A stretch of DNA of 51,586 bases from a virus (lineage: Duplodnaviria; Caudoviricetes): positions 1 through 51,586 of IMG/VR virus record IMGVR_UViG_3300032242_001840; one strand, 5' to 3'. Below are positions 1 through 51,586 of the stretch, piece by piece. Both the position numbers and the translations under genes were made by a program. Each line of letters opens with the position of its first letter. Positions within the stretch are counted from its first letter, which is position 1. The notes beneath the pieces were generated by a model. It did no database searches, was not told the DNA's origin, and saw only the letters and a program-made list of their open reading frames with translations.

Positions 1-159
1 AGCGGCAGGGCTGGCAGCAGCGGCAGGGGCTGGCAGCAGCGGCAGGGGCTGGCGACGAGCGGCAGGGCTGGCAGCAGCGGCAGGGGCTGGCAGCAGCGGC
101 AGGGGCTGGCGACGAGCGGCAGGGCTGGCGGCAGCGGCAGGGGCTGGCAGCAGCGGCAG
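1..159 (+). repeat. Tandem repeat CGGCAGGG(G)CTGGC(AGC/GACG)AG with 57-bp higher-order period
   Basis: Units of 18, 19 and 20 bp at 3, 21, 40, 60, 78, 97, 117, 135; runs off the window start. Confidence 0.95.
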
Positions 160-162
160 AAT

Positions 163-724
163 ACCCCCGAACGTGGAAACGCGCAGTATGCAACGCAGCA
201 CACAACACAATACCCCCGAACGTGGAAACGCTGGGGGACTCCGGCCGGGTCTGGCAGCCGCTGCCGATACCCCCGAACGTGGAAACCGCGGCAGCACCCC
301 CGAACGTGGAAACGCTGGGGGACTCCGGCCGGGTCTGGCAGCCCCCGAACGTGGAAACGGTTATCGCCCGCGGCGGTTGCCCGCGTTCTCTATTGAGGCT
401 GCCACGATTTTTGCGACTGCCGCGGAATCGTACTGGTCAAGAATCCAGCCCCAATCGTCTCCCGGTTTCAGACCCTGCCCCATGGCATGCCGCCAGATGA
501 CCCCTGCGATATCCTCCGCGGCGGCTGCCGCTGCCGCGGGCGGCTGGCCTACCGTATGGGGCGCGGCCTGGGAGCATGCCCAGTCGAATAGCTCCGGCAA
601 ACTGCTGATGATGTGTTGCATGCCCGCATTCTACCCGGCCCGACAATCGAGCGCCACCCCCGAACGTGGAAACCGACAAATTCTCACAAAACCAAATGTC
701 CACCAGACCCCCGAACGTGGAAAC
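163..724 (+). repeat. Cluster of seven direct repeats (A)CCCCCGAACGTGGAAAC
   Basis: Copies at 163, 212, 269, 296, 341, 656, 707 with irregular spacing. Confidence 0.95.
361..621 (-). CDS. Hypothetical protein
   Basis: 86-aa ORF with protein-like composition filling the gap between repeat clusters. Confidence 0.55.
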   Translation of the reverse strand: MQHIISSLPELFDWACSQAAPHTVGQPPAAAAAAAEDIAGVIWRHAMGQGLKPGDDWGWILDQYDSAAVAKIVAASIENAGNRRGR

Positions 725-765
725 CAGCGAGGAAACAGCCCAAAAATATTTTTCCAGTTAAGGTA

Positions 766-793
766 TTGACCCGCTCTAAGACGATGCTAGGAT
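766..793 (+). promoter_or_regulatory. Sigma70-type early promoter
   Basis: TTGACC-16 bp-TAGGAT with extended -10 TG and upstream A/T tract (AAAAATATTTTT). Confidence 0.7.
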
Positions 794-835
794 ATGTGTG
801 TGCGACAGAGACACCCCGAACGAGGAAACGAGAGA

Positions 836-1018
836 ATGACCCCGACCGTCACCTACCGCATGATCAAAATCCAAGACCCCCGCAGCCCTGGCTTTTTCTG
901 GTACGAGATCGAATCCCGCACCCCCGCCGGCGAAACTCACACGGTTGCCGTGTGCGACACTCGCGAGGAAGCAAAGGAGACGATTGCCGCCATGCGGGCG
1001 GCTGTTCAATGCTCTTGA
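836..1018 (+). CDS. Early hypothetical protein
   Basis: ATG 6 nt after motif GAGGAAAC; MTPTVTYRMIK. Confidence 0.75.
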   Translation: MTPTVTYRMIKIQDPRSPGFFWYEIESRTPAGETHTVAVCDTREEAKETIAAMRAAVQCS

Positions 1019-1101
1019 TTGGCTACCCACCAAGAAATCAGAACCCGGCGCGTTGCCGGCGGCCGGATGGATCGACAGACCCCTTCTTAGGAACCCAAAC
1101 A

Positions 1102-1305
1102 ATGCCCCGCCTGGAACGAGAGCTGCTTGAAGAATGCCGCACCATTGCTGCCCACTCCGGCGCGGCGCTGGTCGATGTGCTGCGCGACTGCCACCGATTT
1201 TGGATTACCGCCGGTCGGTCGATACAGCCGCGGGGGTGGGTGGCCCGCGCCAACGCTGCCAAACGGCTCCTCGCTCGTCACAGTGAGCAGCAGCAGGCAG
1301 TCTAG
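1102..1305 (+). CDS. Early hypothetical protein
   Basis: ATG after AGGA; MPRLERELL. Confidence 0.6.
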   Translation: MPRLERELLEECRTIAAHSGAALVDVLRDCHRFWITAGRSIQPRGWVARANAAKRLLARHSEQQQAV

Positions 1306-1387
1306 TCAACCGACCGACAATATGCCTGGGGCGCGTTGCCCCGGCCGCCAGTGGATCGATAGACCCCCCGCAGAAGGAAACGAGAAA

Positions 1388-1588
1388 ATGACCACCTATA
1401 AAATCGTGCGTATGTATCTGCGTGACGACCAGCGCTCCCGCACACTCCGGCGCGGCCTGACGCTGGAGGCAGCGCAGGCACACTGCCGCACCCCCGAGGC
1501 ATCGAGCAGCAGGGCGACAAGTGCCGCCGCTCGTCGCCGCACCGCGGCCCGCGGGCCTTGGTTCGATGGATATGACGTTGACCGTTGA
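1388..1588 (+). CDS. Conserved phage hypothetical protein
   Basis: GLTLEAAQAHC...GPWFDGY pattern recalled from phage early proteins; motif-associated start. Confidence 0.8.
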   Translation: MTTYKIVRMYLRDDQRSRTLRRGLTLEAAQAHCRTPEASSSRATSAAARRRTAARGPWFDGYDVDR

Positions 1589-1694
1589 CCCCCCGCTCCC
1601 CCGGCCCCGGCAACCGCCGGCAGCCGGGACTGCGGGCGGCCACCGTGGCCCCCCGACCGTGAGAACCCTAAACCCCCGTAGAAGGAAACGACAA

Positions 1695-2141
1695 ATGAGC
1701 GCTATAGCCGATGCGATGGTTGAAGTGATCGAGGCCGGAGTTGTGCCGGTTTTTTGCCCCGATTATTGCCCCGACCTAGAGCAAGATGGAGAGCATGGGT
1801 TGGTGTGGGTGACGATCACCACCCGCTTTGGAGAACCGCTGCGGCTTTCCGGCCTGCTGCCGGAGGACGCGGACGACTACCTCGAATCCTGCGGCACAGA
1901 CAACGAGGTTGGGCAGTCGATGCAGATGATTCTGGATTGCGACCACATGCGCAGTTGCATGGGTGCTGACGGGCAGGACACCCCGAACGATTACGAATGC
2001 ACCCACTGCGGAAAAACCTGGAACGCCTACAACACGACCAACAACCGCTCCGGCCGCCGCAGCCCCTGCCCGTCATGCCGGGAGATGTGCCGGCCGACTG
2101 CCGCCAGCCAACAGGCATACCGGGAGAGCATGTACAGCTAG
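1695..2141 (+). CDS. Early protein with C-terminal Zn-ribbon
   Basis: CTHC and CPSC pairs; motif-associated start. Confidence 0.7.
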   Translation: MSAIADAMVEVIEAGVVPVFCPDYCPDLEQDGEHGLVWVTITTRFGEPLRLSGLLPEDADDYLESCGTDNEVGQSMQMILDCDHMRSCMGADGQDTPNDYECTHCGKTWNAYNTTNNRSGRRSPCPSCREMCRPTAASQQAYRESMYS

Positions 2142-2221
2142 ACCCCCTCGGCGCGTTGCCGGCGGGACGATTTTGGACGACACTGCACATGACCCCCGAA
2201 CGGGGGAACCTTAAGGGAGAG

Positions 2222-2515
2222 ATGATCATGGAACTGATTTTGACGGAATGCGGAAGCGGCTTCCCGCGCGTCGGTGAGTTGGTCGGGCGCTGGCACGACG
2301 GGGAGGCCCGCGTGTGGCTGATCACGTCGGGCGGACGGATCACCACCGGGCAGGCTGGCAGCGGCCAGCCGAACACCTGCGAGGCCGAGGGCGAGGAATT
2401 GAGTCAGCAGCAAATTGAGGCAGCAGCAGCCCGCGGGCAGATCGATCTGGACGATCCGCAGGGATTCCTGGGGCTGCGATCAGTGTCGGTCAAACCAGCA
2501 GGCGACGACGCCTGA
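2222..2515 (+). CDS. Early hypothetical protein
   Basis: AAGGGAGA RBS; MIMELILTEC. Confidence 0.7.
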   Translation: MIMELILTECGSGFPRVGELVGRWHDGEARVWLITSGGRITTGQAGSGQPNTCEAEGEELSQQQIEAAAARGQIDLDDPQGFLGLRSVSVKPAGDDA

Positions 2516-2612
2516 CGACCCCCCGCTCCCCCCGGCCGGCGAAACGCTGGTCGGGGACTGCGGGCGGCCGACCGGCAGCCTGGAACGATTACCCCCGAAC
2601 GAGGAAACGAGC

Positions 2613-2993
2613 ATGAACACGACCATAGAACCGAATGCCCGATCTGCTGGTGAACTGCGGCGCGACCTGGGCGAGGCTCTCGCGCTGCTGCGTGAGATTG
2701 TCGACATGGAACGGGTGATGATGGACAAAAACGACAACGCTTCTCAGGAGGAGTTTCAGAAGGCCGCCGATGCGTTCTACGCAAAAATCGACACCGCGGC
2801 AGAGTTCATTGACCTCGTTGCCGAACCGATCACGCTCAATGTCACCGGCGGCAAACTGACTCTGATCGATTTTGACCTGCGCTACTGCTGGTTTCTGGAT
2901 GACACCGACACCGGCGTGTCGGGCCTGACAGTCGATGAGGCTCGAACGGCAGCCTACGCCGCGTGGCCGGAGGCGCACGACCTCAACCTGTAA
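2613..2993 (+). CDS. Early hypothetical protein
   Basis: Motif-associated start; acidic protein. Confidence 0.75.
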   Translation: MNTTIEPNARSAGELRRDLGEALALLREIVDMERVMMDKNDNASQEEFQKAADAFYAKIDTAAEFIDLVAEPITLNVTGGKLTLIDFDLRYCWFLDDTDTGVSGLTVDEARTAAYAAWPEAHDLNL

Positions 2994-3095
2994 CGCGACC
3001 CGACCGCACCCCCCGACCGTGGCAACACGCGGGGGAGACGGTCGGGCCGTGTGGCCCGACGATGGACGATTACCCCCGTAGAAGGAAACGAGAAC

Positions 3096-3647
3096 ATGAC
3101 CGCAATCAGCATTTCGATCTGCCCCACCGACCTGGAATTCCGCAACGGCGATATGTACGACCAGCAGTCGCTGCTGGAGGCTATTCGGGATTTTGCGACC
3201 GCTCACCACCCCGACGCCACGATCACCTGCCTTCAGATCGGCCATCGGCAGGGCGATTCTTGGGCGACGGTCGATGGGGACGACGAGGCCGGGCAGGCGC
3301 TGATGGAGGATTTCTGGGCGGCCCGCGGGAGCGATGCCGATCTGTTTTCCGCCACGCCCACAGTGTCGCTTGGGGATTACGCCAACGCCCGCGGCTGCGT
3401 TGTGGTGTTCGTGGCTGGTGTCGGCTGCCCGGCCGGCGAGTATTTTGCCGCTGGCGATCCCAGCGACAGCGTTGACAGTCTGCTTGAAAACCTCGCGATC
3501 CAAGGTGGCACTGTCGATTCCAGCGGCGACTGGCACTGGGACGGCAGCGGCAATCCGACCGATTACCGCGGCAACACGATTTACAAAATCCACGCCTATA
3601 TCGACGCCAAGAAATGGGCCAGCCTCACTGAAGACTCGGCAGTTTGA
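3096..3647 (+). CDS. Early hypothetical acidic protein
   Basis: Motif-associated start; MTAISISIC. Confidence 0.75.
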   Translation: MTAISISICPTDLEFRNGDMYDQQSLLEAIRDFATAHHPDATITCLQIGHRQGDSWATVDGDDEAGQALMEDFWAARGSDADLFSATPTVSLGDYANARGCVVVFVAGVGCPAGEYFAAGDPSDSVDSLLENLAIQGGTVDSSGDWHWDGSGNPTDYRGNTIYKIHAYIDAKKWASLTEDSAV

Positions 3648-3723
3648 CCTGACCCCCGAACGACGAAACGGATTCACTTCACACCCTGCCGCCCCCGAGC
3701 GGCGAAACGAGAGGAGCCTGACC

Positions 3724-4437
3724 ATGGAACAGCAGACGAAAACAGACTGGGAACAGGTGGGGCGCAGCCTCGGCCCACACGTCGGCCGATTGACCCTGCG
3801 AACCACGCTTGAAGCGGCTGGCCTGGTGGTCAACACCCCCGACTACCAGCGGGTGCTGGCGGCCATTCAGCGGGGGCAGAATGCGAAGCGGCGTGAGCTT
3901 GAGGCGGCGCAGGCAGCCCGCGAGGAGGCCCGCCTGGCACCCTATCGCGAGGAGGCGCGTGCCAATGTCCTCGCATGGGGATGCTGGGAGGAGGACGGCC
4001 CAGAGGGCAACCTAGAGGCGTTCCTGGAGGATTGCCGGGAGGAGGCTAGCCGCATGGCCGACGAGGCCGAGCAGGTTGCCGCAGAGGCAGAGGAGACTGC
4101 CCAGCGGGAGGCTGCCGAACTGCTGCACTACCAGCGGTCGGTGGCCGCCATCAACGCCGCTTGCGGGGCGGCCGCCGCGGCATGCCTGGAGGCAGGCTGG
4201 CGGCTGGAGCCTCGGCGGGGCGGCAGTGAATTGTCCTGCTATTTCCACGCCTGCCGACTGGACGAAAACGGCGACGAAGACCTGGTGCTGACGGTGCGAA
4301 TAAGCGATCACTACGCACCCAATGGCAGCGGCTGGAACGAGTCTGCGCAGACGCAGCACGACCGGCCCGACGTAAACATCGTGATGAGCAGCAGCTATTC
4401 GTTCACCTTGGAGCGACTGCTGGAGCGACTTGACTGA
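3724..4437 (+). CDS. Early hypothetical protein (coiled coil, RISDH motif)
   Basis: GAGGAG RBS; MEQQTKTDW. Confidence 0.75.
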   Translation: MEQQTKTDWEQVGRSLGPHVGRLTLRTTLEAAGLVVNTPDYQRVLAAIQRGQNAKRRELEAAQAAREEARLAPYREEARANVLAWGCWEEDGPEGNLEAFLEDCREEASRMADEAEQVAAEAEETAQREAAELLHYQRSVAAINAACGAAAAACLEAGWRLEPRRGGSELSCYFHACRLDENGDEDLVLTVRISDHYAPNGSGWNESAQTQHDRPDVNIVMSSSYSFTLERLLERLD

Positions 4438-4491
4438 CCCCCGACCGTGGAAACGAGCGATCCCCTAACCCCCGAACGAGGAAACGCGACG

Positions 4492-4707
4492 ATGGCAATT
4501 CAAATTCTGCTTGGTGATCGTGAAGGCGCAGCGATTGGAGTCTATGTCGATTCCTGCTGCGGACGATGCGGCTACGGGTCAGACCGCGGAGACGAATCTC
4601 CGGTGGCCCTGGCTTCAGCGAAGGATGTTCTCAATGGCGAGGTGCTTTGCCTGCGGTGCTTTGCTGAGGAGATCGGCGACAGGCTGAGTGCAACCCACAA
4701 ACTCTGA
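4492..4707 (+). CDS. Early small Cys-containing protein
   Basis: CGRC and CLRC; motif-associated start. Confidence 0.7.
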   Translation: MAIQILLGDREGAAIGVYVDSCCGRCGYGSDRGDESPVALASAKDVLNGEVLCLRCFAEEIGDRLSATHKL

Positions 4708-4715
4708 CTCAAGCC

Positions 4716-4744
4716 TTGACACATAAACTGTCGATCCGTAGCCT
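4716..4744 (+). promoter_or_regulatory. Sigma70-type promoter overlapped by GTAGCCTAC
   Basis: TTGACA-17 bp-TAGCCT. Confidence 0.8.
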
Positions 4745-4807
4745 ACACGCCTGGGGGTCATGCCGCCGACCCCGAGCGTAGAAACCCCGTGCGGCGAAAC
4801 GAGAACG

Positions 4808-5035
4808 ATGATGGCAAAGAAAAAGGCGGCTCCAGCCAAATTTGGCTATTACTACGAAACGACTCCCTACGGAGTCGAGCAGAAGGGAAAGAAGTTTGCT
4901 GTAGTGCAGTCATGGTGGGGCAAGACGATTTCCATTCACGGCACAAAGGAACTGGCCGAAGAGGCTTGCGTGGAGGAGGCGAGAACGCGCGGATGCCTCC
5001 AGCGAATCAGATACAAAATCACACCCCGAACGTAG
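4808..5035 (+). CDS. Early hypothetical protein
   Basis: Start follows two tandem motif copies. Confidence 0.7.
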   Translation: MMAKKKAAPAKFGYYYETTPYGVEQKGKKFAVVQSWWGKTISIHGTKELAEEACVEEARTRGCLQRIRYKITPRT

Positions 5036-5051
5036 AAACGAGAGATCCGAA

Positions 5052-5243
5052 GTGAACTTGAACATTCGACTGACAGCCATGGAAGCCGAGGCTCTTCGGC
5101 GAGCGTTGGCAGGGTTGGTGGCAGATGAGCGTCAGCGTTTTTGGGGAAGGACTCGAGCCAGCAGGATCGAGCTTGCCGCCGTGAGCCTCTACGAAAAAAT
5201 CTTTGATCGACACCCGTCCGACTCCAAGGAACCCCGACCATGA
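5052..5243 (+). CDS. Early hypothetical protein
   Basis: GTG start after motif copy. Confidence 0.6.
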   Translation: MNLNIRLTAMEAEALRRALAGLVADERQRFWGRTRASRIELAAVSLYEKIFDRHPSDSKEPRP

Positions 5244-5416
5244 CAAACCGAATTTCCATGTATGAGGCTGGCTGGTTGACGTTTTTGGTCAAGGCCAATT
5301 TGACTACCGAGCAACACGCCCGCGAAGCGATGAAGCGGGCGGCAGTGTCGATTGCAGAGCGGTTGAATCATCGCAGGATCGATAGACTTCCCACCAACAG
5401 AAAGGGTCAAGAATGA
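5240..5416 (+). CDS. Small hypothetical protein
   Basis: ATGA overlaps at both ends (below ORF-track cutoff); MTNRISMYE. Confidence 0.5.
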   Translation: MTNRISMYEAGWLTFLVKANLTTEQHAREAMKRAAVSIAERLNHRRIDRLPTNRKGQE

Positions 5417-5685
5417 CCACCACCCCTGTTTTCGTCGCCTACGTCAGCAAGTCCGAACGTGGCATCCGGCCGGTCATCCGCGAGTTGCGGCGGGGCGTCA
5501 TCGTCACCGATGGCATCGAGCATGTCTTCTATCTGGATTCTCTCGGCAACGTCGCCAGCGTTTTCGTGTCGTTCGAGCAGGTGTTCACCACCCGACGCGA
5601 GGCTTGCCGGTTCCTGGCCGCCGAGGTGCGGCGGGAAATCGAATTGCTCAGGGTCGAGGCCGACCAGTTGGAGTTCGCGATATGA
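5413..5685 (+). CDS. Early hypothetical protein
   Basis: Coupled ORF, MTTTPVFVAY. Confidence 0.7.
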   Translation: MTTTPVFVAYVSKSERGIRPVIRELRRGVIVTDGIEHVFYLDSLGNVASVFVSFEQVFTTRREACRFLAAEVRREIELLRVEADQLEFAI

Positions 5686-5813
5686 AAAAAATCTGGGACG
5701 AATGGATTCGCGCCTTGGTTCTGATTCGTTTTGGGCAGGAACTCGGCCAGTCAGGACGACTAGCCGAGACGATTGCGGGCGTCTTAGACATGATCCTGAA
5801 GCTAGGGTCGTAG
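5682..5813 (+). CDS. Small hypothetical protein
   Basis: ATGA overlap; MKKIWDEW. Confidence 0.55.
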   Translation: MKKIWDEWIRALVLIRFGQELGQSGRLAETIAGVLDMILKLGS

Positions 5814-5818
5814 CGGCG

Positions 5819-5847
5819 TTGCCCGCCGCCGCTGTGACCCGTACAAT
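5819..5847 (+). promoter_or_regulatory. Sigma70-type promoter
   Basis: TTGCCC-17 bp-TACAAT. Confidence 0.65.
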
Positions 5848-5883
5848 GACAGACCTACCACCACCCCCGTATATGGGAACGAC

Positions 5884-6216
5884 ATGTTCACTGATTACCT
5901 GACGATTGACCAAGCCTCCAAAGCGGTCGGATGCACCCGCAGGACGCTGTATCGCATCATCGAGAAGTTTGCCCCTGGCGAGGTCGTCACGCCGGCATTC
6001 GGGCGGCAACTGATTCACATCTCGAAGCTGCCAGCGCTGCGCGAAAACTACTTCCCGTTTGGCAGCGAGCGCCGGTCGGCGGCGGCCAAGATTTGGGGGA
6101 AGGGAGGCGGGACGCAGAAAAAGATCAACCTGGAGGGTGCAGGGTCTTCGCGGAGTGGCACCGCAGGCAAAGCAGTTGCAGGCCCGAAAGGCCGGCGGCG
6201 GTCGCCGGCTCGTTGA
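5884..6216 (+). CDS. Excisionase-like HTH DNA-binding protein
   Basis: YLTIDQASKAVGCTRRTLYRII N-terminal HTH. Confidence 0.75.
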   Translation: MFTDYLTIDQASKAVGCTRRTLYRIIEKFAPGEVVTPAFGRQLIHISKLPALRENYFPFGSERRSAAAKIWGKGGGTQKKINLEGAGSSRSGTAGKAVAGPKGRRRSPAR

Positions 6217-6427
6217 GAGCCTTCTCCTCGATATGGTCGATCTGCGCGTCTTTCGGCCCGTTGCAGATTCGACCGCATTCCTGGCACACCCCCTCGTCCC
6301 TGGCGATCACGGCCAGCCGCAGTCGCTGCCACGCGGCAGTACAGTAGCCGCGGGCGGCGGCGGTCGGCCGGTGGCCGTCTCGCCGGCCGACGCGAGGCGG
6401 CCTATACGGCTGGGGGCGTCTGGGCAT
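6125..6427 (-). CDS. HNH endonuclease (HK97 gp74-like, packaging-associated)
   Basis: RGY...WQRLR, CQEC, IDHI, LQLLCLRCHSAKT. Confidence 0.85.
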   Translation of the reverse strand: MPRRPQPYRPPRVGRRDGHRPTAAARGYCTAAWQRLRLAVIARDEGVCQECGRICNGPKDAQIDHIEEKALNEPATAAGLSGLQLLCLRCHSAKTLHPPG

Positions 6428-6752
6428 CGCGGCACCACCCTGCGATAAGAACCTCGTTGGCGCGGCGCTTCTCGACCCAGCGCACAATCGCGTTGACGAC
6501 CAACTGCACCAAAATCGACATGATAAACGTGGCGATGATCGATCCGTACTGATCCCGTACCCGTCGATTCATTCGAGCCTTCAACACCTCGGCCCGGCGG
6601 GACGGCGGGGCGTCGGCAGGCCATTCTTCGACCGCCATCTCGACCAGACGGTCGCGCAGCCCCCCGTGCATGGAAACGCGAGCGGGGGACGATTCGGCCA
6701 CGAAGTTCTTCAGCGTTTGATAACGACTGGCGGGCATGTCCCGGTCGGGCAT
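6402..6752 (-). CDS. Membrane-anchored hypothetical protein
   Basis: Hydrophobic GSIIATFIMSILVQLVVNAIV segment. Confidence 0.7.
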   Translation of the reverse strand: MPDRDMPASRYQTLKNFVAESSPARVSMHGGLRDRLVEMAVEEWPADAPPSRRAEVLKARMNRRVRDQYGSIIATFIMSILVQLVVNAIVRWVEKRRANEVLIAGWCRDAQTPPAV

Positions 6753-7021
6753 GGTACGGCTCCCTTCTTTTTGCATCCGCAGGACTCTGGGCAGCGGCAG
6801 TTCACTAGAGCGATGCCGTCCCCAGATTTCTCCTTCCCCGTACCGTTGCACTTGCAGCCCTCCACGCAGCCCTTTTCGGGCGTCACGGGCTTGGGCGGCG
6901 CACCGGCCGTCAGCAGGGCGTAATGGCCGGAAACGGCCACCCACGGGGCCAGATCGAGGTGCTGGGCCGCCGGCGTACACCCGAGCGACGAAACGACAGC
7001 GAGAGCGACGATCCAGCGCAT
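6710..7021 (-). CDS. Cys-rich putative lipoprotein
   Basis: Signal peptide ending SLGC; CKCNGTG and further Cys motifs. Confidence 0.7.
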   Translation of the reverse strand: MRWIVALAVVSSLGCTPAAQHLDLAPWVAVSGHYALLTAGAPPKPVTPEKGCVEGCKCNGTGKEKSGDGIALVNCRCPESCGCKKKGAVPCPTGTCPPVVIKR

Positions 7022-8025
7022 CAGATATGCCCCCTGGCACCGTAGGTGTGCAGCTTCGGCCGGGGCCAGCCGGCAATGCTCGAGAATGCGATCAGTCGGC
7101 AGCGGTCGATCGTGGAGGCCAGCGCCCAGTAGGCTCCCTCTGGGATCAGCAGATCGGTGCCGCGCACTTTTCGCGGGCCGGAGTTCCACTTGCTACCCCA
7201 GTTGTTGAGCCACAATACAAGCGCTTGACCATACTTGGAAACAGTCTCAGGACGGTCGTCGTAACCGACGAGCGATTGCGAGTGCTGCCATGTGCCAACC
7301 TGCCTGCTGTAGCCATCCTCGTTTCTGGTGTCCTCAAAGCCGAGCGCCGAGCATGTATTAACACCATACCCCGCGGCCAGAAAGTCACGCACCTGCTCGC
7401 GGCCGTTCAACACCGTGGCGGTGCGGGCCTTGTGCAGGAAAGCCTCGGCGGCAATGAATGAGTTGGGTTGCTTTGACCCGTACAGCCGCAGGTTACTGTC
7501 GCTGTACTTTGTCAGGTCGATCTTCAAGTCGGGGTATGGCTTGCGAACAAGGAAACCCTTGGTTGTTGCCACCTGCGCGGCGTCGGCACAGCTCCAGCCG
7601 TCCCCGTCATATCCACGCCACCACCATAGCGACTCACATGAGATCGGCACGTTTTCGATTGCGGCGGGGGACAGTTCAGGAATGCCTTCGGGGCGGCCCG
7701 TCTCTTCGTCGGGTAGACCGTTGACCACCTCGCAGCACATCGACAGCAGTACGGAATTCGCCGTGCCATGCGCTACGCAGTCGCCAATAACCTGCGCCGG
7801 CCCCGGCCAGCAGCCTGGGAAGACACGCTCAACCGACAGCCACGGGGTGGACAGCTTGCCTTTGCCGGCCTCAGCCAGCCCCCATTCGTAGGCCACGCGG
7901 CCACCGTCAGGATCGCCGCCTGCCCGCATGATGGAGTCGCACAGCACCTCATGCGCTCGAGGATCGAACCGGCAGCCGACGAGGCCAGCAGAATACGCTA
8001 TCTTCGGGTCGAAACTACTCGCCAT
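7021..8025 (-). CDS. Papain-like (C1-type) cysteine peptidase
   Basis: QVIGDCVAHG (Gln/Cys), WQHSQSLVGYDD (His), NNWG (Asn). Confidence 0.8.
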   Translation of the reverse strand: MASSFDPKIAYSAGLVGCRFDPRAHEVLCDSIMRAGGDPDGGRVAYEWGLAEAGKGKLSTPWLSVERVFPGCWPGPAQVIGDCVAHGTANSVLLSMCCEVVNGLPDEETGRPEGIPELSPAAIENVPISCESLWWWRGYDGDGWSCADAAQVATTKGFLVRKPYPDLKIDLTKYSDSNLRLYGSKQPNSFIAAEAFLHKARTATVLNGREQVRDFLAAGYGVNTCSALGFEDTRNEDGYSRQVGTWQHSQSLVGYDDRPETVSKYGQALVLWLNNWGSKWNSGPRKVRGTDLLIPEGAYWALASTIDRCRLIAFSSIAGWPRPKLHTYGARGHI

Positions 8026-8494
8026 GGATCGCAAGCCTCCACGCGAGAGCCTTGCAACAGCGGATGTATCGATCGGCCAGCGCCGAATCGACCGACTTCA
8101 CGTCGGCATCCCCGGCCGCGGCAATGAATGCGGCGTCGATCTTGTCGCCCAGCCCCGGCACCTTGCCGACGTTCTTTTGCTCAATCGCCAGATCAAGGCT
8201 GCCAGCGTGGAAGCGGGCGAACTTCTCTGAGGTGTCGATCAGCCGACTGGGGCGGGTGCCGTCGTTACGGATGATGCTGCCCAGTGCGTCATAGAACGCA
8301 GAGTAGTACTGCCGATCCGCCGGAGCGATGTCATTGATGGGGATGTCGGCCGTCCACTTCATCGCCTCGTCGTCGGGACGCTGGATTGAAACGCCGTCCT
8401 GCGATGGCGTCAGCCACTTGAGGGAGTCGATCTTCCCCCGCCATGCAAACACGAGCATAACGGCCACGATAGCGATCCTTAAACGGGCATTCAC
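8015..8494 (-). CDS. Exported/membrane-anchored hypothetical protein
   Basis: N-terminal hydrophobic signal. Confidence 0.75.
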   Translation of the reverse strand: MNARLRIAIVAVMLVFAWRGKIDSLKWLTPSQDGVSIQRPDDEAMKWTADIPINDIAPADRQYYSAFYDALGSIIRNDGTRPSRLIDTSEKFARFHAGSLDLAIEQKNVGKVPGLGDKIDAAFIAAAGDADVKSVDSALADRYIRCCKALAWRLAIHGE

Positions 8495-8784
8495 GGCTTG
8501 TCTGAGCCTCCAACGAGGGCGAGGGTCAACGTGTCAATTGCCGCCTTCTGCGGGTCAAGGAGCAACTCTGTCTTCAAGAGCCTGGTGCGCACGTTGGCGA
8601 GGTCGGCAATGGCTTCGTGATACGAACCCGTCTCTGCGGCGGGGGCGGGCGTATGCGGCGTAACAAGCTTGTCGGCCACCGCCCCACCAACTCCGGCGGC
8701 TGCCTTCTCAAACAGGCCGGAGAGGTGGGGCCAAAAGGCGACAACCGCAGCCAAGGCCGAAATGGCGATCTGCTCAAAAGTCAT
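8491..8784 (-). CDS. Membrane-anchored hypothetical protein
   Basis: N-terminal TM segment. Confidence 0.75.
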   Translation of the reverse strand: MTFEQIAISALAAVVAFWPHLSGLFEKAAAGVGGAVADKLVTPHTPAPAAETGSYHEAIADLANVRTRLLKTELLLDPQKAAIDTLTLALVGGSDKP

Positions 8785-9074
8785 TTCTTCGGCCCCTCCA
8801 CTTGCGCCACGATCCAGTCAAAGAATGCCGTACCCTCTGGCGACTTCAGAATCGCTTCAAGGTGTTCCAGGGCTTCGTCGTCCAAGTGTGTTGCCGACTT
8901 GCCGGCAGCCCACAGGCAGGTGTCAAGAAACGCCACCGCGCGAGCGTGTGCGTCGGGGGCGGCCATCACCTGCTGGAGACGCAGTAGCAGCGGCCCCCAG
9001 TCGGACAGCAACTTGATCTTTTCAAATGTGCTGAGTCCAGCACCGAACTGTTCGTCGTCAAATTGTTCGTTCAC
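8781..9074 (-). CDS. Hypothetical protein
   Basis: AAGGAGG RBS; coupled to downstream genes. Confidence 0.75.
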   Translation of the reverse strand: MNEQFDDEQFGAGLSTFEKIKLLSDWGPLLLRLQQVMAAPDAHARAVAFLDTCLWAAGKSATHLDDEALEHLEAILKSPEGTAFFDWIVAQVEGPKK

Positions 9075-9298
9075 TTATTCGCCTCCTTGCGAATCTGTTT
9101 TGCACGGGCATCGGCCAGGAATTTCGTATACGCAGCGGACTTTTTGCTTGTGACTTTGCCCCAATGGCTGGGGGGCTGTTCTGGAACCCGCGAGATGAGC
9201 GGGGTGGAGTCGTCACCGTAGGACAACGGAGTCAGAATGTCGGATTCGTCATTCTGGAGGGTGGACAAGGTATTGCATCCAATCGTAAATCTCATCAA
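9071..9298 (-). CDS. Small hypothetical protein (start uncertain)
   Basis: Fills gap; stop overlaps next start. Confidence 0.45.
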   Translation of the reverse strand: MMRFTIGCNTLSTLQNDESDILTPLSYGDDSTPLISRVPEQPPSHWGKVTSKKSAAYTKFLADARAKQIRKEANK

Positions 9299-9443
9299 AG
9301 GCCATACGGCCGGCGATCTTGGCTACATCAGTCTGCATTTGCTTCGGCAGAATCCAAAGCTCCTGCTCAAGCACTTTCTCGCCGGATGTGAGGACAAGGG
9401 TAGCCTGCGTTTTCGTGATAGTCAGCGTGACTTCCGCAAGCAT
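9249..9443 (-). CDS. Hypothetical protein
   Basis: GGAGG RBS. Confidence 0.6.
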   Translation of the reverse strand: MLAEVTLTITKTQATLVLTSGEKVLEQELWILPKQMQTDVAKIAGRMAFDEIYDWMQYLVHPPE

Positions 9444-9462
9444 GCATATTGTCCTCCAGTAG

Positions 9463-9726
9463 TCATTCTACCCGATGGGCAGCGTCGATGCGGCGGTCAC
9501 GCTCCACCTGCGTCCACTGCGACTTTATCGCCGTTTTCGCCAGCATGATCTGCTCCGGCGTCGGAATGTAAACCTCGACCTGCCGGGGGTAGGGGAGCTT
9601 CATCTGCGCCGCCGCGGCGGCAAGCTGCGCTTCCGAAAACCCCATCTCGTCGCAGATTTCGTCTTCAAGCGAGTCGCTCTTCCACAGTCGCTGTAGCTTC
9701 TGCTTCTGGCGGGTCGATAAGTCCAT
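9463..9726 (-). CDS. GcrA-like HTH protein with PT..I...W motif
   Basis: LQRLWKSDSLEDEICDEMGFS; IPTPEQIMLAKTAIKSQW. Confidence 0.65.
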   Translation of the reverse strand: MDLSTRQKQKLQRLWKSDSLEDEICDEMGFSEAQLAAAAAQMKLPYPRQVEVYIPTPEQIMLAKTAIKSQWTQVERDRRIDAAHRVE

Positions 9727-10616
9727 CAACCCTCCCTAATCAGTGCCGCATAACGGCTACCAGGGTTCAGATACATCCGCACCCACGGGTATCCGCCGTC
9801 TGTCTTGTCGGCGATCGACTTGTGCAGGCAGACATGCTCGCAGTCCTCGCCGGAATACTTGCCCAACAACCAGTAGCGGGTCTTGTAGACGGCCAGCCCG
9901 CCAAAACAAGAGTTCATCGGCTGCACGGGTGCGGCGACCGGCGGCAAGAACATCGAGAACCACCCCAGGCCGATTTCCTCGCGACGATCCTCCCACCAGC
10001 AGACAGGCCGGGCGGCCCACGAATCGTAGTGAGCGATCTGCGCCCTTTCTGGCTTGCCAGCCTCCTGCGTCAGGTAGAGCGAGTAGCTCCCCATGCCGTA
10101 GGCCGAAGGGGTCGCGTCCAACTGAGCGATCGAGTTGAAAATGCCATCGACGCTGAAGCCCCCCTCTGGGTCAACGTCCAGCACGATCACATAGTCGGCA
10201 TGTGGGGCGTTTTCCCTGACCCATTCCATGCACTTCTGCCGGTACTCTGCGAGCGCCTCAGTTCGCGGGCCGGCGAACTCCCCCGGCAGGTGCGGCCGGT
10301 TGAGCGTGGCATGCTCAACCGTCATGTAGCCGTTGGCCGCGGCGTGAGCGTCAAGCATCTCGGCGGTGCCGTCGTCCGAATCGTTCTCAAAAACGTACCA
10401 GTGCGGCTTCGCCGGCCCGAGGCAAGACAGCGACCGGAACTGCTCCACAAGCGCCAGCGTGTTGGGCAACATGCGGGCGGCGTTCCTGGCGATCGACACG
10501 ATGACGATGCTGCTGCACAAAGCAGTGTTCATCCCCTCGGCCACCGCATCGCGGTAGTCCTCAATGTACTTGTCGTCGATATTCCAGAAGTCTTCGGGGC
10601 AGATTGTCGGCTTCAT
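9726..10616 (-). CDS. GT-A glycosyltransferase (CAP59/GT69-like)
   Basis: FENDSDDGT, LAEYR, VLDVD, YDSWA, SCFGGLAVYK, DCEH. Confidence 0.8.
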   Translation of the reverse strand: MKPTICPEDFWNIDDKYIEDYRDAVAEGMNTALCSSIVIVSIARNAARMLPNTLALVEQFRSLSCLGPAKPHWYVFENDSDDGTAEMLDAHAAANGYMTVEHATLNRPHLPGEFAGPRTEALAEYRQKCMEWVRENAPHADYVIVLDVDPEGGFSVDGIFNSIAQLDATPSAYGMGSYSLYLTQEAGKPERAQIAHYDSWAARPVCWWEDRREEIGLGWFSMFLPPVAAPVQPMNSCFGGLAVYKTRYWLLGKYSGEDCEHVCLHKSIADKTDGGYPWVRMYLNPGSRYAALIREG

Positions 10617-11287
10617 ATGAAACACCTCTTTTTGAGTTCGTCGGCACGATTGGGCCACTGCGTGGCGTGGAAAAAGTAGGATGCGTCTGCGACTTGCTTT
10701 GGCGTTCCAGCCCCAGGCCACCCCCTCTTGTCGTTGAGGTGTGGGTTCCACACAAGATGCAGGTCGCGGTTGCAATGCACCGTGTTGGCATACAGGTCGA
10801 TGAACGCTGCCTGCTCCCACCAGTGGTCTGCTCGAGGGGCGTCAGTGTGGTTCCAGATACGCTCAAGCATGTCTGATACTTTGCAGCCAGCGGCATCCCC
10901 CTTGACCAGCCAGACGCCGCAATTCGGCACGGCCCCGTCTGCGGTCTGGTGGGTCACGCAGTTAAACGGCCGGCGGCCAGCCGCATGCGACAAAATGTCG
11001 ATGTACGGGTCAACGATCCCCACGTCGGCATCAAGCCACAGGGCTACGTCGTAGCCAGTCGGTGTGCTGTATTCCCGGCGAATCTTGTAAACGATCGCAT
11101 CCTGAATCGCCTTGACCTTGAACCAGCTTGCATGTCGGCCGTCGTCAACCTTCTTGAACGTCTCGCGAGTCGGACACCACAGGTCGTAGCCATGCAACCT
11201 GGCATACGCCTCCTTACCCGGCAGCGTGATCCGGTGAAGCTCTTCGTTCTCCTCCCCCCACCCGTAGGTGATCAGCAGTTTGTTCAT
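10613..11287 (-). CDS. GT34-like glycosyltransferase
   Basis: YARLHGYD, SWFKV, WLDAD, NCGVWLVK, WEQAA. Confidence 0.8.
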   Translation of the reverse strand: MNKLLITYGWGEENEELHRITLPGKEAYARLHGYDLWCPTRETFKKVDDGRHASWFKVKAIQDAIVYKIRREYSTPTGYDVALWLDADVGIVDPYIDILSHAAGRRPFNCVTHQTADGAVPNCGVWLVKGDAAGCKVSDMLERIWNHTDAPRADHWWEQAAFIDLYANTVHCNRDLHLVWNPHLNDKRGWPGAGTPKQVADASYFFHATQWPNRADELKKRCFI

Positions 11288-11898
11288 GGCTTTCTCAACA
11301 GAAACGACGTGTACCCGTCCATGGCGATGCCGTGCATCGGAATGCCTTTGTCGGCCATGAACTCATCCACCGCGGCCTTGACCCCCATGTGGTTGTAGTA
11401 CTCGGCGTTGACTACCTTGGCCGGATTGACTGAGTAGTCATGTCCCCCGAGGTAACCGCCGCGGCGAAGGCAACGCCAGGCTTCCTTCAGGTCGGCCTTG
11501 ACGGCCGGGTAGCTGTGGTCGGCGTCGATGTAGATGAAATCAAAGGTGGCGCTGCCCTGCATCGCGAACCAGTCGGTGGTGGAGTACCTGTAGCCAGTAA
11601 TTGACGGCCCCGCCAGACCCCTGCCAGAAAAACGATCATGCACCATCCCTAGAAGCTCGTCGCCTTTCTTAAACGTCCGCGGGTTGCCGCCGTTCTCATC
11701 TGCCGAAAAACAGTTGTCGGGCCAAAGGTCAACCATCTCGAAAAACTTTGGCTGGCATCGGGCCACAATCTCCGCAGCGAAGTCGCCTGCGAACACGCCA
11801 AGCTCTGCTACCGTCCCGCCCTTGGGCAAATAATCAAGCATCGCTAGGCGGTTCCCAAACGCTTCGGTGTAGCAGTGGTTATTCGATTGCATGTCCAT
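11284..11898 (-). CDS. Class I SAM methyltransferase (Methyltransf_24-like)
   Basis: ELGVFAG, FDFIYIDADHSY, GGYLGGHDY. Confidence 0.88.
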   Translation of the reverse strand: MDMQSNNHCYTEAFGNRLAMLDYLPKGGTVAELGVFAGDFAAEIVARCQPKFFEMVDLWPDNCFSADENGGNPRTFKKGDELLGMVHDRFSGRGLAGPSITGYRYSTTDWFAMQGSATFDFIYIDADHSYPAVKADLKEAWRCLRRGGYLGGHDYSVNPAKVVNAEYYNHMGVKAAVDEFMADKGIPMHGIAMDGYTSFLLRKP

Positions 11899-12185
11899 CA
11901 CAACCTCCCCAGGAACTGGCGGGCATCCTCGGCCGACCGCACAACGGAGCAGTGGCAGCCGGCCGCCATAAGCTGCGCCATGACACGCACCTGCACCGGC
12001 GTCGGCTTGCCCCCCGGCCGCTTCACCTCCATCCAGACGGCGCGGCCGTCTTTGATGCAGATAACGTCGGGCAGCCCGGCCAGCGAATACGCCGAGCCAT
12101 GGTTTTTTGCGCACCACCACCCCAGTTTGCGGGCGACATCCATGACGCTCTTGACGATCACACGCTCAAGAGGGGCGCTTTGCAT
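11898..12185 (-). CDS. VRR-NUC domain nuclease
   Basis: GLPDVI...MEVKRPGGKPTPVQ. Confidence 0.88.
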   Translation of the reverse strand: MQSAPLERVIVKSVMDVARKLGWWCAKNHGSAYSLAGLPDVICIKDGRAVWMEVKRPGGKPTPVQVRVMAQLMAAGCHCSVVRSAEDARQFLGRL

Positions 12186-12191
12186 GCTTGT

Positions 12192-12220
12192 ATTATGACG
12201 GCAAGTAGCCTACGGATCAA
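12192..12220 (-). promoter_or_regulatory. Sigma70-type promoter with GTAGGCTAC in spacer
   Basis: TTGATC-17 bp-CATAAT; ATG 6 nt downstream (possibly leaderless). Confidence 0.7.
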
Positions 12221-12573
12221 GAGTAGGCGTCGGGGCCAAACAAATCTTTGCTGGTCACCAGGGCGACCTCCTGCCGGCTGTCTGCGGTGCGGCGGTTCCG
12301 CTCCACGTCAGCACTCCACTTTGCCCTGCATATAGCCGCCCGCTCCTCAATCTGGGCCTCGGTGGGGTCATCCACGCACCAGCCGTTGTACTGCTCGTCT
12401 ACCTGCCTGTCGGCCCGCTTCGGCAGGGCATATATACCCTTGAGCCGCCAGAGCGTAGGGACGCTGCACCCAAGCTCACGGGCGATATCCTCCGGCCTCT
12501 TCGTCTCGTCGTTCCACAGCCGGAACAACAGCGGCACCGACACGCTCTCCTTAAATCGCAGAATCCTGCCCAA
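12217..12573 (-). CDS. GcrA-like HTH protein with DPT motif
   Basis: LFRLWND...DIARELGCS; DPTEAQIEERAAICRAKW. Confidence 0.7.
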   Translation of the reverse strand: MGRILRFKESVSVPLLFRLWNDETKRPEDIARELGCSVPTLWRLKGIYALPKRADRQVDEQYNGWCVDDPTEAQIEERAAICRAKWSADVERNRRTADSRQEVALVTSKDLFGPDAYS

Positions 12574-12582
12574 GATATCCTC

Positions 12583-12891
12583 CTAGAAGTCGTAGCATGC
12601 ATGCACTGGCTCTCGAGCAAACGCCCGATCGCTGTCCCAATCACGCCGCAGGGCGGCGGCCCTCTCCTCAATCTCCTGCCTCGTCGGGTCTGGGATCGCC
12701 ACCCCAGCGTTGGCCCGCCGGTAATAGGGCGAGTTGAGCCTGGGCGGCAGCCCCTCCCTCTTGGCAATATCGGACAGCGAATTCGGGTGGATGCCAGCCT
12801 CCTCTGCAATGTCGGCGTTGGTCAGATCGTCCCTGCCCCACAGGGCTTTAATTGCCGCGACAATCTCGCGTTTGCGTCCCTTCTGAGTCAC
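12583..12891 (-). CDS. GcrA-like HTH protein with DPT motif
   Basis: IKALWG...DIAEEAGI; DPTRQEIEERAAALRRDW. Confidence 0.7.
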   Translation of the reverse strand: MTQKGRKREIVAAIKALWGRDDLTNADIAEEAGIHPNSLSDIAKREGLPPRLNSPYYRRANAGVAIPDPTRQEIEERAAALRRDWDSDRAFAREPVHACYDF

Positions 12892-13034
12892 TCTTCATCT
12901 CCTATGATTGTCACCGTCTCCTCCTGCGTGATCCCGTACACACGAAGCAAAAACTTCACCCTCTGCTCTGGCAATGTCTCGGCCAGAAACCGACGCACCG
13001 CCGCACAGACGGCTTTTTCTTGTTCTGGTGTCAT
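12888..13034 (-). CDS. Small hypothetical protein
   Basis: Coupled ORF, MTPEQEKAV. Confidence 0.5.
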   Translation of the reverse strand: MTPEQEKAVCAAVRRFLAETLPEQRVKFLLRVYGITQEETVTIIGDEE

Positions 13035-13147
13035 CGGCGTTTGTCCAACAGGACAACGATGATGCCGAGAGCGGCCACCGCCACCATCGTCACGCCGCTG
13101 ACAATGAGCGACTTGATGTACCAGTCTAAATACATTGCCCAGGTCAT
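13031..13147 (-). CDS. Small membrane protein
   Basis: Single TM; overlapping start/stop on both sides. Confidence 0.5.
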   Translation of the reverse strand: MTWAMYLDWYIKSLIVSGVTMVAVAALGIIVVLLDKRR

Positions 13148-13344
13148 TTGTCACCTCCGATCGCTGCGCCACACGATCCGCAAAGAGGCAGAGCGCATGG
13201 GAAACCTTTGCCATCAAAATAAAAAACGGCGTGAAACATGGTGAGAAAACATTGATACCCACAGATCAAGCAGTGCGAACCGTCCGCAGCGGTTTCCGCC
13301 CATGCAAAAGTGCCACTCACAACCAGTTGCGCAATGTCGCTCAC
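13144..13344 (-). CDS. Small Zn-finger-like protein
   Basis: CLIC and CGSC; coupled. Confidence 0.55.
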   Translation of the reverse strand: MSDIAQLVVSGTFAWAETAADGSHCLICGYQCFLTMFHAVFYFDGKGFPCALPLCGSCGAAIGGDK

Positions 13345-14162
13345 TCCCCACCTCCCAGCCGCTTCAGCATGGATTCCAGTAGCAAGAATGATGCAGAAGA
13401 CGGCAGCATCCAACTTAAAGCGTTCCTGATTGCCGTCCGCTCCTCCCGCCGCAGCCGCAGCCGCTCCACCTCGCTGCGGAGCGCGGCGTTCTCGCTCGCA
13501 GCCTTTTGCAGCGCGTCGGCCAAAATCGCATTCCCCTGAGCCGAAAGACCGTAGACCTTGTGCCGTAACTCTTCCCACGCATCGCTAGCGTCTGGCGTTG
13601 CCTGTTGCTCAGGCGTCACGCGGCGGCGGTAGCGTTTACCTGAGAAGAGAGAGTCGCGGACGATACTCCCCGCAGAAAACTTTGGGACGCAACTCCAGTC
13701 CTCCGGCGTAGAAATGTAGGCCCATTCATCACCATCACGCAGGACTGCCCCTTGATGAAGAAAGTCCCACTTAGGGCCAACGTCAGGCTCCTGTCGCTCC
13801 CCGCTACACGTCGCCGCGTCGTGTCGCGGTTCCGCAGAAACGGCGACAGGTGGCGGTGAGCGGTAGAGCGGAACAACGCGGCCTTCAAAGCCTTGATCTT
13901 TGCCGGGAAGTTCGCTGCACATTTTTGCGTAGTATTGCGCGTCCGCGACACGAAGAAATAATTCCTCTACGATGCCGTCATCGTATTCGACCGCCCACGC
14001 CACTGGCGTCGGCTCAACGGCAGGAACGGCAACCATATCGGCCCACTGCTTGTCGATCTGATCTGCCATCGCAGTAAGCATGCGGCACTGCATGCGGTTC
14101 ACCTGCCGCATGAATTGTCCCCACGCTTGGCGGGCGTCTTCGGCTACTTTCGGGTCAAGCAT
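13341..14162 (-). CDS. Mosaic phage hypothetical protein
   Basis: EPTPVAWAV...VVPLYRSP module typical of phage mosaic proteins. Confidence 0.7.
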   Translation of the reverse strand: MLDPKVAEDARQAWGQFMRQVNRMQCRMLTAMADQIDKQWADMVAVPAVEPTPVAWAVEYDDGIVEELFLRVADAQYYAKMCSELPGKDQGFEGRVVPLYRSPPPVAVSAEPRHDAATCSGERQEPDVGPKWDFLHQGAVLRDGDEWAYISTPEDWSCVPKFSAGSIVRDSLFSGKRYRRRVTPEQQATPDASDAWEELRHKVYGLSAQGNAILADALQKAASENAALRSEVERLRLRREERTAIRNALSWMLPSSASFLLLESMLKRLGGGE

Positions 14163-14382
14163 GTGTGATCCTTCTTGCATGAGCCGGCCGGCTCTGTGTC
14201 GTTTCTGGATGTTCAACCTTGAAAACGTGCCACCATCGCTTCTTTATGCCGATCGGCAAAAAGGACAACGGATTGCAAGCCACGCACAGATCGACGTATT
14301 GCCAGTACATTTCCTCGCGCCGTTCTGGCGTTGCGTCAGGCGGGTATGGCCTCATAGGCGGAATGTAAACCATGCGTTGCAC
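14155..14382 (-). CDS. Small hypothetical protein (start uncertain)
   Basis: Fills gap downstream of tRNA-like element. Confidence 0.45.
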   Translation of the reverse strand: MQRMVYIPPMRPYPPDATPERREEMYWQYVDLCVACNPLSFLPIGIKKRWWHVFKVEHPETTQSRPAHARRITHA

Positions 14383-14418
14383 TTTCCTCGTTGCTACCTA
14401 TTTCCGACGCCGGAAAAG

Positions 14419-14493
14419 GGCTGGGTGCCGGAATCGAACCAACGTCTGCGGGGTTATCTTTCCCGCCGCTCTGCCAACTGAGCTAACCCAGCC
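14419..14493 (-). tRNA. tRNA-like element with aberrant 9-nt anticodon loop
   Basis: Acceptor (G)GCTGGGT/ACCCAGC(C), D arm GCTC-AGTTGGCA-GAGC, stem GCGGG/CCCGC with loop AAAGATAAC, T arm GTTGG-TTCGATT-CCGGC; no encoded CCA. Confidence 0.8.
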
Positions 14494-14517
14494 ATGCACG
14501 CTAACACCGTCAATGTT

Positions 14518-14841
14518 CTAGTGCAGCGGCGGCGGGGTGCCGCACAAAAGCCGAAGCCGCACACCCCGCCGCAGCGCCGCCGGTCGTTCGCCCCCCGGCT
14601 CTAGACATTCCAGCGGGCTACTTAACCGTTGCTTGTTCATCTGACTCATCGCCTGCCGGCTCCGATCGCTGCGCCAGCATCCACATGATTTGATTTTCCC
14701 CTGCCGCAGGTCGCAGCCCCTGACGACCTTCGTTGTCCCGCAGTCACACCGGCAACGCCACGCCGGTATCTTCGGCTCGCCGGCCACGCGGGCCAGCACC
14801 GTGAACCGACCGCATCGCATGCCTGCCATGTCAATCGTCAT
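14518..14841 (-). CDS. Homing-endonuclease-type N-terminal Cys domain, no nuclease domain (possible remnant)
   Basis: WRCRCDCG...KSCGC. Confidence 0.6.
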   Translation of the reverse strand: MTIDMAGMRCGRFTVLARVAGEPKIPAWRCRCDCGTTKVVRGCDLRQGKIKSCGCWRSDRSRQAMSQMNKQRLSSPLECLEPGGERPAALRRGVRLRLLCGTPPPLH

Positions 14842-14982
14842 CTGCGGCCTCCTCGGCCAGCACAGCATCTGCAATCTGCTGGAGGGCGTGCGCCACGACT
14901 CGCCTGGTGATCGCTGCGCTGGCAACGATCAATGCCGCCCCCGTCGCCAACAAGCAGACGCCGAATGCAATATCGGACAGCC

Positions 14983-15672
14983 TCATTTCAGCACCTCCAG
15001 AACTGCCGTCAGGATCGGATGCCGCACAATCGCAGAACCGTCGAATTCGTAGAGGCCGATGCCAGCGATCGGACGCAGCTTCTTGACCACCTGCCCAAGC
15101 GCCTGCTGGCTGGCCGGCAGGTCGGACTGCGTCAGATCGCCGGTGATGATCAATTGCGATCCTTTTCCGAGCCGACTGATCACCAGCCGCAGTTGCTGCG
15201 AGGTGCAGTTTTGGGCCTCGTCAAGGATTACGATCGCGTCGTCAAATGTCCTGCCCCGTAGATAGGCAATCGGGGCAATCGTGATCGCTGCATTGAGTTG
15301 ATCGCGGCGGCGGCCGACACGGCCTGCCACCTTCTCAAAAACGTCGTAGATCGGTGCGAGGTACGGGGCAGCCTTCTCTTCATACGTCCCCGGCAGATAC
15401 CCCAGCGACTCGCCGGCCTCGACCACCGGCCGGGTCAGCACGACTCGTTCCACCTGGGCGTCGGCCACCATGCGGGCGGCGTGTGTGCAGGCGATGTGAG
15501 TTTTCCCCGTCCCGGCGGGGCCGACGAGGAACGTGATCACGCACTCGCGGATCAGCCGTGCCGCGGCGTCCTGCTGCCGGTTCAGTGGCGAGGTGGCGGC
15601 CAAGTCCTGCATGCATGCATCGCTTGCAGTGATTGGCCGCCGCGGCTTTTTTGTCTTGGTGTGTTTTTTCAT
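14983..15672 (-). CDS. phoH: PhoH-family ATPase
   Basis: GPAGTGKT, LGYLPG, RGRTF, DEAQN, GDLTQSD. Confidence 0.95.
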   Translation of the reverse strand: MKKHTKTKKPRRPITASDACMQDLAATSPLNRQQDAAARLIRECVITFLVGPAGTGKTHIACTHAARMVADAQVERVVLTRPVVEAGESLGYLPGTYEEKAAPYLAPIYDVFEKVAGRVGRRRDQLNAAITIAPIAYLRGRTFDDAIVILDEAQNCTSQQLRLVISRLGKGSQLIITGDLTQSDLPASQQALGQVVKKLRPIAGIGLYEFDGSAIVRHPILTAVLEVLK

Positions 15673-15767
15673 TGTTGCCGTGTGTCAGACCCAGCCAGCC
15701 AGGCACGCGCTGCGGGAGAGAGCGCTGCTGCATGCCTGGCGGCCGGGCGGGAGAAACCAACGCAATA

Positions 15768-15796
15768 AATATGACGGTGGGTAGCCTACCAGTCAA
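15768..15796 (-). promoter_or_regulatory. Sigma70-type promoter with GTAGGCTAC in spacer
   Basis: TTGACT-17 bp-CATATT upstream of phoH. Confidence 0.65.
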
Positions 15797-16016
15797 GAGC
15801 GGTCACGGTCGCTTTCTCCCATGATCGCCTGAGTGTCGCGATGTGAGCCTCAATTGCCTCTGCCGCCAGCAACGCAGAAAACTGCATACCGCGGCAGCGT
15901 CCGTTATCCTTGGCCCAAATGGCTGCCTCGTTCTTCGCAGCCGCCGCCACCGCTTCCCACTGCATGCAAAGCTGTTCTAGTCCACCGGGCATGCTGTCCA
16001 CGTCCCTTCGTCGCAA
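15786..16016 (-). CDS. Small hypothetical protein (start uncertain)
   Basis: Fills gap. Confidence 0.4.
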   Translation of the reverse strand: MRRRDVDSMPGGLEQLCMQWEAVAAAAKNEAAIWAKDNGRCRGMQFSALLAAEAIEAHIATLRRSWEKATVTALDW

Positions 16017-16414
16017 AGAAAATAGGTCGCGCTGGTGCAGCCAGCCCCTCTGGCGACGTTAAGCATGGTGATTCTGAACACAGCTACGGGCGCATCAAGA
16101 ACGAGCCAGCCATCGTCAGCCAGAGCTTTCGCCCCAAGCTTCGCATTCCCTTGGCTGCGGTGTGCCGGGAGGGTGTACGCTTCCAGCGTCATGTAGTCGA
16201 TCTGAGTGCCTGGGTCAGTCCACATCTCCGATCGCGTCCACGACACGATCTCCCCATGCTCGACCACCAGAGCAATCTTGCCAGCCCCTTGAAGGTTGCA
16301 ATTTTGGATGGCCCGCTGGAAGTCAGACCCGTCTCTGGTCATGTGCCTGGCGATCCAACGTCGCTGCACAGAGTCCAGCGAGTCGGTGAACAGGACGGTT
16401 ACGGTCGGTGTCAT
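15977..16414 (-). CDS. GNAT-like acetyltransferase
   Basis: YTLPAHRSQGNAK acetyl-CoA-binding motif A. Confidence 0.6.
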   Translation of the reverse strand: MTPTVTVLFTDSLDSVQRRWIARHMTRDGSDFQRAIQNCNLQGAGKIALVVEHGEIVSWTRSEMWTDPGTQIDYMTLEAYTLPAHRSQGNAKLGAKALADDGWLVLDAPVAVFRITMLNVARGAGCTSATYFLCDEGTWTACPVD

Positions 16415-16662
16415 GTCATCCTCACAAACAAGGGGCCGTTCTCTCCGACATACGCACCGAGCGTGTTGAACTCCAGAAACTCTTGCGCCTCTTCCGCGGT
16501 CATGCCGTCGCGTGTGACCAGATGATCGATGCACTTCTGTATGTCGTAGACCGCCACCGCGGGGTGGTGGTGGTTCACCGTGAAACCGATGATCGCCGGC
16601 TCGAGGCCGTCAGCCAGGAGGGCGTCAGGGTTGATCTCGGCTAAGTATTCAGTTGCAGACAT
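16411..16662 (-). CDS. Conserved phage hypothetical protein
   Basis: DGLEPAIIG...AVYD...EFNTLGAYVGE. Confidence 0.8.
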   Translation of the reverse strand: MSATEYLAEINPDALLADGLEPAIIGFTVNHHHPAVAVYDIQKCIDHLVTRDGMTAEEAQEFLEFNTLGAYVGENGPLFVRMT

Positions 16663-17312
16663 TTGCCACCTCCCCACTGCGTTGCCATGGCTGCTGCCCA
16701 GCCTGCGTAGGTTTCGCTTCTGATCTTCCACCTGTCCTCTGAGGGAGGTTCTTTGTTCTGGCCTCCGGCCGTCTGATTGCCCCACCGAAACGCATAGCTC
16801 CTGCCATCAGCAGACCCCTCCAGCCGGGGGGGGGCTAGCGATGTTGGCAAAAGCTTGGGCAGGTTTTTAAGCCAGAGGCATGTCCTCTTGCTGGCGTCCT
16901 CGCCGTATTCGTATGGCTGAATGAACTGGTCAGGCTCGCGCCATCGGCTCGACAGAACGCCGATCGGGTTCTCAATGGCAATCCGTTCAATCGGGGCAGT
17001 CGCCAGCGACATGACGAACTCAACGGCCTTCTCACGAGCGTCCCGCCGGGCTTGGCCGATCAGCGTCCCTGGCTTCATCTTCTTGGTCTGCACGTCACGG
17101 TAGGCCCACTCTGCTGCGATCGTGAGGAACGTGCATGGCGGGTGGGCGATCATCAAGTCCCACCCGTCGCCAATGATGTCCATCACGTCGCCCTGGTAGT
17201 GAGGGCCGATACTGTCGGTGGGTAGCAAATCGCAGCTAAGAGCGTCGTGGCCGGCGGCCAAAAACGCATCCCTGACACGGCCGCTGTATTCGCAGGCAAC
17301 AAGGACTTTCAT
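16641..17312 (-). CDS. Phage DNA cytosine methyltransferase-like protein
   Basis: VLVACEYSG, SCD, HPPC, ENP motifs. Confidence 0.8.
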   Translation of the reverse strand: MKVLVACEYSGRVRDAFLAAGHDALSCDLLPTDSIGPHYQGDVMDIIGDGWDLMIAHPPCTFLTIAAEWAYRDVQTKKMKPGTLIGQARRDAREKAVEFVMSLATAPIERIAIENPIGVLSSRWREPDQFIQPYEYGEDASKRTCLWLKNLPKLLPTSLAPPRLEGSADGRSYAFRWGNQTAGGQNKEPPSEDRWKIRSETYAGWAAAMATQWGGGKCLQLNT

Positions 17313-17548
17313 TTCCCCTCCTCCGGCAGCGGCGGCAGCGGCATCCAGTGGGTGACATCTTTCAGGTCAACAGAGCCGGCCCAGCCCACGTTGTGTCTTT
17401 TTTCTTTGAAAACCATCCACCAAGGCTCGTCGCAATCGTCCTCAGACCCAGGGAGCCGAATCTCACCTGCTGAAACTGAACCGCCAGTCGCCACAAGCAC
17501 TGTTTCGTATTCGGTCGGCAGCCGTTCGCTTACGGGAATCCAGTTCAT
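17309..17548 (-). CDS. DUF551-family protein
   Basis: WIPVSERLP...VTHWMPLP. Confidence 0.9.
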   Translation of the reverse strand: MNWIPVSERLPTEYETVLVATGGSVSAGEIRLPGSEDDCDEPWWMVFKEKRHNVGWAGSVDLKDVTHWMPLPPLPEEGK

Positions 17549-17958
17549 TTCGTCTTCTCCGTAAAAAGGATGCGAATCGTCCACTCTGGATAATGCCAGC
17601 TTGTCTTCGACACATCGACATTGCAGTCCAACTCGGCACGAAGGTTTGCGACAGCAGCAGGAAGTCTGGCGTCATTGAACTCAAGGTACGGCTCAAAAAC
17701 GTAAGCCAGCTTGCCGTCAATATGCGTCTTTCCTGCGTGGTCAAGCATGGCGTAAAAGCACGACGGCCCGTACTTCTTCTCCATCGACAAAAGAAACTCC
17801 AGCATCGGGTAAAACGCCCTAGCGTTACCCCCTAGCCGTTTGGTCGCAGCAGCAACCTTTTTGCTCAACCATTGAGGCGGATTTCCATATACCACCTTTG
17901 ACACACCCGACTTGACTCTCTTTTCAGCCAGCCCTGGATTCCTTGCTGTCATTGTCAA
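17545..17958 (-). CDS. Hypothetical protein
   Basis: AAGGAG RBS; FEPY...SWHYP. Confidence 0.7.
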   Translation of the reverse strand: MTMTARNPGLAEKRVKSGVSKVVYGNPPQWLSKKVAAATKRLGGNARAFYPMLEFLLSMEKKYGPSCFYAMLDHAGKTHIDGKLAYVFEPYLEFNDARLPAAVANLRAELDCNVDVSKTSWHYPEWTIRILFTEKTK

Positions 17959-17964
17959 TTCTCC

Positions 17965-18264
17965 TTAAGCCATTGCCTTCGCAACCCTGCCCAAAACCCT
18001 GGCAGCACCCTGACGACGGCGCTGCGTTGTCTTAAGCGTCCAACCCGCTTGAAACTGCTGGCATCGCACTCTAATCATTTCCTCAGACGGATCGCCAAGC
18101 TGCCTCTCTTGGGTGAAAGCCTGCTGTTGCCTATTCCAGACCTTCAAGCCGTTGTGGCATGCCTTGCAGTGAGTCATGTAGCGATAAAACTTCGTTGCAG
18201 GCTTGCATTCTCCGCAGTCGCAACACGTCATCTTCTCGGGCGTTGTGTACTCAATTCCCCTCAT
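17965..18264 (-). CDS. Zn-finger protein with DPS..I..R...W motif
   Basis: CCDCGECK...CKAC; DPSEEMIRVRCQQFQAGW. Confidence 0.65.
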   Translation of the reverse strand: MRGIEYTTPEKMTCCDCGECKPATKFYRYMTHCKACHNGLKVWNRQQQAFTQERQLGDPSEEMIRVRCQQFQAGWTLKTTQRRRQGAARVLGRVAKAMA

Positions 18265-18469
18265 GTGTCCCTTCCCACTCACCACACCAGTTGCCCGCCG
18301 CCACCACCGGAAAGCGACACGCCTGCCCGCCGTCATCGTCGGTCATGTAGGTCGGCGGGAAGCGGCGGCACTGCACCACCTTCTCGCCGTTCTTACTGAC
18401 CTCGCCGGCCACAACACCAAAGCCGCAGTTAAGGCACGTCGGGGTGCCGTCTTCGGTGGGAGAGATCAT
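18251..18469 (-). CDS. Small Cys-rich protein
   Basis: CLNC...CRRFPP...WCGEW. Confidence 0.75.
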   Translation of the reverse strand: MISPTEDGTPTCLNCGFGVVAGEVSKNGEKVVQCRRFPPTYMTDDDGGQACRFPVVAAGNWCGEWEGTHEGN

Positions 18470-18687
18470 CGGTTCACCACCATCCTCTGAAACTCGTCAA
18501 TTTCCTCTGACATCAACTGCATTCTCTCTGCCACCCGCCCTTGGATCGAATTACGCTTCACAAGTTCTGACGCAAGCCGAGCGTTCTCTGCCGCAAGACT
18601 GTCACGCTCTTCCTTTAGCTGCGCAACCTCCTGTTGCAACTCAGCCTGCCGGTCAAACATCCAAGCGAACATGCTCATCGGTTGCAC
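18466..18687 (-). CDS. Coiled-coil hypothetical protein
   Basis: Coupled ORF. Confidence 0.65.
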   Translation of the reverse strand: MQPMSMFAWMFDRQAELQQEVAQLKEERDSLAAENARLASELVKRNSIQGRVAERMQLMSEEIDEFQRMVVNR

Positions 18688-18980
18688 TCCTGCACAAAGG
18701 CACGGCAGACCTCGGTCTGATCTAACTCGGTCAAGTAATAGCCGCCATCGACGTTGCCGTACTTCTTGACGACCCAGCCGGCGTCAGCGGCGGCCTTGGC
18801 AAACTGTTGCTCAGTAGAAAAGTCGATGCCCAGCACCCCGAGGTAGCTGGAGAGAAAAGCCACTGAGACATATCCGGTCGGTTCGTGTTTCACGAACTTC
18901 GACAGGAATTCGGCAATCGGGCAGGTGGGCGTCAGGTCGGTGACGTTCCAATCCATGGACGGCAGCCAGGCTTGTGTCAT
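18675..18980 (-). CDS. Hypothetical protein
   Basis: Coupled ORF. Confidence 0.6.
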   Translation of the reverse strand: MTQAWLPSMDWNVTDLTPTCPIAEFLSKFVKHEPTGYVSVAFLSSYLGVLGIDFSTEQQFAKAAADAGWVVKKYGNVDGGYYLTELDQTEVCRAFVQECNR

Positions 18981-19186
18981 TTCACGCCCCCCCGTTGCAG
19001 CAGTGGGCGAAGCTCCCGACTGGTCGCAACAAGCTCAGAGCGAGCAATCCTGACCTCGGCGGGGGCGGCGATCGCGAGGGTGACCTTCTTGCCCGATACT
19101 CGAGCAACCATGACCTCAATCGGTTCTTGGCCCGGCGTTTTCAAGACCAGCTTTTCGCCGATCAATCGCGAGATAGACAATGGCAT
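18977..19186 (-). CDS. csrA: CsrA/RsmA-like RNA-binding protein
   Basis: LSISRLIGEKLVL...IEVMV..VSG..VTLAIAAPAEVRIARSE matches the CsrA fold pattern, including the conserved RNA-binding Arg. Confidence 0.85.
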   Translation of the reverse strand: MPLSISRLIGEKLVLKTPGQEPIEVMVARVSGKKVTLAIAAPAEVRIARSELVATSRELRPLLQRGGVK

Positions 19187-19215
19187 GGGAGTCCTTTCCA
19201 GTTGTGTCGTCCGGT

Positions 19216-19244
19216 AGTCTACGAACCTTGACCAGAAGCGTCAA
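19216..19244 (-). promoter_or_regulatory. Sigma70-type promoter of csrA operon; GTAGACTAC overlaps -10
   Basis: TTGACG-17 bp-TAGACT. Confidence 0.75.
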
Positions 19245-19683
19245 GCCACGCCTGACATGCTTTTTTGACCGCCAGATTCGGGTGCCTGCTTGCAGCAAAC
19301 CGCAGATACTCCATCCCGCCTGACTCCTCGGAAACTTCGTCCAAAGTCAATCCTTTGTAGACCCCCTCCCTCAACTGGAACGACTTCGGTTTCTGCTTGA
19401 TGTACCCGACGATGGCGTCCACCCATTCCGCCCGCAGGCAGAAATTACACTGCACCAGCCACTGCCGGCGATCCTCATGCAGGATGTCGTGGCTCATCGC
19501 TTGACAGCCTTCGCAGAGGAATGTGTCCTCAATCCTCCCGATGGCCCGAATCGCCTTCACGGGCTTTGCAGGAGGCTGCGGGGGCGGCTCTGCCTCCACA
19601 GTCACCTGCGTCGGCCGCTTGGCGGCGGTCTTCTTCTTGACTTGGTCGTCCTGGGGGGCGACGGGAAACAGAGTCTCGCTCAC
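19219..19683 (-). CDS. Zn-ribbon protein
   Basis: CEGC/CNFC; GVYKGLTLDEV. Confidence 0.7.
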   Translation of the reverse strand: MSETLFPVAPQDDQVKKKTAAKRPTQVTVEAEPPPQPPAKPVKAIRAIGRIEDTFLCEGCQAMSHDILHEDRRQWLVQCNFCLRAEWVDAIVGYIKQKPKSFQLREGVYKGLTLDEVSEESGGMEYLRFAASRHPNLAVKKACQAWLDASGQGS

Positions 19684-21326
19684 TTCGGCAACTCCATCGA
19701 AAAAGGTTCGTCAGACTCGCAGATCACCAGATTCTGCCGAGCGCGGGTCACGGCAACGTATTCAATCCTGCACTCCTCGTCGTATGCCTCTGGCGAGTTT
19801 TCCTGCGCCTCCTCTGTTCGCCTGGATGTGTTGGTGCAGAGGATCACATCGTCAGCCTCCATGCCTTTCGCGCCGTGAATCGTTGACAACCGCACCTTCG
19901 GGGAGGTTGCCATCTCAGGGCCGTGCTTTTTGGCAGCGTCCAGCCACTTCATGCCGCCGTCCACCAGAGAACCCCACTCACCTTTCTTGACGATGTCCAT
20001 TAGGAAAGTGGTTGCGCCGCCGATGCTCTCGATGTCGTCTGGCCGCAGAAAGTCGCAGGCTTCGTCCATTCTTCCGTCAAGCCACTTTGCCTTGAAGCCG
20101 TGCCGAAGCAGAGGCTCCTTCAAGTGATTCTTGACGGGCAGATACTCAGCGGCCGCCTTCCATTCGCTGCCTCCGACAGGCTGGCCGTGCTGAATACGCC
20201 ACAGGCAGTTGTATGCCGCCATCGACGTGCTGTCGGACTTGCTGGCAACCGACGCATGGGGGATTCGTCGCTGGTTGAGAATGTCTCTGAAACGCTCCAG
20301 CGAAAATCCGCAGCGGGCGAGGATCAATGTGGTGCGGTTGATGTCGATCTTGGAGATGGCCTGCTCAATTGAGCATCCGCGCCGGATCGTCCCCTCATGG
20401 CCGGCTGGGGCAATGCCCCGGTCAAAGTACCCGTTCTTCATCCGCTTCAGGCACCGCTCTCCAAGCTCCATGATCGGCCGCGGGCAGCGATACGACTGCG
20501 GCATTGTCCGCACCTCATCGGCCTCCCAGCCCATGAAGTGCCTGTAGTCGGCACCCCCGAAGGCAAAGATGCTCTGGAACGGGTCTGCGGCGATAAGAGT
20601 CCACTTTACATCGTCTCCGCTCGCCAGCCTGCGGCAGACACGATCCACCAGCGCGCTGCTGTCCTGAGCCTCGTCAAACACCCACGCCTTCACCGGCGGC
20701 AGGCCGCCCTCCGGCTCAACCTCTTCGGGGCCGTCCATAGTGAACCGAACGCCACCGTACCGTGCCACAACGTCAACGAAGTCGCTCTTCCCCTCCTGCT
20801 TTTTGGCATGTTCGTAAAGCTTGACGTAGTGCTTCACTACCGCCCAGCTTGGAATAGTCTCGCCGCACCTTGACAGCCGTGTGTGTGCCTCCAAGAGAGT
20901 CTCCATGCGACTTCTGGATACGTCCCAGACCGAAAGAGACTGCGTGGCCTCGTCGTCGTTGACGACCGTCGAAAAGCCACTCCCTTCGATCATCTTGCGT
21001 TTGACCGTGGCTCCCAGTTTCCCGGCGATCCACTTCATCGATGCATCGCTGTCGGTGAGAAGATTGTCGCTAGATACCTTCAGCATCTTGATGCAGGTCG
21101 AGTGAACCGTCCGAAACCACCCGCCGTTGCCCGAAAGAGTCTCCTCCGGGCATCCAAACGCCTCGGCCACCCGAGCCACCATTTCACCCCTCGCCGCCCT
21201 GGTAAACGAGGCGAACCCGATCGCTGTCGGATCGCCTCCAAGGTGCGGCAACATCCGCTCCATACTTTGCTTAAGTTCCGTAGTCTTCCCAGTCCCCGCA
21301 CCACCGATCAACTTTACGACCTTCAT
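19680..21326 (-). CDS. UvrD/Rep-like SF1 helicase
   Basis: GGAGTGKT, DEAQD, QSIFAF, QSYR, STIHGAKGME, YVAVTRA. Confidence 0.92.
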   Translation of the reverse strand: MKVVKLIGGAGTGKTTELKQSMERMLPHLGGDPTAIGFASFTRAARGEMVARVAEAFGCPEETLSGNGGWFRTVHSTCIKMLKVSSDNLLTDSDASMKWIAGKLGATVKRKMIEGSGFSTVVNDDEATQSLSVWDVSRSRMETLLEAHTRLSRCGETIPSWAVVKHYVKLYEHAKKQEGKSDFVDVVARYGGVRFTMDGPEEVEPEGGLPPVKAWVFDEAQDSSALVDRVCRRLASGDDVKWTLIAADPFQSIFAFGGADYRHFMGWEADEVRTMPQSYRCPRPIMELGERCLKRMKNGYFDRGIAPAGHEGTIRRGCSIEQAISKIDINRTTLILARCGFSLERFRDILNQRRIPHASVASKSDSTSMAAYNCLWRIQHGQPVGGSEWKAAAEYLPVKNHLKEPLLRHGFKAKWLDGRMDEACDFLRPDDIESIGGATTFLMDIVKKGEWGSLVDGGMKWLDAAKKHGPEMATSPKVRLSTIHGAKGMEADDVILCTNTSRRTEEAQENSPEAYDEECRIEYVAVTRARQNLVICESDEPFSMELPK

Positions 21327-21510
21327 TGTGACACTTTCCTTTGGTTTAAAATCCGTCACGCCCGCCGTCACGAAAAAACTCTCCATAAACTGTTGATCGG
21401 TAGCCACTTACGAAAACCTGTGACACTTTTCCGCTTGTGACGCCCTCCAAGTGAAAACAAAAAAGTGTTTTCACTTTGACCCCCTATAGTAGAAGAAGGG
21501 TGGAACAGCG
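21327..21510. other. Candidate replication origin
   Basis: AT-rich intergenic region with repeated TGTGAC/GTCAC and an inverted repeat, immediately after the primase gene. Confidence 0.45.
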
Positions 21511-23268
21511 TTACGCCGTCGCCTCCACGGGGTGGGCGATGGTTTCCAAGGCGTCAATGTGACGCTGTTCCCAAACGATGTAGCGGCGTTGAGTGCCGTT
21601 TTCGCTCCTAGCCCGCTTCGCATAAAACTCGGAGTCTCCGGTGGCAATCAGAATCCTCCGCTTCAGAGACACCATCTCGCCGTCCAGGACATTGACCTTC
21701 CGACTCTTGCGGATGTCCTCAAAGACCCTGTTCCAAGAGAAGTACAAGTCAAAACGCCCGTCCTTCTGCCTGACCCATGAAGGCTTGCCGGAGGCGTGAG
21801 GCTTGTCGTCGTCGGGGTTTGTGCCGTCAGGGAAGCCAGTGTTGGTCAGGGCGTCCAGCAGCCAGCCGGCCAACAGAACGTACCGCTGCTGCTCCGGCGG
21901 CGGAATCTCTTCGGTTCGCTGATCCATCAGCTTGACCTTCAGCCCTCTAACTGGCGGGCATTTCTTCGTGGAAGCCTCCACAATGTCTTCGCCGTCGCTG
22001 TCAATCTTCTTCTTCTTGACCTTCTTCGGACGCATCGAATAGCCGTTCCAAATTTTGGCCCACTCCTTTGGGTTTGGATCGGTCACGTCGATGGTTGCCG
22101 TGGCCTCAAGAATCTTGCGGGCCACTGTCACGGGCTGAGTCCAATCAGAAGAAGAGAGGCTGACAAACGTGTAGATTAGGTCTTCTTCGTCTTCGATAGG
22201 AAGCGGCTTCCTGTCTAGCCCCAGCTTGAGGTTCGTCGGCACCGCCAGTCGATACTCGCACGGGTCTGACATCACGACCGCCAGCTTCCACTTGCCCGGC
22301 CACCACTCCCCGTCGCGGAACTCCAAGCCATTGAGGGCATGGGGGTTCTCCTTCATCTTCGTGTCAACGATTTCGTTGGCCTTCTCGTCTGTCGAAGCCA
22401 CGTCATAGACACCGGCTGCTCGAGCCTTCATGCCCCAGCGAAGCTGCCCTTGCCAGATGCTCTTGAGTTCTGCATCCGGCAGCGGCGGGCGGCAGATTGT
22501 TTGGTTGAGAGCGTGGAGAATGGTCATCACCACCTGCTGCTCTGATGGGTCGTGAGGATCGCGCATCCGCATGATCTCGCTGCTGATGAGCCTCACCATC
22601 CCAGTGTGCCGTTCAGTGATCTCAAGGCCACTCTGCACGATCGACATGGCCGGGACGTTCCTGCGGATGGAAAGCTCGTTGTCGCCTCCACCGCCCTCGG
22701 CCTCAATCAGCGCCGCCATGAATGGCTCAGGCAGACTCGCAAGCTCCACCTCATCCGGCGACAGCCCAGGCAGCCACTTGTAGACCGTGCCGCTGGAGTG
22801 CCGGCTGGGGGGCAGCAGGCTTTGCGCCCCGCGTTTGTCGCCGCCAATCCGCACCTCCAAGCCGCCCAGCTTGGCAACGGCCTTGCGGGGGAGGCGGCTG
22901 TCGAACTTCCACAGCCGGTGCTGGCCGCGGGATGATTCGTAGGTCGGGGTGGCGATCTTCGTCAGCCCGTATTTCTCGGCGACCGCCTTGGCGTCGGCGT
23001 TGTCCCATTCGGTATCGACAACACCCGACTTCGCACCGAACACCAGCCCAATATTTGGCTCGCTACCATTGAGGAACCAAGAGGCGATTTCGTCCTCGTT
23101 GGTTGTGCCGCGCTCCTGCCAGTTTCGATCCAGCGGGTGCTTGCCAGGCGTCGAGCATTCCGCCCCCAAGTAGCAGGCGCAGGTGCCGTCAGCGCGGATG
23201 CCGGAAACGCGAATGATGTTCCAGCCGATGGCGGCATACTTGGCCGCCGCGTCAAAAATGAGGCTCAT
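21511..23268 (-). CDS. Bifunctional primase/polymerase (Prim-Pol) protein
   Basis: C..PGKHP, NIG, VVDTE, RGQHR, LPPSRHSSG.Y.W, PriCT-like CRPPL. Confidence 0.85.
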   Translation of the reverse strand: MSLIFDAAAKYAAIGWNIIRVSGIRADGTCACYLGAECSTPGKHPLDRNWQERGTTNEDEIASWFLNGSEPNIGLVFGAKSGVVDTEWDNADAKAVAEKYGLTKIATPTYESSRGQHRLWKFDSRLPRKAVAKLGGLEVRIGGDKRGAQSLLPPSRHSSGTVYKWLPGLSPDEVELASLPEPFMAALIEAEGGGGDNELSIRRNVPAMSIVQSGLEITERHTGMVRLISSEIMRMRDPHDPSEQQVVMTILHALNQTICRPPLPDAELKSIWQGQLRWGMKARAAGVYDVASTDEKANEIVDTKMKENPHALNGLEFRDGEWWPGKWKLAVVMSDPCEYRLAVPTNLKLGLDRKPLPIEDEEDLIYTFVSLSSSDWTQPVTVARKILEATATIDVTDPNPKEWAKIWNGYSMRPKKVKKKKIDSDGEDIVEASTKKCPPVRGLKVKLMDQRTEEIPPPEQQRYVLLAGWLLDALTNTGFPDGTNPDDDKPHASGKPSWVRQKDGRFDLYFSWNRVFEDIRKSRKVNVLDGEMVSLKRRILIATGDSEFYAKRARSENGTQRRYIVWEQRHIDALETIAHPVEATA

Positions 23269-23289
23269 ACAGCCCTCCATGGTGTGCAG

Positions 23290-23330
23290 AAAAATCCCTC
23301 CCGGCCGGCATTGCTGCCAGCCGGGAGGGG
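23290..23330 (-). terminator. Intrinsic terminator-like hairpin upstream of primase
   Basis: CCCTCCCGGC...GCCGGGAGGG stem followed by ATTTTT. Confidence 0.5.
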
Positions 23331-23479
23331 AATGAATTCGCCAGCGAGGGCCAGGGGAATGAGAGAACCTGACTGATCTCGCCAACTTCCTGCCGTTACA
23401 TCGCCACAGCAGGCTGGGCTGCGGGCCAGCGGGGCTATGAACCGCCGGTTTACGGTCGCCCGCCCGACACGAATGACAA

Positions 23480-24235
23480 CTAGGAATTCGCGCCGAACGG
23501 GGGCTGCGAGAACATGGCGGTCAACGGGATCGTGTAAATCTCGTTCGCCACCTCGCCCTCGGCCTCGCTGATCACGCCGACCAGCCGGGGGACGATCCGC
23601 GAGTAAGGCTTGCCGCCGGCAGACTTCTCCTTCGCCAACCGCAGGCCGATCACGCACTCATAGTGGAAGGCGGGCAGCCGCTTCATCCACGGGAGAAACT
23701 CGCCGATCGAACCGCCGCCAACGCTGACCAGCACAGGAAACGTGTCGCCTTCGCGAAGGATCGCCAGCATCCTGCTTTCCTTGACCCGCTTGCCGTGGCC
23801 GTCCTTGCCACTCTTGAATCCGAACTCCTTCGAGTTCGACATCGCCACCCAGTCATAGGTGCGGTCGCCCGTCCTGAACTTCTCCAAGTCTTCGGGATCG
23901 ACTTCACCAAAATCGTCTCCAACCCGATAGCCAGTGATCCCGTCGTTGGTGGTCACCACCGGGCGGGCCTCGGTCGGATCGAAACTCGGCCAGAGATTTC
24001 CTCTGATCCCATGGGCCACCAGCAGACCGACGATCTCGTCAAACTGCTGGTCGTTGCCGTTGACATTCACAGTCCAACTGGTGCCGCCTCCCGCCGGCGT
24101 GGCAACCTTGACCAAATCCTGCTCACGCATCGGCTCGCCGGCCAGATTGGCCTTGATGATCCTGGCGTGGCGGCTATTCGGCACCAGCGCCGGGTAGCTG
24201 ATCGTCGGCTCGCTCAAACTAATCGCTGTAGACAT
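23480..24235 (-). CDS. Putative ssDNA-binding/recombination protein
   Basis: VATPAGGG.SW N-terminus; position in replication module. Confidence 0.55.
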   Translation of the reverse strand: MSTAISLSEPTISYPALVPNSRHARIIKANLAGEPMREQDLVKVATPAGGGTSWTVNVNGNDQQFDEIVGLLVAHGIRGNLWPSFDPTEARPVVTTNDGITGYRVGDDFGEVDPEDLEKFRTGDRTYDWVAMSNSKEFGFKSGKDGHGKRVKESRMLAILREGDTFPVLVSVGGGSIGEFLPWMKRLPAFHYECVIGLRLAKEKSAGGKPYSRIVPRLVGVISEAEGEVANEIYTIPLTAMFSQPPFGANS

Positions 24236-24260
24236 GCGTCTATCTCCTGAGAAAAAGAAA

Positions 24261-24704
24261 TCAACCAGTGGTCACATGTCGCAGCGTCGGCTGGACATAC
24301 TCAGACACCAAACCCTCAAACACCGTCCCCTTGGAGTGCAGTTCACGGCCATCCCTGCCCGCAGCCATCTCCTTCAACAGACTCTTCAGGCCAGCGGTAT
24401 TCACGCCGCGGACTGCATCCAGCAAGCCAATCGACGCCGCGGCCTCAAGCAACTCCTCCTGCTTGTCCTTGGGGACGCTGGCGAAGTGGTCATAGGCCAC
24501 CCGCCACGACCTTCCGGCAACCTTCACACCATCAACCTGGGCCAACTGCATCTCTTCGACCGCCCGTGCCGCATATTGCTCACGGGTAGCCTTAAGGCTA
24601 GCGAGAGCATCGCTGGCCTGCTTGATTTCCCCGTCCATCTGCGCCACCTTTTCCAGCAGCGCCGCCATCGATCCGCTCTCTGTGAGAGTAGTAGTCGAGG
24701 ACAT
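24261..24704 (-). CDS. Coiled-coil replication-module protein
   Basis: N-terminal coiled coil; VNTAGLKSLLKE. Confidence 0.65.
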   Translation of the reverse strand: MSSTTTLTESGSMAALLEKVAQMDGEIKQASDALASLKATREQYAARAVEEMQLAQVDGVKVAGRSWRVAYDHFASVPKDKQEELLEAAASIGLLDAVRGVNTAGLKSLLKEMAAGRDGRELHSKGTVFEGLVSEYVQPTLRHVTTG

Positions 24705-26055
24705 AATCGATCACTTCCTTTCTTTCTGACAAGGCATCGTAAATCCGTCCATCCATCGTTTTGTGGCTGCGTAGTGTAGCAACCAGCGAGTAAAAATGCG
24801 TGGTCTTTTCCTGGCCGGGGCGGTGGAGGCGAGCGACCGCCTGAAGATATTCGGAGAGGGAATAGCCCAGAGAAAAGAAGCAGCCGTAGGCCGCTCTGGT
24901 GAGGTCGATGCCGATTCCGCCCGACTGAATCTGGGCGATCAGCACCGATGTCTTGCCTAGCTGCCAGTCGGCAAGATCGTTCATTTTACCACTGAGTTCG
25001 CTGCAGGATCGGCCCATCCGCTCGCAAACGGCACGACACTGAGCTATGTCGCTGCGGAACCGTGCAAAGATCACCACCGGCTCCAGTTGGTCAAGGCAAT
25101 CCAGCATGTCGGCCAGCGCCGCCGCCTTCGGCGACACGTCATCGATCGCCGTGGACATCTCCGTTTCGTCGTAGCGGGCGTAGCCGTTGCATACCTCAAG
25201 TTGCCGCAGCACCTTCGTCAACACATTGCTTGGGGTGATCGTGCCGTCATCGCAGCCGGCAGCAAAGTCGTCGTCAAGTGAGTCGTAAAGCTTGGCCTGC
25301 TTCGGCGTCATGTCGCAGGGTATTTCTTGGTGCAGGATCGGCGGCAGATCAAGGACATCTTCGGAGCGACGATGAAACGTCGTCTCCGCGACCTTGGCCG
25401 AAAACTCCGGCTCGTTGATCATCCGCTTCGCATCGAACGCCCCCGGCACCCCCCGCATCGGCAGGAAGTAGCGGGTGCGGAAGCTCGTCACATACTTGCC
25501 CCAGGTGGTGCAGTCGGGCGACTCGACCGCCCGCCAGGTGCCAAAGGCGTCCATCGGGGACTGAGAAAGGAGGGTGCCGGAGAGAGCCAAGCGTTTGGCG
25601 TTGGGGTTCTTTTTGCCGATCTCGGCGGCCCATTTGGACGCCTTCCCGCCGGGGGACTTGAGCCGGTGGACTTCGTCCCACACCAGACAGTCCCACTTGA
25701 CCTTATCCAGCGATTTCATCCGCCACAGGGATTCGTAGTTGCCGCAGATGAGTATCGGGCCAGACAGACGCTCCATCGTCTCAAACACCAAGGTGTCCTT
25801 GTCGGCAGAGCTTCCGCCGATCAGCGGCAAGACCCGAAGCTCCGGCCACCAGAGGGCCACTTGCTTCGGCCAATTGGGGACAACCGCTTTCGGGCATCCC
25901 AGCAAGAACCGGCCAGCGCGACCACAGAATTCTTCCTTGAGTGCCTCCAATGCGATGCGGCTTTTGCCGCATCCCATGCCGAGATGCAGAATGCAGTTCT
26001 GCCGCCCCCGACACCACTCAATGGCTTCGCGCTGATGCTTCCATGCGTCTGACAT
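24598..26055 (-). CDS. SNF2-family helicase
   Basis: MGCGKS, DEVH, LSGT, GIDL, RLHRPGQ. Confidence 0.92.
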   Translation of the reverse strand: MSDAWKHQREAIEWCRGRQNCILHLGMGCGKSRIALEALKEEFCGRAGRFLLGCPKAVVPNWPKQVALWWPELRVLPLIGGSSADKDTLVFETMERLSGPILICGNYESLWRMKSLDKVKWDCLVWDEVHRLKSPGGKASKWAAEIGKKNPNAKRLALSGTLLSQSPMDAFGTWRAVESPDCTTWGKYVTSFRTRYFLPMRGVPGAFDAKRMINEPEFSAKVAETTFHRRSEDVLDLPPILHQEIPCDMTPKQAKLYDSLDDDFAAGCDDGTITPSNVLTKVLRQLEVCNGYARYDETEMSTAIDDVSPKAAALADMLDCLDQLEPVVIFARFRSDIAQCRAVCERMGRSCSELSGKMNDLADWQLGKTSVLIAQIQSGGIGIDLTRAAYGCFFSLGYSLSEYLQAVARLHRPGQEKTTHFYSLVATLRSHKTMDGRIYDALSERKEVIDYVLDYYSHRERIDGGAAGKGGADGRGNQAGQRCSR

Positions 26056-26079
26056 CCATGCCTCCGGTTTCGTGGAGGC

Positions 26080-26108
26080 AATGTAGCGGCCTGTTGGCTA
26101 CTCGTCAA
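26080..26108 (-). promoter_or_regulatory. Sigma70-type promoter of replication operon
   Basis: TTGACG-17 bp-TACATT; GTAGCCAAC in spacer. Confidence 0.7.
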
Positions 26109-26198
26109 CACCCAAAATTCTGGGCAGCATTCTTAAGGGCATTGCATGGCTTTGCATGGCTTTGCATCAAATGTTGTGCGCCGTGCATGCCGTTAGAA

Positions 26199-26744
26199 TT
26201 AAGTGCCGCCCCGCGGGCGTCCAACTTTTTGGCCGGCGGCCTCGACCTTCAACACTCGAGCCGCTTCCTTCAAGCACGACTCTCGCGAGAAAATCCACAG
26301 CCGGGGGGCGCGGGCTTTGTCGCTCCGCTGGCTCCAGAGCAGTCGCCCGACGATCCGCCCCGCCCGTGCCACCCTGGGCGGGAACGACCAGTGGATTCCG
26401 AGAATGTCGGCCACCTCGGCCACGCCGATGGCGTCATTGAAAAGGATCGGCTTTTCAATCTTCGCCAAGTACTTCAACACCTTCGGCCGAAGCTCTTCGT
26501 GCGCCCTGGGGCGGCGGTCGGTCTTGCCGCCGGCGGCGTCCCGCTTCTTTTTGTATTCCTCCCAGTCGCTGTCGCATTCGGCAGCGGAGAACAGCGTGAA
26601 GACCCGTCCCTGACCTGAATCAACGGGCGAGGGGATGACGCGCGACAAGATTGCCCCCGCCGTCGCCAACCGCTTTGGCCGCGTGAAATGGACGCCCATC
26701 AATGCCGCGGCCTCAAACGCCCCCACAGCATGATCTACTTTCAT
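26199..26744 (-). CDS. Tandem winged-HTH DNA-binding protein
   Basis: Internal duplication AVGAFEAAALMGVH / AIGVAEVADILGIH. Confidence 0.7.
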   Translation of the reverse strand: MKVDHAVGAFEAAALMGVHFTRPKRLATAGAILSRVIPSPVDSGQGRVFTLFSAAECDSDWEEYKKKRDAAGGKTDRRPRAHEELRPKVLKYLAKIEKPILFNDAIGVAEVADILGIHWSFPPRVARAGRIVGRLLWSQRSDKARAPRLWIFSRESCLKEAARVLKVEAAGQKVGRPRGGT

Positions 26745-26949
26745 AATCGCACCTCCCTCTTTCACCCCTAATGATTGGGGTGCGTTGCAGGCAAATCAAT
26801 GCTGAACGGGCGATCAGCGTCCTTCCCTCATTTTTGGGGTGAGTTTTTTTGCGACAGAACTTGACACAAGGCAGTGGAGGCGGCAACACTCTACTCCGTT
26901 GGGGACGACCGGCGTCCCCGCCAGTTTCTCTTGAGCGGAGTTTCCCGGC

Positions 26950-27144
26950 ATGGATGCGCAATGGGTTGTGGCGGTTTCATGGATTGACGGTGACGTTGAG
27001 GACTGCGACGAGGTGACGGTGGCAGCGCCCACCGAATTCCAAGCAGTCTCCAAAGCCCTCCGCAAGTGGCAGAAGACCACCAAGGGCGGACGGGTCACGG
27101 GAGCCATGGCTCTCACTCAAGAAAATATCCTGAAATCTATTTGA
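26950..27144 (+). CDS. Small hypothetical protein
   Basis: ORF downstream of TTGACA at 26861. Confidence 0.55.
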   Translation: MDAQWVVAVSWIDGDVEDCDEVTVAAPTEFQAVSKALRKWQKTTKGGRVTGAMALTQENILKSI

Positions 27145-27195
27145 CTACCTGCCAGCATGGCGCATTCTCCTACTGGCGGGGGGAGAAAACACACC

Positions 27196-28053
27196 ATGCT
27201 TTGCGTCGAACTGCTGCGGGACTTCTACGCCCCTTTGAAGGGGCTGTCCCCAAGGACTGTCGATCTCTACGGCTATAGCATTGCTGCGATGTCGGCGTTT
27301 GTTCGCAGGCCGGCGACCGTAGACGACTTTGACGAACTGACGGTCGCCAGATTTCTGGCGGCGCGTCGGGCCACGCACAGCGTTGCCACGGTGGCGAAGG
27401 ATCGTGCGCAGATACGCGCCTTGTGGGAGTTTGCCGCCCGTCGGGGTTTCTGCAAAACCTTTCCGACGATCGCTCTGGTGAAAATCCCAGAGAGGGTGCC
27501 GGAGTCTTGGCTCACCTGCGACGTGGAGCGTCTGCTTGAGTCCTGCGCTCAAGAGCAGACCTACATTTGCAGCATCCCATCAGCCCTGTGGTGGCGGGCC
27601 TGCATCCTCGTCTGCTACCAGTCGGCCGAACGCATCAACGCGGTTCTGTCTCTGAAGTGGCAGGACTGCGTCGGATGCTCGCTCCTCTTTCGAGCGGAGG
27701 GGCGGAAGGGGCAGACTCGCGACATCCTCCGCGAGGTGACGGTCGAATGCGCCGACGCGATGCTGGCGATCCGCAACGGCCGCCGCGGCGACCAGCACGT
27801 CTTCCCTTGGGATCGAGGCCGCACCTACCTCTGGAAACGGATGGGCATCATTCTTGAGCGGGCGGGCCTGCCGGCCACCAGGCGGGACAAGTTTCATCGG
27901 CTGCGCAGAACATGTGCATCCTATTTCGCCGCGGCGGGGGGCGATGCCCAGCGGCTGCTGGATCACGCCGATCCAGCCACGACACGCAAATACGTTGACC
28001 CCAGGATCGCCAGAACGCCGCAGGCTTGCGACCTCATTCCGAAGGTCGGCTAG
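27196..28053 (+). CDS. Tyrosine recombinase/integrase
   Basis: R (SAER), K, HRLR, LLDH, TRKY catalytic motifs; SAM-like N-terminal domain. Confidence 0.92.
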   Translation: MLCVELLRDFYAPLKGLSPRTVDLYGYSIAAMSAFVRRPATVDDFDELTVARFLAARRATHSVATVAKDRAQIRALWEFAARRGFCKTFPTIALVKIPERVPESWLTCDVERLLESCAQEQTYICSIPSALWWRACILVCYQSAERINAVLSLKWQDCVGCSLLFRAEGRKGQTRDILREVTVECADAMLAIRNGRRGDQHVFPWDRGRTYLWKRMGIILERAGLPATRRDKFHRLRRTCASYFAAAGGDAQRLLDHADPATTRKYVDPRIARTPQACDLIPKVG

Positions 28054-28363
28054 CCTCGGCCAGTTTTTTGCGGTATGCGGCGCAGTCTTCGACCACGCTT
28101 TTGTTGCTGCGTAGCCATGACATCAGATGCCCGTGGACGATGTGGCACGGGTCAGCGCAGAGAGTGATAAGGTTTTGTGGGTCAAGCTCTAAGGCAGGAT
28201 TGTCATGGAAGGGGCGAATGTGATGCACCTCCATCTCCTTCGTCCTGCCGCATGCTTGGCACTCTGGCTGGCGGGAAAGATGCTCGCGGCGAACGCGGGG
28301 CCACTGGCCGGAGCGTGGTGCGCCGTAGTCGTCGGGCCGGCGGTTGAGGAGCCATCCGAACAT
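28034..28363 (-). CDS. HNH endonuclease
   Basis: CQAC, EVHHI.PFH, NLITLC..CH. Confidence 0.88.
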   Translation of the reverse strand: MFGWLLNRRPDDYGAPRSGQWPRVRREHLSRQPECQACGRTKEMEVHHIRPFHDNPALELDPQNLITLCADPCHIVHGHLMSWLRSNKSVVEDCAAYRKKLAEASRPSE

Positions 28364-28707
28364 CAGAGTGACGCCGCCTCTATGAATGCGGCGTCAATGG
28401 CAGCGGCGTCCATGCCAAACGCTTGAGCCATCGACACAAGGGTGCTGCTGCTTCGGTGAACCGTGCCGCTGTACTCCCACTCAATGCGGGTGGATTCGCG
28501 TGTTTCTTCTGGCAACGCTGCAATGGCCGCGTCAACCTGTTCAAGCGTGATCCCGTGAGCCACCAACCACTTTCTGATCTGTACCGCCGTGATCGTTTCT
28601 GGCACGGCAAAGGGCATTGATTGATTCACGCCAACAATATCACCCGCATCGTTGTACACGTTCCAAGTCTTTAACCCATCCACAAGACCAACGTACTCTG
28701 TTCGCAT
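28363..28707 (-). CDS. Tail fibre assembly-like protein
   Basis: VPETITAVQIR...IEWEY...IDAAFIEA; follows fibre genes. Confidence 0.65.
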   Translation of the reverse strand: MRTEYVGLVDGLKTWNVYNDAGDIVGVNQSMPFAVPETITAVQIRKWLVAHGITLEQVDAAIAALPEETRESTRIEWEYSGTVHRSSSTLVSMAQAFGMDAAAIDAAFIEAASL

Positions 28708-29648
28708 TATGAAAGCCTCGCATACAGGCAAATGGTTGTGATTGCCACTGTGTTTGTTCCAGCCGTTGGCAGGTCTGTGGTGGAGACAACCTGCCCCGCA
28801 ACTCTTGGGTACAACGCACCGATTCCAGTTGCGCCACCGAAAGGCTTGGAAACAATCCTTGCATAAGTAGTCGCAGTCATGCACGAACCGATTGCGTACC
28901 TTGTCCCAGCCACGAGGTTGTAGGACGCTGGATATCCACCGACTGTCGAAAACGATCTCGTGTACCCGGTGTATGTGGACGCAAACATGCTTGTGTCATT
29001 GTCAATTCGTGCCACTAACGCCAACGTGCCTTGCCCGGTTGTGAAATTAGAGGATGTAAATGTGTAAAGCCCCATTCTAAAAAAAGTCAAACCGGAGCAG
29101 GCAACGTCGTATGAATACATCGTCATCTGCGTGACCGTCTTTGAAACAAGAGGCGTGAAAAAGCTAATCAGCATGTTTCCAGTAGAGTGATTCTGTGCGC
29201 CGATACATTGACTGACCGGGAAGTTTTCAACCCAACTTGGGTTAATGTCAAAGCTTGACTGAAACTGAGGAACAGTCATCTGGTTGCCAGTCAGCCTTGC
29301 ATCGTCCAGAGCTCCGGTGAGTGCTGCCGCAGAACCGCTGGAAGCAACAGAGGACAGGCCAGATACATCCCCCGGCACGATCACCACTGAGCCACTTCGA
29401 CCAGCAACTGTCCTCACATTTGAAGACACTGTACCCGCCGCTACTCCCAATCCGCTGCCAACAATTACGCTTCCGGCAGCAGACGCTGTAGCCAAGCCGG
29501 GGGTAAAGAGCTTTACCGATCCACCCGAATCCTTCCCATAGATTTTCTTGTCAGCGTAGTTGATTGCGATTTCGCCTTCGGCCAACGCAGAAGCAGACGG
29601 TACAGCAGTCGCTGTGTTGCTTCGTTTTGGGCGAACAGCGTTTGCCAT
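28707..29648 (-). CDS. Tail fibre / receptor-binding protein B
   Basis: MANAVRPKRS..GEIAIN anchor; paralog of upstream gene. Confidence 0.8.
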   Translation of the reverse strand: MANAVRPKRSNTATAVPSASALAEGEIAINYADKKIYGKDSGGSVKLFTPGLATASAAGSVIVGSGLGVAAGTVSSNVRTVAGRSGSVVIVPGDVSGLSSVASSGSAAALTGALDDARLTGNQMTVPQFQSSFDINPSWVENFPVSQCIGAQNHSTGNMLISFFTPLVSKTVTQMTMYSYDVACSGLTFFRMGLYTFTSSNFTTGQGTLALVARIDNDTSMFASTYTGYTRSFSTVGGYPASYNLVAGTRYAIGSCMTATTYARIVSKPFGGATGIGALYPRVAGQVVSTTDLPTAGTNTVAITTICLYARLS

Positions 29649-29650
29649 TG

Positions 29651-30574
29651 CTACGACAGCCTGTTGTAAAACATATTGCCGTTGACTGAGATTATTCCAG
29701 TGCCTGACGCTGGAAGGTCGGCGTATCCGGCGAGCGCTCCGCTGGTGCGCGGGAACAATGCGCCAGTCGCCGATGCTGCTATGTTTGATCTTCCAAACTG
29801 AGTGCCAACCGTGGTTGCAGACAGAGTGAACGCAACAGCGTACCTTGTCCCAGCCACAATGCTATAAGAGGTCGGGTATCCGCCCGTTGCCGAAAACGAT
29901 CTGGTGTACCCGGTATTTGCTGCCGCAAACAAGGTTGTGTCATTGTCTGTTCTTGCAACAAGGGTCAGGGCGTTCGTGCTTTCGTTGTATGTATACAAAC
30001 CCATTCTTGCAAACGTCACGCCGCTTGATGCTGCGTTTGTGTACATCGTCATCTGCGTAACGGTCTTCGATATCAGCGGAGTAAAAAAAGAAACCCAGCT
30101 ATTCCCGGTCGTGACTGCAAGCGCGGTGATAGCCAAGCTAGCCGGGTAAGGCTCAATCCACGTTGTGTTGAAGTTGTAGTAGTTCATGTACTGGCTTGTG
30201 AGCAAGACATTACTGCTGAGTCTTGCGTCCGCCAGAGTTCCAGTAAGGTCTGCCGCCGACCCGCTGGTTGCCACTGCCGCCAAGCCAGAGATGTCACTGG
30301 CCGAAAGGGTTATAGCCCCAGTTCTTCCCGCCACGCTCAAGACGTTTGCGGATACGGTGCCTGCGCTGACGCTCAACCCGCTGCCAACGATCACACTTCC
30401 AGCGGCTGCGGTGGTTGCAAGGCCACCAGAGAGAGTCTGTACGTTTCCCGCAGCATCCTTGCCGTAAATCTTCAAATCAGCAAAGTTGGCTGCAATCTCG
30501 CCTTCGGCCAACGATCCAGCCAATGGCACCGCTGCCGCTGTGTTGCTCCGTTTTGGGCGAATGGCATTTGCCAT
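29651..30574 (-). CDS. Tail fibre / receptor-binding protein A
   Basis: MANAIRPKRS..GEIAAN anchor; beta-rich C-terminal domain. Confidence 0.8.
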   Translation of the reverse strand: MANAIRPKRSNTAAAVPLAGSLAEGEIAANFADLKIYGKDAAGNVQTLSGGLATTAAAGSVIVGSGLSVSAGTVSANVLSVAGRTGAITLSASDISGLAAVATSGSAADLTGTLADARLSSNVLLTSQYMNYYNFNTTWIEPYPASLAITALAVTTGNSWVSFFTPLISKTVTQMTMYTNAASSGVTFARMGLYTYNESTNALTLVARTDNDTTLFAAANTGYTRSFSATGGYPTSYSIVAGTRYAVAFTLSATTVGTQFGRSNIAASATGALFPRTSGALAGYADLPASGTGIISVNGNMFYNRLS

Positions 30575-30576
30575 GA

Positions 30577-32535
30577 TCAATATGTCCCGCCGTCAATGTC
30601 GCTGCTTGTGGAAAGGGCATCTGTAATTCCATATCCAGAGAGCGTCGTTGGGTTTGTGCCTGCTGTGACTCGCCCTTTGGCGTCTACGGTTACGCTTTTG
30701 TATGTGCCTGCTGTTGCCCCGCTTGCGGAAAGCGTTGTCGCAAACGATCCTGTGCCTGAGCCTGTCACATCTCCCGTAAGGGTGACAGTCTGATCTCCAG
30801 TATTGGTTCCGCTGCTGCTGCCGCTGAACGTACCAGATTGCGTTGCAAGAGAGCCAAGTCCGATCACGTCTAGTGCTGCGATCGTCACCGCTCCGGTGCG
30901 GCCCGCAACGGATTGCACGGGTGCCGCTGCCGACGCTGCTGCGTTGAATCCGCTCACATCTCCAGAGGCGATCACGACCGCCCCGGTGCGGCCGGCAACA
31001 GACTGCACGGGTGCCGCAGCCGACGCTGCTGCGTTGAATCCGCTCACATCTCCAGAGGCGATTACTACCGCTCCGGTGCGACCAGCCACGCTGGTGACGG
31101 GCGGCGCGGCATATCCGCTCACGTCGGAGGTGCTGATCACGACCGCGCCAGTGCGTCCAGCAACAGACTGAACCGGGGCTGCTGCCGAGGCTGCTGCCGT
31201 CAGTCCGCTCACGTCGGCGGCGGCGATTACGACTGCGCCGGTGCGGCCCGCAACGCTCGTCACGGGCGGCGCGGTGTATCCGCTGACATCGCTTGTGCTG
31301 ATCACGACCGCCCCTGTCCTGCCCGCCACGCTCGTCACGGCTGGAGCCACATACCCGCTGACATCGCCTGTGCTGATCACGACTGCTCCGGTGCGGCCGG
31401 CCACCGACTGGACGGGGGCTGCGGCCGACGCTGCTGCTGTCAGTCCGCTCACGTCTGCTGCGGCGATCACGACTGCGCCTGTCCTGCCGGCCACGCTCGT
31501 CACGGGCGGCGCTGTGTATCCGCTGACATCGCTTGTGCTAATCGTCACCGCTCCGGTGCGACCAGCTACCGACTGGACGGGTGCCGCTGCCGATGCGGCT
31601 GCTGTCAGTCCGCTTACGTCCGCGGCGGCGATCACCACTGCACCTGTGCGGCCCGCCACGCTCGTCACGGGAGGCGCTGTGTATCCGCTGACATCGCCAG
31701 TGCTGATTACGACTGCACCCGTTCTGCCAGCCACGCTGGTGACGGCTGGCGCGACGTATCCGCTCACATCGGAGGTGCTGATCACGACCGCGCCGGTGCG
31801 CCCTGCCACCGACTGCACGGGTGCCGCTGCCGACGCTGCTGCTGTCAGACCGCTCACGTCCGCTGCGGCGATCACGACCGCCCCTGTCCTGCCGGCCACG
31901 CTCGTCACGGGCGGCGCGGTGTATCCGCTTACGTCGGAGGTGCTGATCACGACCGCTCCGGTGCGGCCGGCCACCGACTGAACGGGGGCCGCTGCGGCAA
32001 CGCCGCTCACGTCTGAGGCTGCAAGCACGACCGCCCCTGTCCTGCCAGCCACGCTGGTGACGGCTGGCGCGACGTATCCGCTCACGTCGGAGGTGCTGAT
32101 CACGACCGCTCCGGTGCGGCCTGCCACCGACTGCACGGGTGCCGCTGCCGACGCTGCTGCCGTCAGTCCGGTCACGTCGCCAGAAGCGATCACGACCGCC
32201 CCTGTCCGGCCAGCCACGCTCGTCACGGGCGGTGCGACATATCCGCTCACATCGGAGGTGCTGATCACGACCGCGCCGGTGCGGCCGGCAACCGAACTGA
32301 CCTGCCCCTGCGAACTCAAAACGCCACCGGCCGTCACGGACAGACCGCTGCCGACGATAATGACGCCCAATGCGGTCGTTGTGGCCGGGGATGTGGTTCC
32401 TGCCGGCCCTGCGGCCCCCTGCGGGCCGATGCCGCCGCTGGCGGTCACGCTGACGGCCGTGCCGGGGGCGGTGACGGTCACGTTCTGGTCGTTGACCGTG
32501 ACGTTGACGGGGTTGGTGGGGACGGTGATGTTCAC
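30577..32535 (-). CDS. Long tail fibre with 18 SVAGRTGA repeats
   Basis: Short collagen-like stretch, phage-tail repeats, VTVDAKGRVT, C-terminal IDGGTY. Confidence 0.88.
   Translation of the reverse strand: MNITVPTNPVNVTVNDQNVTVTAPGTAVSVTASGGIGPQGAAGPAGTTSPATTTALGVIIVGSGLSVTAGGVLSSQGQVSSVAGRTGAVVISTSDVSGYVAPPVTSVAGRTGAVVIASGDVTGLTAAASAAAPVQSVAGRTGAVVISTSDVSGYVAPAVTSVAGRTGAVVLAASDVSGVAAAAPVQSVAGRTGAVVISTSDVSGYTAPPVTSVAGRTGAVVIAAADVSGLTAAASAAAPVQSVAGRTGAVVISTSDVSGYVAPAVTSVAGRTGAVVISTGDVSGYTAPPVTSVAGRTGAVVIAAADVSGLTAAASAAAPVQSVAGRTGAVTISTSDVSGYTAPPVTSVAGRTGAVVIAAADVSGLTAAASAAAPVQSVAGRTGAVVISTGDVSGYVAPAVTSVAGRTGAVVISTSDVSGYTAPPVTSVAGRTGAVVIAAADVSGLTAAASAAAPVQSVAGRTGAVVISTSDVSGYAAPPVTSVAGRTGAVVIASGDVSGFNAAASAAAPVQSVAGRTGAVVIASGDVSGFNAAASAAAPVQSVAGRTGAVTIAALDVIGLGSLATQSGTFSGSSSGTNTGDQTVTLTGDVTGSGTGSFATTLSASGATAGTYKSVTVDAKGRVTAGTNPTTLSGYGITDALSTSSDIDGGTY
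30880..32300 (-). repeat. Intragenic 75/90-bp tandem repeats (approximate bounds)
   Basis: Encode mostly 25- and 30-aa units with synonymous variation. Confidence 0.9.
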
Positions 32536-32855
32536 CGGGTGACCTCAAGTATGCCGGTAAGTCCAGTCCTCTGGACGCTGCCAGCCTGGTTCCACACTTG
32601 CCGCCAGCCGTAGGTTCCGGCGGGCAGAGCGGCGGTCTGGGCCTCGGTCATGGAGATGTAGGCGGTGCTGACGCCGCCCGACACGACCAGCGTCGTTGTC
32701 ATCGTCGCCACGTTCGCGCCGGTGACCTGAGAGTAGACGGTCGAGGTGGCCGTCGTGCCGGTGAGGTCAAGGCCGATGCCGGGGGCAACGCCAAGCTCGT
32801 CGCCCCCGCGGACGATGATGTTCAGCGTCCCTGGGACGTTTGAATAGGTCGCCAT
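32532..32855 (-). CDS. Fibre-attachment/baseplate-like protein
   Basis: DLTG...MTEAQTAALPAGTY.W...G.LEV pattern preceding the fibre gene. Confidence 0.65.
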   Translation of the reverse strand: MATYSNVPGTLNIIVRGGDELGVAPGIGLDLTGTTATSTVYSQVTGANVATMTTTLVVSGGVSTAYISMTEAQTAALPAGTYGWRQVWNQAGSVQRTGLTGILEVTR

Positions 32856-32857
32856 GG

Positions 32858-33163
32858 TCAGTTTGCCCCGGCGGTGTCTGGCAGGCGGTCAACGGCATGC
32901 TGGAGGTCACGCTGTCCGATGGCGATCTCTTGGAGGGTCTGCTGTGATGCTTTTTGTGTCTCTTCGATTCCCTCTAAAGTCTTCTGCGTCGTCTCCAGGA
33001 ACTCGACATGCCCGCGGACGACAGGCTCAACGACTGTCTTGTTTAGGCTGACAGCCGCGTCCCGAAGGAACCACAGAAGAACGGCAAGAATAAGCACGGG
33101 AACGCCGAAGCGTTCGCCGACGCGCAGTATCGTGTCTGTGAGGGGCTTGGGTTCGCTCACCAT
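32858..33163 (-). CDS. Holin-like membrane protein
   Basis: One TM (FGVPVLILAVLLWF) plus coiled coil. Confidence 0.5.
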   Translation of the reverse strand: MVSEPKPLTDTILRVGERFGVPVLILAVLLWFLRDAAVSLNKTVVEPVVRGHVEFLETTQKTLEGIEETQKASQQTLQEIAIGQRDLQHAVDRLPDTAGAN

Positions 33164-33249
33164 TTCCCCTCATTCATAATGGCGTAGCAGAACAAACCAA
33201 ACGGGACGATAGTCCCGCCGACGACGAATCCGGCGATGAAATAAATCAT
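33157..33249 (-). CDS. Small membrane peptide
   Basis: GGAGG RBS; 30 aa hydrophobic. Confidence 0.5.
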   Translation of the reverse strand: MIYFIAGFVVGGTIVPFGLFCYAIMNEGKW

Positions 33250-33282
33250 GGTGGCCTCCATGCCTTATCTCATTTTACACCC

Positions 33283-33831
33283 TCACGCGCCGCCGCGGTA
33301 AGCACACATGACCTCCCCGCGGAACTCATCAACACCGCTGGAATTCATGACTATTCTGTCGATGTAGCTCTCTGGGATACCAGCTTCGCTGACATGCTCC
33401 AGAACATCGGCGGTGCCGGGCCGGATAATGTGCCAAATCTCGCCCCCCAGCCCCTTGATCATTTTGGCTTCGTTTTCAAAGCGAACGTCGGTGATCACGA
33501 TATCGCGTTCGATGCCGTTCCACCATTCCATGTGGTCAATCCGCCGCCTGAGAATGTCCACCCAGAAGTTCTCGCCGACCAGCTTCCGCCCCCACTCGGT
33601 GCCGAGGGTCTGGAGCAGATACCGTGGCGATTTGCCAATCCAAGGGATGACAGCTTCCTTGAACTCGCGGTCTTGATACTGCGTCACGCCGACCTTTGTG
33701 ATCACAGAAATCGCTTCGTAGAGAGGTTCAGCGAACGCCATCCGTTGGGCCGTGACCTCCTGCCGCAGGATCGTCGCCGCCGTGTCTTTGCCGCATCCTG
33801 CCTTGCCGTACAGACCAATGATCTTCTTCAT
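33283..33831 (-). CDS. dNMP kinase (T4 gp1-like)
   Basis: GKAGCGKDT, FAEPL, RYLLQTLGTEWGR, DVRFENE, HVSE. Confidence 0.92.
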   Translation of the reverse strand: MKKIIGLYGKAGCGKDTAATILRQEVTAQRMAFAEPLYEAISVITKVGVTQYQDREFKEAVIPWIGKSPRYLLQTLGTEWGRKLVGENFWVDILRRRIDHMEWWNGIERDIVITDVRFENEAKMIKGLGGEIWHIIRPGTADVLEHVSEAGIPESYIDRIVMNSSGVDEFRGEVMCAYRGGA

Positions 33832-34298
33832 AGAAAAACTGCCCTTCCATCAAACATGATTGTCACGCCCATTTTCTCGTTTACCCACCGCAGGTTCACG
33901 CCGGCGTCAGTCAGCATCTCGTCAGCCGTCTCGATCGGTTTCTTCCACTTCTCTGCCGTCAGGTCGCGAAGCATGCACAGCCCCACGACCTCCTTGATTC
34001 CGGCGAGAATAATGGCTCTCGCGCAGTCGGGGCAGGCAAACCAAGGCGCGTACATGACGCATCCCTTGGTCGCGACTCCATGGCGGGCGCAGGCGTAGAT
34101 CGCCGCCCGCTCCGCATGTTCCATGTATTCGCCCTTGCGACCTTGTTTCTGCGGGCAGCCGGCAGGGAAGTGGTTGACGCCCCAAGCCAGCTTGTCTTCC
34201 TCAACATTGCAGATCAGCGCGGCGCACTGCGTTCTGGCGTCGTGCGACTCCTGCCTCGCAGTGCGGCATGCCAAACGCAGAAACTCAGCGTCTGTCAT
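33828..34298 (-). CDS. dCMP-deaminase-like protein
   Basis: HAE and CPDC Zn-deaminase motifs. Confidence 0.9.
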   Translation of the reverse strand: MTDAEFLRLACRTARQESHDARTQCAALICNVEEDKLAWGVNHFPAGCPQKQGRKGEYMEHAERAAIYACARHGVATKGCVMYAPWFACPDCARAIILAGIKEVVGLCMLRDLTAEKWKKPIETADEMLTDAGVNLRWVNEKMGVTIMFDGRAVFL

Positions 34299-35461
34299 TT
34301 GCCGTCCTCCTCGGGGCCGGCAAACAACATGCCCGCCAGGCCACCCTCGGGCCGGTAGAAAAACGTCTCCATCCCCCGGCGGCTGCCGACGAAGCCATGG
34401 GCCGCATGCCAGTCGTCTGGTGGGCAGATGGCGGGGTGCGTCCGAACCACCACCGACGAGATCGTGTCGATCGCTGCCTGGCTGTGGAAATGGCCGGTGT
34501 GCATCTCGCGGTAGTGGCAGGCCGACCATTTGTCGGCGGCCTCATAGGCCATCAGTTCCGCCAGCTTCTTCTTGGCGGTGTTGCCGTGCGTGATGCCGAT
34601 CAAGTTCTTCCCGTGGCTGGTGTATGCCCGGTGGGTGTAGGAGTCGGCGATCGTCACCCGCTTGTCTTTGGCGAAGTGCATTAGCAGGATGCGGTGGAGC
34701 GCCCAGGAAAGTGCTTCGTCGTGGTTCCCGGCCACCAGCATCACGTCGGTCTGGCATGTCTCAGCCGATCGATGGATGAGGTTCAAGATCGACTCAGTGC
34801 CGACCTCAAGCATCTTCTGAATGCGGCCGTCGCGATCCAGCATCGTGCCGCCGGTGGTCGAGCCGGCCGGCGAGTCGTAGTGAAATATGTCCCCGCAGAG
34901 GCAGATCGTTCGACGCTCTGGCCGGAACACCGTATCGCCGTCATCGATCAGCCGGCTGGATGCCTGTCGCATCAACCGCTCCGCAATCGCTAAGTCGTAG
35001 TCGGCACCGCCCGTCGATCTGCCCCAGCAGTATTTGCCAAAATGCGGATCGGCCACCACCAGCACCTGCCAGATGCCAGTAGGACGCCGCCTGTGCCGTT
35101 TTGCGGGCCGGTAGACAACAGACCGCCTCGCACCCTCCAGAATCGCCTCAACGGCCTCCCGCTGGCCCATTCCGCCCTTGGGCCGGAGCCTGACGAATAC
35201 CCGGTGCAGGTCGGTGACCACAACCTGCCCGGTGGCGGGGTCTTTGGCACCGACCGCCCATTTGGTCGCCTCCGACCGCTCGACCTCAAAGCGGGTCATG
35301 TCGGCACCGATATGCCGCAGGAGGTCTTCGACGGTGCGGATCGTCTCCGAAACCGTGCAATGCTCGCGGGCATCGCCGTCCTGCTTTTCGACAACCTGGG
35401 GTGCGTCGGCAGGGATGGGCAGTGCGGCGGCGACCTTGGCTACCAAGCTCTTTTTAGCCAC
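34295..35461 (-). CDS. Calcineurin-like metallophosphoesterase
   Basis: DPH.G, GD, GNHD, HG, GHFH. Confidence 0.88.
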   Translation of the reverse strand: MAKKSLVAKVAAALPIPADAPQVVEKQDGDAREHCTVSETIRTVEDLLRHIGADMTRFEVERSEATKWAVGAKDPATGQVVVTDLHRVFVRLRPKGGMGQREAVEAILEGARRSVVYRPAKRHRRRPTGIWQVLVVADPHFGKYCWGRSTGGADYDLAIAERLMRQASSRLIDDGDTVFRPERRTICLCGDIFHYDSPAGSTTGGTMLDRDGRIQKMLEVGTESILNLIHRSAETCQTDVMLVAGNHDEALSWALHRILLMHFAKDKRVTIADSYTHRAYTSHGKNLIGITHGNTAKKKLAELMAYEAADKWSACHYREMHTGHFHSQAAIDTISSVVVRTHPAICPPDDWHAAHGFVGSRRGMETFFYRPEGGLAGMLFAGPEEDGK

Positions 35462-35697
35462 ACGACAACTCTATCGGGGCCGATGTTCGCGACGTTCTCT
35501 TCGGAGAGCGTCTTTGAGATAGCAGCCGCTGCCGGCTTGAGATGCTGGCCGAAAGTGCCAGCCCTCCACGCATCAAGCAGGTCGGCGAGCAGTTCTGCGT
35601 GTTCTGGCTTGACCTTTTCCCACCAGGGCTGGTTTCTTCTCCCCTGCGGGAAGTTTGCCAGCACCTTCTCGAGGATCGCGGTTTTCTTCGCAGCCAT
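35440..35697 (-). CDS. Small putative HTH protein
   Basis: Precedes phosphoesterase; MAAKKT. Confidence 0.65.
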   Translation of the reverse strand: MAAKKTAILEKVLANFPQGRRNQPWWEKVKPEHAELLADLLDAWRAGTFGQHLKPAAAAISKTLSEENVANIGPDRVVVWLKRAW

Positions 35698-35794
35698 CCT
35701 TGCCCTCCAGCCAGACCATGCCGTCATCGTCGGGAATGCCGCCGCCCGCAGGCGTGTCGTCGTCGGGATCAAGATCGCCGAACGAACGCATAGT

Positions 35795-35823
35795 AGTCTA
35801 GCCCGGTAGCCTAGAGGGATCAA
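35795..35823 (-). promoter_or_regulatory. Sigma70-type promoter with two GTAGNCTAG sites
   Basis: TTGATC-17 bp-TAGACT. Confidence 0.65.
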
Positions 35824-36088
35824 CACCTATCCCTATTTTAGCACCCCACTCATTCAGAACCTGTTGCCTGGCTGCACACCCCCCGCAGTCCCCCGTAATT
35901 GCCGCAACACGCTCCTGCGTGATGCCGACGAAGTCTAGGCCGGCCTTCACCATGTCGCCGAGGCCCATGGGGGGCGGCGGCTCGCCGGGGCATCCCCGGT
36001 CGTCGTCGCCGGAGGCGTGGCGGGCCAGCCGCAGGCAGACCGTGCAGCGGGCGTATTTACGGTTCACGGGGACGAGGTTGCATTTCAT
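35798..36088 (-). CDS. Cys-rich tail-region protein
   Basis: GLGD...CGGC..R...LN motif. Confidence 0.75.
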   Translation of the reverse strand: MKCNLVPVNRKYARCTVCLRLARHASGDDDRGCPGEPPPPMGLGDMVKAGLDFVGITQERVAAITGDCGGCAARQQVLNEWGAKIGIGVDPSRLPG

Positions 36089-37614
36089 GTGGGCGTCCAC
36101 CAGATTTGAAGGTTTGTGCAGACGTTGTAATCGCCGGGGTCGCCCAGCGTGATCACGTCGCCGGCCGACACGGTGAACGTGTTCGTGATTGCCCCGGTGT
36201 TGCCGCCGTCGTCGCCGGTTGAGTCGCTGCCGTATTCGATGACTTTGGTTGACCCGCGAAACACGCGCCACCAAAAATCGTAGTAGACGTTGTCGGCTGT
36301 GATGTGAATGACGCCGGCAATGTTTGCCTGTATCGTCGGCCTCTTGTTGAGGTAACCCTCGATGGTAACGCTCGCAACGCTGAACTTCGATTGATCTGTG
36401 CCACTCCCAGCAAAACCGCAGGCAGTCCAATACGAATTCGCCCACACAAACGGCTCTGGGTAGCCGAGTACCGGCTTTGACGAGACGTGACTTCCAGAGT
36501 AGATTCTGCCCGTTGTGCCGACATGATTGAACGCCGCTGGGCCGCCATACAGCCCAGGATATGGCTCCACGTTGTCGCTGTGAACTACGATGAATCCATC
36601 GTTTCTGAGGTCGCAGTCAGCCGAATTCTCGATGATGACAGAACCTGGGTACTGAAATACAGTCATAAGCGGGCTTGGCATTAAGTAGTGCGCCTTGCCG
36701 TTTGACGTGATCATCGGCAGGCCAAGTCCGTTGACTCTCTGCTCGTCCACTTCTCGAACGAGATACCACACAAAGGACGAATTGTAAGGAGTCACGTTAG
36801 ACACTAAATTCACATATGGACTGCCGCCGGTAAAAAGCGCGCAACTAGAACCAGCAAACTCCGAAACGGCCGGCGTGTATCCACCAAGCATGACTATGTA
36901 AAACCGGCTGCTAGCATAGCTTTCTGGAGCGCCCATAGCTCGAAGCGTTTCCGCAGAAAGACTGAAGTAGTTTTCTTCCTTAAAACCTTGGCTGTTTCTT
37001 AGGTTATTTGCGTTGCTGTATATGGCGTCTGGGCTGTAAGAGAAAACGTCGCCAGGCCTGTATCGAACTGCGATGTTTACCGCGTCCTGAACGCGACTTG
37101 CAAGCTCCTGCGGATGTGTCGAGGTAGCTGTTGCCGTATAGTCAAATTCGATTACATAGTTTTTGGGGTCAGGAAGGTGGCATCCAATTGGCTCACATCC
37201 GTTGCAGTTGTTTACAAGGGTGTAGTCGCGGACGCCTTCGTTAAATTCGTAGCCGTACTGCGAATAAGTAAAAAACAGTCTTGGCTCTGACGCACAATCC
37301 GTGCATGTGTAGTCTGGGCCTTTGACAAGCTTTATTCTTACAACTGAAGCATCCCTTGCGCCGCTTGGCTTGAAAGCATAGTTCTGAATGTTTGTTTTTT
37401 CATACAGCACAACACCCGGCGCGTTTCCTGCGCCCAAGATTCTTGAAAGCTCAAGGTAGGAAGAGGTCGCTGGGTTCCAGACGCTCAGTGTGTAGTCGTA
37501 CACCTCGCCATCAATAGATTCCCAGTAAGAACCTGGGCCTGTGTTGCCGCCGCCGTTCTTGACCTGTATGGTGCATCCGCTAGGGCCACAACAAAAGCAC
37601 CCCGGTATAAACAT
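36085..37614 (-). CDS. Tail tip / receptor-binding protein
   Basis: N-terminal GCFCCG; beta-rich; position after tail-tip genes. Confidence 0.7.
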   Translation of the reverse strand: MFIPGCFCCGPSGCTIQVKNGGGNTGPGSYWESIDGEVYDYTLSVWNPATSSYLELSRILGAGNAPGVVLYEKTNIQNYAFKPSGARDASVVRIKLVKGPDYTCTDCASEPRLFFTYSQYGYEFNEGVRDYTLVNNCNGCEPIGCHLPDPKNYVIEFDYTATATSTHPQELASRVQDAVNIAVRYRPGDVFSYSPDAIYSNANNLRNSQGFKEENYFSLSAETLRAMGAPESYASSRFYIVMLGGYTPAVSEFAGSSCALFTGGSPYVNLVSNVTPYNSSFVWYLVREVDEQRVNGLGLPMITSNGKAHYLMPSPLMTVFQYPGSVIIENSADCDLRNDGFIVVHSDNVEPYPGLYGGPAAFNHVGTTGRIYSGSHVSSKPVLGYPEPFVWANSYWTACGFAGSGTDQSKFSVASVTIEGYLNKRPTIQANIAGVIHITADNVYYDFWWRVFRGSTKVIEYGSDSTGDDGGNTGAITNTFTVSAGDVITLGDPGDYNVCTNLQIWWTPT

Positions 37615-37624
37615 CCCGCCCCTC

Positions 37625-37969
37625 CTATCCGCACTGGGCCGCGATGAGATACCAAGCGGTGCCGTCTTTCGCGATGCCGCAGTTCCGCGACGAGCTTGCC
37701 GTCCCGATCGACGCAAACAAATTGGTCGCCGATACCGTCGTGACCGACGTTGACCCAGACACCGGCAGCGTCACGGTGTTGGTGCCGTTGAGCGACCACG
37801 CCCCCGTGAACGTGCCGATGCGGAAAATTTTCTGCTGCGGGTACTGGACTTCCTCGAACCGCGTTTGGATGCGGGTGGGGGTCAGGGCCAGTTCGCTACC
37901 GTCAACAGCGGCGACCGTGCGGCGGATGTCGGCCAAGAGGTTTGGGCCTATGAGGTAGCCTTCGGCCAT
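37625..37969 (-). CDS. Minor tail protein
   Basis: Position; ends WYLIAAQCG. Confidence 0.7.
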   Translation of the reverse strand: MAEGYLIGPNLLADIRRTVAAVDGSELALTPTRIQTRFEEVQYPQQKIFRIGTFTGAWSLNGTNTVTLPVSGSTSVTTVSATNLFASIGTASSSRNCGIAKDGTAWYLIAAQCG

Positions 37970-39129
37970 TATGTCAGCCTCAAGTTCAGCACTTTGACCA
38001 TATCGAACTCATACTGCGTCTGCTGGATCGTCAGCAGCGGCTGAAGCTTGTAGCCGTTTGATTGAGTTTTCCACAAGTTGCGAGGAGTGCCGTCAGCATT
38101 CAGCGCAACCGGAGATGACGACGGCCGCTGAAGCAACCCGCCGCTTTGGTATTCGGGGACGGTCACCATTGCCCGCGTGACTGTGTTCTGCACGTTCGTG
38201 GCGTATGATGTGGCTCCAGCGGTGAAGAGTATCTGCCCGTCCATGTGCTTTAGCGCAAGTGCTTTCCAATCAACGTCGGCGTCATCCTTGCGGTTGTTCA
38301 GGACATTGAAACCTTCCACGACTTGAAGGCGATCCCAGCCGATAACCGTCTGAGCGTATGGGATCGGGTCATTTGGGTCGGCCGAAGCGGTTGGCGGGCT
38401 GCCGTCTGGGTTCGGAAGCACAACCAAATTCGGATCGTAAAGAAGTTCGTATGTCGCCAGCCAGCCACGGAACGTCTGCGACCCGAACGTCTCAACATGA
38501 GGCTTGTAGGTAACCCCACGAAACATGAGCGTGTGAACTGGGAAATCGTAAGTGGTTCGCGTCGTCAGCCTTACGATCTTGCTGTTGATCCATCCGCCAT
38601 ATTTATTAAACTTGATTGGATCGTTTGGTTCGTACTGCTCAATGTGGAATGAGGTGACTGGCCGCAGGATCGTGACGCCGTCATAAAGGTCGCCGTTGGG
38701 ATTGGCGGGCCGCTTCCACAGGTCTGGGTTTGCTGGCGGATAAGTCCTCCAGATGTTTGCCGGCCGCTCCATGAGCGACATTGAAGTCGTCCAGTTCGCA
38801 ACGCGAATCTCTGGCGAGTCCTGCTTCGGATCGTGATCCTTCATCTGATCCGAGGCAAACTGACTGGCAAAGTTCTTGTATTTGAACGTGACAATGTTGA
38901 CTAGGCGACTGTCGCCATCGAACTTGCAATCGAATTCGTAGCAAGTCAAAAACTTGTTGTCTGGATGTGCGTCTCCGATTTTCACGCCGCAGAAGATTTG
39001 CGGGTCATACTTCTCGCTGGGGTATGACATCAGCACCTTGAACACTCGTTCTCGAGTGTCATGCTGGCCGTCAACCTCGGCGCTGCGGGTGAACGTCTGC
39101 GCCTGCCCAAGTTCTACGGATTGAATCAT
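37969..39129 (-). CDS. Distal tail/hub-like protein
   Basis: Position downstream of tape measure. Confidence 0.65.
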   Translation of the reverse strand: MIQSVELGQAQTFTRSAEVDGQHDTRERVFKVLMSYPSEKYDPQIFCGVKIGDAHPDNKFLTCYEFDCKFDGDSRLVNIVTFKYKNFASQFASDQMKDHDPKQDSPEIRVANWTTSMSLMERPANIWRTYPPANPDLWKRPANPNGDLYDGVTILRPVTSFHIEQYEPNDPIKFNKYGGWINSKIVRLTTRTTYDFPVHTLMFRGVTYKPHVETFGSQTFRGWLATYELLYDPNLVVLPNPDGSPPTASADPNDPIPYAQTVIGWDRLQVVEGFNVLNNRKDDADVDWKALALKHMDGQILFTAGATSYATNVQNTVTRAMVTVPEYQSGGLLQRPSSSPVALNADGTPRNLWKTQSNGYKLQPLLTIQQTQYEFDMVKVLNLRLT

Positions 39130-39131
39130 GG

Positions 39132-39500
39132 TCAGCCTTCTGTGATGTCAATGCGGAGACGTGTGCCGGAGGTGCCGGTGGCCTGGTACGTCGATCCGGC
39201 GACAAGCCTGAGAACCGCCGGCTCGCCGGCCCGCAGGTTGGCGAACGGGACGAACGTACCGCCACTCAAAACCCCAATGGCCGCGGTTGCCGCAGTGCTG
39301 GTCGAAAGGTTCTGGATGAACGCCACGCCGACGTTGGTCAAGTTGGCGGTGCTGATGCCAACGGCCGTTCCTGACAGCGAGAGCGTGTTGCTCTGAAAAC
39401 CAGAGTTCGCCATTGACGCGGTCGCGCCGGATACGCTGGCGCTGTTGGTCAGGTTGTCCTTGCTGAGAGAATAAGCGCAACTGATATTCAAGTCTGCCAT
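39132..39500 (-). CDS. Minor structural protein
   Basis: Beta-rich; directly after tape measure. Confidence 0.65.
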   Translation of the reverse strand: MADLNISCAYSLSKDNLTNSASVSGATASMANSGFQSNTLSLSGTAVGISTANLTNVGVAFIQNLSTSTAATAAIGVLSGGTFVPFANLRAGEPAVLRLVAGSTYQATGTSGTRLRIDITEG

Positions 39501-39508
39501 GATTTTCC

Positions 39509-42500
39509 TTAGTTGACGATGATGCCGGTGGCGTCTCTGATGCCATCTCTGATCTCGGCCAGCAGTTCCGACTGGTGTTTCATTTCAGCGAAATTCACAT
39601 CCTTGCTGGCGTCATCGCCGCGGAGCAGGCGGTTGAGTTCGCTTGAGCCGCCCGCTGAAGTTACGTCTGTGGCATTGAGCGCCGCCCGAGAAGGCCCGCC
39701 TGTCAGGGCGTTCTGTCTTTCGTCTTCGTATCCCTTAAGCGCTGTCTGCACTTCTTTCTTTTTGTTGTCAAAATACCCTTGCAGAAACTTCTGAGGGTTT
39801 GCCATTTCTGCTGCGGCTGCCCCTACAAGCTCGGCGTCTGTGGTAGCCGACTTAACTCGTCGCTCCTTTTCAGACCTTGCAAGGTCAAGGCCCGCCTTCG
39901 CTCGTTCGCGTTCGCGCTGCACTCCTTCTTGGCGGCTTTTGGCTTCGTCGGCTCGCGACTGTGCGTCCTCAAACGACTTTGCTGCTTTCCTCGCCTCTTC
40001 ATTGGCGTCAAAGCTGTTGACGGCCCCGCTGCTGATCGCTTGCATTTTTTCTTCGCGGGCGGCCTTTACAGCAGCCCTTGCAAGCTCAACCTGCTTCTTG
40101 GCGTCTTCTACTTTCTGTTCGTCTTTCGTCAAACCCGGCGGGTTAAATGGATTGTTTTCATCCCTGGGGTTTAACCGAAGATGCGCCTCTTTAGCGGCCA
40201 AGTCTTCCTCGGCGGTCTTTTGCGCTTTGATGGCATCTTGAACTCTTTGGCCTGCCTCTCTGGCGTTTTTGTCAGCCAATGCGTTCACTGCGGAAGCGTT
40301 CTTGGCGGCATCGTTATATGCCCGCCGCGCAGCAATCTCGTCGCGTGCGGCAACGTCTACGGCAAGAGATGATCCTTCCCCAGCCATCCCTCGCTGCCTA
40401 CGGAGCGCAGCAGATCGGTCGGCGAAGCTTGCGGAATCACGAACTGCGTTGTCGTACTGGCGCTGCGCTCTCTCTGTCGCTTCGGCTTTTTTTGCTGGGT
40501 TGCTCTCCATGGCAGCATCGTGCATCGCCATCATCGCGTTTGACAAAGCCCGCCCGGCCGCATCAAGCTCTACCTGGAAAGCAGCCGCACCCTTCACGCC
40601 GCGCCCGATCGCATCGGCAACGTCTGATTGCGCTGCGTCGATTTTGTCGCTGGCCGAAAGAGATGCGGTGACTATGTTTTCTGCGAGTTTGTCGCTTGCC
40701 GCCGAGACAGAATCCTCAAATTTCTTGATAATGGCGTCTACTGCCGCCACATCTTTTTCGCCCTGTATCCTTTGCAGGCGAGCCTTGTTTCCAAAATCAA
40801 AGCCAGTGGCGTCCCTGAAGCTGGCTTGAAATGAGTTCGTCAGTTCATTTGTCCGTTGCGCCCTGAATGCACGAAGTGCGTCAATCTTTGATTCGTCAAC
40901 AAGAGGTACGCTTGATGATGCGGCGTTTCTGGCCGATCGCTCCCTCCCCCTGGAGGACTCAAGTGCCATTTGGATACTGACGGCTTGGCCTGCGGTGGTG
41001 GCATTCTTGAGCTTTCGCTCCAGGGATGCTTGCAACGCTGACTCGCTGAGGACGCCTTCCGCCAAATCGCCAGACCGGCGGTTGCTGTTTGACCTGCGCA
41101 GGTCATCAATCTTGCCGATCATGTCGGCCCTAGCAATCCCCTTGCTGGCGTTCTCCGACTTCGACATTTCTTTCGCCAGATCGGCGTAGGCTGCTGACAG
41201 CTTTCCGACTCCATCCTTCTGCTTGTCAAGGGCGTCATTGAGAGCCTTTGACTTGTCTTCAGCGGTCTTGCCACCCTCTGCAAATTTCATGTACGCGATC
41301 ACGACATGAGACGTTATTACAGAGGCGAGAGCAAGATACAGCCCTGTGTTTCCGCCAGCAACAAACCCAAGCTGAGTTAAGTTATTTGAGATAGCCCGAA
41401 TCTTCTGCTCAATGCCGCCAGTTGCGGACATCCAGTCATCGACAGCGTAGGCAGCTTGATTCATTGCAAGCGCAAACTTGTCTGCGCCGCCGCGACCAAC
41501 GTCTCCAAAGTTTTTCTTCAACCCCACCAAAAACGATTTTGCTTGGCCGTTGTTGAGAAGTTTTTCGGCCACCGCAGCCTTGGCTATGGAGACGGTGAGC
41601 GACTCCATTTGATCGCGGGTCTGCTTCGTGCCGAGAACGCCTGTTTGCGAAGCGTCATGAAGGGCTTTTTCGTAGTTGTCTATAGCTTTTGCTGTTGGGC
41701 CACCAACAACTGCCCCCAGAGACATGAATCTCTGTTGAATGGAATCCAGTTGCGACTTGTATGCCTTGGGTGCTGCTTCATCCAAGAACTCTCCGAATGT
41801 TCCAGAAAAATCTTGAGATGTCTTGTGGTTTCCGACAGTTTTCTTTAAGGCATCAGCCGAAACTCTTGCGGCTTCTCTTTCAGAAAGAGTCGAAGCTGCC
41901 GTCAGCGCCACTACCTTGTCTTTGACGGCGTCGATTGCTGGGCCAAGAACTCTTTGAATTGGTATTGGGAGCTTTTCGATAACCGCAAGGGTTTGTTTTA
42001 CATCGGCCTCAAGGCTGGCGATCTGCTGGTCTGCCGAACCGATTTCAGAACCGAATACTCCAGCCGCCGTCCTTTGGTTTGCAAACGTGGCAATCCTGCC
42101 TGCCCTGCGTGTCAGCTTGGCTATGTCTGCGTCTTTCGATGCCGGGCTTCCACTCGCAGCAGCCAAGGCAACAGAGTCACTTTTCAGCTTGTTAAGAAAT
42201 CTCTCAGCCTGCGACTTCTTTGTGGCGTCCTTCATTTTTGCAACGTCTGCCGTGGCCTTCTGCACGGCGGCGTCAAAAGCGTCGATAGGCGCTGCGGGCG
42301 TCCCGATGGAGTCGGTTATCTTGGCAAGTTGTTTGTTGAACGCAGTTGCTTTTGCAGTCCGGTCGTCTAAGTCTTTGTTGTCTTGCTCAAACTTGGTTAC
42401 GCTTGCGCCAGCATAAGCCAACCCAGCGTTCGCTGAAGATATCTGACCAGCAGACATCGCACCATTTGGCCCCTCTGGGAATGCAATGCTGTGTCCCACA

Positions 42501-44206
42501 TCGGCTAAGTCGCTGCCGTGCCTGGCTTGAAGCTGCATCCTTTGCACGTCGGTGAGCTTTTCGATTCGCGAAATGAGCGTCCCGTAAGAGGAACTGACTT
42601 GATCGACGTTCTGGGCTTGCCCAGTGAATGCTCTATTGAGTGCATCTGCGTTTTTCTGGGCGGCCGACGCTGCGCTTTCCAGTTCCTTCTTGAGCCTGCT
42701 GGCGTCGTCTGCCGTGTCTTTCATTGCAGCGTCGGCAGCAATCTGATCGGCGACAACCTGCTTCATCTTGTCAAGGTGATCGTTGATGTCGGGCAACTGG
42801 TCTTTGTTGCCGCTGGAAATCATCGCTCGAGCTTGGTTGTCAAGGTCTTCCAGTTTTGCTGACGCAAAGGCCCGGCTTGCGGGGGCCATGCTGCCGACCT
42901 GCGAAAGAATCTGTTGCCGTTGCTGCGATGCCTGCTTGATGCTTTGGGCTTGGCCCGTAAAAGCAAACCTTGCGTCTTGCCCCATTTCGGAGTAGGTGCT
43001 GATGATCTTTTCAAGACTCTGCTGAAGTCGCTCCGTTTCGGCGGCTGCCTCCTTGGCACCGACATCCATCTTGTGCATGCCGTCAATCTGATCACTTATC
43101 TCTTTAATCAGCTTGAGCGCTTTGGGAAGCTGCGACTTTTTCTCTGAGGTAACCGCACCTGCAAGGCTGTCAACGGCATGGCCGCCAGACGTTCCTGCCG
43201 CGAATGCTTTCTTCTGCTCGTCAGACAGCCGGCTGATGGACGCTACGATCTGGTCATACTTTGCTTTTGCTTGGTCAAGGTTCTGTGGCAGTCCGCTCAA
43301 CGCGAATGCGGCAGAGGATCGAAGCTCTTCAAAGGCGGCAGTCGTCCGCTTGATCGTGGCAGCCTGCGTGTCAAGCTTGTCGTAGGCGGCGATCTGTCGG
43401 TTGATCTCCTCCGTTACATCCCGAAGCGAGGCCACCCGTGCATTCAACGCGCCCTGTGCTTCCGCAGAAGGGCTGGCTTGAAGGGCAGCGTTGTACTGGG
43501 CCACAGCATCTGCCGCGGCCTTCTGCTCTTGAACAAGCGCGACCAGTGACGGGGTCATCTGGTGTGCTGGCAGTGCGTTTACCTTTGCGTCCGCAGCGGA
43601 CGCACGACTCAACTCGTCATGTGCGCCTGGCTGCGAGAACCGAAAACCCTTCCCAGACGACAGCTTGCTGGCCATCTGTGCCGCTTCGCCGAGATTCTTG
43701 TATGCATCAGCCAGCCGCTCGACTTGCCTTTCTCCCTCAAGAATTTCGCCCTGCGTTACGGTTTGTCCTACCGTTTCAAGTTTGTCGCGAAGTCTCTCAG
43801 CTTCGGCCTGCGCCTTGATCAAGGCTGGGGCGAAAGCCTCGCGCATGGAGACAGACATTGCCTCCGTCTGCTTTGCAATCTGGGCGATCGGTGCCGTCAT
43901 AGAGAAGGCAACCGACTCCATCTTTCGCATGCTGTCGGCTGCTTCTTCCAGCGTCTTGCCTGGGAAGTTCTTCAGCCCAGCGAAGTCCAATTTTCCAGAT
44001 GTCGCCGCCCGCAGCATGCGCTCGAATCGCTGCGCCTTCGTGTACATCTGATCGAACGATGCGCCAGTCTGCCCGCTTGAGGCCGCCAGCGACCGAACAA
44101 CCTTGTTCGAGAACTTCGTGACTTCGTTAGCGCACCGATTCAACTTCGACTCAAAGTCGCCCGTGCTGACGCCAACGACCGCAGAGATTTTGCCGAGGTA
44201 TCCCAT
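39509..44206 (-). CDS. Tape measure protein
   Basis: 1565 aa, Ala-rich helical; follows tail assembly chaperones. Confidence 0.92.
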   Translation of the reverse strand: MGYLGKISAVVGVSTGDFESKLNRCANEVTKFSNKVVRSLAASSGQTGASFDQMYTKAQRFERMLRAATSGKLDFAGLKNFPGKTLEEAADSMRKMESVAFSMTAPIAQIAKQTEAMSVSMREAFAPALIKAQAEAERLRDKLETVGQTVTQGEILEGERQVERLADAYKNLGEAAQMASKLSSGKGFRFSQPGAHDELSRASAADAKVNALPAHQMTPSLVALVQEQKAAADAVAQYNAALQASPSAEAQGALNARVASLRDVTEEINRQIAAYDKLDTQAATIKRTTAAFEELRSSAAFALSGLPQNLDQAKAKYDQIVASISRLSDEQKKAFAAGTSGGHAVDSLAGAVTSEKKSQLPKALKLIKEISDQIDGMHKMDVGAKEAAAETERLQQSLEKIISTYSEMGQDARFAFTGQAQSIKQASQQRQQILSQVGSMAPASRAFASAKLEDLDNQARAMISSGNKDQLPDINDHLDKMKQVVADQIAADAAMKDTADDASRLKKELESAASAAQKNADALNRAFTGQAQNVDQVSSSYGTLISRIEKLTDVQRMQLQARHGSDLADVGHSIAFPEGPNGAMSAGQISSANAGLAYAGASVTKFEQDNKDLDDRTAKATAFNKQLAKITDSIGTPAAPIDAFDAAVQKATADVAKMKDATKKSQAERFLNKLKSDSVALAAASGSPASKDADIAKLTRRAGRIATFANQRTAAGVFGSEIGSADQQIASLEADVKQTLAVIEKLPIPIQRVLGPAIDAVKDKVVALTAASTLSEREAARVSADALKKTVGNHKTSQDFSGTFGEFLDEAAPKAYKSQLDSIQQRFMSLGAVVGGPTAKAIDNYEKALHDASQTGVLGTKQTRDQMESLTVSIAKAAVAEKLLNNGQAKSFLVGLKKNFGDVGRGGADKFALAMNQAAYAVDDWMSATGGIEQKIRAISNNLTQLGFVAGGNTGLYLALASVITSHVVIAYMKFAEGGKTAEDKSKALNDALDKQKDGVGKLSAAYADLAKEMSKSENASKGIARADMIGKIDDLRRSNSNRRSGDLAEGVLSESALQASLERKLKNATTAGQAVSIQMALESSRGRERSARNAASSSVPLVDESKIDALRAFRAQRTNELTNSFQASFRDATGFDFGNKARLQRIQGEKDVAAVDAIIKKFEDSVSAASDKLAENIVTASLSASDKIDAAQSDVADAIGRGVKGAAAFQVELDAAGRALSNAMMAMHDAAMESNPAKKAEATERAQRQYDNAVRDSASFADRSAALRRQRGMAGEGSSLAVDVAARDEIAARRAYNDAAKNASAVNALADKNAREAGQRVQDAIKAQKTAEEDLAAKEAHLRLNPRDENNPFNPPGLTKDEQKVEDAKKQVELARAAVKAAREEKMQAISSGAVNSFDANEEARKAAKSFEDAQSRADEAKSRQEGVQRERERAKAGLDLARSEKERRVKSATTDAELVGAAAAEMANPQKFLQGYFDNKKKEVQTALKGYEDERQNALTGGPSRAALNATDVTSAGGSSELNRLLRGDDASKDVNFAEMKHQSELLAEIRDGIRDATGIIVN

Positions 44207-44210
44207 GGTG

Positions 44211-44851
44211 TCACCCTGTGAGCTTTCTTAGCTCGGCAATGATCTGTTCCTGCGTCTGCTCCGGCCGGTGGCTGGAGGGAATGAATGCTGACTCGTCGGG
44301 GATGTCGTTCTTCTTGTAGTTGCCGCTGGCACACATCACGATGCGAGCCAGGCGGGCCGTCTGCTGCCAAGGATCGGGGAGCGGCCACCTTTGGTCGAAG
44401 GCATACCACTCCGCGATCTCTTGGCTGTCGATTTCTTCCAGCAACTGCTTGACCGTCTTGCCGAGGGCCAGAGCTAGGCGGAAATAGAACCGTCGCTCGG
44501 GGCGCTCGGCGAATCTTTTCCCATGGCGTCAACGTCCTCCGGCCGGAAGTAGTTGAGCGCCCACGCAGCATCAAACAGCCGGTTCAGCACGACGCTGTTC
44601 TTGTCGCCGAGGGCGGCGATGTCAGCGTCGGAGGTGAACAGCCGCTTGCCAATGTCGTCGCACAGCGTCAGGGCTAGGAACCTTGACCGAATCGGCTTGT
44701 CCTTCTCCTTCTGGAGGCTCTCTTCAAACACGTCTCGGTCGGTGCCGCGGAGGACGCGGACGTAAACGTCGCCGTTCCACTCGGGGACGTTGACAAGCTC
44801 CAGCTTGGCGTCATTGGCGGCGAGAATGGCTTTTGCATCAAGAACTGGCAT
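44211..44851 (-). CDS. Tail assembly chaperone GT (-1 frameshift product)
   Basis: Slippery G GGA AAA at 44516-44522 leads into RFYFRLALALGKTVKQLL. Confidence 0.8.
44474..44851 (-). CDS. Tail assembly chaperone G
   Basis: VPEWNGDVYVR...LCD..G.RLF. Confidence 0.88.
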   Translation of the reverse strand: MPVLDAKAILAANDAKLELVNVPEWNGDVYVRVLRGTDRDVFEESLQKEKDKPIRSRFLALTLCDDIGKRLFTSDADIAALGDKNSVVLNRLFDAAWALNYFRPEDVDAMGKDSPSAPSDGSISA

Positions 44852-44878
44852 TTGGCACCTGCGTAGGGACTGTAGAAA

Positions 44879-45328
44879 TCAAGACAAAAGGTATGGGTTG
44901 TAGTCCGACACTCGGAACTTCATAGACCCTCGCACAAGCTCTGCCGTGCGCACATCAAGAGAAACAGACTCAAGGACGACATGCCTAGCAACCGTGTAAT
45001 TGGCATAGCATGTGAACCTCAGAACGCCGTAACTTCCAGTCAGCGTCTGCATGTCAATGCCGGTAGCGTCGGCAATAAAATCAACGCTTACTGAGCCACC
45101 TGAATGCGCTCCAGTAGGCACGATTACCGTTGCGTCAGATGTGTCAGTGATTGAGGTCATGTCAGTAACCTCCGCGACCGGAGATTCAACTGACATCCCT
45201 GTAATTTTGGCGTAGATAGTGAAGTCAACTGGGCGATCTTGAAAATTCTGGTTGACAGTTCGAGGCGCAACCGTCCCGAAATGCCCGTAATAGACAAACG
45301 TCGCACCCTGTGGACTAAATCCCGCCAT
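44879..45328 (-). CDS. Tail-tube-like protein 2
   Basis: Similar to upstream gene (QG.TF, VSVD, LVRGS..FRV). Confidence 0.65.
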   Translation of the reverse strand: MAGFSPQGATFVYYGHFGTVAPRTVNQNFQDRPVDFTIYAKITGMSVESPVAEVTDMTSITDTSDATVIVPTGAHSGGSVSVDFIADATGIDMQTLTGSYGVLRFTCYANYTVARHVVLESVSLDVRTAELVRGSMKFRVSDYNPYLLS

Positions 45329-45337
45329 GCATCACCT

Positions 45338-45679
45338 TTACGCAACGCGGAAGGTGAGGCTGCCCTTGACGAGGTCTCCGATCGATCCACCGACGCTGCT
45401 GGAAACGATCGTGGCGTTGCCGCTGAAGGACAGCGGGCCGGTGATGGCAAGCGCGCCCGATGTACCGGCAGTCTGAAGGGACTGAGTGATGACATCGACC
45501 GATACTTCCCGCATCGTCGCGAATCCACCAACGTACTCACGCCGGCCGTTGGGGGCGATCCCCAGATGGCTGCCGTCGATGAGGTCTTGGCTGTCGCTGA
45601 CATTGACGCTGGTGATGATGAGGGTGGTTGCGGTCGTCGGGAACGTGAATGTCAGTCCCTGTGCGGAAATGCCTGCCAT
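45338..45679 (-). CDS. Major tail tube protein
   Basis: Position after tail terminator; strong RBS; ID.SHLG. Confidence 0.7.
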   Translation of the reverse strand: MAGISAQGLTFTFPTTATTLIITSVNVSDSQDLIDGSHLGIAPNGRREYVGGFATMREVSVDVITQSLQTAGTSGALAITGPLSFSGNATIVSSSVGGSIGDLVKGSLTFRVA

Positions 45680-45705
45680 CGTTGCGCCTCCTTGCGCTGG
45701 GTGTG

Positions 45706-46134
45706 TTACCCGGTAGCCTCTTGCCACCGAATCTGGTAAAGCTGCCTTACTTCATATGCTGGTGGAAGCTGCGATCCGTACATGGTGGGGTCAAGGAAAT
45801 CGTCCACCTCGGACACCAGCCTCATATCTTGTATTGTAACCCCTGCCAGCGTCCCAGTGTGACCATCCAGAGCGAGGCGAACTTCGTCGCCAAGTTCCCT
45901 CACTGTGTCATATGTCAACGCCCAAGCAGCGATCTGGAGGCTCACCAGCGGCATAAAGTTTGGCCCAGCCAGATTTGATTCTCGGCTGATATTCGCCCGC
46001 TTGTAGACGATGTACGGCAAGGCGGCATCTGTCCGCGGAACGGCGATCGGGTACACCTGAAAACCGACGATCCTTGCCACCGCAGGAGTGGTGACAAGGC
46101 GCATGTAGACGTGTTTTTCGGGGGTGAGGATCAT
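45706..46134 (-). CDS. Tail terminator (DUF3168-like)
   Basis: VYP...PYIVY.R...VR.ALDG. Confidence 0.85.
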   Translation of the reverse strand: MILTPEKHVYMRLVTTPAVARIVGFQVYPIAVPRTDAALPYIVYKRANISRESNLAGPNFMPLVSLQIAAWALTYDTVRELGDEVRLALDGHTGTLAGVTIQDMRLVSEVDDFLDPTMYGSQLPPAYEVRQLYQIRWQEATG

Positions 46135-46898
46135 TGGTATTTCCTGACTGCCGCCGAAAGCATGCTCTCAAGCGTCCGCAGCACGTCCGCTTGGCATTCG
46201 GTGATTGTGTCTCGCATCAAATGCATGGCTGGCATCGGGGCGATAGTTTCGCCCGGCTTCAAGGTGATCGGATGCTGCTTTCTGCCGTCGCCGTTAGGGC
46301 CTGTGCCTGCAAAGTCTCTTGAGTACGAATTACCAGGCCCACGCTCGCGAAGGCTCCCCATGAGGAAGTAGTAGCCGGCCCCGGCATTGGCGAACTGCTT
46401 GTCGTTCATGCTCTTGCCGGGATGGAGTCGCATTTTTCGGTTGACCAACTGATGCACATTGACGTAGGTGCGACGATTCTCGGTTCCCGGCCGGCGTGGC
46501 CCACTGCCGAACTCGACCAGCCAACTGTGATTACCCGATTCTTGGCCTGGCTGCGAGCCGACGTTGCCCGTCTGTCTCGGGCCTGTTACATCGACAACGG
46601 CCCTGCTTCCGTTGGCGTTTTTGTAATTGCGGGGCATGGTTGTCACCGACTTGGCAAGATTGCCAGTGGCGACATGCTGTCGGGCTTTGTTCTTGTACGT
46701 TTCTTCAACAATTTTTGAGGCCGTGCGGACGGCATGCTTCAGAATCGCGTCCGAAAGAGCTTCTCCGAGCATCTTGTCAAGCTGTTCGTAGAGGTTGCGA
46801 ACGCCCGAAGTTCTGATGGTCACGAACTGGTTGAGTTGATGCAGCGCCGTCGTGCCGTCGATATCCCGCGGCGTGGCGTTGTGCCTGTAAAGCGCCAT
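46131..46898 (-). CDS. HK97 gp10-like neck/tail completion protein
   Basis: TGNLAKS, HSWLVEFGS, MPA motifs. Confidence 0.75.
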   Translation of the reverse strand: MALYRHNATPRDIDGTTALHQLNQFVTIRTSGVRNLYEQLDKMLGEALSDAILKHAVRTASKIVEETYKNKARQHVATGNLAKSVTTMPRNYKNANGSRAVVDVTGPRQTGNVGSQPGQESGNHSWLVEFGSGPRRPGTENRRTYVNVHQLVNRKMRLHPGKSMNDKQFANAGAGYYFLMGSLRERGPGNSYSRDFAGTGPNGDGRKQHPITLKPGETIAPMPAMHLMRDTITECQADVLRTLESMLSAAVRKYQ

Positions 46899-47215
46899 CA
46901 CTCCACCTCCCGTGCCAGGATTTCGTGCATCGTCCGCACATCCCGCTCGACAACGCTGGCAATCTCCAGCGTCTTGCCACGCCATAGCAAGCGGTGCTGG
47001 TGGGTAATGCCGGAGAAGAAGCGAATCCGAATTTTGTAGGTGACCAGCGCGTTGGCCTGCATGCCCATCATCACCTCGCGGCTGCTCAGACCGTTGACGC
47101 TCGCCCAGACCTCGCCGGCCGTCGCCCAGCCGATCGTTGACTCCCCAAGCGCATTGCGAACCGTCGTCGGTGCTTGGACGGTCACCCGCTCGCGAAGTGG
47201 GCCGGCGTTCTGCAT
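46898..47215 (-). CDS. Head closure protein
   Basis: AG.LRERVTVQ...VWA.V...IRIR. Confidence 0.9.
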   Translation of the reverse strand: MQNAGPLRERVTVQAPTTVRNALGESTIGWATAGEVWASVNGLSSREVMMGMQANALVTYKIRIRFFSGITHQHRLLWRGKTLEIASVVERDVRTMHEILAREVE

Positions 47216-47216
47216 T

Positions 47217-47543
47217 TCACCCCACCCACACGGCTGTGTAGCTTGAGGCCACGGCGGGGGCGGTGACCGTGATCGTCGCCGTCACCGGCAGGACGGCCAG
47301 CCGGCCTGCGGCGAAATCCATGCCTGCGACTCGCAGGACGCCGTTTCCCGTGTTCTTGAGGGCCAGGGTGGAGATTGACGCAGGAGCGGCCAATGTCACC
47401 GCAGAAGTCCCCACAGTGCCGCTGGTGGAGGAGCAATAGAGCGGCGAGAGCCTCAGATGCTCCGACTGCACTCCCACGACCAGCGTCGTGCCGTCGTTGT
47501 CCTGGTAAACCACATCGGTGTCGATTCTGGCTTGAATGCTCAT
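47217..47543 (-). CDS. Minor structural protein
   Basis: Beta-rich; within neck module. Confidence 0.6.
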   Translation of the reverse strand: MSIQARIDTDVVYQDNDGTTLVVGVQSEHLRLSPLYCSSTSGTVGTSAVTLAAPASISTLALKNTGNGVLRVAGMDFAAGRLAVLPVTATITVTAPAVASSYTAVWVG

Positions 47544-48223
47544 CGGTAGGCTCCCCAGTCAGCGGCGGCCCGCAGGGTGTCAAATGTCATCGGGATCGCA
47601 CCGTAGTTGCCGACGCCGACCGACTCACGATTGACGTACCAGTGGCCGACCAAGAGCAGAATTTCATTCCGGTGCAGCCGGGGGACGCTGTCGCCGCTGG
47701 CCCCGTATCCGGCCTGCCAACGGACGATGACGCTGTTCTCGTCCCCTCGCACCGGCGGCCAGTAGTTGGCGTAGAGCGGCAGAATGCGGCCGGGGACGGT
47801 GTAGCGATCGACCTGAAACTGGCTGGCGGTGCTGGTGATCGACTGCATGTTGCCTTCTTGGTCGCGGTAGGTGACCGTGATGGCGGCGTCCAGCATTGGC
47901 GGGCGGGGCAGAACAAGCTCCCACAACGGGAAACAGTAGTAGCGAGTCTCCCAGGTAGACGTAATCAGCGTCACGTCGTGGATTTCTTCCACATACTCGC
48001 GGGCGGTGCTGATCAGACCCTGGATATAGGCGTCGTCGGCCTCTGTATCAACGCGGCAGTGGGCCTTCGCCTCAAGCAGACTCACAGGCTCGACGGTTGG
48101 CTGCACAACTCGGGCAAGACTTCGGTACGGAGTGATCGTCGGCGAGGAGTTTCTCGGCAAACCGTACAAGACCGTCGTCATTACTGACGGGCTTTGCGGG
48201 GCAGAGTAGTCGATGGAACTCAT
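47540..48223 (-). CDS. Head-tail connector (phiE125 gp8-like)
   Basis: EPVSLLEAKAHCRVD...AGYG...LLVGHWY.NRE. Confidence 0.92.
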   Translation of the reverse strand: MSSIDYSAPQSPSVMTTVLYGLPRNSSPTITPYRSLARVVQPTVEPVSLLEAKAHCRVDTEADDAYIQGLISTAREYVEEIHDVTLITSTWETRYYCFPLWELVLPRPPMLDAAITVTYRDQEGNMQSITSTASQFQVDRYTVPGRILPLYANYWPPVRGDENSVIVRWQAGYGASGDSVPRLHRNEILLLVGHWYVNRESVGVGNYGAIPMTFDTLRAAADWGAYR

Positions 48224-48447
48224 TTCCTTCTCCGCACTTTGGTGTCTGGCATGTCTGCTCGTTCAAGTCCACGCTCCTCGGCGGCCTCGGCTGTTTCGAC
48301 CCGCTCTTCGGGGAACTCTTCAATGAACCCCTGCTTGATCAGTTCGATCGCCATGCCGCGATCCCAGTCAAAAACGCTGCCCACGGGGTAGGCACCGAAT
48401 CCGACCAGAACACGAATGCGAATGGCACCTTCTCGGACTGCACTCAT
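48220..48447 (-). CDS. Small head-region protein
   Basis: A.ELIKQG.IE; basic tail. Confidence 0.7.
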   Translation of the reverse strand: MSAVREGAIRIRVLVGFGAYPVGSVFDWDRGMAIELIKQGFIEEFPEERVETAEAAEERGLERADMPDTKVRRRK

Positions 48448-49172
48448 CGGACGATCCCCCATGCTTCCTTCGGGCCTGCGCCGCCCTTCCAATACTCGGT
48501 TGTGTGCTGCTGCACCTTGCCCGTGCCTGTTTCGCGGCTGGGCCAGGTAATCATCGGCTCGATGTGGCCGATCGACACCGCGGTAGCGATGCCCAAGGTG
48601 TTGCCGGCGGCCTTCCACTGATTCCAGAAGAAGATGTCTTCGTCAACGTGATCGGGAGCCTCCCAGGTGCCGTCCGCACCGGCGGCGGCGAGGAACCATG
48701 GCTTTGGCAGCTTCTTGAGTGCCGACACCCGAATCAGCGTCAGTCCGAAGTGGGCGGTGTCCACCAACTGCACCGACTTCTTGAACCAGGCGTCATCGAC
48801 ATCCTTCTTCTCCTCGGGGCCGACGCCCGGCAGGGAGAGCATAATCGTGTTCGCCTCTCGCTTGGTCTGGAGCGGGGCGAGGGCATCGACGCCAGAGTGG
48901 CAGAATAAGGCCACCAAAGCCTCGAATGTCTTGGTGGAGAAGACGCTGTCGTAATCAATGGTCAGGATTACGTCATTGTCGTCCATGACAAACTGCATGG
49001 CTCTCTCAAGGCACTGCCCCCAGAACGCGCCGGTGACGCGATACGGCGATATGCCGTGTGGGGCAAGTGCCTGAGAAACACAGAACATGTTGTCGGAGAA
49101 GGCGAGTCGCGGGGTGGACATCACCGCCGCGATCTTCAAGTCCGCTTCAATGTTCCCGGTACGAATCAGCAT
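48444..49172 (-). CDS. GT-A (GT2-like) glycosyltransferase within head module
   Basis: TIDYD (DxD), GLTLI, PWF, DEDIFF, IGH. Confidence 0.75.
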   Translation of the reverse strand: MLIRTGNIEADLKIAAVMSTPRLAFSDNMFCVSQALAPHGISPYRVTGAFWGQCLERAMQFVMDDNDVILTIDYDSVFSTKTFEALVALFCHSGVDALAPLQTKREANTIMLSLPGVGPEEKKDVDDAWFKKSVQLVDTAHFGLTLIRVSALKKLPKPWFLAAAGADGTWEAPDHVDEDIFFWNQWKAAGNTLGIATAVSIGHIEPMITWPSRETGTGKVQQHTTEYWKGGAGPKEAWGIVR

Positions 49173-49250
49173 CGAATCGCTCCTTGTAGGGAGCGGGCGC
49201 GCGTCCCTGCGCCTATTCGGCCATCCTTGGCCGTCCCGCAATATTGGGAC

Positions 49251-49688
49251 TTAACCGTTGACGATTGACAGCACACCAGCCGCCGTAGCGGACGATGGGC
49301 CGATGTGACCGCGGCTCAGGCGAGCCTCGATGGCGACGTTGACAGCCGTGGATGGCGTCACCAGCACCTTCAGGTAACGCTTCCGGTTGCGGCAGTCGAT
49401 TCCGATCTTGACCGCAGACACGCTGGTCGTGTCGGTCACGGTGGGGATCGTGAAACCGCCGGTGCCGCCGCCGACCAGTGCGGTCACGTCGGTGTAGGTG
49501 GAGTTGTCGTCAGACTCCTGCACCTTCAAGACGCTGGCGAAGGTCGTTGCGGAGTTGCTGGCCCGCGCCACCACAACGTCGGCGTAGTCGTAGTCCAGCC
49601 GATCGATCACCAAGTTCGCCGTGCCGCTGGAAGCGGTGGTCGAGGTGTCAAGGCTGAACAGTACCTTGGAAATCTGGGCGTGAATCAT
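49251..49688 (-). CDS. Capsid decoration/cement-like protein
   Basis: Follows capsid; KVQESDD...KRYLKV. Confidence 0.7.
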   Translation of the reverse strand: MIHAQISKVLFSLDTSTTASSGTANLVIDRLDYDYADVVVARASNSATTFASVLKVQESDDNSTYTDVTALVGGGTGGFTIPTVTDTTSVSAVKIGIDCRNRKRYLKVLVTPSTAVNVAIEARLSRGHIGPSSATAAGVLSIVNG

Positions 49689-49706
49689 GTCAGGCTGCTC
49701 CTAAGA

Positions 49707-51047
49707 TCAAGAGGCGGCAGTCTTGAGGGCGACCACAGGGCCGACCTCCGACGTGCTGCCGAGGGAGTGATGGTTGATGTCGAATCGCATGGTGCCTTGC
49801 AGGAGAAGCTGATCGGTGGTCGCGTAGACCTGGTCGTAGAGCTTGACGCTGAAGTCACGCCGCTTGGCAAGGATCGAGGAGAGCTTCATGTTTCCGAAGA
49901 TCACCTTGACGGCCGAAGGATCGCTGGTCAGCGTGGTGTTCATCACATGCACAAGGTTGACCTTGTAGCCGAGGAACTCCAAGCCAGCATCGCCACCGAT
50001 CTGCTGCACAGCGTTACCGCCGGCAGAGTACTTGAGGCGAGCCATCGAGGCCGCGAAGCCAGCGGGCGAGACATACCACTCTGCACCCTGGCGAGCGTAG
50101 AGCGGAACCTTGCCCATGACGTTAAGGAAGTCGTTGAGCGTCAGGCTGCCGAAGGTCGTGCCGCCGGTGGCCGCGGTAACCACCGAAGCGGTGTAGTTTC
50201 CGTTGTTAATCTTCGGCACGATACCGTAGATTCCGCCGTAGGTCTGGGTGCCGTCGCCGAGCCAGCCGCATTGGTCAATTTTAAGGGCCAAGCTAGTACT
50301 AAATTCAGTTGTTACCTGATCGGCCAAGTTCACCAGCGCGTCTTCCATCACCTCCGTAGAGAGGCGGCACGAACAGGCCAATTTTCGGGCGATCAACTGC
50401 ACATTGCCGTAGGTCGGCTCCGACTCGTTGATGCTTCCACCTTCGCCCACAAAGTAAGCGGAGCTTCCCGTGAGACGCTTGGGGATAATAAGGGTATCGC
50501 GAGCCATCGTCTGGGATTCAGCAGCCGGCGGGAAGGTTCCATACGTCTCGACAAGTCGGATCACGCGATCTGCGAGTACGTCGGGAACGAGGGTTCCGCC
50601 GGCCGAATTGACACCCTCGTTGAGGGCGCGGCTTTCGACGCCATGGTCGCTGCACCACCGCAGGTCTTCTTCCTTGCGGAAGATCGACGCCCGCAGCCAG
50701 CGGCCGACCTTGTAAGCATCTTCGACGGCCGCGGGGCTGTCGTTGAACGCCGAGAGCGAGCGATAGTCGATGCTTGCGACCTGTGCAGGCAGCTTCCGCT
50801 TCTCTGGCTCAGTGGCAGCAGGGGCGGGGGCGGCGGCAGGCTCGATGACGCTGCGGAGTTCCTTTTCCTTGGCAGCCAGACGCTGCTCGAACTCCAGGTC
50901 GGCCTTGACGGTGTCGGCCTCGGTGTCGAGCTTTCGCAGTTCTGCGGTCTGCTCGTCCGAACGCTCCGACACGCCGGCCAGTTCATTCATCCGCGCTGCA
51001 ACGGCAGCGGCACGATCCTGAAGACGCTTGAGATTCGATGCGGCCAT
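49707..51047 (-). CDS. Major capsid protein (HK97 fold with delta domain)
   Basis: N-terminal coiled coil, GGTLVP, VGEG, FGN, RFD. Confidence 0.95.
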   Translation of the reverse strand: MAASNLKRLQDRAAAVAARMNELAGVSERSDEQTAELRKLDTEADTVKADLEFEQRLAAKEKELRSVIEPAAAPAPAATEPEKRKLPAQVASIDYRSLSAFNDSPAAVEDAYKVGRWLRASIFRKEEDLRWCSDHGVESRALNEGVNSAGGTLVPDVLADRVIRLVETYGTFPPAAESQTMARDTLIIPKRLTGSSAYFVGEGGSINESEPTYGNVQLIARKLACSCRLSTEVMEDALVNLADQVTTEFSTSLALKIDQCGWLGDGTQTYGGIYGIVPKINNGNYTASVVTAATGGTTFGSLTLNDFLNVMGKVPLYARQGAEWYVSPAGFAASMARLKYSAGGNAVQQIGGDAGLEFLGYKVNLVHVMNTTLTSDPSAVKVIFGNMKLSSILAKRRDFSVKLYDQVYATTDQLLLQGTMRFDINHHSLGSTSEVGPVVALKTAAS

Positions 51048-51204
51048 GGTGGCTTTGGCTCCGTATGGTGCCAACCACCAGGCATAGCAAGGCGGCTGGC
51101 GGGTGATGTTGTCCCGCTAGCGCGCCGCGACTTGTGCCGCTCGCACTGCTCTCTGCAAAATCCATCGCAGAGCAATGTGTCAGTCTGTAGCTTACACCAG
51201 AATG

Positions 51205-51586
51205 TTACTGCCGTGCAACTGACTTGAGGAGCGCGGCGCGAAGTGATGCCGCTCTGCCTGCGTAATCGATCGGTGGCGTAACAACTGCTGGCGTAGTTTC
51301 TGGCGGCGCTTCGCTGCGGCCCGCCGGTGCCATCGTCATCTTGTCAGCGGGGATAACCCACAACTTGCAGACGCCGCCGGCTTCGATCTCGCCAGCGACC
51401 GCCTCGCACTTCCCGCCGCCCTTGAACATCACGCAGTTGGCACACACCAAGCCTGAGTCAGCAAATGGGCTTTCGCGCATGTAGTGTGCGCCGTTGGCAC
51501 CGTCCTGCGGCCACTGGCCGTTGACTTCGGCGATGCCTTCGATCGCTTCGTGCAGTTGGTCGTTTGCCGGTGTCAAGTCGTAGGCA
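51205..51586 (-). CDS. C-terminus of probable prohead protease with HiPIP-like Cys domain (partial)
   Basis: Frame open to window edge; directly upstream of capsid; CANC..F...C..V.G.I...G.C..W. Confidence 0.6.
   Translation of the reverse strand, partial: AYDLTPANDQLHEAIEGIAEVNGQWPQDGANGAHYMRESPFADSGLVCANCVMFKGGGKCEAVAGEIEAGGVCKLWVIPADKMTMAPAGRSEAPPETTPAVVTPPIDYAGRAASLRAALLKSVARQ

Follow-up and report, generated by a model that had tools for sequence, protein, structure and literature searches.

Does a phage that carries a csrA-like gene apply CsrA-type control to its own messages, and to how many of them? The window analysed is the entire 51.6-kb phage record (51,586 nucleotides), in which 77 genes were called. 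A sequence-only reading had proposed a post-transcriptional regulon that gates phage development, with CANGGANG boxes in hairpin loops at translation starts. On balance it is probable, judging from sequence, that the phage runs a small CsrA-type translational regulon whose candidate targets can be named. The CsrA gene and an enriched, conserved set of hairpins stood up to analysis; a genome-wide gate on development did not, the regulon amounting to about five of the 77 called genes.

The csrA-like gene and the hairpin preceding it

18977–19186, minus strand: csrA-like gene, 69 aa (Pfam PF02599, phrog_9500)
19188–19199, minus strand: csrA RBS hairpin ggaAAGGACtcc, candidate autoregulatory site, ending 1 nt before ATG 19186

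The gene at 18977–19186 is, by its profile score, a genuine member of the CsrA family, as had been proposed: it matches PF02599 above the Pfam cut-off (E 2.8e-10, 40.4 bits, cut-off 27) and phrog_9500, "CsrA-like regulator", in PHROGs. Its product can be aligned to the E. coli and Yersinia CsrA chains and retains the arginine equivalent to R44, described as the RNA-binding residue of greatest importance (PMC3856055). The counterparts of E. coli CsrA R6, G9, A36, P37, R44 and E46 are invariant across seven phage CsrAs. The window protein is divergent (40 bits versus 52–60 bits for the CsrA of its relatives, and only 16–17 bits with solved CsrA sequences) and the Arg7 position of the divergent CsrA is occupied by Leu or Ser. 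PF02599 is found in all five near-complete relatives searched and also on a related contig of one metagenome-assembled genome (MAG). A tblastn search of a phage-record collection with the window CsrA gave no match, while the CsrA of a relative matched 77 records of the same collection.

The hairpin directly ahead of csrA had been missed by the sequence-only reading. The same architecture, with the SD in the hairpin, precedes seven of the seven csrA genes examined, with GGA/UCC stems in five and GAGG/CCUC stems in two; the 3-bp hairpin of the window does not appear when its leader is folded by itself at minimum free energy. This recurrence ahead of every csrA gene examined is the strongest piece of sequence evidence for the regulon.

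Plain boxes and their stems

All nine boxes of the earlier proposal are present at their positions. When stem length is taken as the number of contiguous Watson-Crick pairs flanking an ANGGAN hexaloop, hairpins are found for boxes 9079–9092 (6 bp, hairpin 9077–9094), 49219–49232 (5 bp, hairpin 49218–49233), 45684–45697 and 49199–49212 (4 bp each) and 33253–33264 (3 bp). The remaining four boxes have weak stems, three of them no real stem. Box 26051–26062 reaches 3 bp only with a G-U pair, boxes 23274–23281 and 26948–26957 have 2 bp each and box 35693–35704 has 1 bp, leaving the primase gene, the SNF2 helicase gene, the gene preceding the integrase gene and the gene at 35697 with no convincing hairpin in the window. 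Variants outside the SD consensus had been put forward as independent evidence; they turn out to be start codons or GGAGG SDs. The 23274 box is a GGAGG SD placed 5 nt ahead of ATG 23268, the 26053 and 35695 boxes overlap the ATG and have a separate GGAGG upstream of each, and the 26949 box on the plus strand reads C-ATG-GAT-G, i.e. a start codon followed by an Asp codon.

The plain CANGGANG motif has 43 matches in the window versus 36.2 +/- 6.1 in 100 shuffles, 16 of which reach 43, so that its window-wide count is at chance. The minus strand, which is purine-rich and carries the majority of the genes, holds 34 of the 43 matches. These observations suit a trivial explanation, namely that CANGGANG merely coincides with the SD (GGAGG) and with ATG-GAN starts on a purine-rich coding strand, an SD or a start codon accounting for each of the four boxes with weak stems. 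As a general account it is very improbable: it stands only for those four boxes and is already contradicted for the conserved hairpins, which are kept at orthologous sites while adjacent bases vary, and by the counts of structured sites that follow.

Enrichment of ANGGAN hexaloop hairpins

Stems of at least 4 Watson-Crick bp flank 8 of the 183 ANGGAN sites on the coding (minus) strand and none of the 103 on the opposite strand; for hexaloops of any sequence the background rate of such stems is 0.50%. In 500 dinucleotide shuffles the mean number of these hairpins is 1.0 and the maximum 6; none reaches 8. Hairpins in RBS zones were compared with a null in which the flanks of different sites are cross-paired. 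Stems of at least 3 bp occur at 5 of 30 sites in the window versus 0.8 expected, and stems of at least 4 bp at 3 of 30 versus 0.3; the corresponding values for six genomes, whose mutual relatedness makes pooled counts non-independent, are 33 of 226 versus 5.3 and 17 of 226 versus 1.5. When all xyNGGANz contexts of RBS zones are ranked, CANGGANG comes first (7/82 versus 2.7 expected in the window; 39/533 versus 21.2 in the six genomes). Note that gene starts were picked partly on SD strength, a choice biased towards GGA close to starts; being conditional on ANGGAN sites, the stem statistics are not driven by it. The enrichment of the structured form is real, strand-specific and concentrated at ribosome-binding sites.

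Hairpins of this kind could arise without a regulator if a strong SD (AAGGAGG) were held single-stranded in a small loop of a G+C-rich mRNA, CsrA acting elsewhere, for example on host mRNAs. Most RBS loops are indeed AAGGAG or ATGGAG, in which GGAG and the closing G form a canonical SD 10–13 nt before the start. We regard this explanation as unlikely, albeit worth weighing, for several reasons. When loop length (4–9) and the offset of GGA are varied in 33 combinations, a single one stands out, the hexaloop with GGA at offset 2, although other loop sizes would expose an SD equally well. In the six related genomes it occurs at 86 of 6649 sites on the main coding strand versus 40.5 expected, and 37 times versus 31.3 expected on the opposite strand. 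The first loop base is preferentially A (8/183 versus 5/692 for C, G or T). The phages L5 (2/290 versus 1.9 expected) and phiC31 (0/319 versus 1.6 expected) have no hairpin excess, so the effect is not general to G+C-rich phages. In favour of simple SD exposure, the csrA-positive phage F116 shows no enrichment (2/250 versus 1.6 expected) and phage csrA has been treated as a moron gene of unknown role in the account of phage JC1 (PMC9144972). Phage D3112, which is not among the csrA-positive matches listed, has some excess (5/197 versus 1.4 expected); together with F116 it indicates that there is no tight link, from phage to phage, between csrA carriage and cis hairpins.

The enriched hairpins, with GGA at loop positions 3–5 and usually a C-G closing pair, agree with the published CsrA consensus, "CANGGAYG positioned in a hexaloop" (bioRxiv 10.1101/2020.08.24.265819). 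In the published descriptions consulted the ANGGAN hexaloop is the high-affinity geometry for CsrA/RsmA/RsmE.

Hairpins at ribosome-binding sites and within genes

45338–45679, minus strand: tail-tube-like gene, 113 aa, immediately after the tail-terminator gene
45684–45697, minus strand: RBS hairpin gcgcAAGGAGgcgc, SD inside the loop, 4 nt ahead of ATG 45679, in the minimum-free-energy fold
9077–9094, minus strand: RBS hairpin attcgcAAGGAGgcgaat, SD inside the loop, preceding GTG 9074 of gene 8781–9074
33157–33249, minus strand: small hydrophobic peptide gene, frame open from ATG 33261
33253–33264, minus strand: RBS hairpin ggcATGGAGgcc, preceding ATG 33249 of the peptide gene

The hairpin of the tail-tube-like gene is kept in all 49 related loci that hold the N-terminus of the ortholog. 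It is itself invariant, while its spacer to the start ranges from 2 to 7 nt and the N-terminus of the protein is also variable. The gene has no Pfam or PHROG match and its naming as tail tube is a lead only, drawn from an atlas cluster with PF06199 (Phage_tail_2) in 42% of its members. The 9077–9094 hairpin is part of the minimum-free-energy fold (z -1.9) and is not retained in distant orthologs of the gene. Neither gene 8781–9074 nor the peptide gene, whose translation is hydrophobic, has a family match in PHROGs or Pfam to back the names "membrane/peptidase cassette" and "holin-region" that had been given to them. Other RBS hairpins are lineage-specific, with stems that differ between orthologs such as gcaAAGGAGtgc and gctAAGGAGagc ahead of the SNF2 helicase gene. 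Hairpins with CsrA-type geometry are, as far as these sequence comparisons support, kept at orthologous sites in relatives that encode CsrA wherever this can be checked.

Four of the eight window hairpins with at least 4 bp are intragenic and away from any start:

21918–21931, minus strand: gctgATGGATcagc, primase-polymerase gene
22059–22072, minus strand: cccaAAGGAGtggg, primase-polymerase gene
25766–25781, minus strand: agacgATGGAGcgtct, SNF2 helicase gene
48976–48991, minus strand: ttgtcATGGACgacaa, glycosyltransferase gene, codons F-V-M-D-D-N

The last may be a side effect of its coding sequence. ATGGAN hairpins inside genes are palindromes in register with the codons, built around an in-frame Met-Asp or Met-Glu, a point that suits the chance overlap considered above. 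A further hairpin has a shorter stem:

28405–28416, minus strand: 3-bp hairpin ggcATGGACgcc near the 3' end of gene 28363–28884, 42 nt before the HNH gene start

The leader of the glycosyltransferase-like gene

48444–49172, minus strand: GT-A-fold glycosyltransferase-like gene, 242 aa, head module (predicted structure and Foldseek)
49170–49250, minus strand: conserved structured leader, with helix P1 around H1 and H2, then the SD-sequestering hairpin and ATG 49172
49218–49233, minus strand: H1 hairpin cggccAAGGATggccg, 5-bp stem
49199–49212, minus strand: H2 hairpin gcgcAGGGACgcgc, 4-bp stem
49178–49195, minus strand: SD-sequestering hairpin CGCUCC/GGAGCG, in the minimum-free-energy fold

The name glycosyltransferase is upheld at the level of the predicted fold. 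The AlphaFold2 model (pLDDT 68.8) has STIV A197 as its best Foldseek match (E 1.6e-7), with GT-A enzymes next; residues D73 and D75 do not vary, and atlas leads point to PF00535. The two boxes and the SD-sequestering hairpin described ahead of this gene were recovered, the latter pairing CGCUCC (49195–49190) with GGAGCG (49183–49178), with 92.7% of cells paired in 39 sequences. P1 pairs GCGGG (49239–49235) with CCCGC (49197–49193), and an alternative helix, P0, pairs 49250–49246 with 49237–49233.

None of the 79 leader loci lacks an ANGGAN hexaloop. In 77 of them H2 displays A-N-G-G-A-N; its eight distinct hexaloops vary at the two N positions and nowhere else, and the two loci whose H2 lost GGA have ANGGAN in H1 instead. 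The H1 loop is otherwise AYGAY-like, with ANGGAN in 7 of 79 loci only. Simple exposure of an SD fits H2 poorly, since H2, located 33–34 nt ahead of the start, is not an SD, and its loops (ATGGAT, AAGGAT, AGGGAC and others) retain A-GGA while the SD-making positions vary.

The leader might instead be a self-contained riboregulator or the target of another factor, its invariant three-way junction (P1, H1, H2) competing with P0 and the anti-SD stem. It would then respond to a ligand, to temperature or to coupling with the gene upstream, or work at the level of DNA, and the ANGGAN loop would belong to its own tertiary fold. For P1, H1 and H2, 99.2% of cells are paired and the letters hardly change, while protein identity falls as low as 60%; the 3' arm of P1 overlaps the anti-SD (CGCUCC), which makes the helices, as read from their letters, partly mutually exclusive; and the minimum-free-energy fold uses P0 and the SD-sequestering stem. 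In one clade the H2 loop region has a complement in the start region (CAUGGAU with AUCCAUG), but several variants break the match (ATGGAG and ATGGAC loops with GATCCATG; AAGGAT loops with GTG starts). The GCGC-ANGGAN-GCGC module is found again at the tail-tube RBS, where there is no junction; the two loci in which GGA has moved from H2 to H1 suggest selection for one exposed ANGGAN loop; and Rfam holds no family matching the leader. We hold this explanation to be quite improbable. The stems never vary, and with 0 compensatory changes in 39 sequences there is no covariation; an RNA structure is compatible with the sequences, short of proof, and what is constrained could be the sequence as such. 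The leader showed no site resembling a terminator or a promoter.

A candidate translational circuit

The small CsrA-type regulon favoured here would operate through a CsrA-family dimer that binds ANGGAN loops. The phage CsrA is the most economical candidate for the binder, and a host paralogue is possible. Candidate sites lie on the SD of the tail-tube-like gene, csrA, gene 8781–9074 and the small hydrophobic peptide gene, where binding would block the 30S subunit and lead to repression; at csrA this would give negative autoregulation. The candidate sites of the glycosyltransferase leader are upstream of the stem-sequestered SD with GGA-to-GGA spacings of 20 nt and 23 nt, within the 10–63 nt range (18 nt optimal) reported for bridging by a CsrA dimer (PMC3856055). 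Here a dimer would link the SD region to H2 (and H1), and either repression or activation could result.

Relation to known systems

CsrA, RsmA and RsmE control translation at GGA hairpins in bacterial leaders, e.g. those of glgC and hcnA. The phage case resembles these systems, as far as the descriptions consulted extend, in the small PF02599 protein, GGA in a short hairpin loop overlapping the SD, the CANGGAYG hexaloop and two sites within bridging distance. CsrA is reported to repress translation of its own mRNA (PMC3856055), and such autoregulation, known in bacteria, is a candidate here. The phage differs in having regulator and candidate targets together on its genome, in candidate targets that are virion-module genes and in a protein without an Arg7 equivalent. 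No CsrB/RsmZ-like decoy RNA was identified in the phage.

csrA was found in 30 of 2517 phage genomes in 2020, some with hosts lacking a chromosomal csrA (Sobrero and Valverde 2020, PMC7366521), and likewise in Burkholderia phage JC1 (PMC9144972). These reports, in the text consulted, catalogue the genes and ask for loss-of-function tests, and do not describe cis targets on the phage's own mRNAs. No report of a phage csrA with GGA-loop hairpins on the phage's own mRNAs was found in the literature searched. The uncultured phage shares with its relatives a csrA gene and GGA-loop hairpins before a few genes, csrA included, so that it probably has a small translational control circuit. T4 RegA and the MS2 coat protein with its operator hairpin are phage translational repressors of phage mRNAs, their own included. 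The proposed circuit is alike in that a phage protein would act on RBS-overlapping RNA sites of several messages including its own; the protein families are unrelated and the RNA motifs different, so that the resemblance is functional only.

GGA boxes and GGA hairpins

The sequence-only reading took a CsrA-like gene together with nine CANGGANG boxes at translation starts for a regulon that gates phage development. The 43 copies of the plain motif in the window compare with 36.2 ± 6.1 in shuffled sequence, which is not significant, and a window-wide enrichment was therefore rejected as chance-level. Several boxes coincide with SDs or starts: box 23274 is a GGAGG SD positioned 5 nt 5' of ATG 23268, boxes 26053 and 35695 both overlap an ATG and have a separate GGAGG upstream of each, and box 26949(+) reads C-ATG-GAT-G. 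The stems of these four boxes are limited to 1–2 Watson-Crick pairs (three pairs at 26051 when G-U is counted). The argument that non-SD variants speak against SD overlap fails because these boxes are GGAGG SDs or ATG contexts with stems of 1–2 bp. The commonest flank context of GGA in RBS zones (-30 to +8 of the start, contexts being conditional on a GGA within the zone) is CA..G, found at 7 of 82 in the window (2.7 expected) and at 39 of 533 in the six genomes, namely the window and five near-complete relatives (21.2 expected). From the nine boxes, five or six stand as true hairpins while three or four are SD or start-codon artefacts.

The structured form of the motif is a six-base loop A-N-G-G-A-N closed by a Watson-Crick stem (ANGGAN hexaloop, with GGA at offset 2), whose length was taken as the contiguous Watson-Crick pairs flanking every A-N-G-G-A-N. 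The sites identified in the window are the following.

Hairpins with ANGGAN loops in the window
9077-9094, - strand: RBS hairpin of 6 bp, SD for GTG 9074
19188-19199, - strand: csrA RBS hairpin of 3 bp, with 1 nt between it and the csrA ATG
33253-33264, - strand: RBS hairpin of 3 bp, SD for ATG 33249 (hydrophobic peptide, 30 aa)
45684-45697, - strand: RBS hairpin of 4 bp, SD for ATG 45679 of the gene that follows the tail terminator
49199-49212 and 49218-49233, - strand: leader hairpins H2 and H1, within the 78-nt spacer before ATG 49172
21918 and 22059, - strand: intragenic hairpins, primase-polymerase gene
25766, - strand: intragenic hairpin, SNF2 helicase gene
28405, - strand: intragenic hairpin of 3 bp
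48976, - strand: intragenic hairpin, glycosyltransferase gene

The GGA lies 10–13 nt before the start at hairpins 9077, 19188, 33253 and 45684. Four intragenic hairpins of at least 4 bp lie away from any SD or start, and also outside leaders in which a second site would be close enough for bridging. The intragenic ATGGAN hairpins at 21918, 25766, 28405 and 48976 are aligned with the codons: one codon is followed by ATG, GAN and the reverse complement of that codon, and the ATG is an in-frame Met with Asp or Glu after it.

On the - strand of the window stems of at least 3 bp occur at 11 of 183 ANGGAN sites and stems of at least 4 bp at 8 of 183. The corresponding + strand counts are 3/103 and 0/103, and hexaloops of any sequence in the window give a background of 1.7% and 0.50%, respectively. 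The structured form stood up to the comparison with shuffled controls proposed in the sequence-only reading, the observed - strand counts never being reached in 500 dinucleotide-preserving shuffles (means 4.0 and 1.0, maxima 10 and 6). Control loops (A.GAG., A.AGG., A.GGC., A.GGG., A.GGT., A.CCA., T.CCT.) gave 0–2 hairpins each. Of all combinations of loop lengths 4–9 and GGA offsets, the hexaloop with the GGA at offset 2 was alone in departing from expectation (13 versus 4.3 in the window); in the six genomes it numbers 86 versus 40.5 expected on the main coding strand and 37 versus 31.3 on the opposite strand. This geometry agrees with the CsrA consensus CANGGAYG, for which a hexaloop position is reported (bioRxiv 10.1101/2020.08.24.265819).

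The excess is found in RBS zones, for which the null was built by pairing the 5' flank of one site with the 3' flank of another. Those of the window hold five hairpins of at least 3 bp (0.8 expected) and three of at least 4 bp (0.3 expected). In the six genomes, whose pooled counts are not six independent tests because the genomes are related, the numbers are 33/226 (5.3 expected) and 17/226 (1.5 expected). Interiors of coding sequences pooled from the same genomes have 24 of 1120 ANGGAN sites with stems of at least 4 bp (6.3 expected), some of these "interior" assignments resulting from mis-called starts, as for the csrA genes of relatives G001 and G002. On the main coding strands of the five relatives such stems are found at 9/206, 8/255, 4/246, 6/250 and 8/232 sites, with backgrounds of 0.57–0.68%.

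Four other phages were used as controls. Stems of at least 4 bp are present at 2/290 ANGGAN sites of Mycobacteriophage L5 (first 50 kb; 1.9 expected), at 0/319 of Streptomyces phage phiC31 (1.6 expected), at 2/250 of the csrA-positive Pseudomonas phage F116 (first 50 kb of 65 kb; 1.6 expected) and at 5/197 of Pseudomonas phage D3112 (1.4 expected over the two strands), each of the five on the coding strand. D3112 is absent among the csrA-positive records listed (40 of 77 matches). The hairpin excess is thus neither a general feature of G+C-rich phages nor tied one-to-one to csrA carriage. The five D3112 hairpins lie within 17825-25800 (+), one just 5' of the annotated protease/scaffold start at 19918 and another in the orf37 leader. 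They possibly reflect sites for host RsmA, in a phage outside the listed csrA-positive records.

The csrA gene and its genomic setting

The window, a virus record of 51,586 bases, codes for ~77 genes, which were called with a self-trained codon model with SD-guided starts. Most of them are on the - strand, between ~6.7 kb and the end of the window.

Genes of the window
18977-19186, - strand: csrA-like gene, 69 aa; Pfam PF02599 and phrog_9500
14418-14492, - strand: tRNA-Ile (anticodon GAT) among replication-region genes, the single tRNA of the window
Head and tail genes (PHROG and Pfam matches): major head protein, head-tail adaptor, head closure, neck, tail terminator, tail assembly chaperone, tail fibre-like proteins
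Tape-measure-sized ORF: 1565 aa
Nucleotide and DNA genes (PHROG and Pfam matches): dNMP kinase, dCMP deaminase, exonuclease, integrase, SNF2 helicase, primase-polymerase, second helicase, PhoH, two methyltransferases

The CsrA-like gene of the sequence-only reading, at 18977-19186, was borne out by its phrog_9500 match and by a PF02599 profile match of 40.4 bits (E 2.8e-10, cut-off 27) covering residues 3-54. Solved CsrA chains score only 16-17 bits against the protein; the alignment spans residues 3-53 and includes the Arg matching R44. Relative to chains 1y00 and 2bti, R49 corresponds to R44, R7 to R6, V45/I47 to V40/V42 and E51 to E46. Alignment of seven phage CsrAs identified L3, R7, G10, A41, P42, R49 and E51 (window numbering) as invariant, a set that includes the equivalents of R6, G9, A36, P37, R44 and E46. 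R44 is reported to be the most important residue for RNA binding by CsrA, Arg7 and Ile47 being less so (PMC3856055). At the Arg7 position the window protein has Leu, its two close relatives have Ser and the remaining four phage proteins have Arg. The Ile47 position is Leu or Ile in all seven.

A tblastn search with the window CsrA against the phage collection, a peptide-pattern search in viral_contigs and a megablast of 17000-25000 against the phage collection (for close relatives) gave no match. A wider protein search returned only two close relatives (84-87% identity). The five near-complete relative genomes (55-74 kb) all encode CsrA (52-60 bits), and a related MAG contig likewise carries the gene. 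Binning places relatives in a Chakrabartia MAG that has a single PF02599 match, located on the phage-like contig, and in two Planctomycetaceae MAGs that have four csrA matches apiece. The CsrAs of the latter have 34-43% identity to two matching relative-phage CsrAs, and the window CsrA gave no match to them. No host assignment was drawn from these MAGs because the binning of phage contigs is unreliable. Phage and host CsrA are both candidates for binding the hairpins.

A GGA-containing repeat, CCCG-N5-GGAAAC, is present in seven copies at 166-725 of the left arm, its GGA being outside ANGGAN loops. Considered as a decoy RNA of the CsrB/RsmZ type, it does not fold into GGA loops, and region 150-375 is no better folded than shuffles (z +0.38). 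The core CCCG-N5-GGAAAC(G) occurs 18 times in 166-6995 at up to 2 mismatches (0.19 expected), always on the + strand. The seven clustered copies have the form GTGGAAAC; the others are mostly 5-10 nt before + strand gene starts, as the SD-like GAGGAAAC or AAGGAAAC. The minority-strand arm of relatives G002–G005 carries 7, 6, 4 and 8 copies, respectively, and that of G001 none. Possible roles of the repeat are those of operator, iteron or leader box. Elsewhere in the repeat content, the 12-mer GATCACGACCGC (complement included) is found nine times in the window.

Conserved hairpins at the csrA and tail-tube-like genes

The SD of csrA is in an AAGGAN hexaloop located 1-4 nt before the start in all seven csrA genes, with a GGA/UCC stem in five and GAGG/CCUC in two. 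A CACA(A/C)-rich stretch (cacaac, cacaaa, cacatc) is found directly 5' of this hairpin in the seven phages (19200-19215, - strand, in the window).

The second conserved site precedes a tail-tube-like gene (45338-45679, - strand), where gcgcAAGGAGgcgc (46 loci) or cgcAAGGAGgcg (3 loci) is present in all 49 loci containing the ortholog amino terminus. The spacer between hairpin and ATG is 2-7 nt long and differs in sequence among the 49 loci, as does the protein. The sole identification of this 113-aa protein is an Atlas lead to a tail-tube cluster. A search of 44800-49800 found no terminator-like site, defined by a G+C-rich stem with a T run after it, at its RBS or at the glycosyltransferase leader (see below).

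Further RBS hairpins are lineage-specific. Among G003–G005 the stems at the SNF2 helicase gene differ (gcaAAGGAGtgc versus gctAAGGAGagc), and distinct forms are also found at the ortholog of 9463-9726 (ttc...gaa versus atc...gat) and at the tape-measure gene (attcAAGGATgaat versus attcAGGGATgaat). The 9077 hairpin is absent at the starts of its distant orthologs in G002–G005 (tblastn). A 6-bp hairpin of G002 (12120-12137) was tried as its covarying counterpart and discarded, since tblastn places it inside the ortholog and not at its start; G003–G005 have no hairpin there.

The glycosyltransferase-like gene and its leader

The gene at 48444-49172 (- strand) codes for a 242-aa protein and belongs to the head module, where it is flanked by the genes of a phrog_5707 protein and of the head-tail adaptor. 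The protein has no Pfam or PHROG match. Its AlphaFold2 model (pLDDT 68.8, pTM 0.73) matches STIV A197 (E 1.6e-7), followed by B4GALNT1, COLGALT1 and GalNAc-T enzymes, all GT-A glycosyltransferases, and it has a strictly conserved D-x-D in which D73 and D75 are invariant. It is therefore GT-A-fold glycosyltransferase-like. IMG/VR holds 89 relatives, from which 80 loci of 60-100% identity were kept. Leaders were compared in 79 loci, the window and 78 others; L004 and L063 are without upstream sequence.

The leader (49170-49250, - strand, and the 78 related loci) is more conserved than the surrounding proteins and consists of ~50 nt with three invariant G+C helices and variable loops. Its layout is GCGGG-AC-GGCC-(loop)-GGCC-G-linker-GCGC-(loop)-GCGC-G-CCCGC-UCC...GGAGCG...start, that is, helix P1 (with an alternative, P0) enclosing hairpins H1 and H2, followed by a hairpin sequestering the SD. 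In 77 of the 79 loci H2 has an A-N-G-G-A-N loop, which occurs as eight different hexaloops with U, A or G at position 2 and any base at position 6. The two loci whose H2 is short of a G (ATGAG, ATGAT) belong to the seven that have an ANGGAN H1 loop, and at least one such loop is thus kept in 79/79 loci. In the window the GGA-to-GGA distances along H1, H2 and the SD are 20 and 23 nt.

The minimum-free-energy fold of the window leader has P0, H1, H2 and a closed SD stem. The two boxes and SD-sequestering hairpin that had been noticed before this gene were hence found again, both hairpins being present and the SD stem closed in this fold. The leader alignment shows 99.2% pairing for the P1+H1+H2 junction and 93.9% for alternative P0 together with the SD stem. 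No compensatory change was found in the leader stems, because they are invariant; the fold is compatible with the sequences, and covariation gives no proof of it. Rfam at gathering scores identifies the tRNA alone in the window, and 49100-49320 gives nothing above 14.6 bits at E up to 10. The leader is a candidate new structured RNA motif outside Rfam, well populated with 89 relatives in one collection. Reading it as a terminator or promoter was rejected, as the search of 44800-49800 found neither terminator-like nor promoter-like sites at the leader. Pairing between the H2 loop and the start region fits two clades and is broken in others; it was kept only within a rival explanation.

A putative CsrA-type regulon

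CsrA is described as a dimer that prefers GGA in the loops of short hairpins, can bridge pairs of sites at distances of 10-63 nt (optimally 18 nt), and represses its own translation (PMC3856055). These properties, together with the 20- and 23-nt GGA spacing of the leader, underlie the following proposals. Sites with the SD in the loop would be repressed by occlusion, and csrA would be under negative autoregulation. At the glycosyltransferase leader a dimer would bind H2 and, as second site, H1 or the SD. The 3' arm of P1 (CCCGC) has three bases in common with the anti-SD (CGCUCC), so that stabilising the junction could loosen the SD stem, leading to activation. Alternatively, bridging to the SD would lead to repression.

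What stands of the post-transcriptional regulon first proposed is a small, conserved set of CsrA-type hairpins that includes the leader of csrA itself; a genome-wide gate on development does not. In this form the first interpretation is partly supported. The results suggest that some phages may regulate virion-protein dosage post-transcriptionally with a borrowed bacterial regulator. A further-reaching reading, which we consider possible but rather doubtful, is that of a self-contained viral Csr circuit. The phage would supply both regulator and cis sites, possibly to hosts lacking CsrA, and the phage CsrA would keep down its own synthesis and time or dose the tail-tube protein and a glycosyltransferase of the capsid module. 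The leader would then act as a three-way-junction switch in which CsrA at the ANGGAN loop decides on closure of the anti-SD stem, and would be a new protein-responsive RNA switch.

Relation to known phage csrA genes

Sobrero and Valverde report csrA in 30 of 2517 phage genomes, some of these phages infecting hosts without a chromosomal csrA, and state that loss-of-function tests are needed (PMC7366521). The JC1 paper presents csrA as a moron gene whose product is possibly virion-associated (PMC9144972). Phage and plasmid csrA genes have been catalogued since 2020. The literature on phage-encoded CsrA/RsmM gave, at the level of listings and abstracts and with subscription journals and supplements outside its scope, no description of cis CsrA sites on phage mRNAs. 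The hairpins reported here provide concrete and conserved candidate RNA targets among the messages of the phage itself, the csrA leader included.
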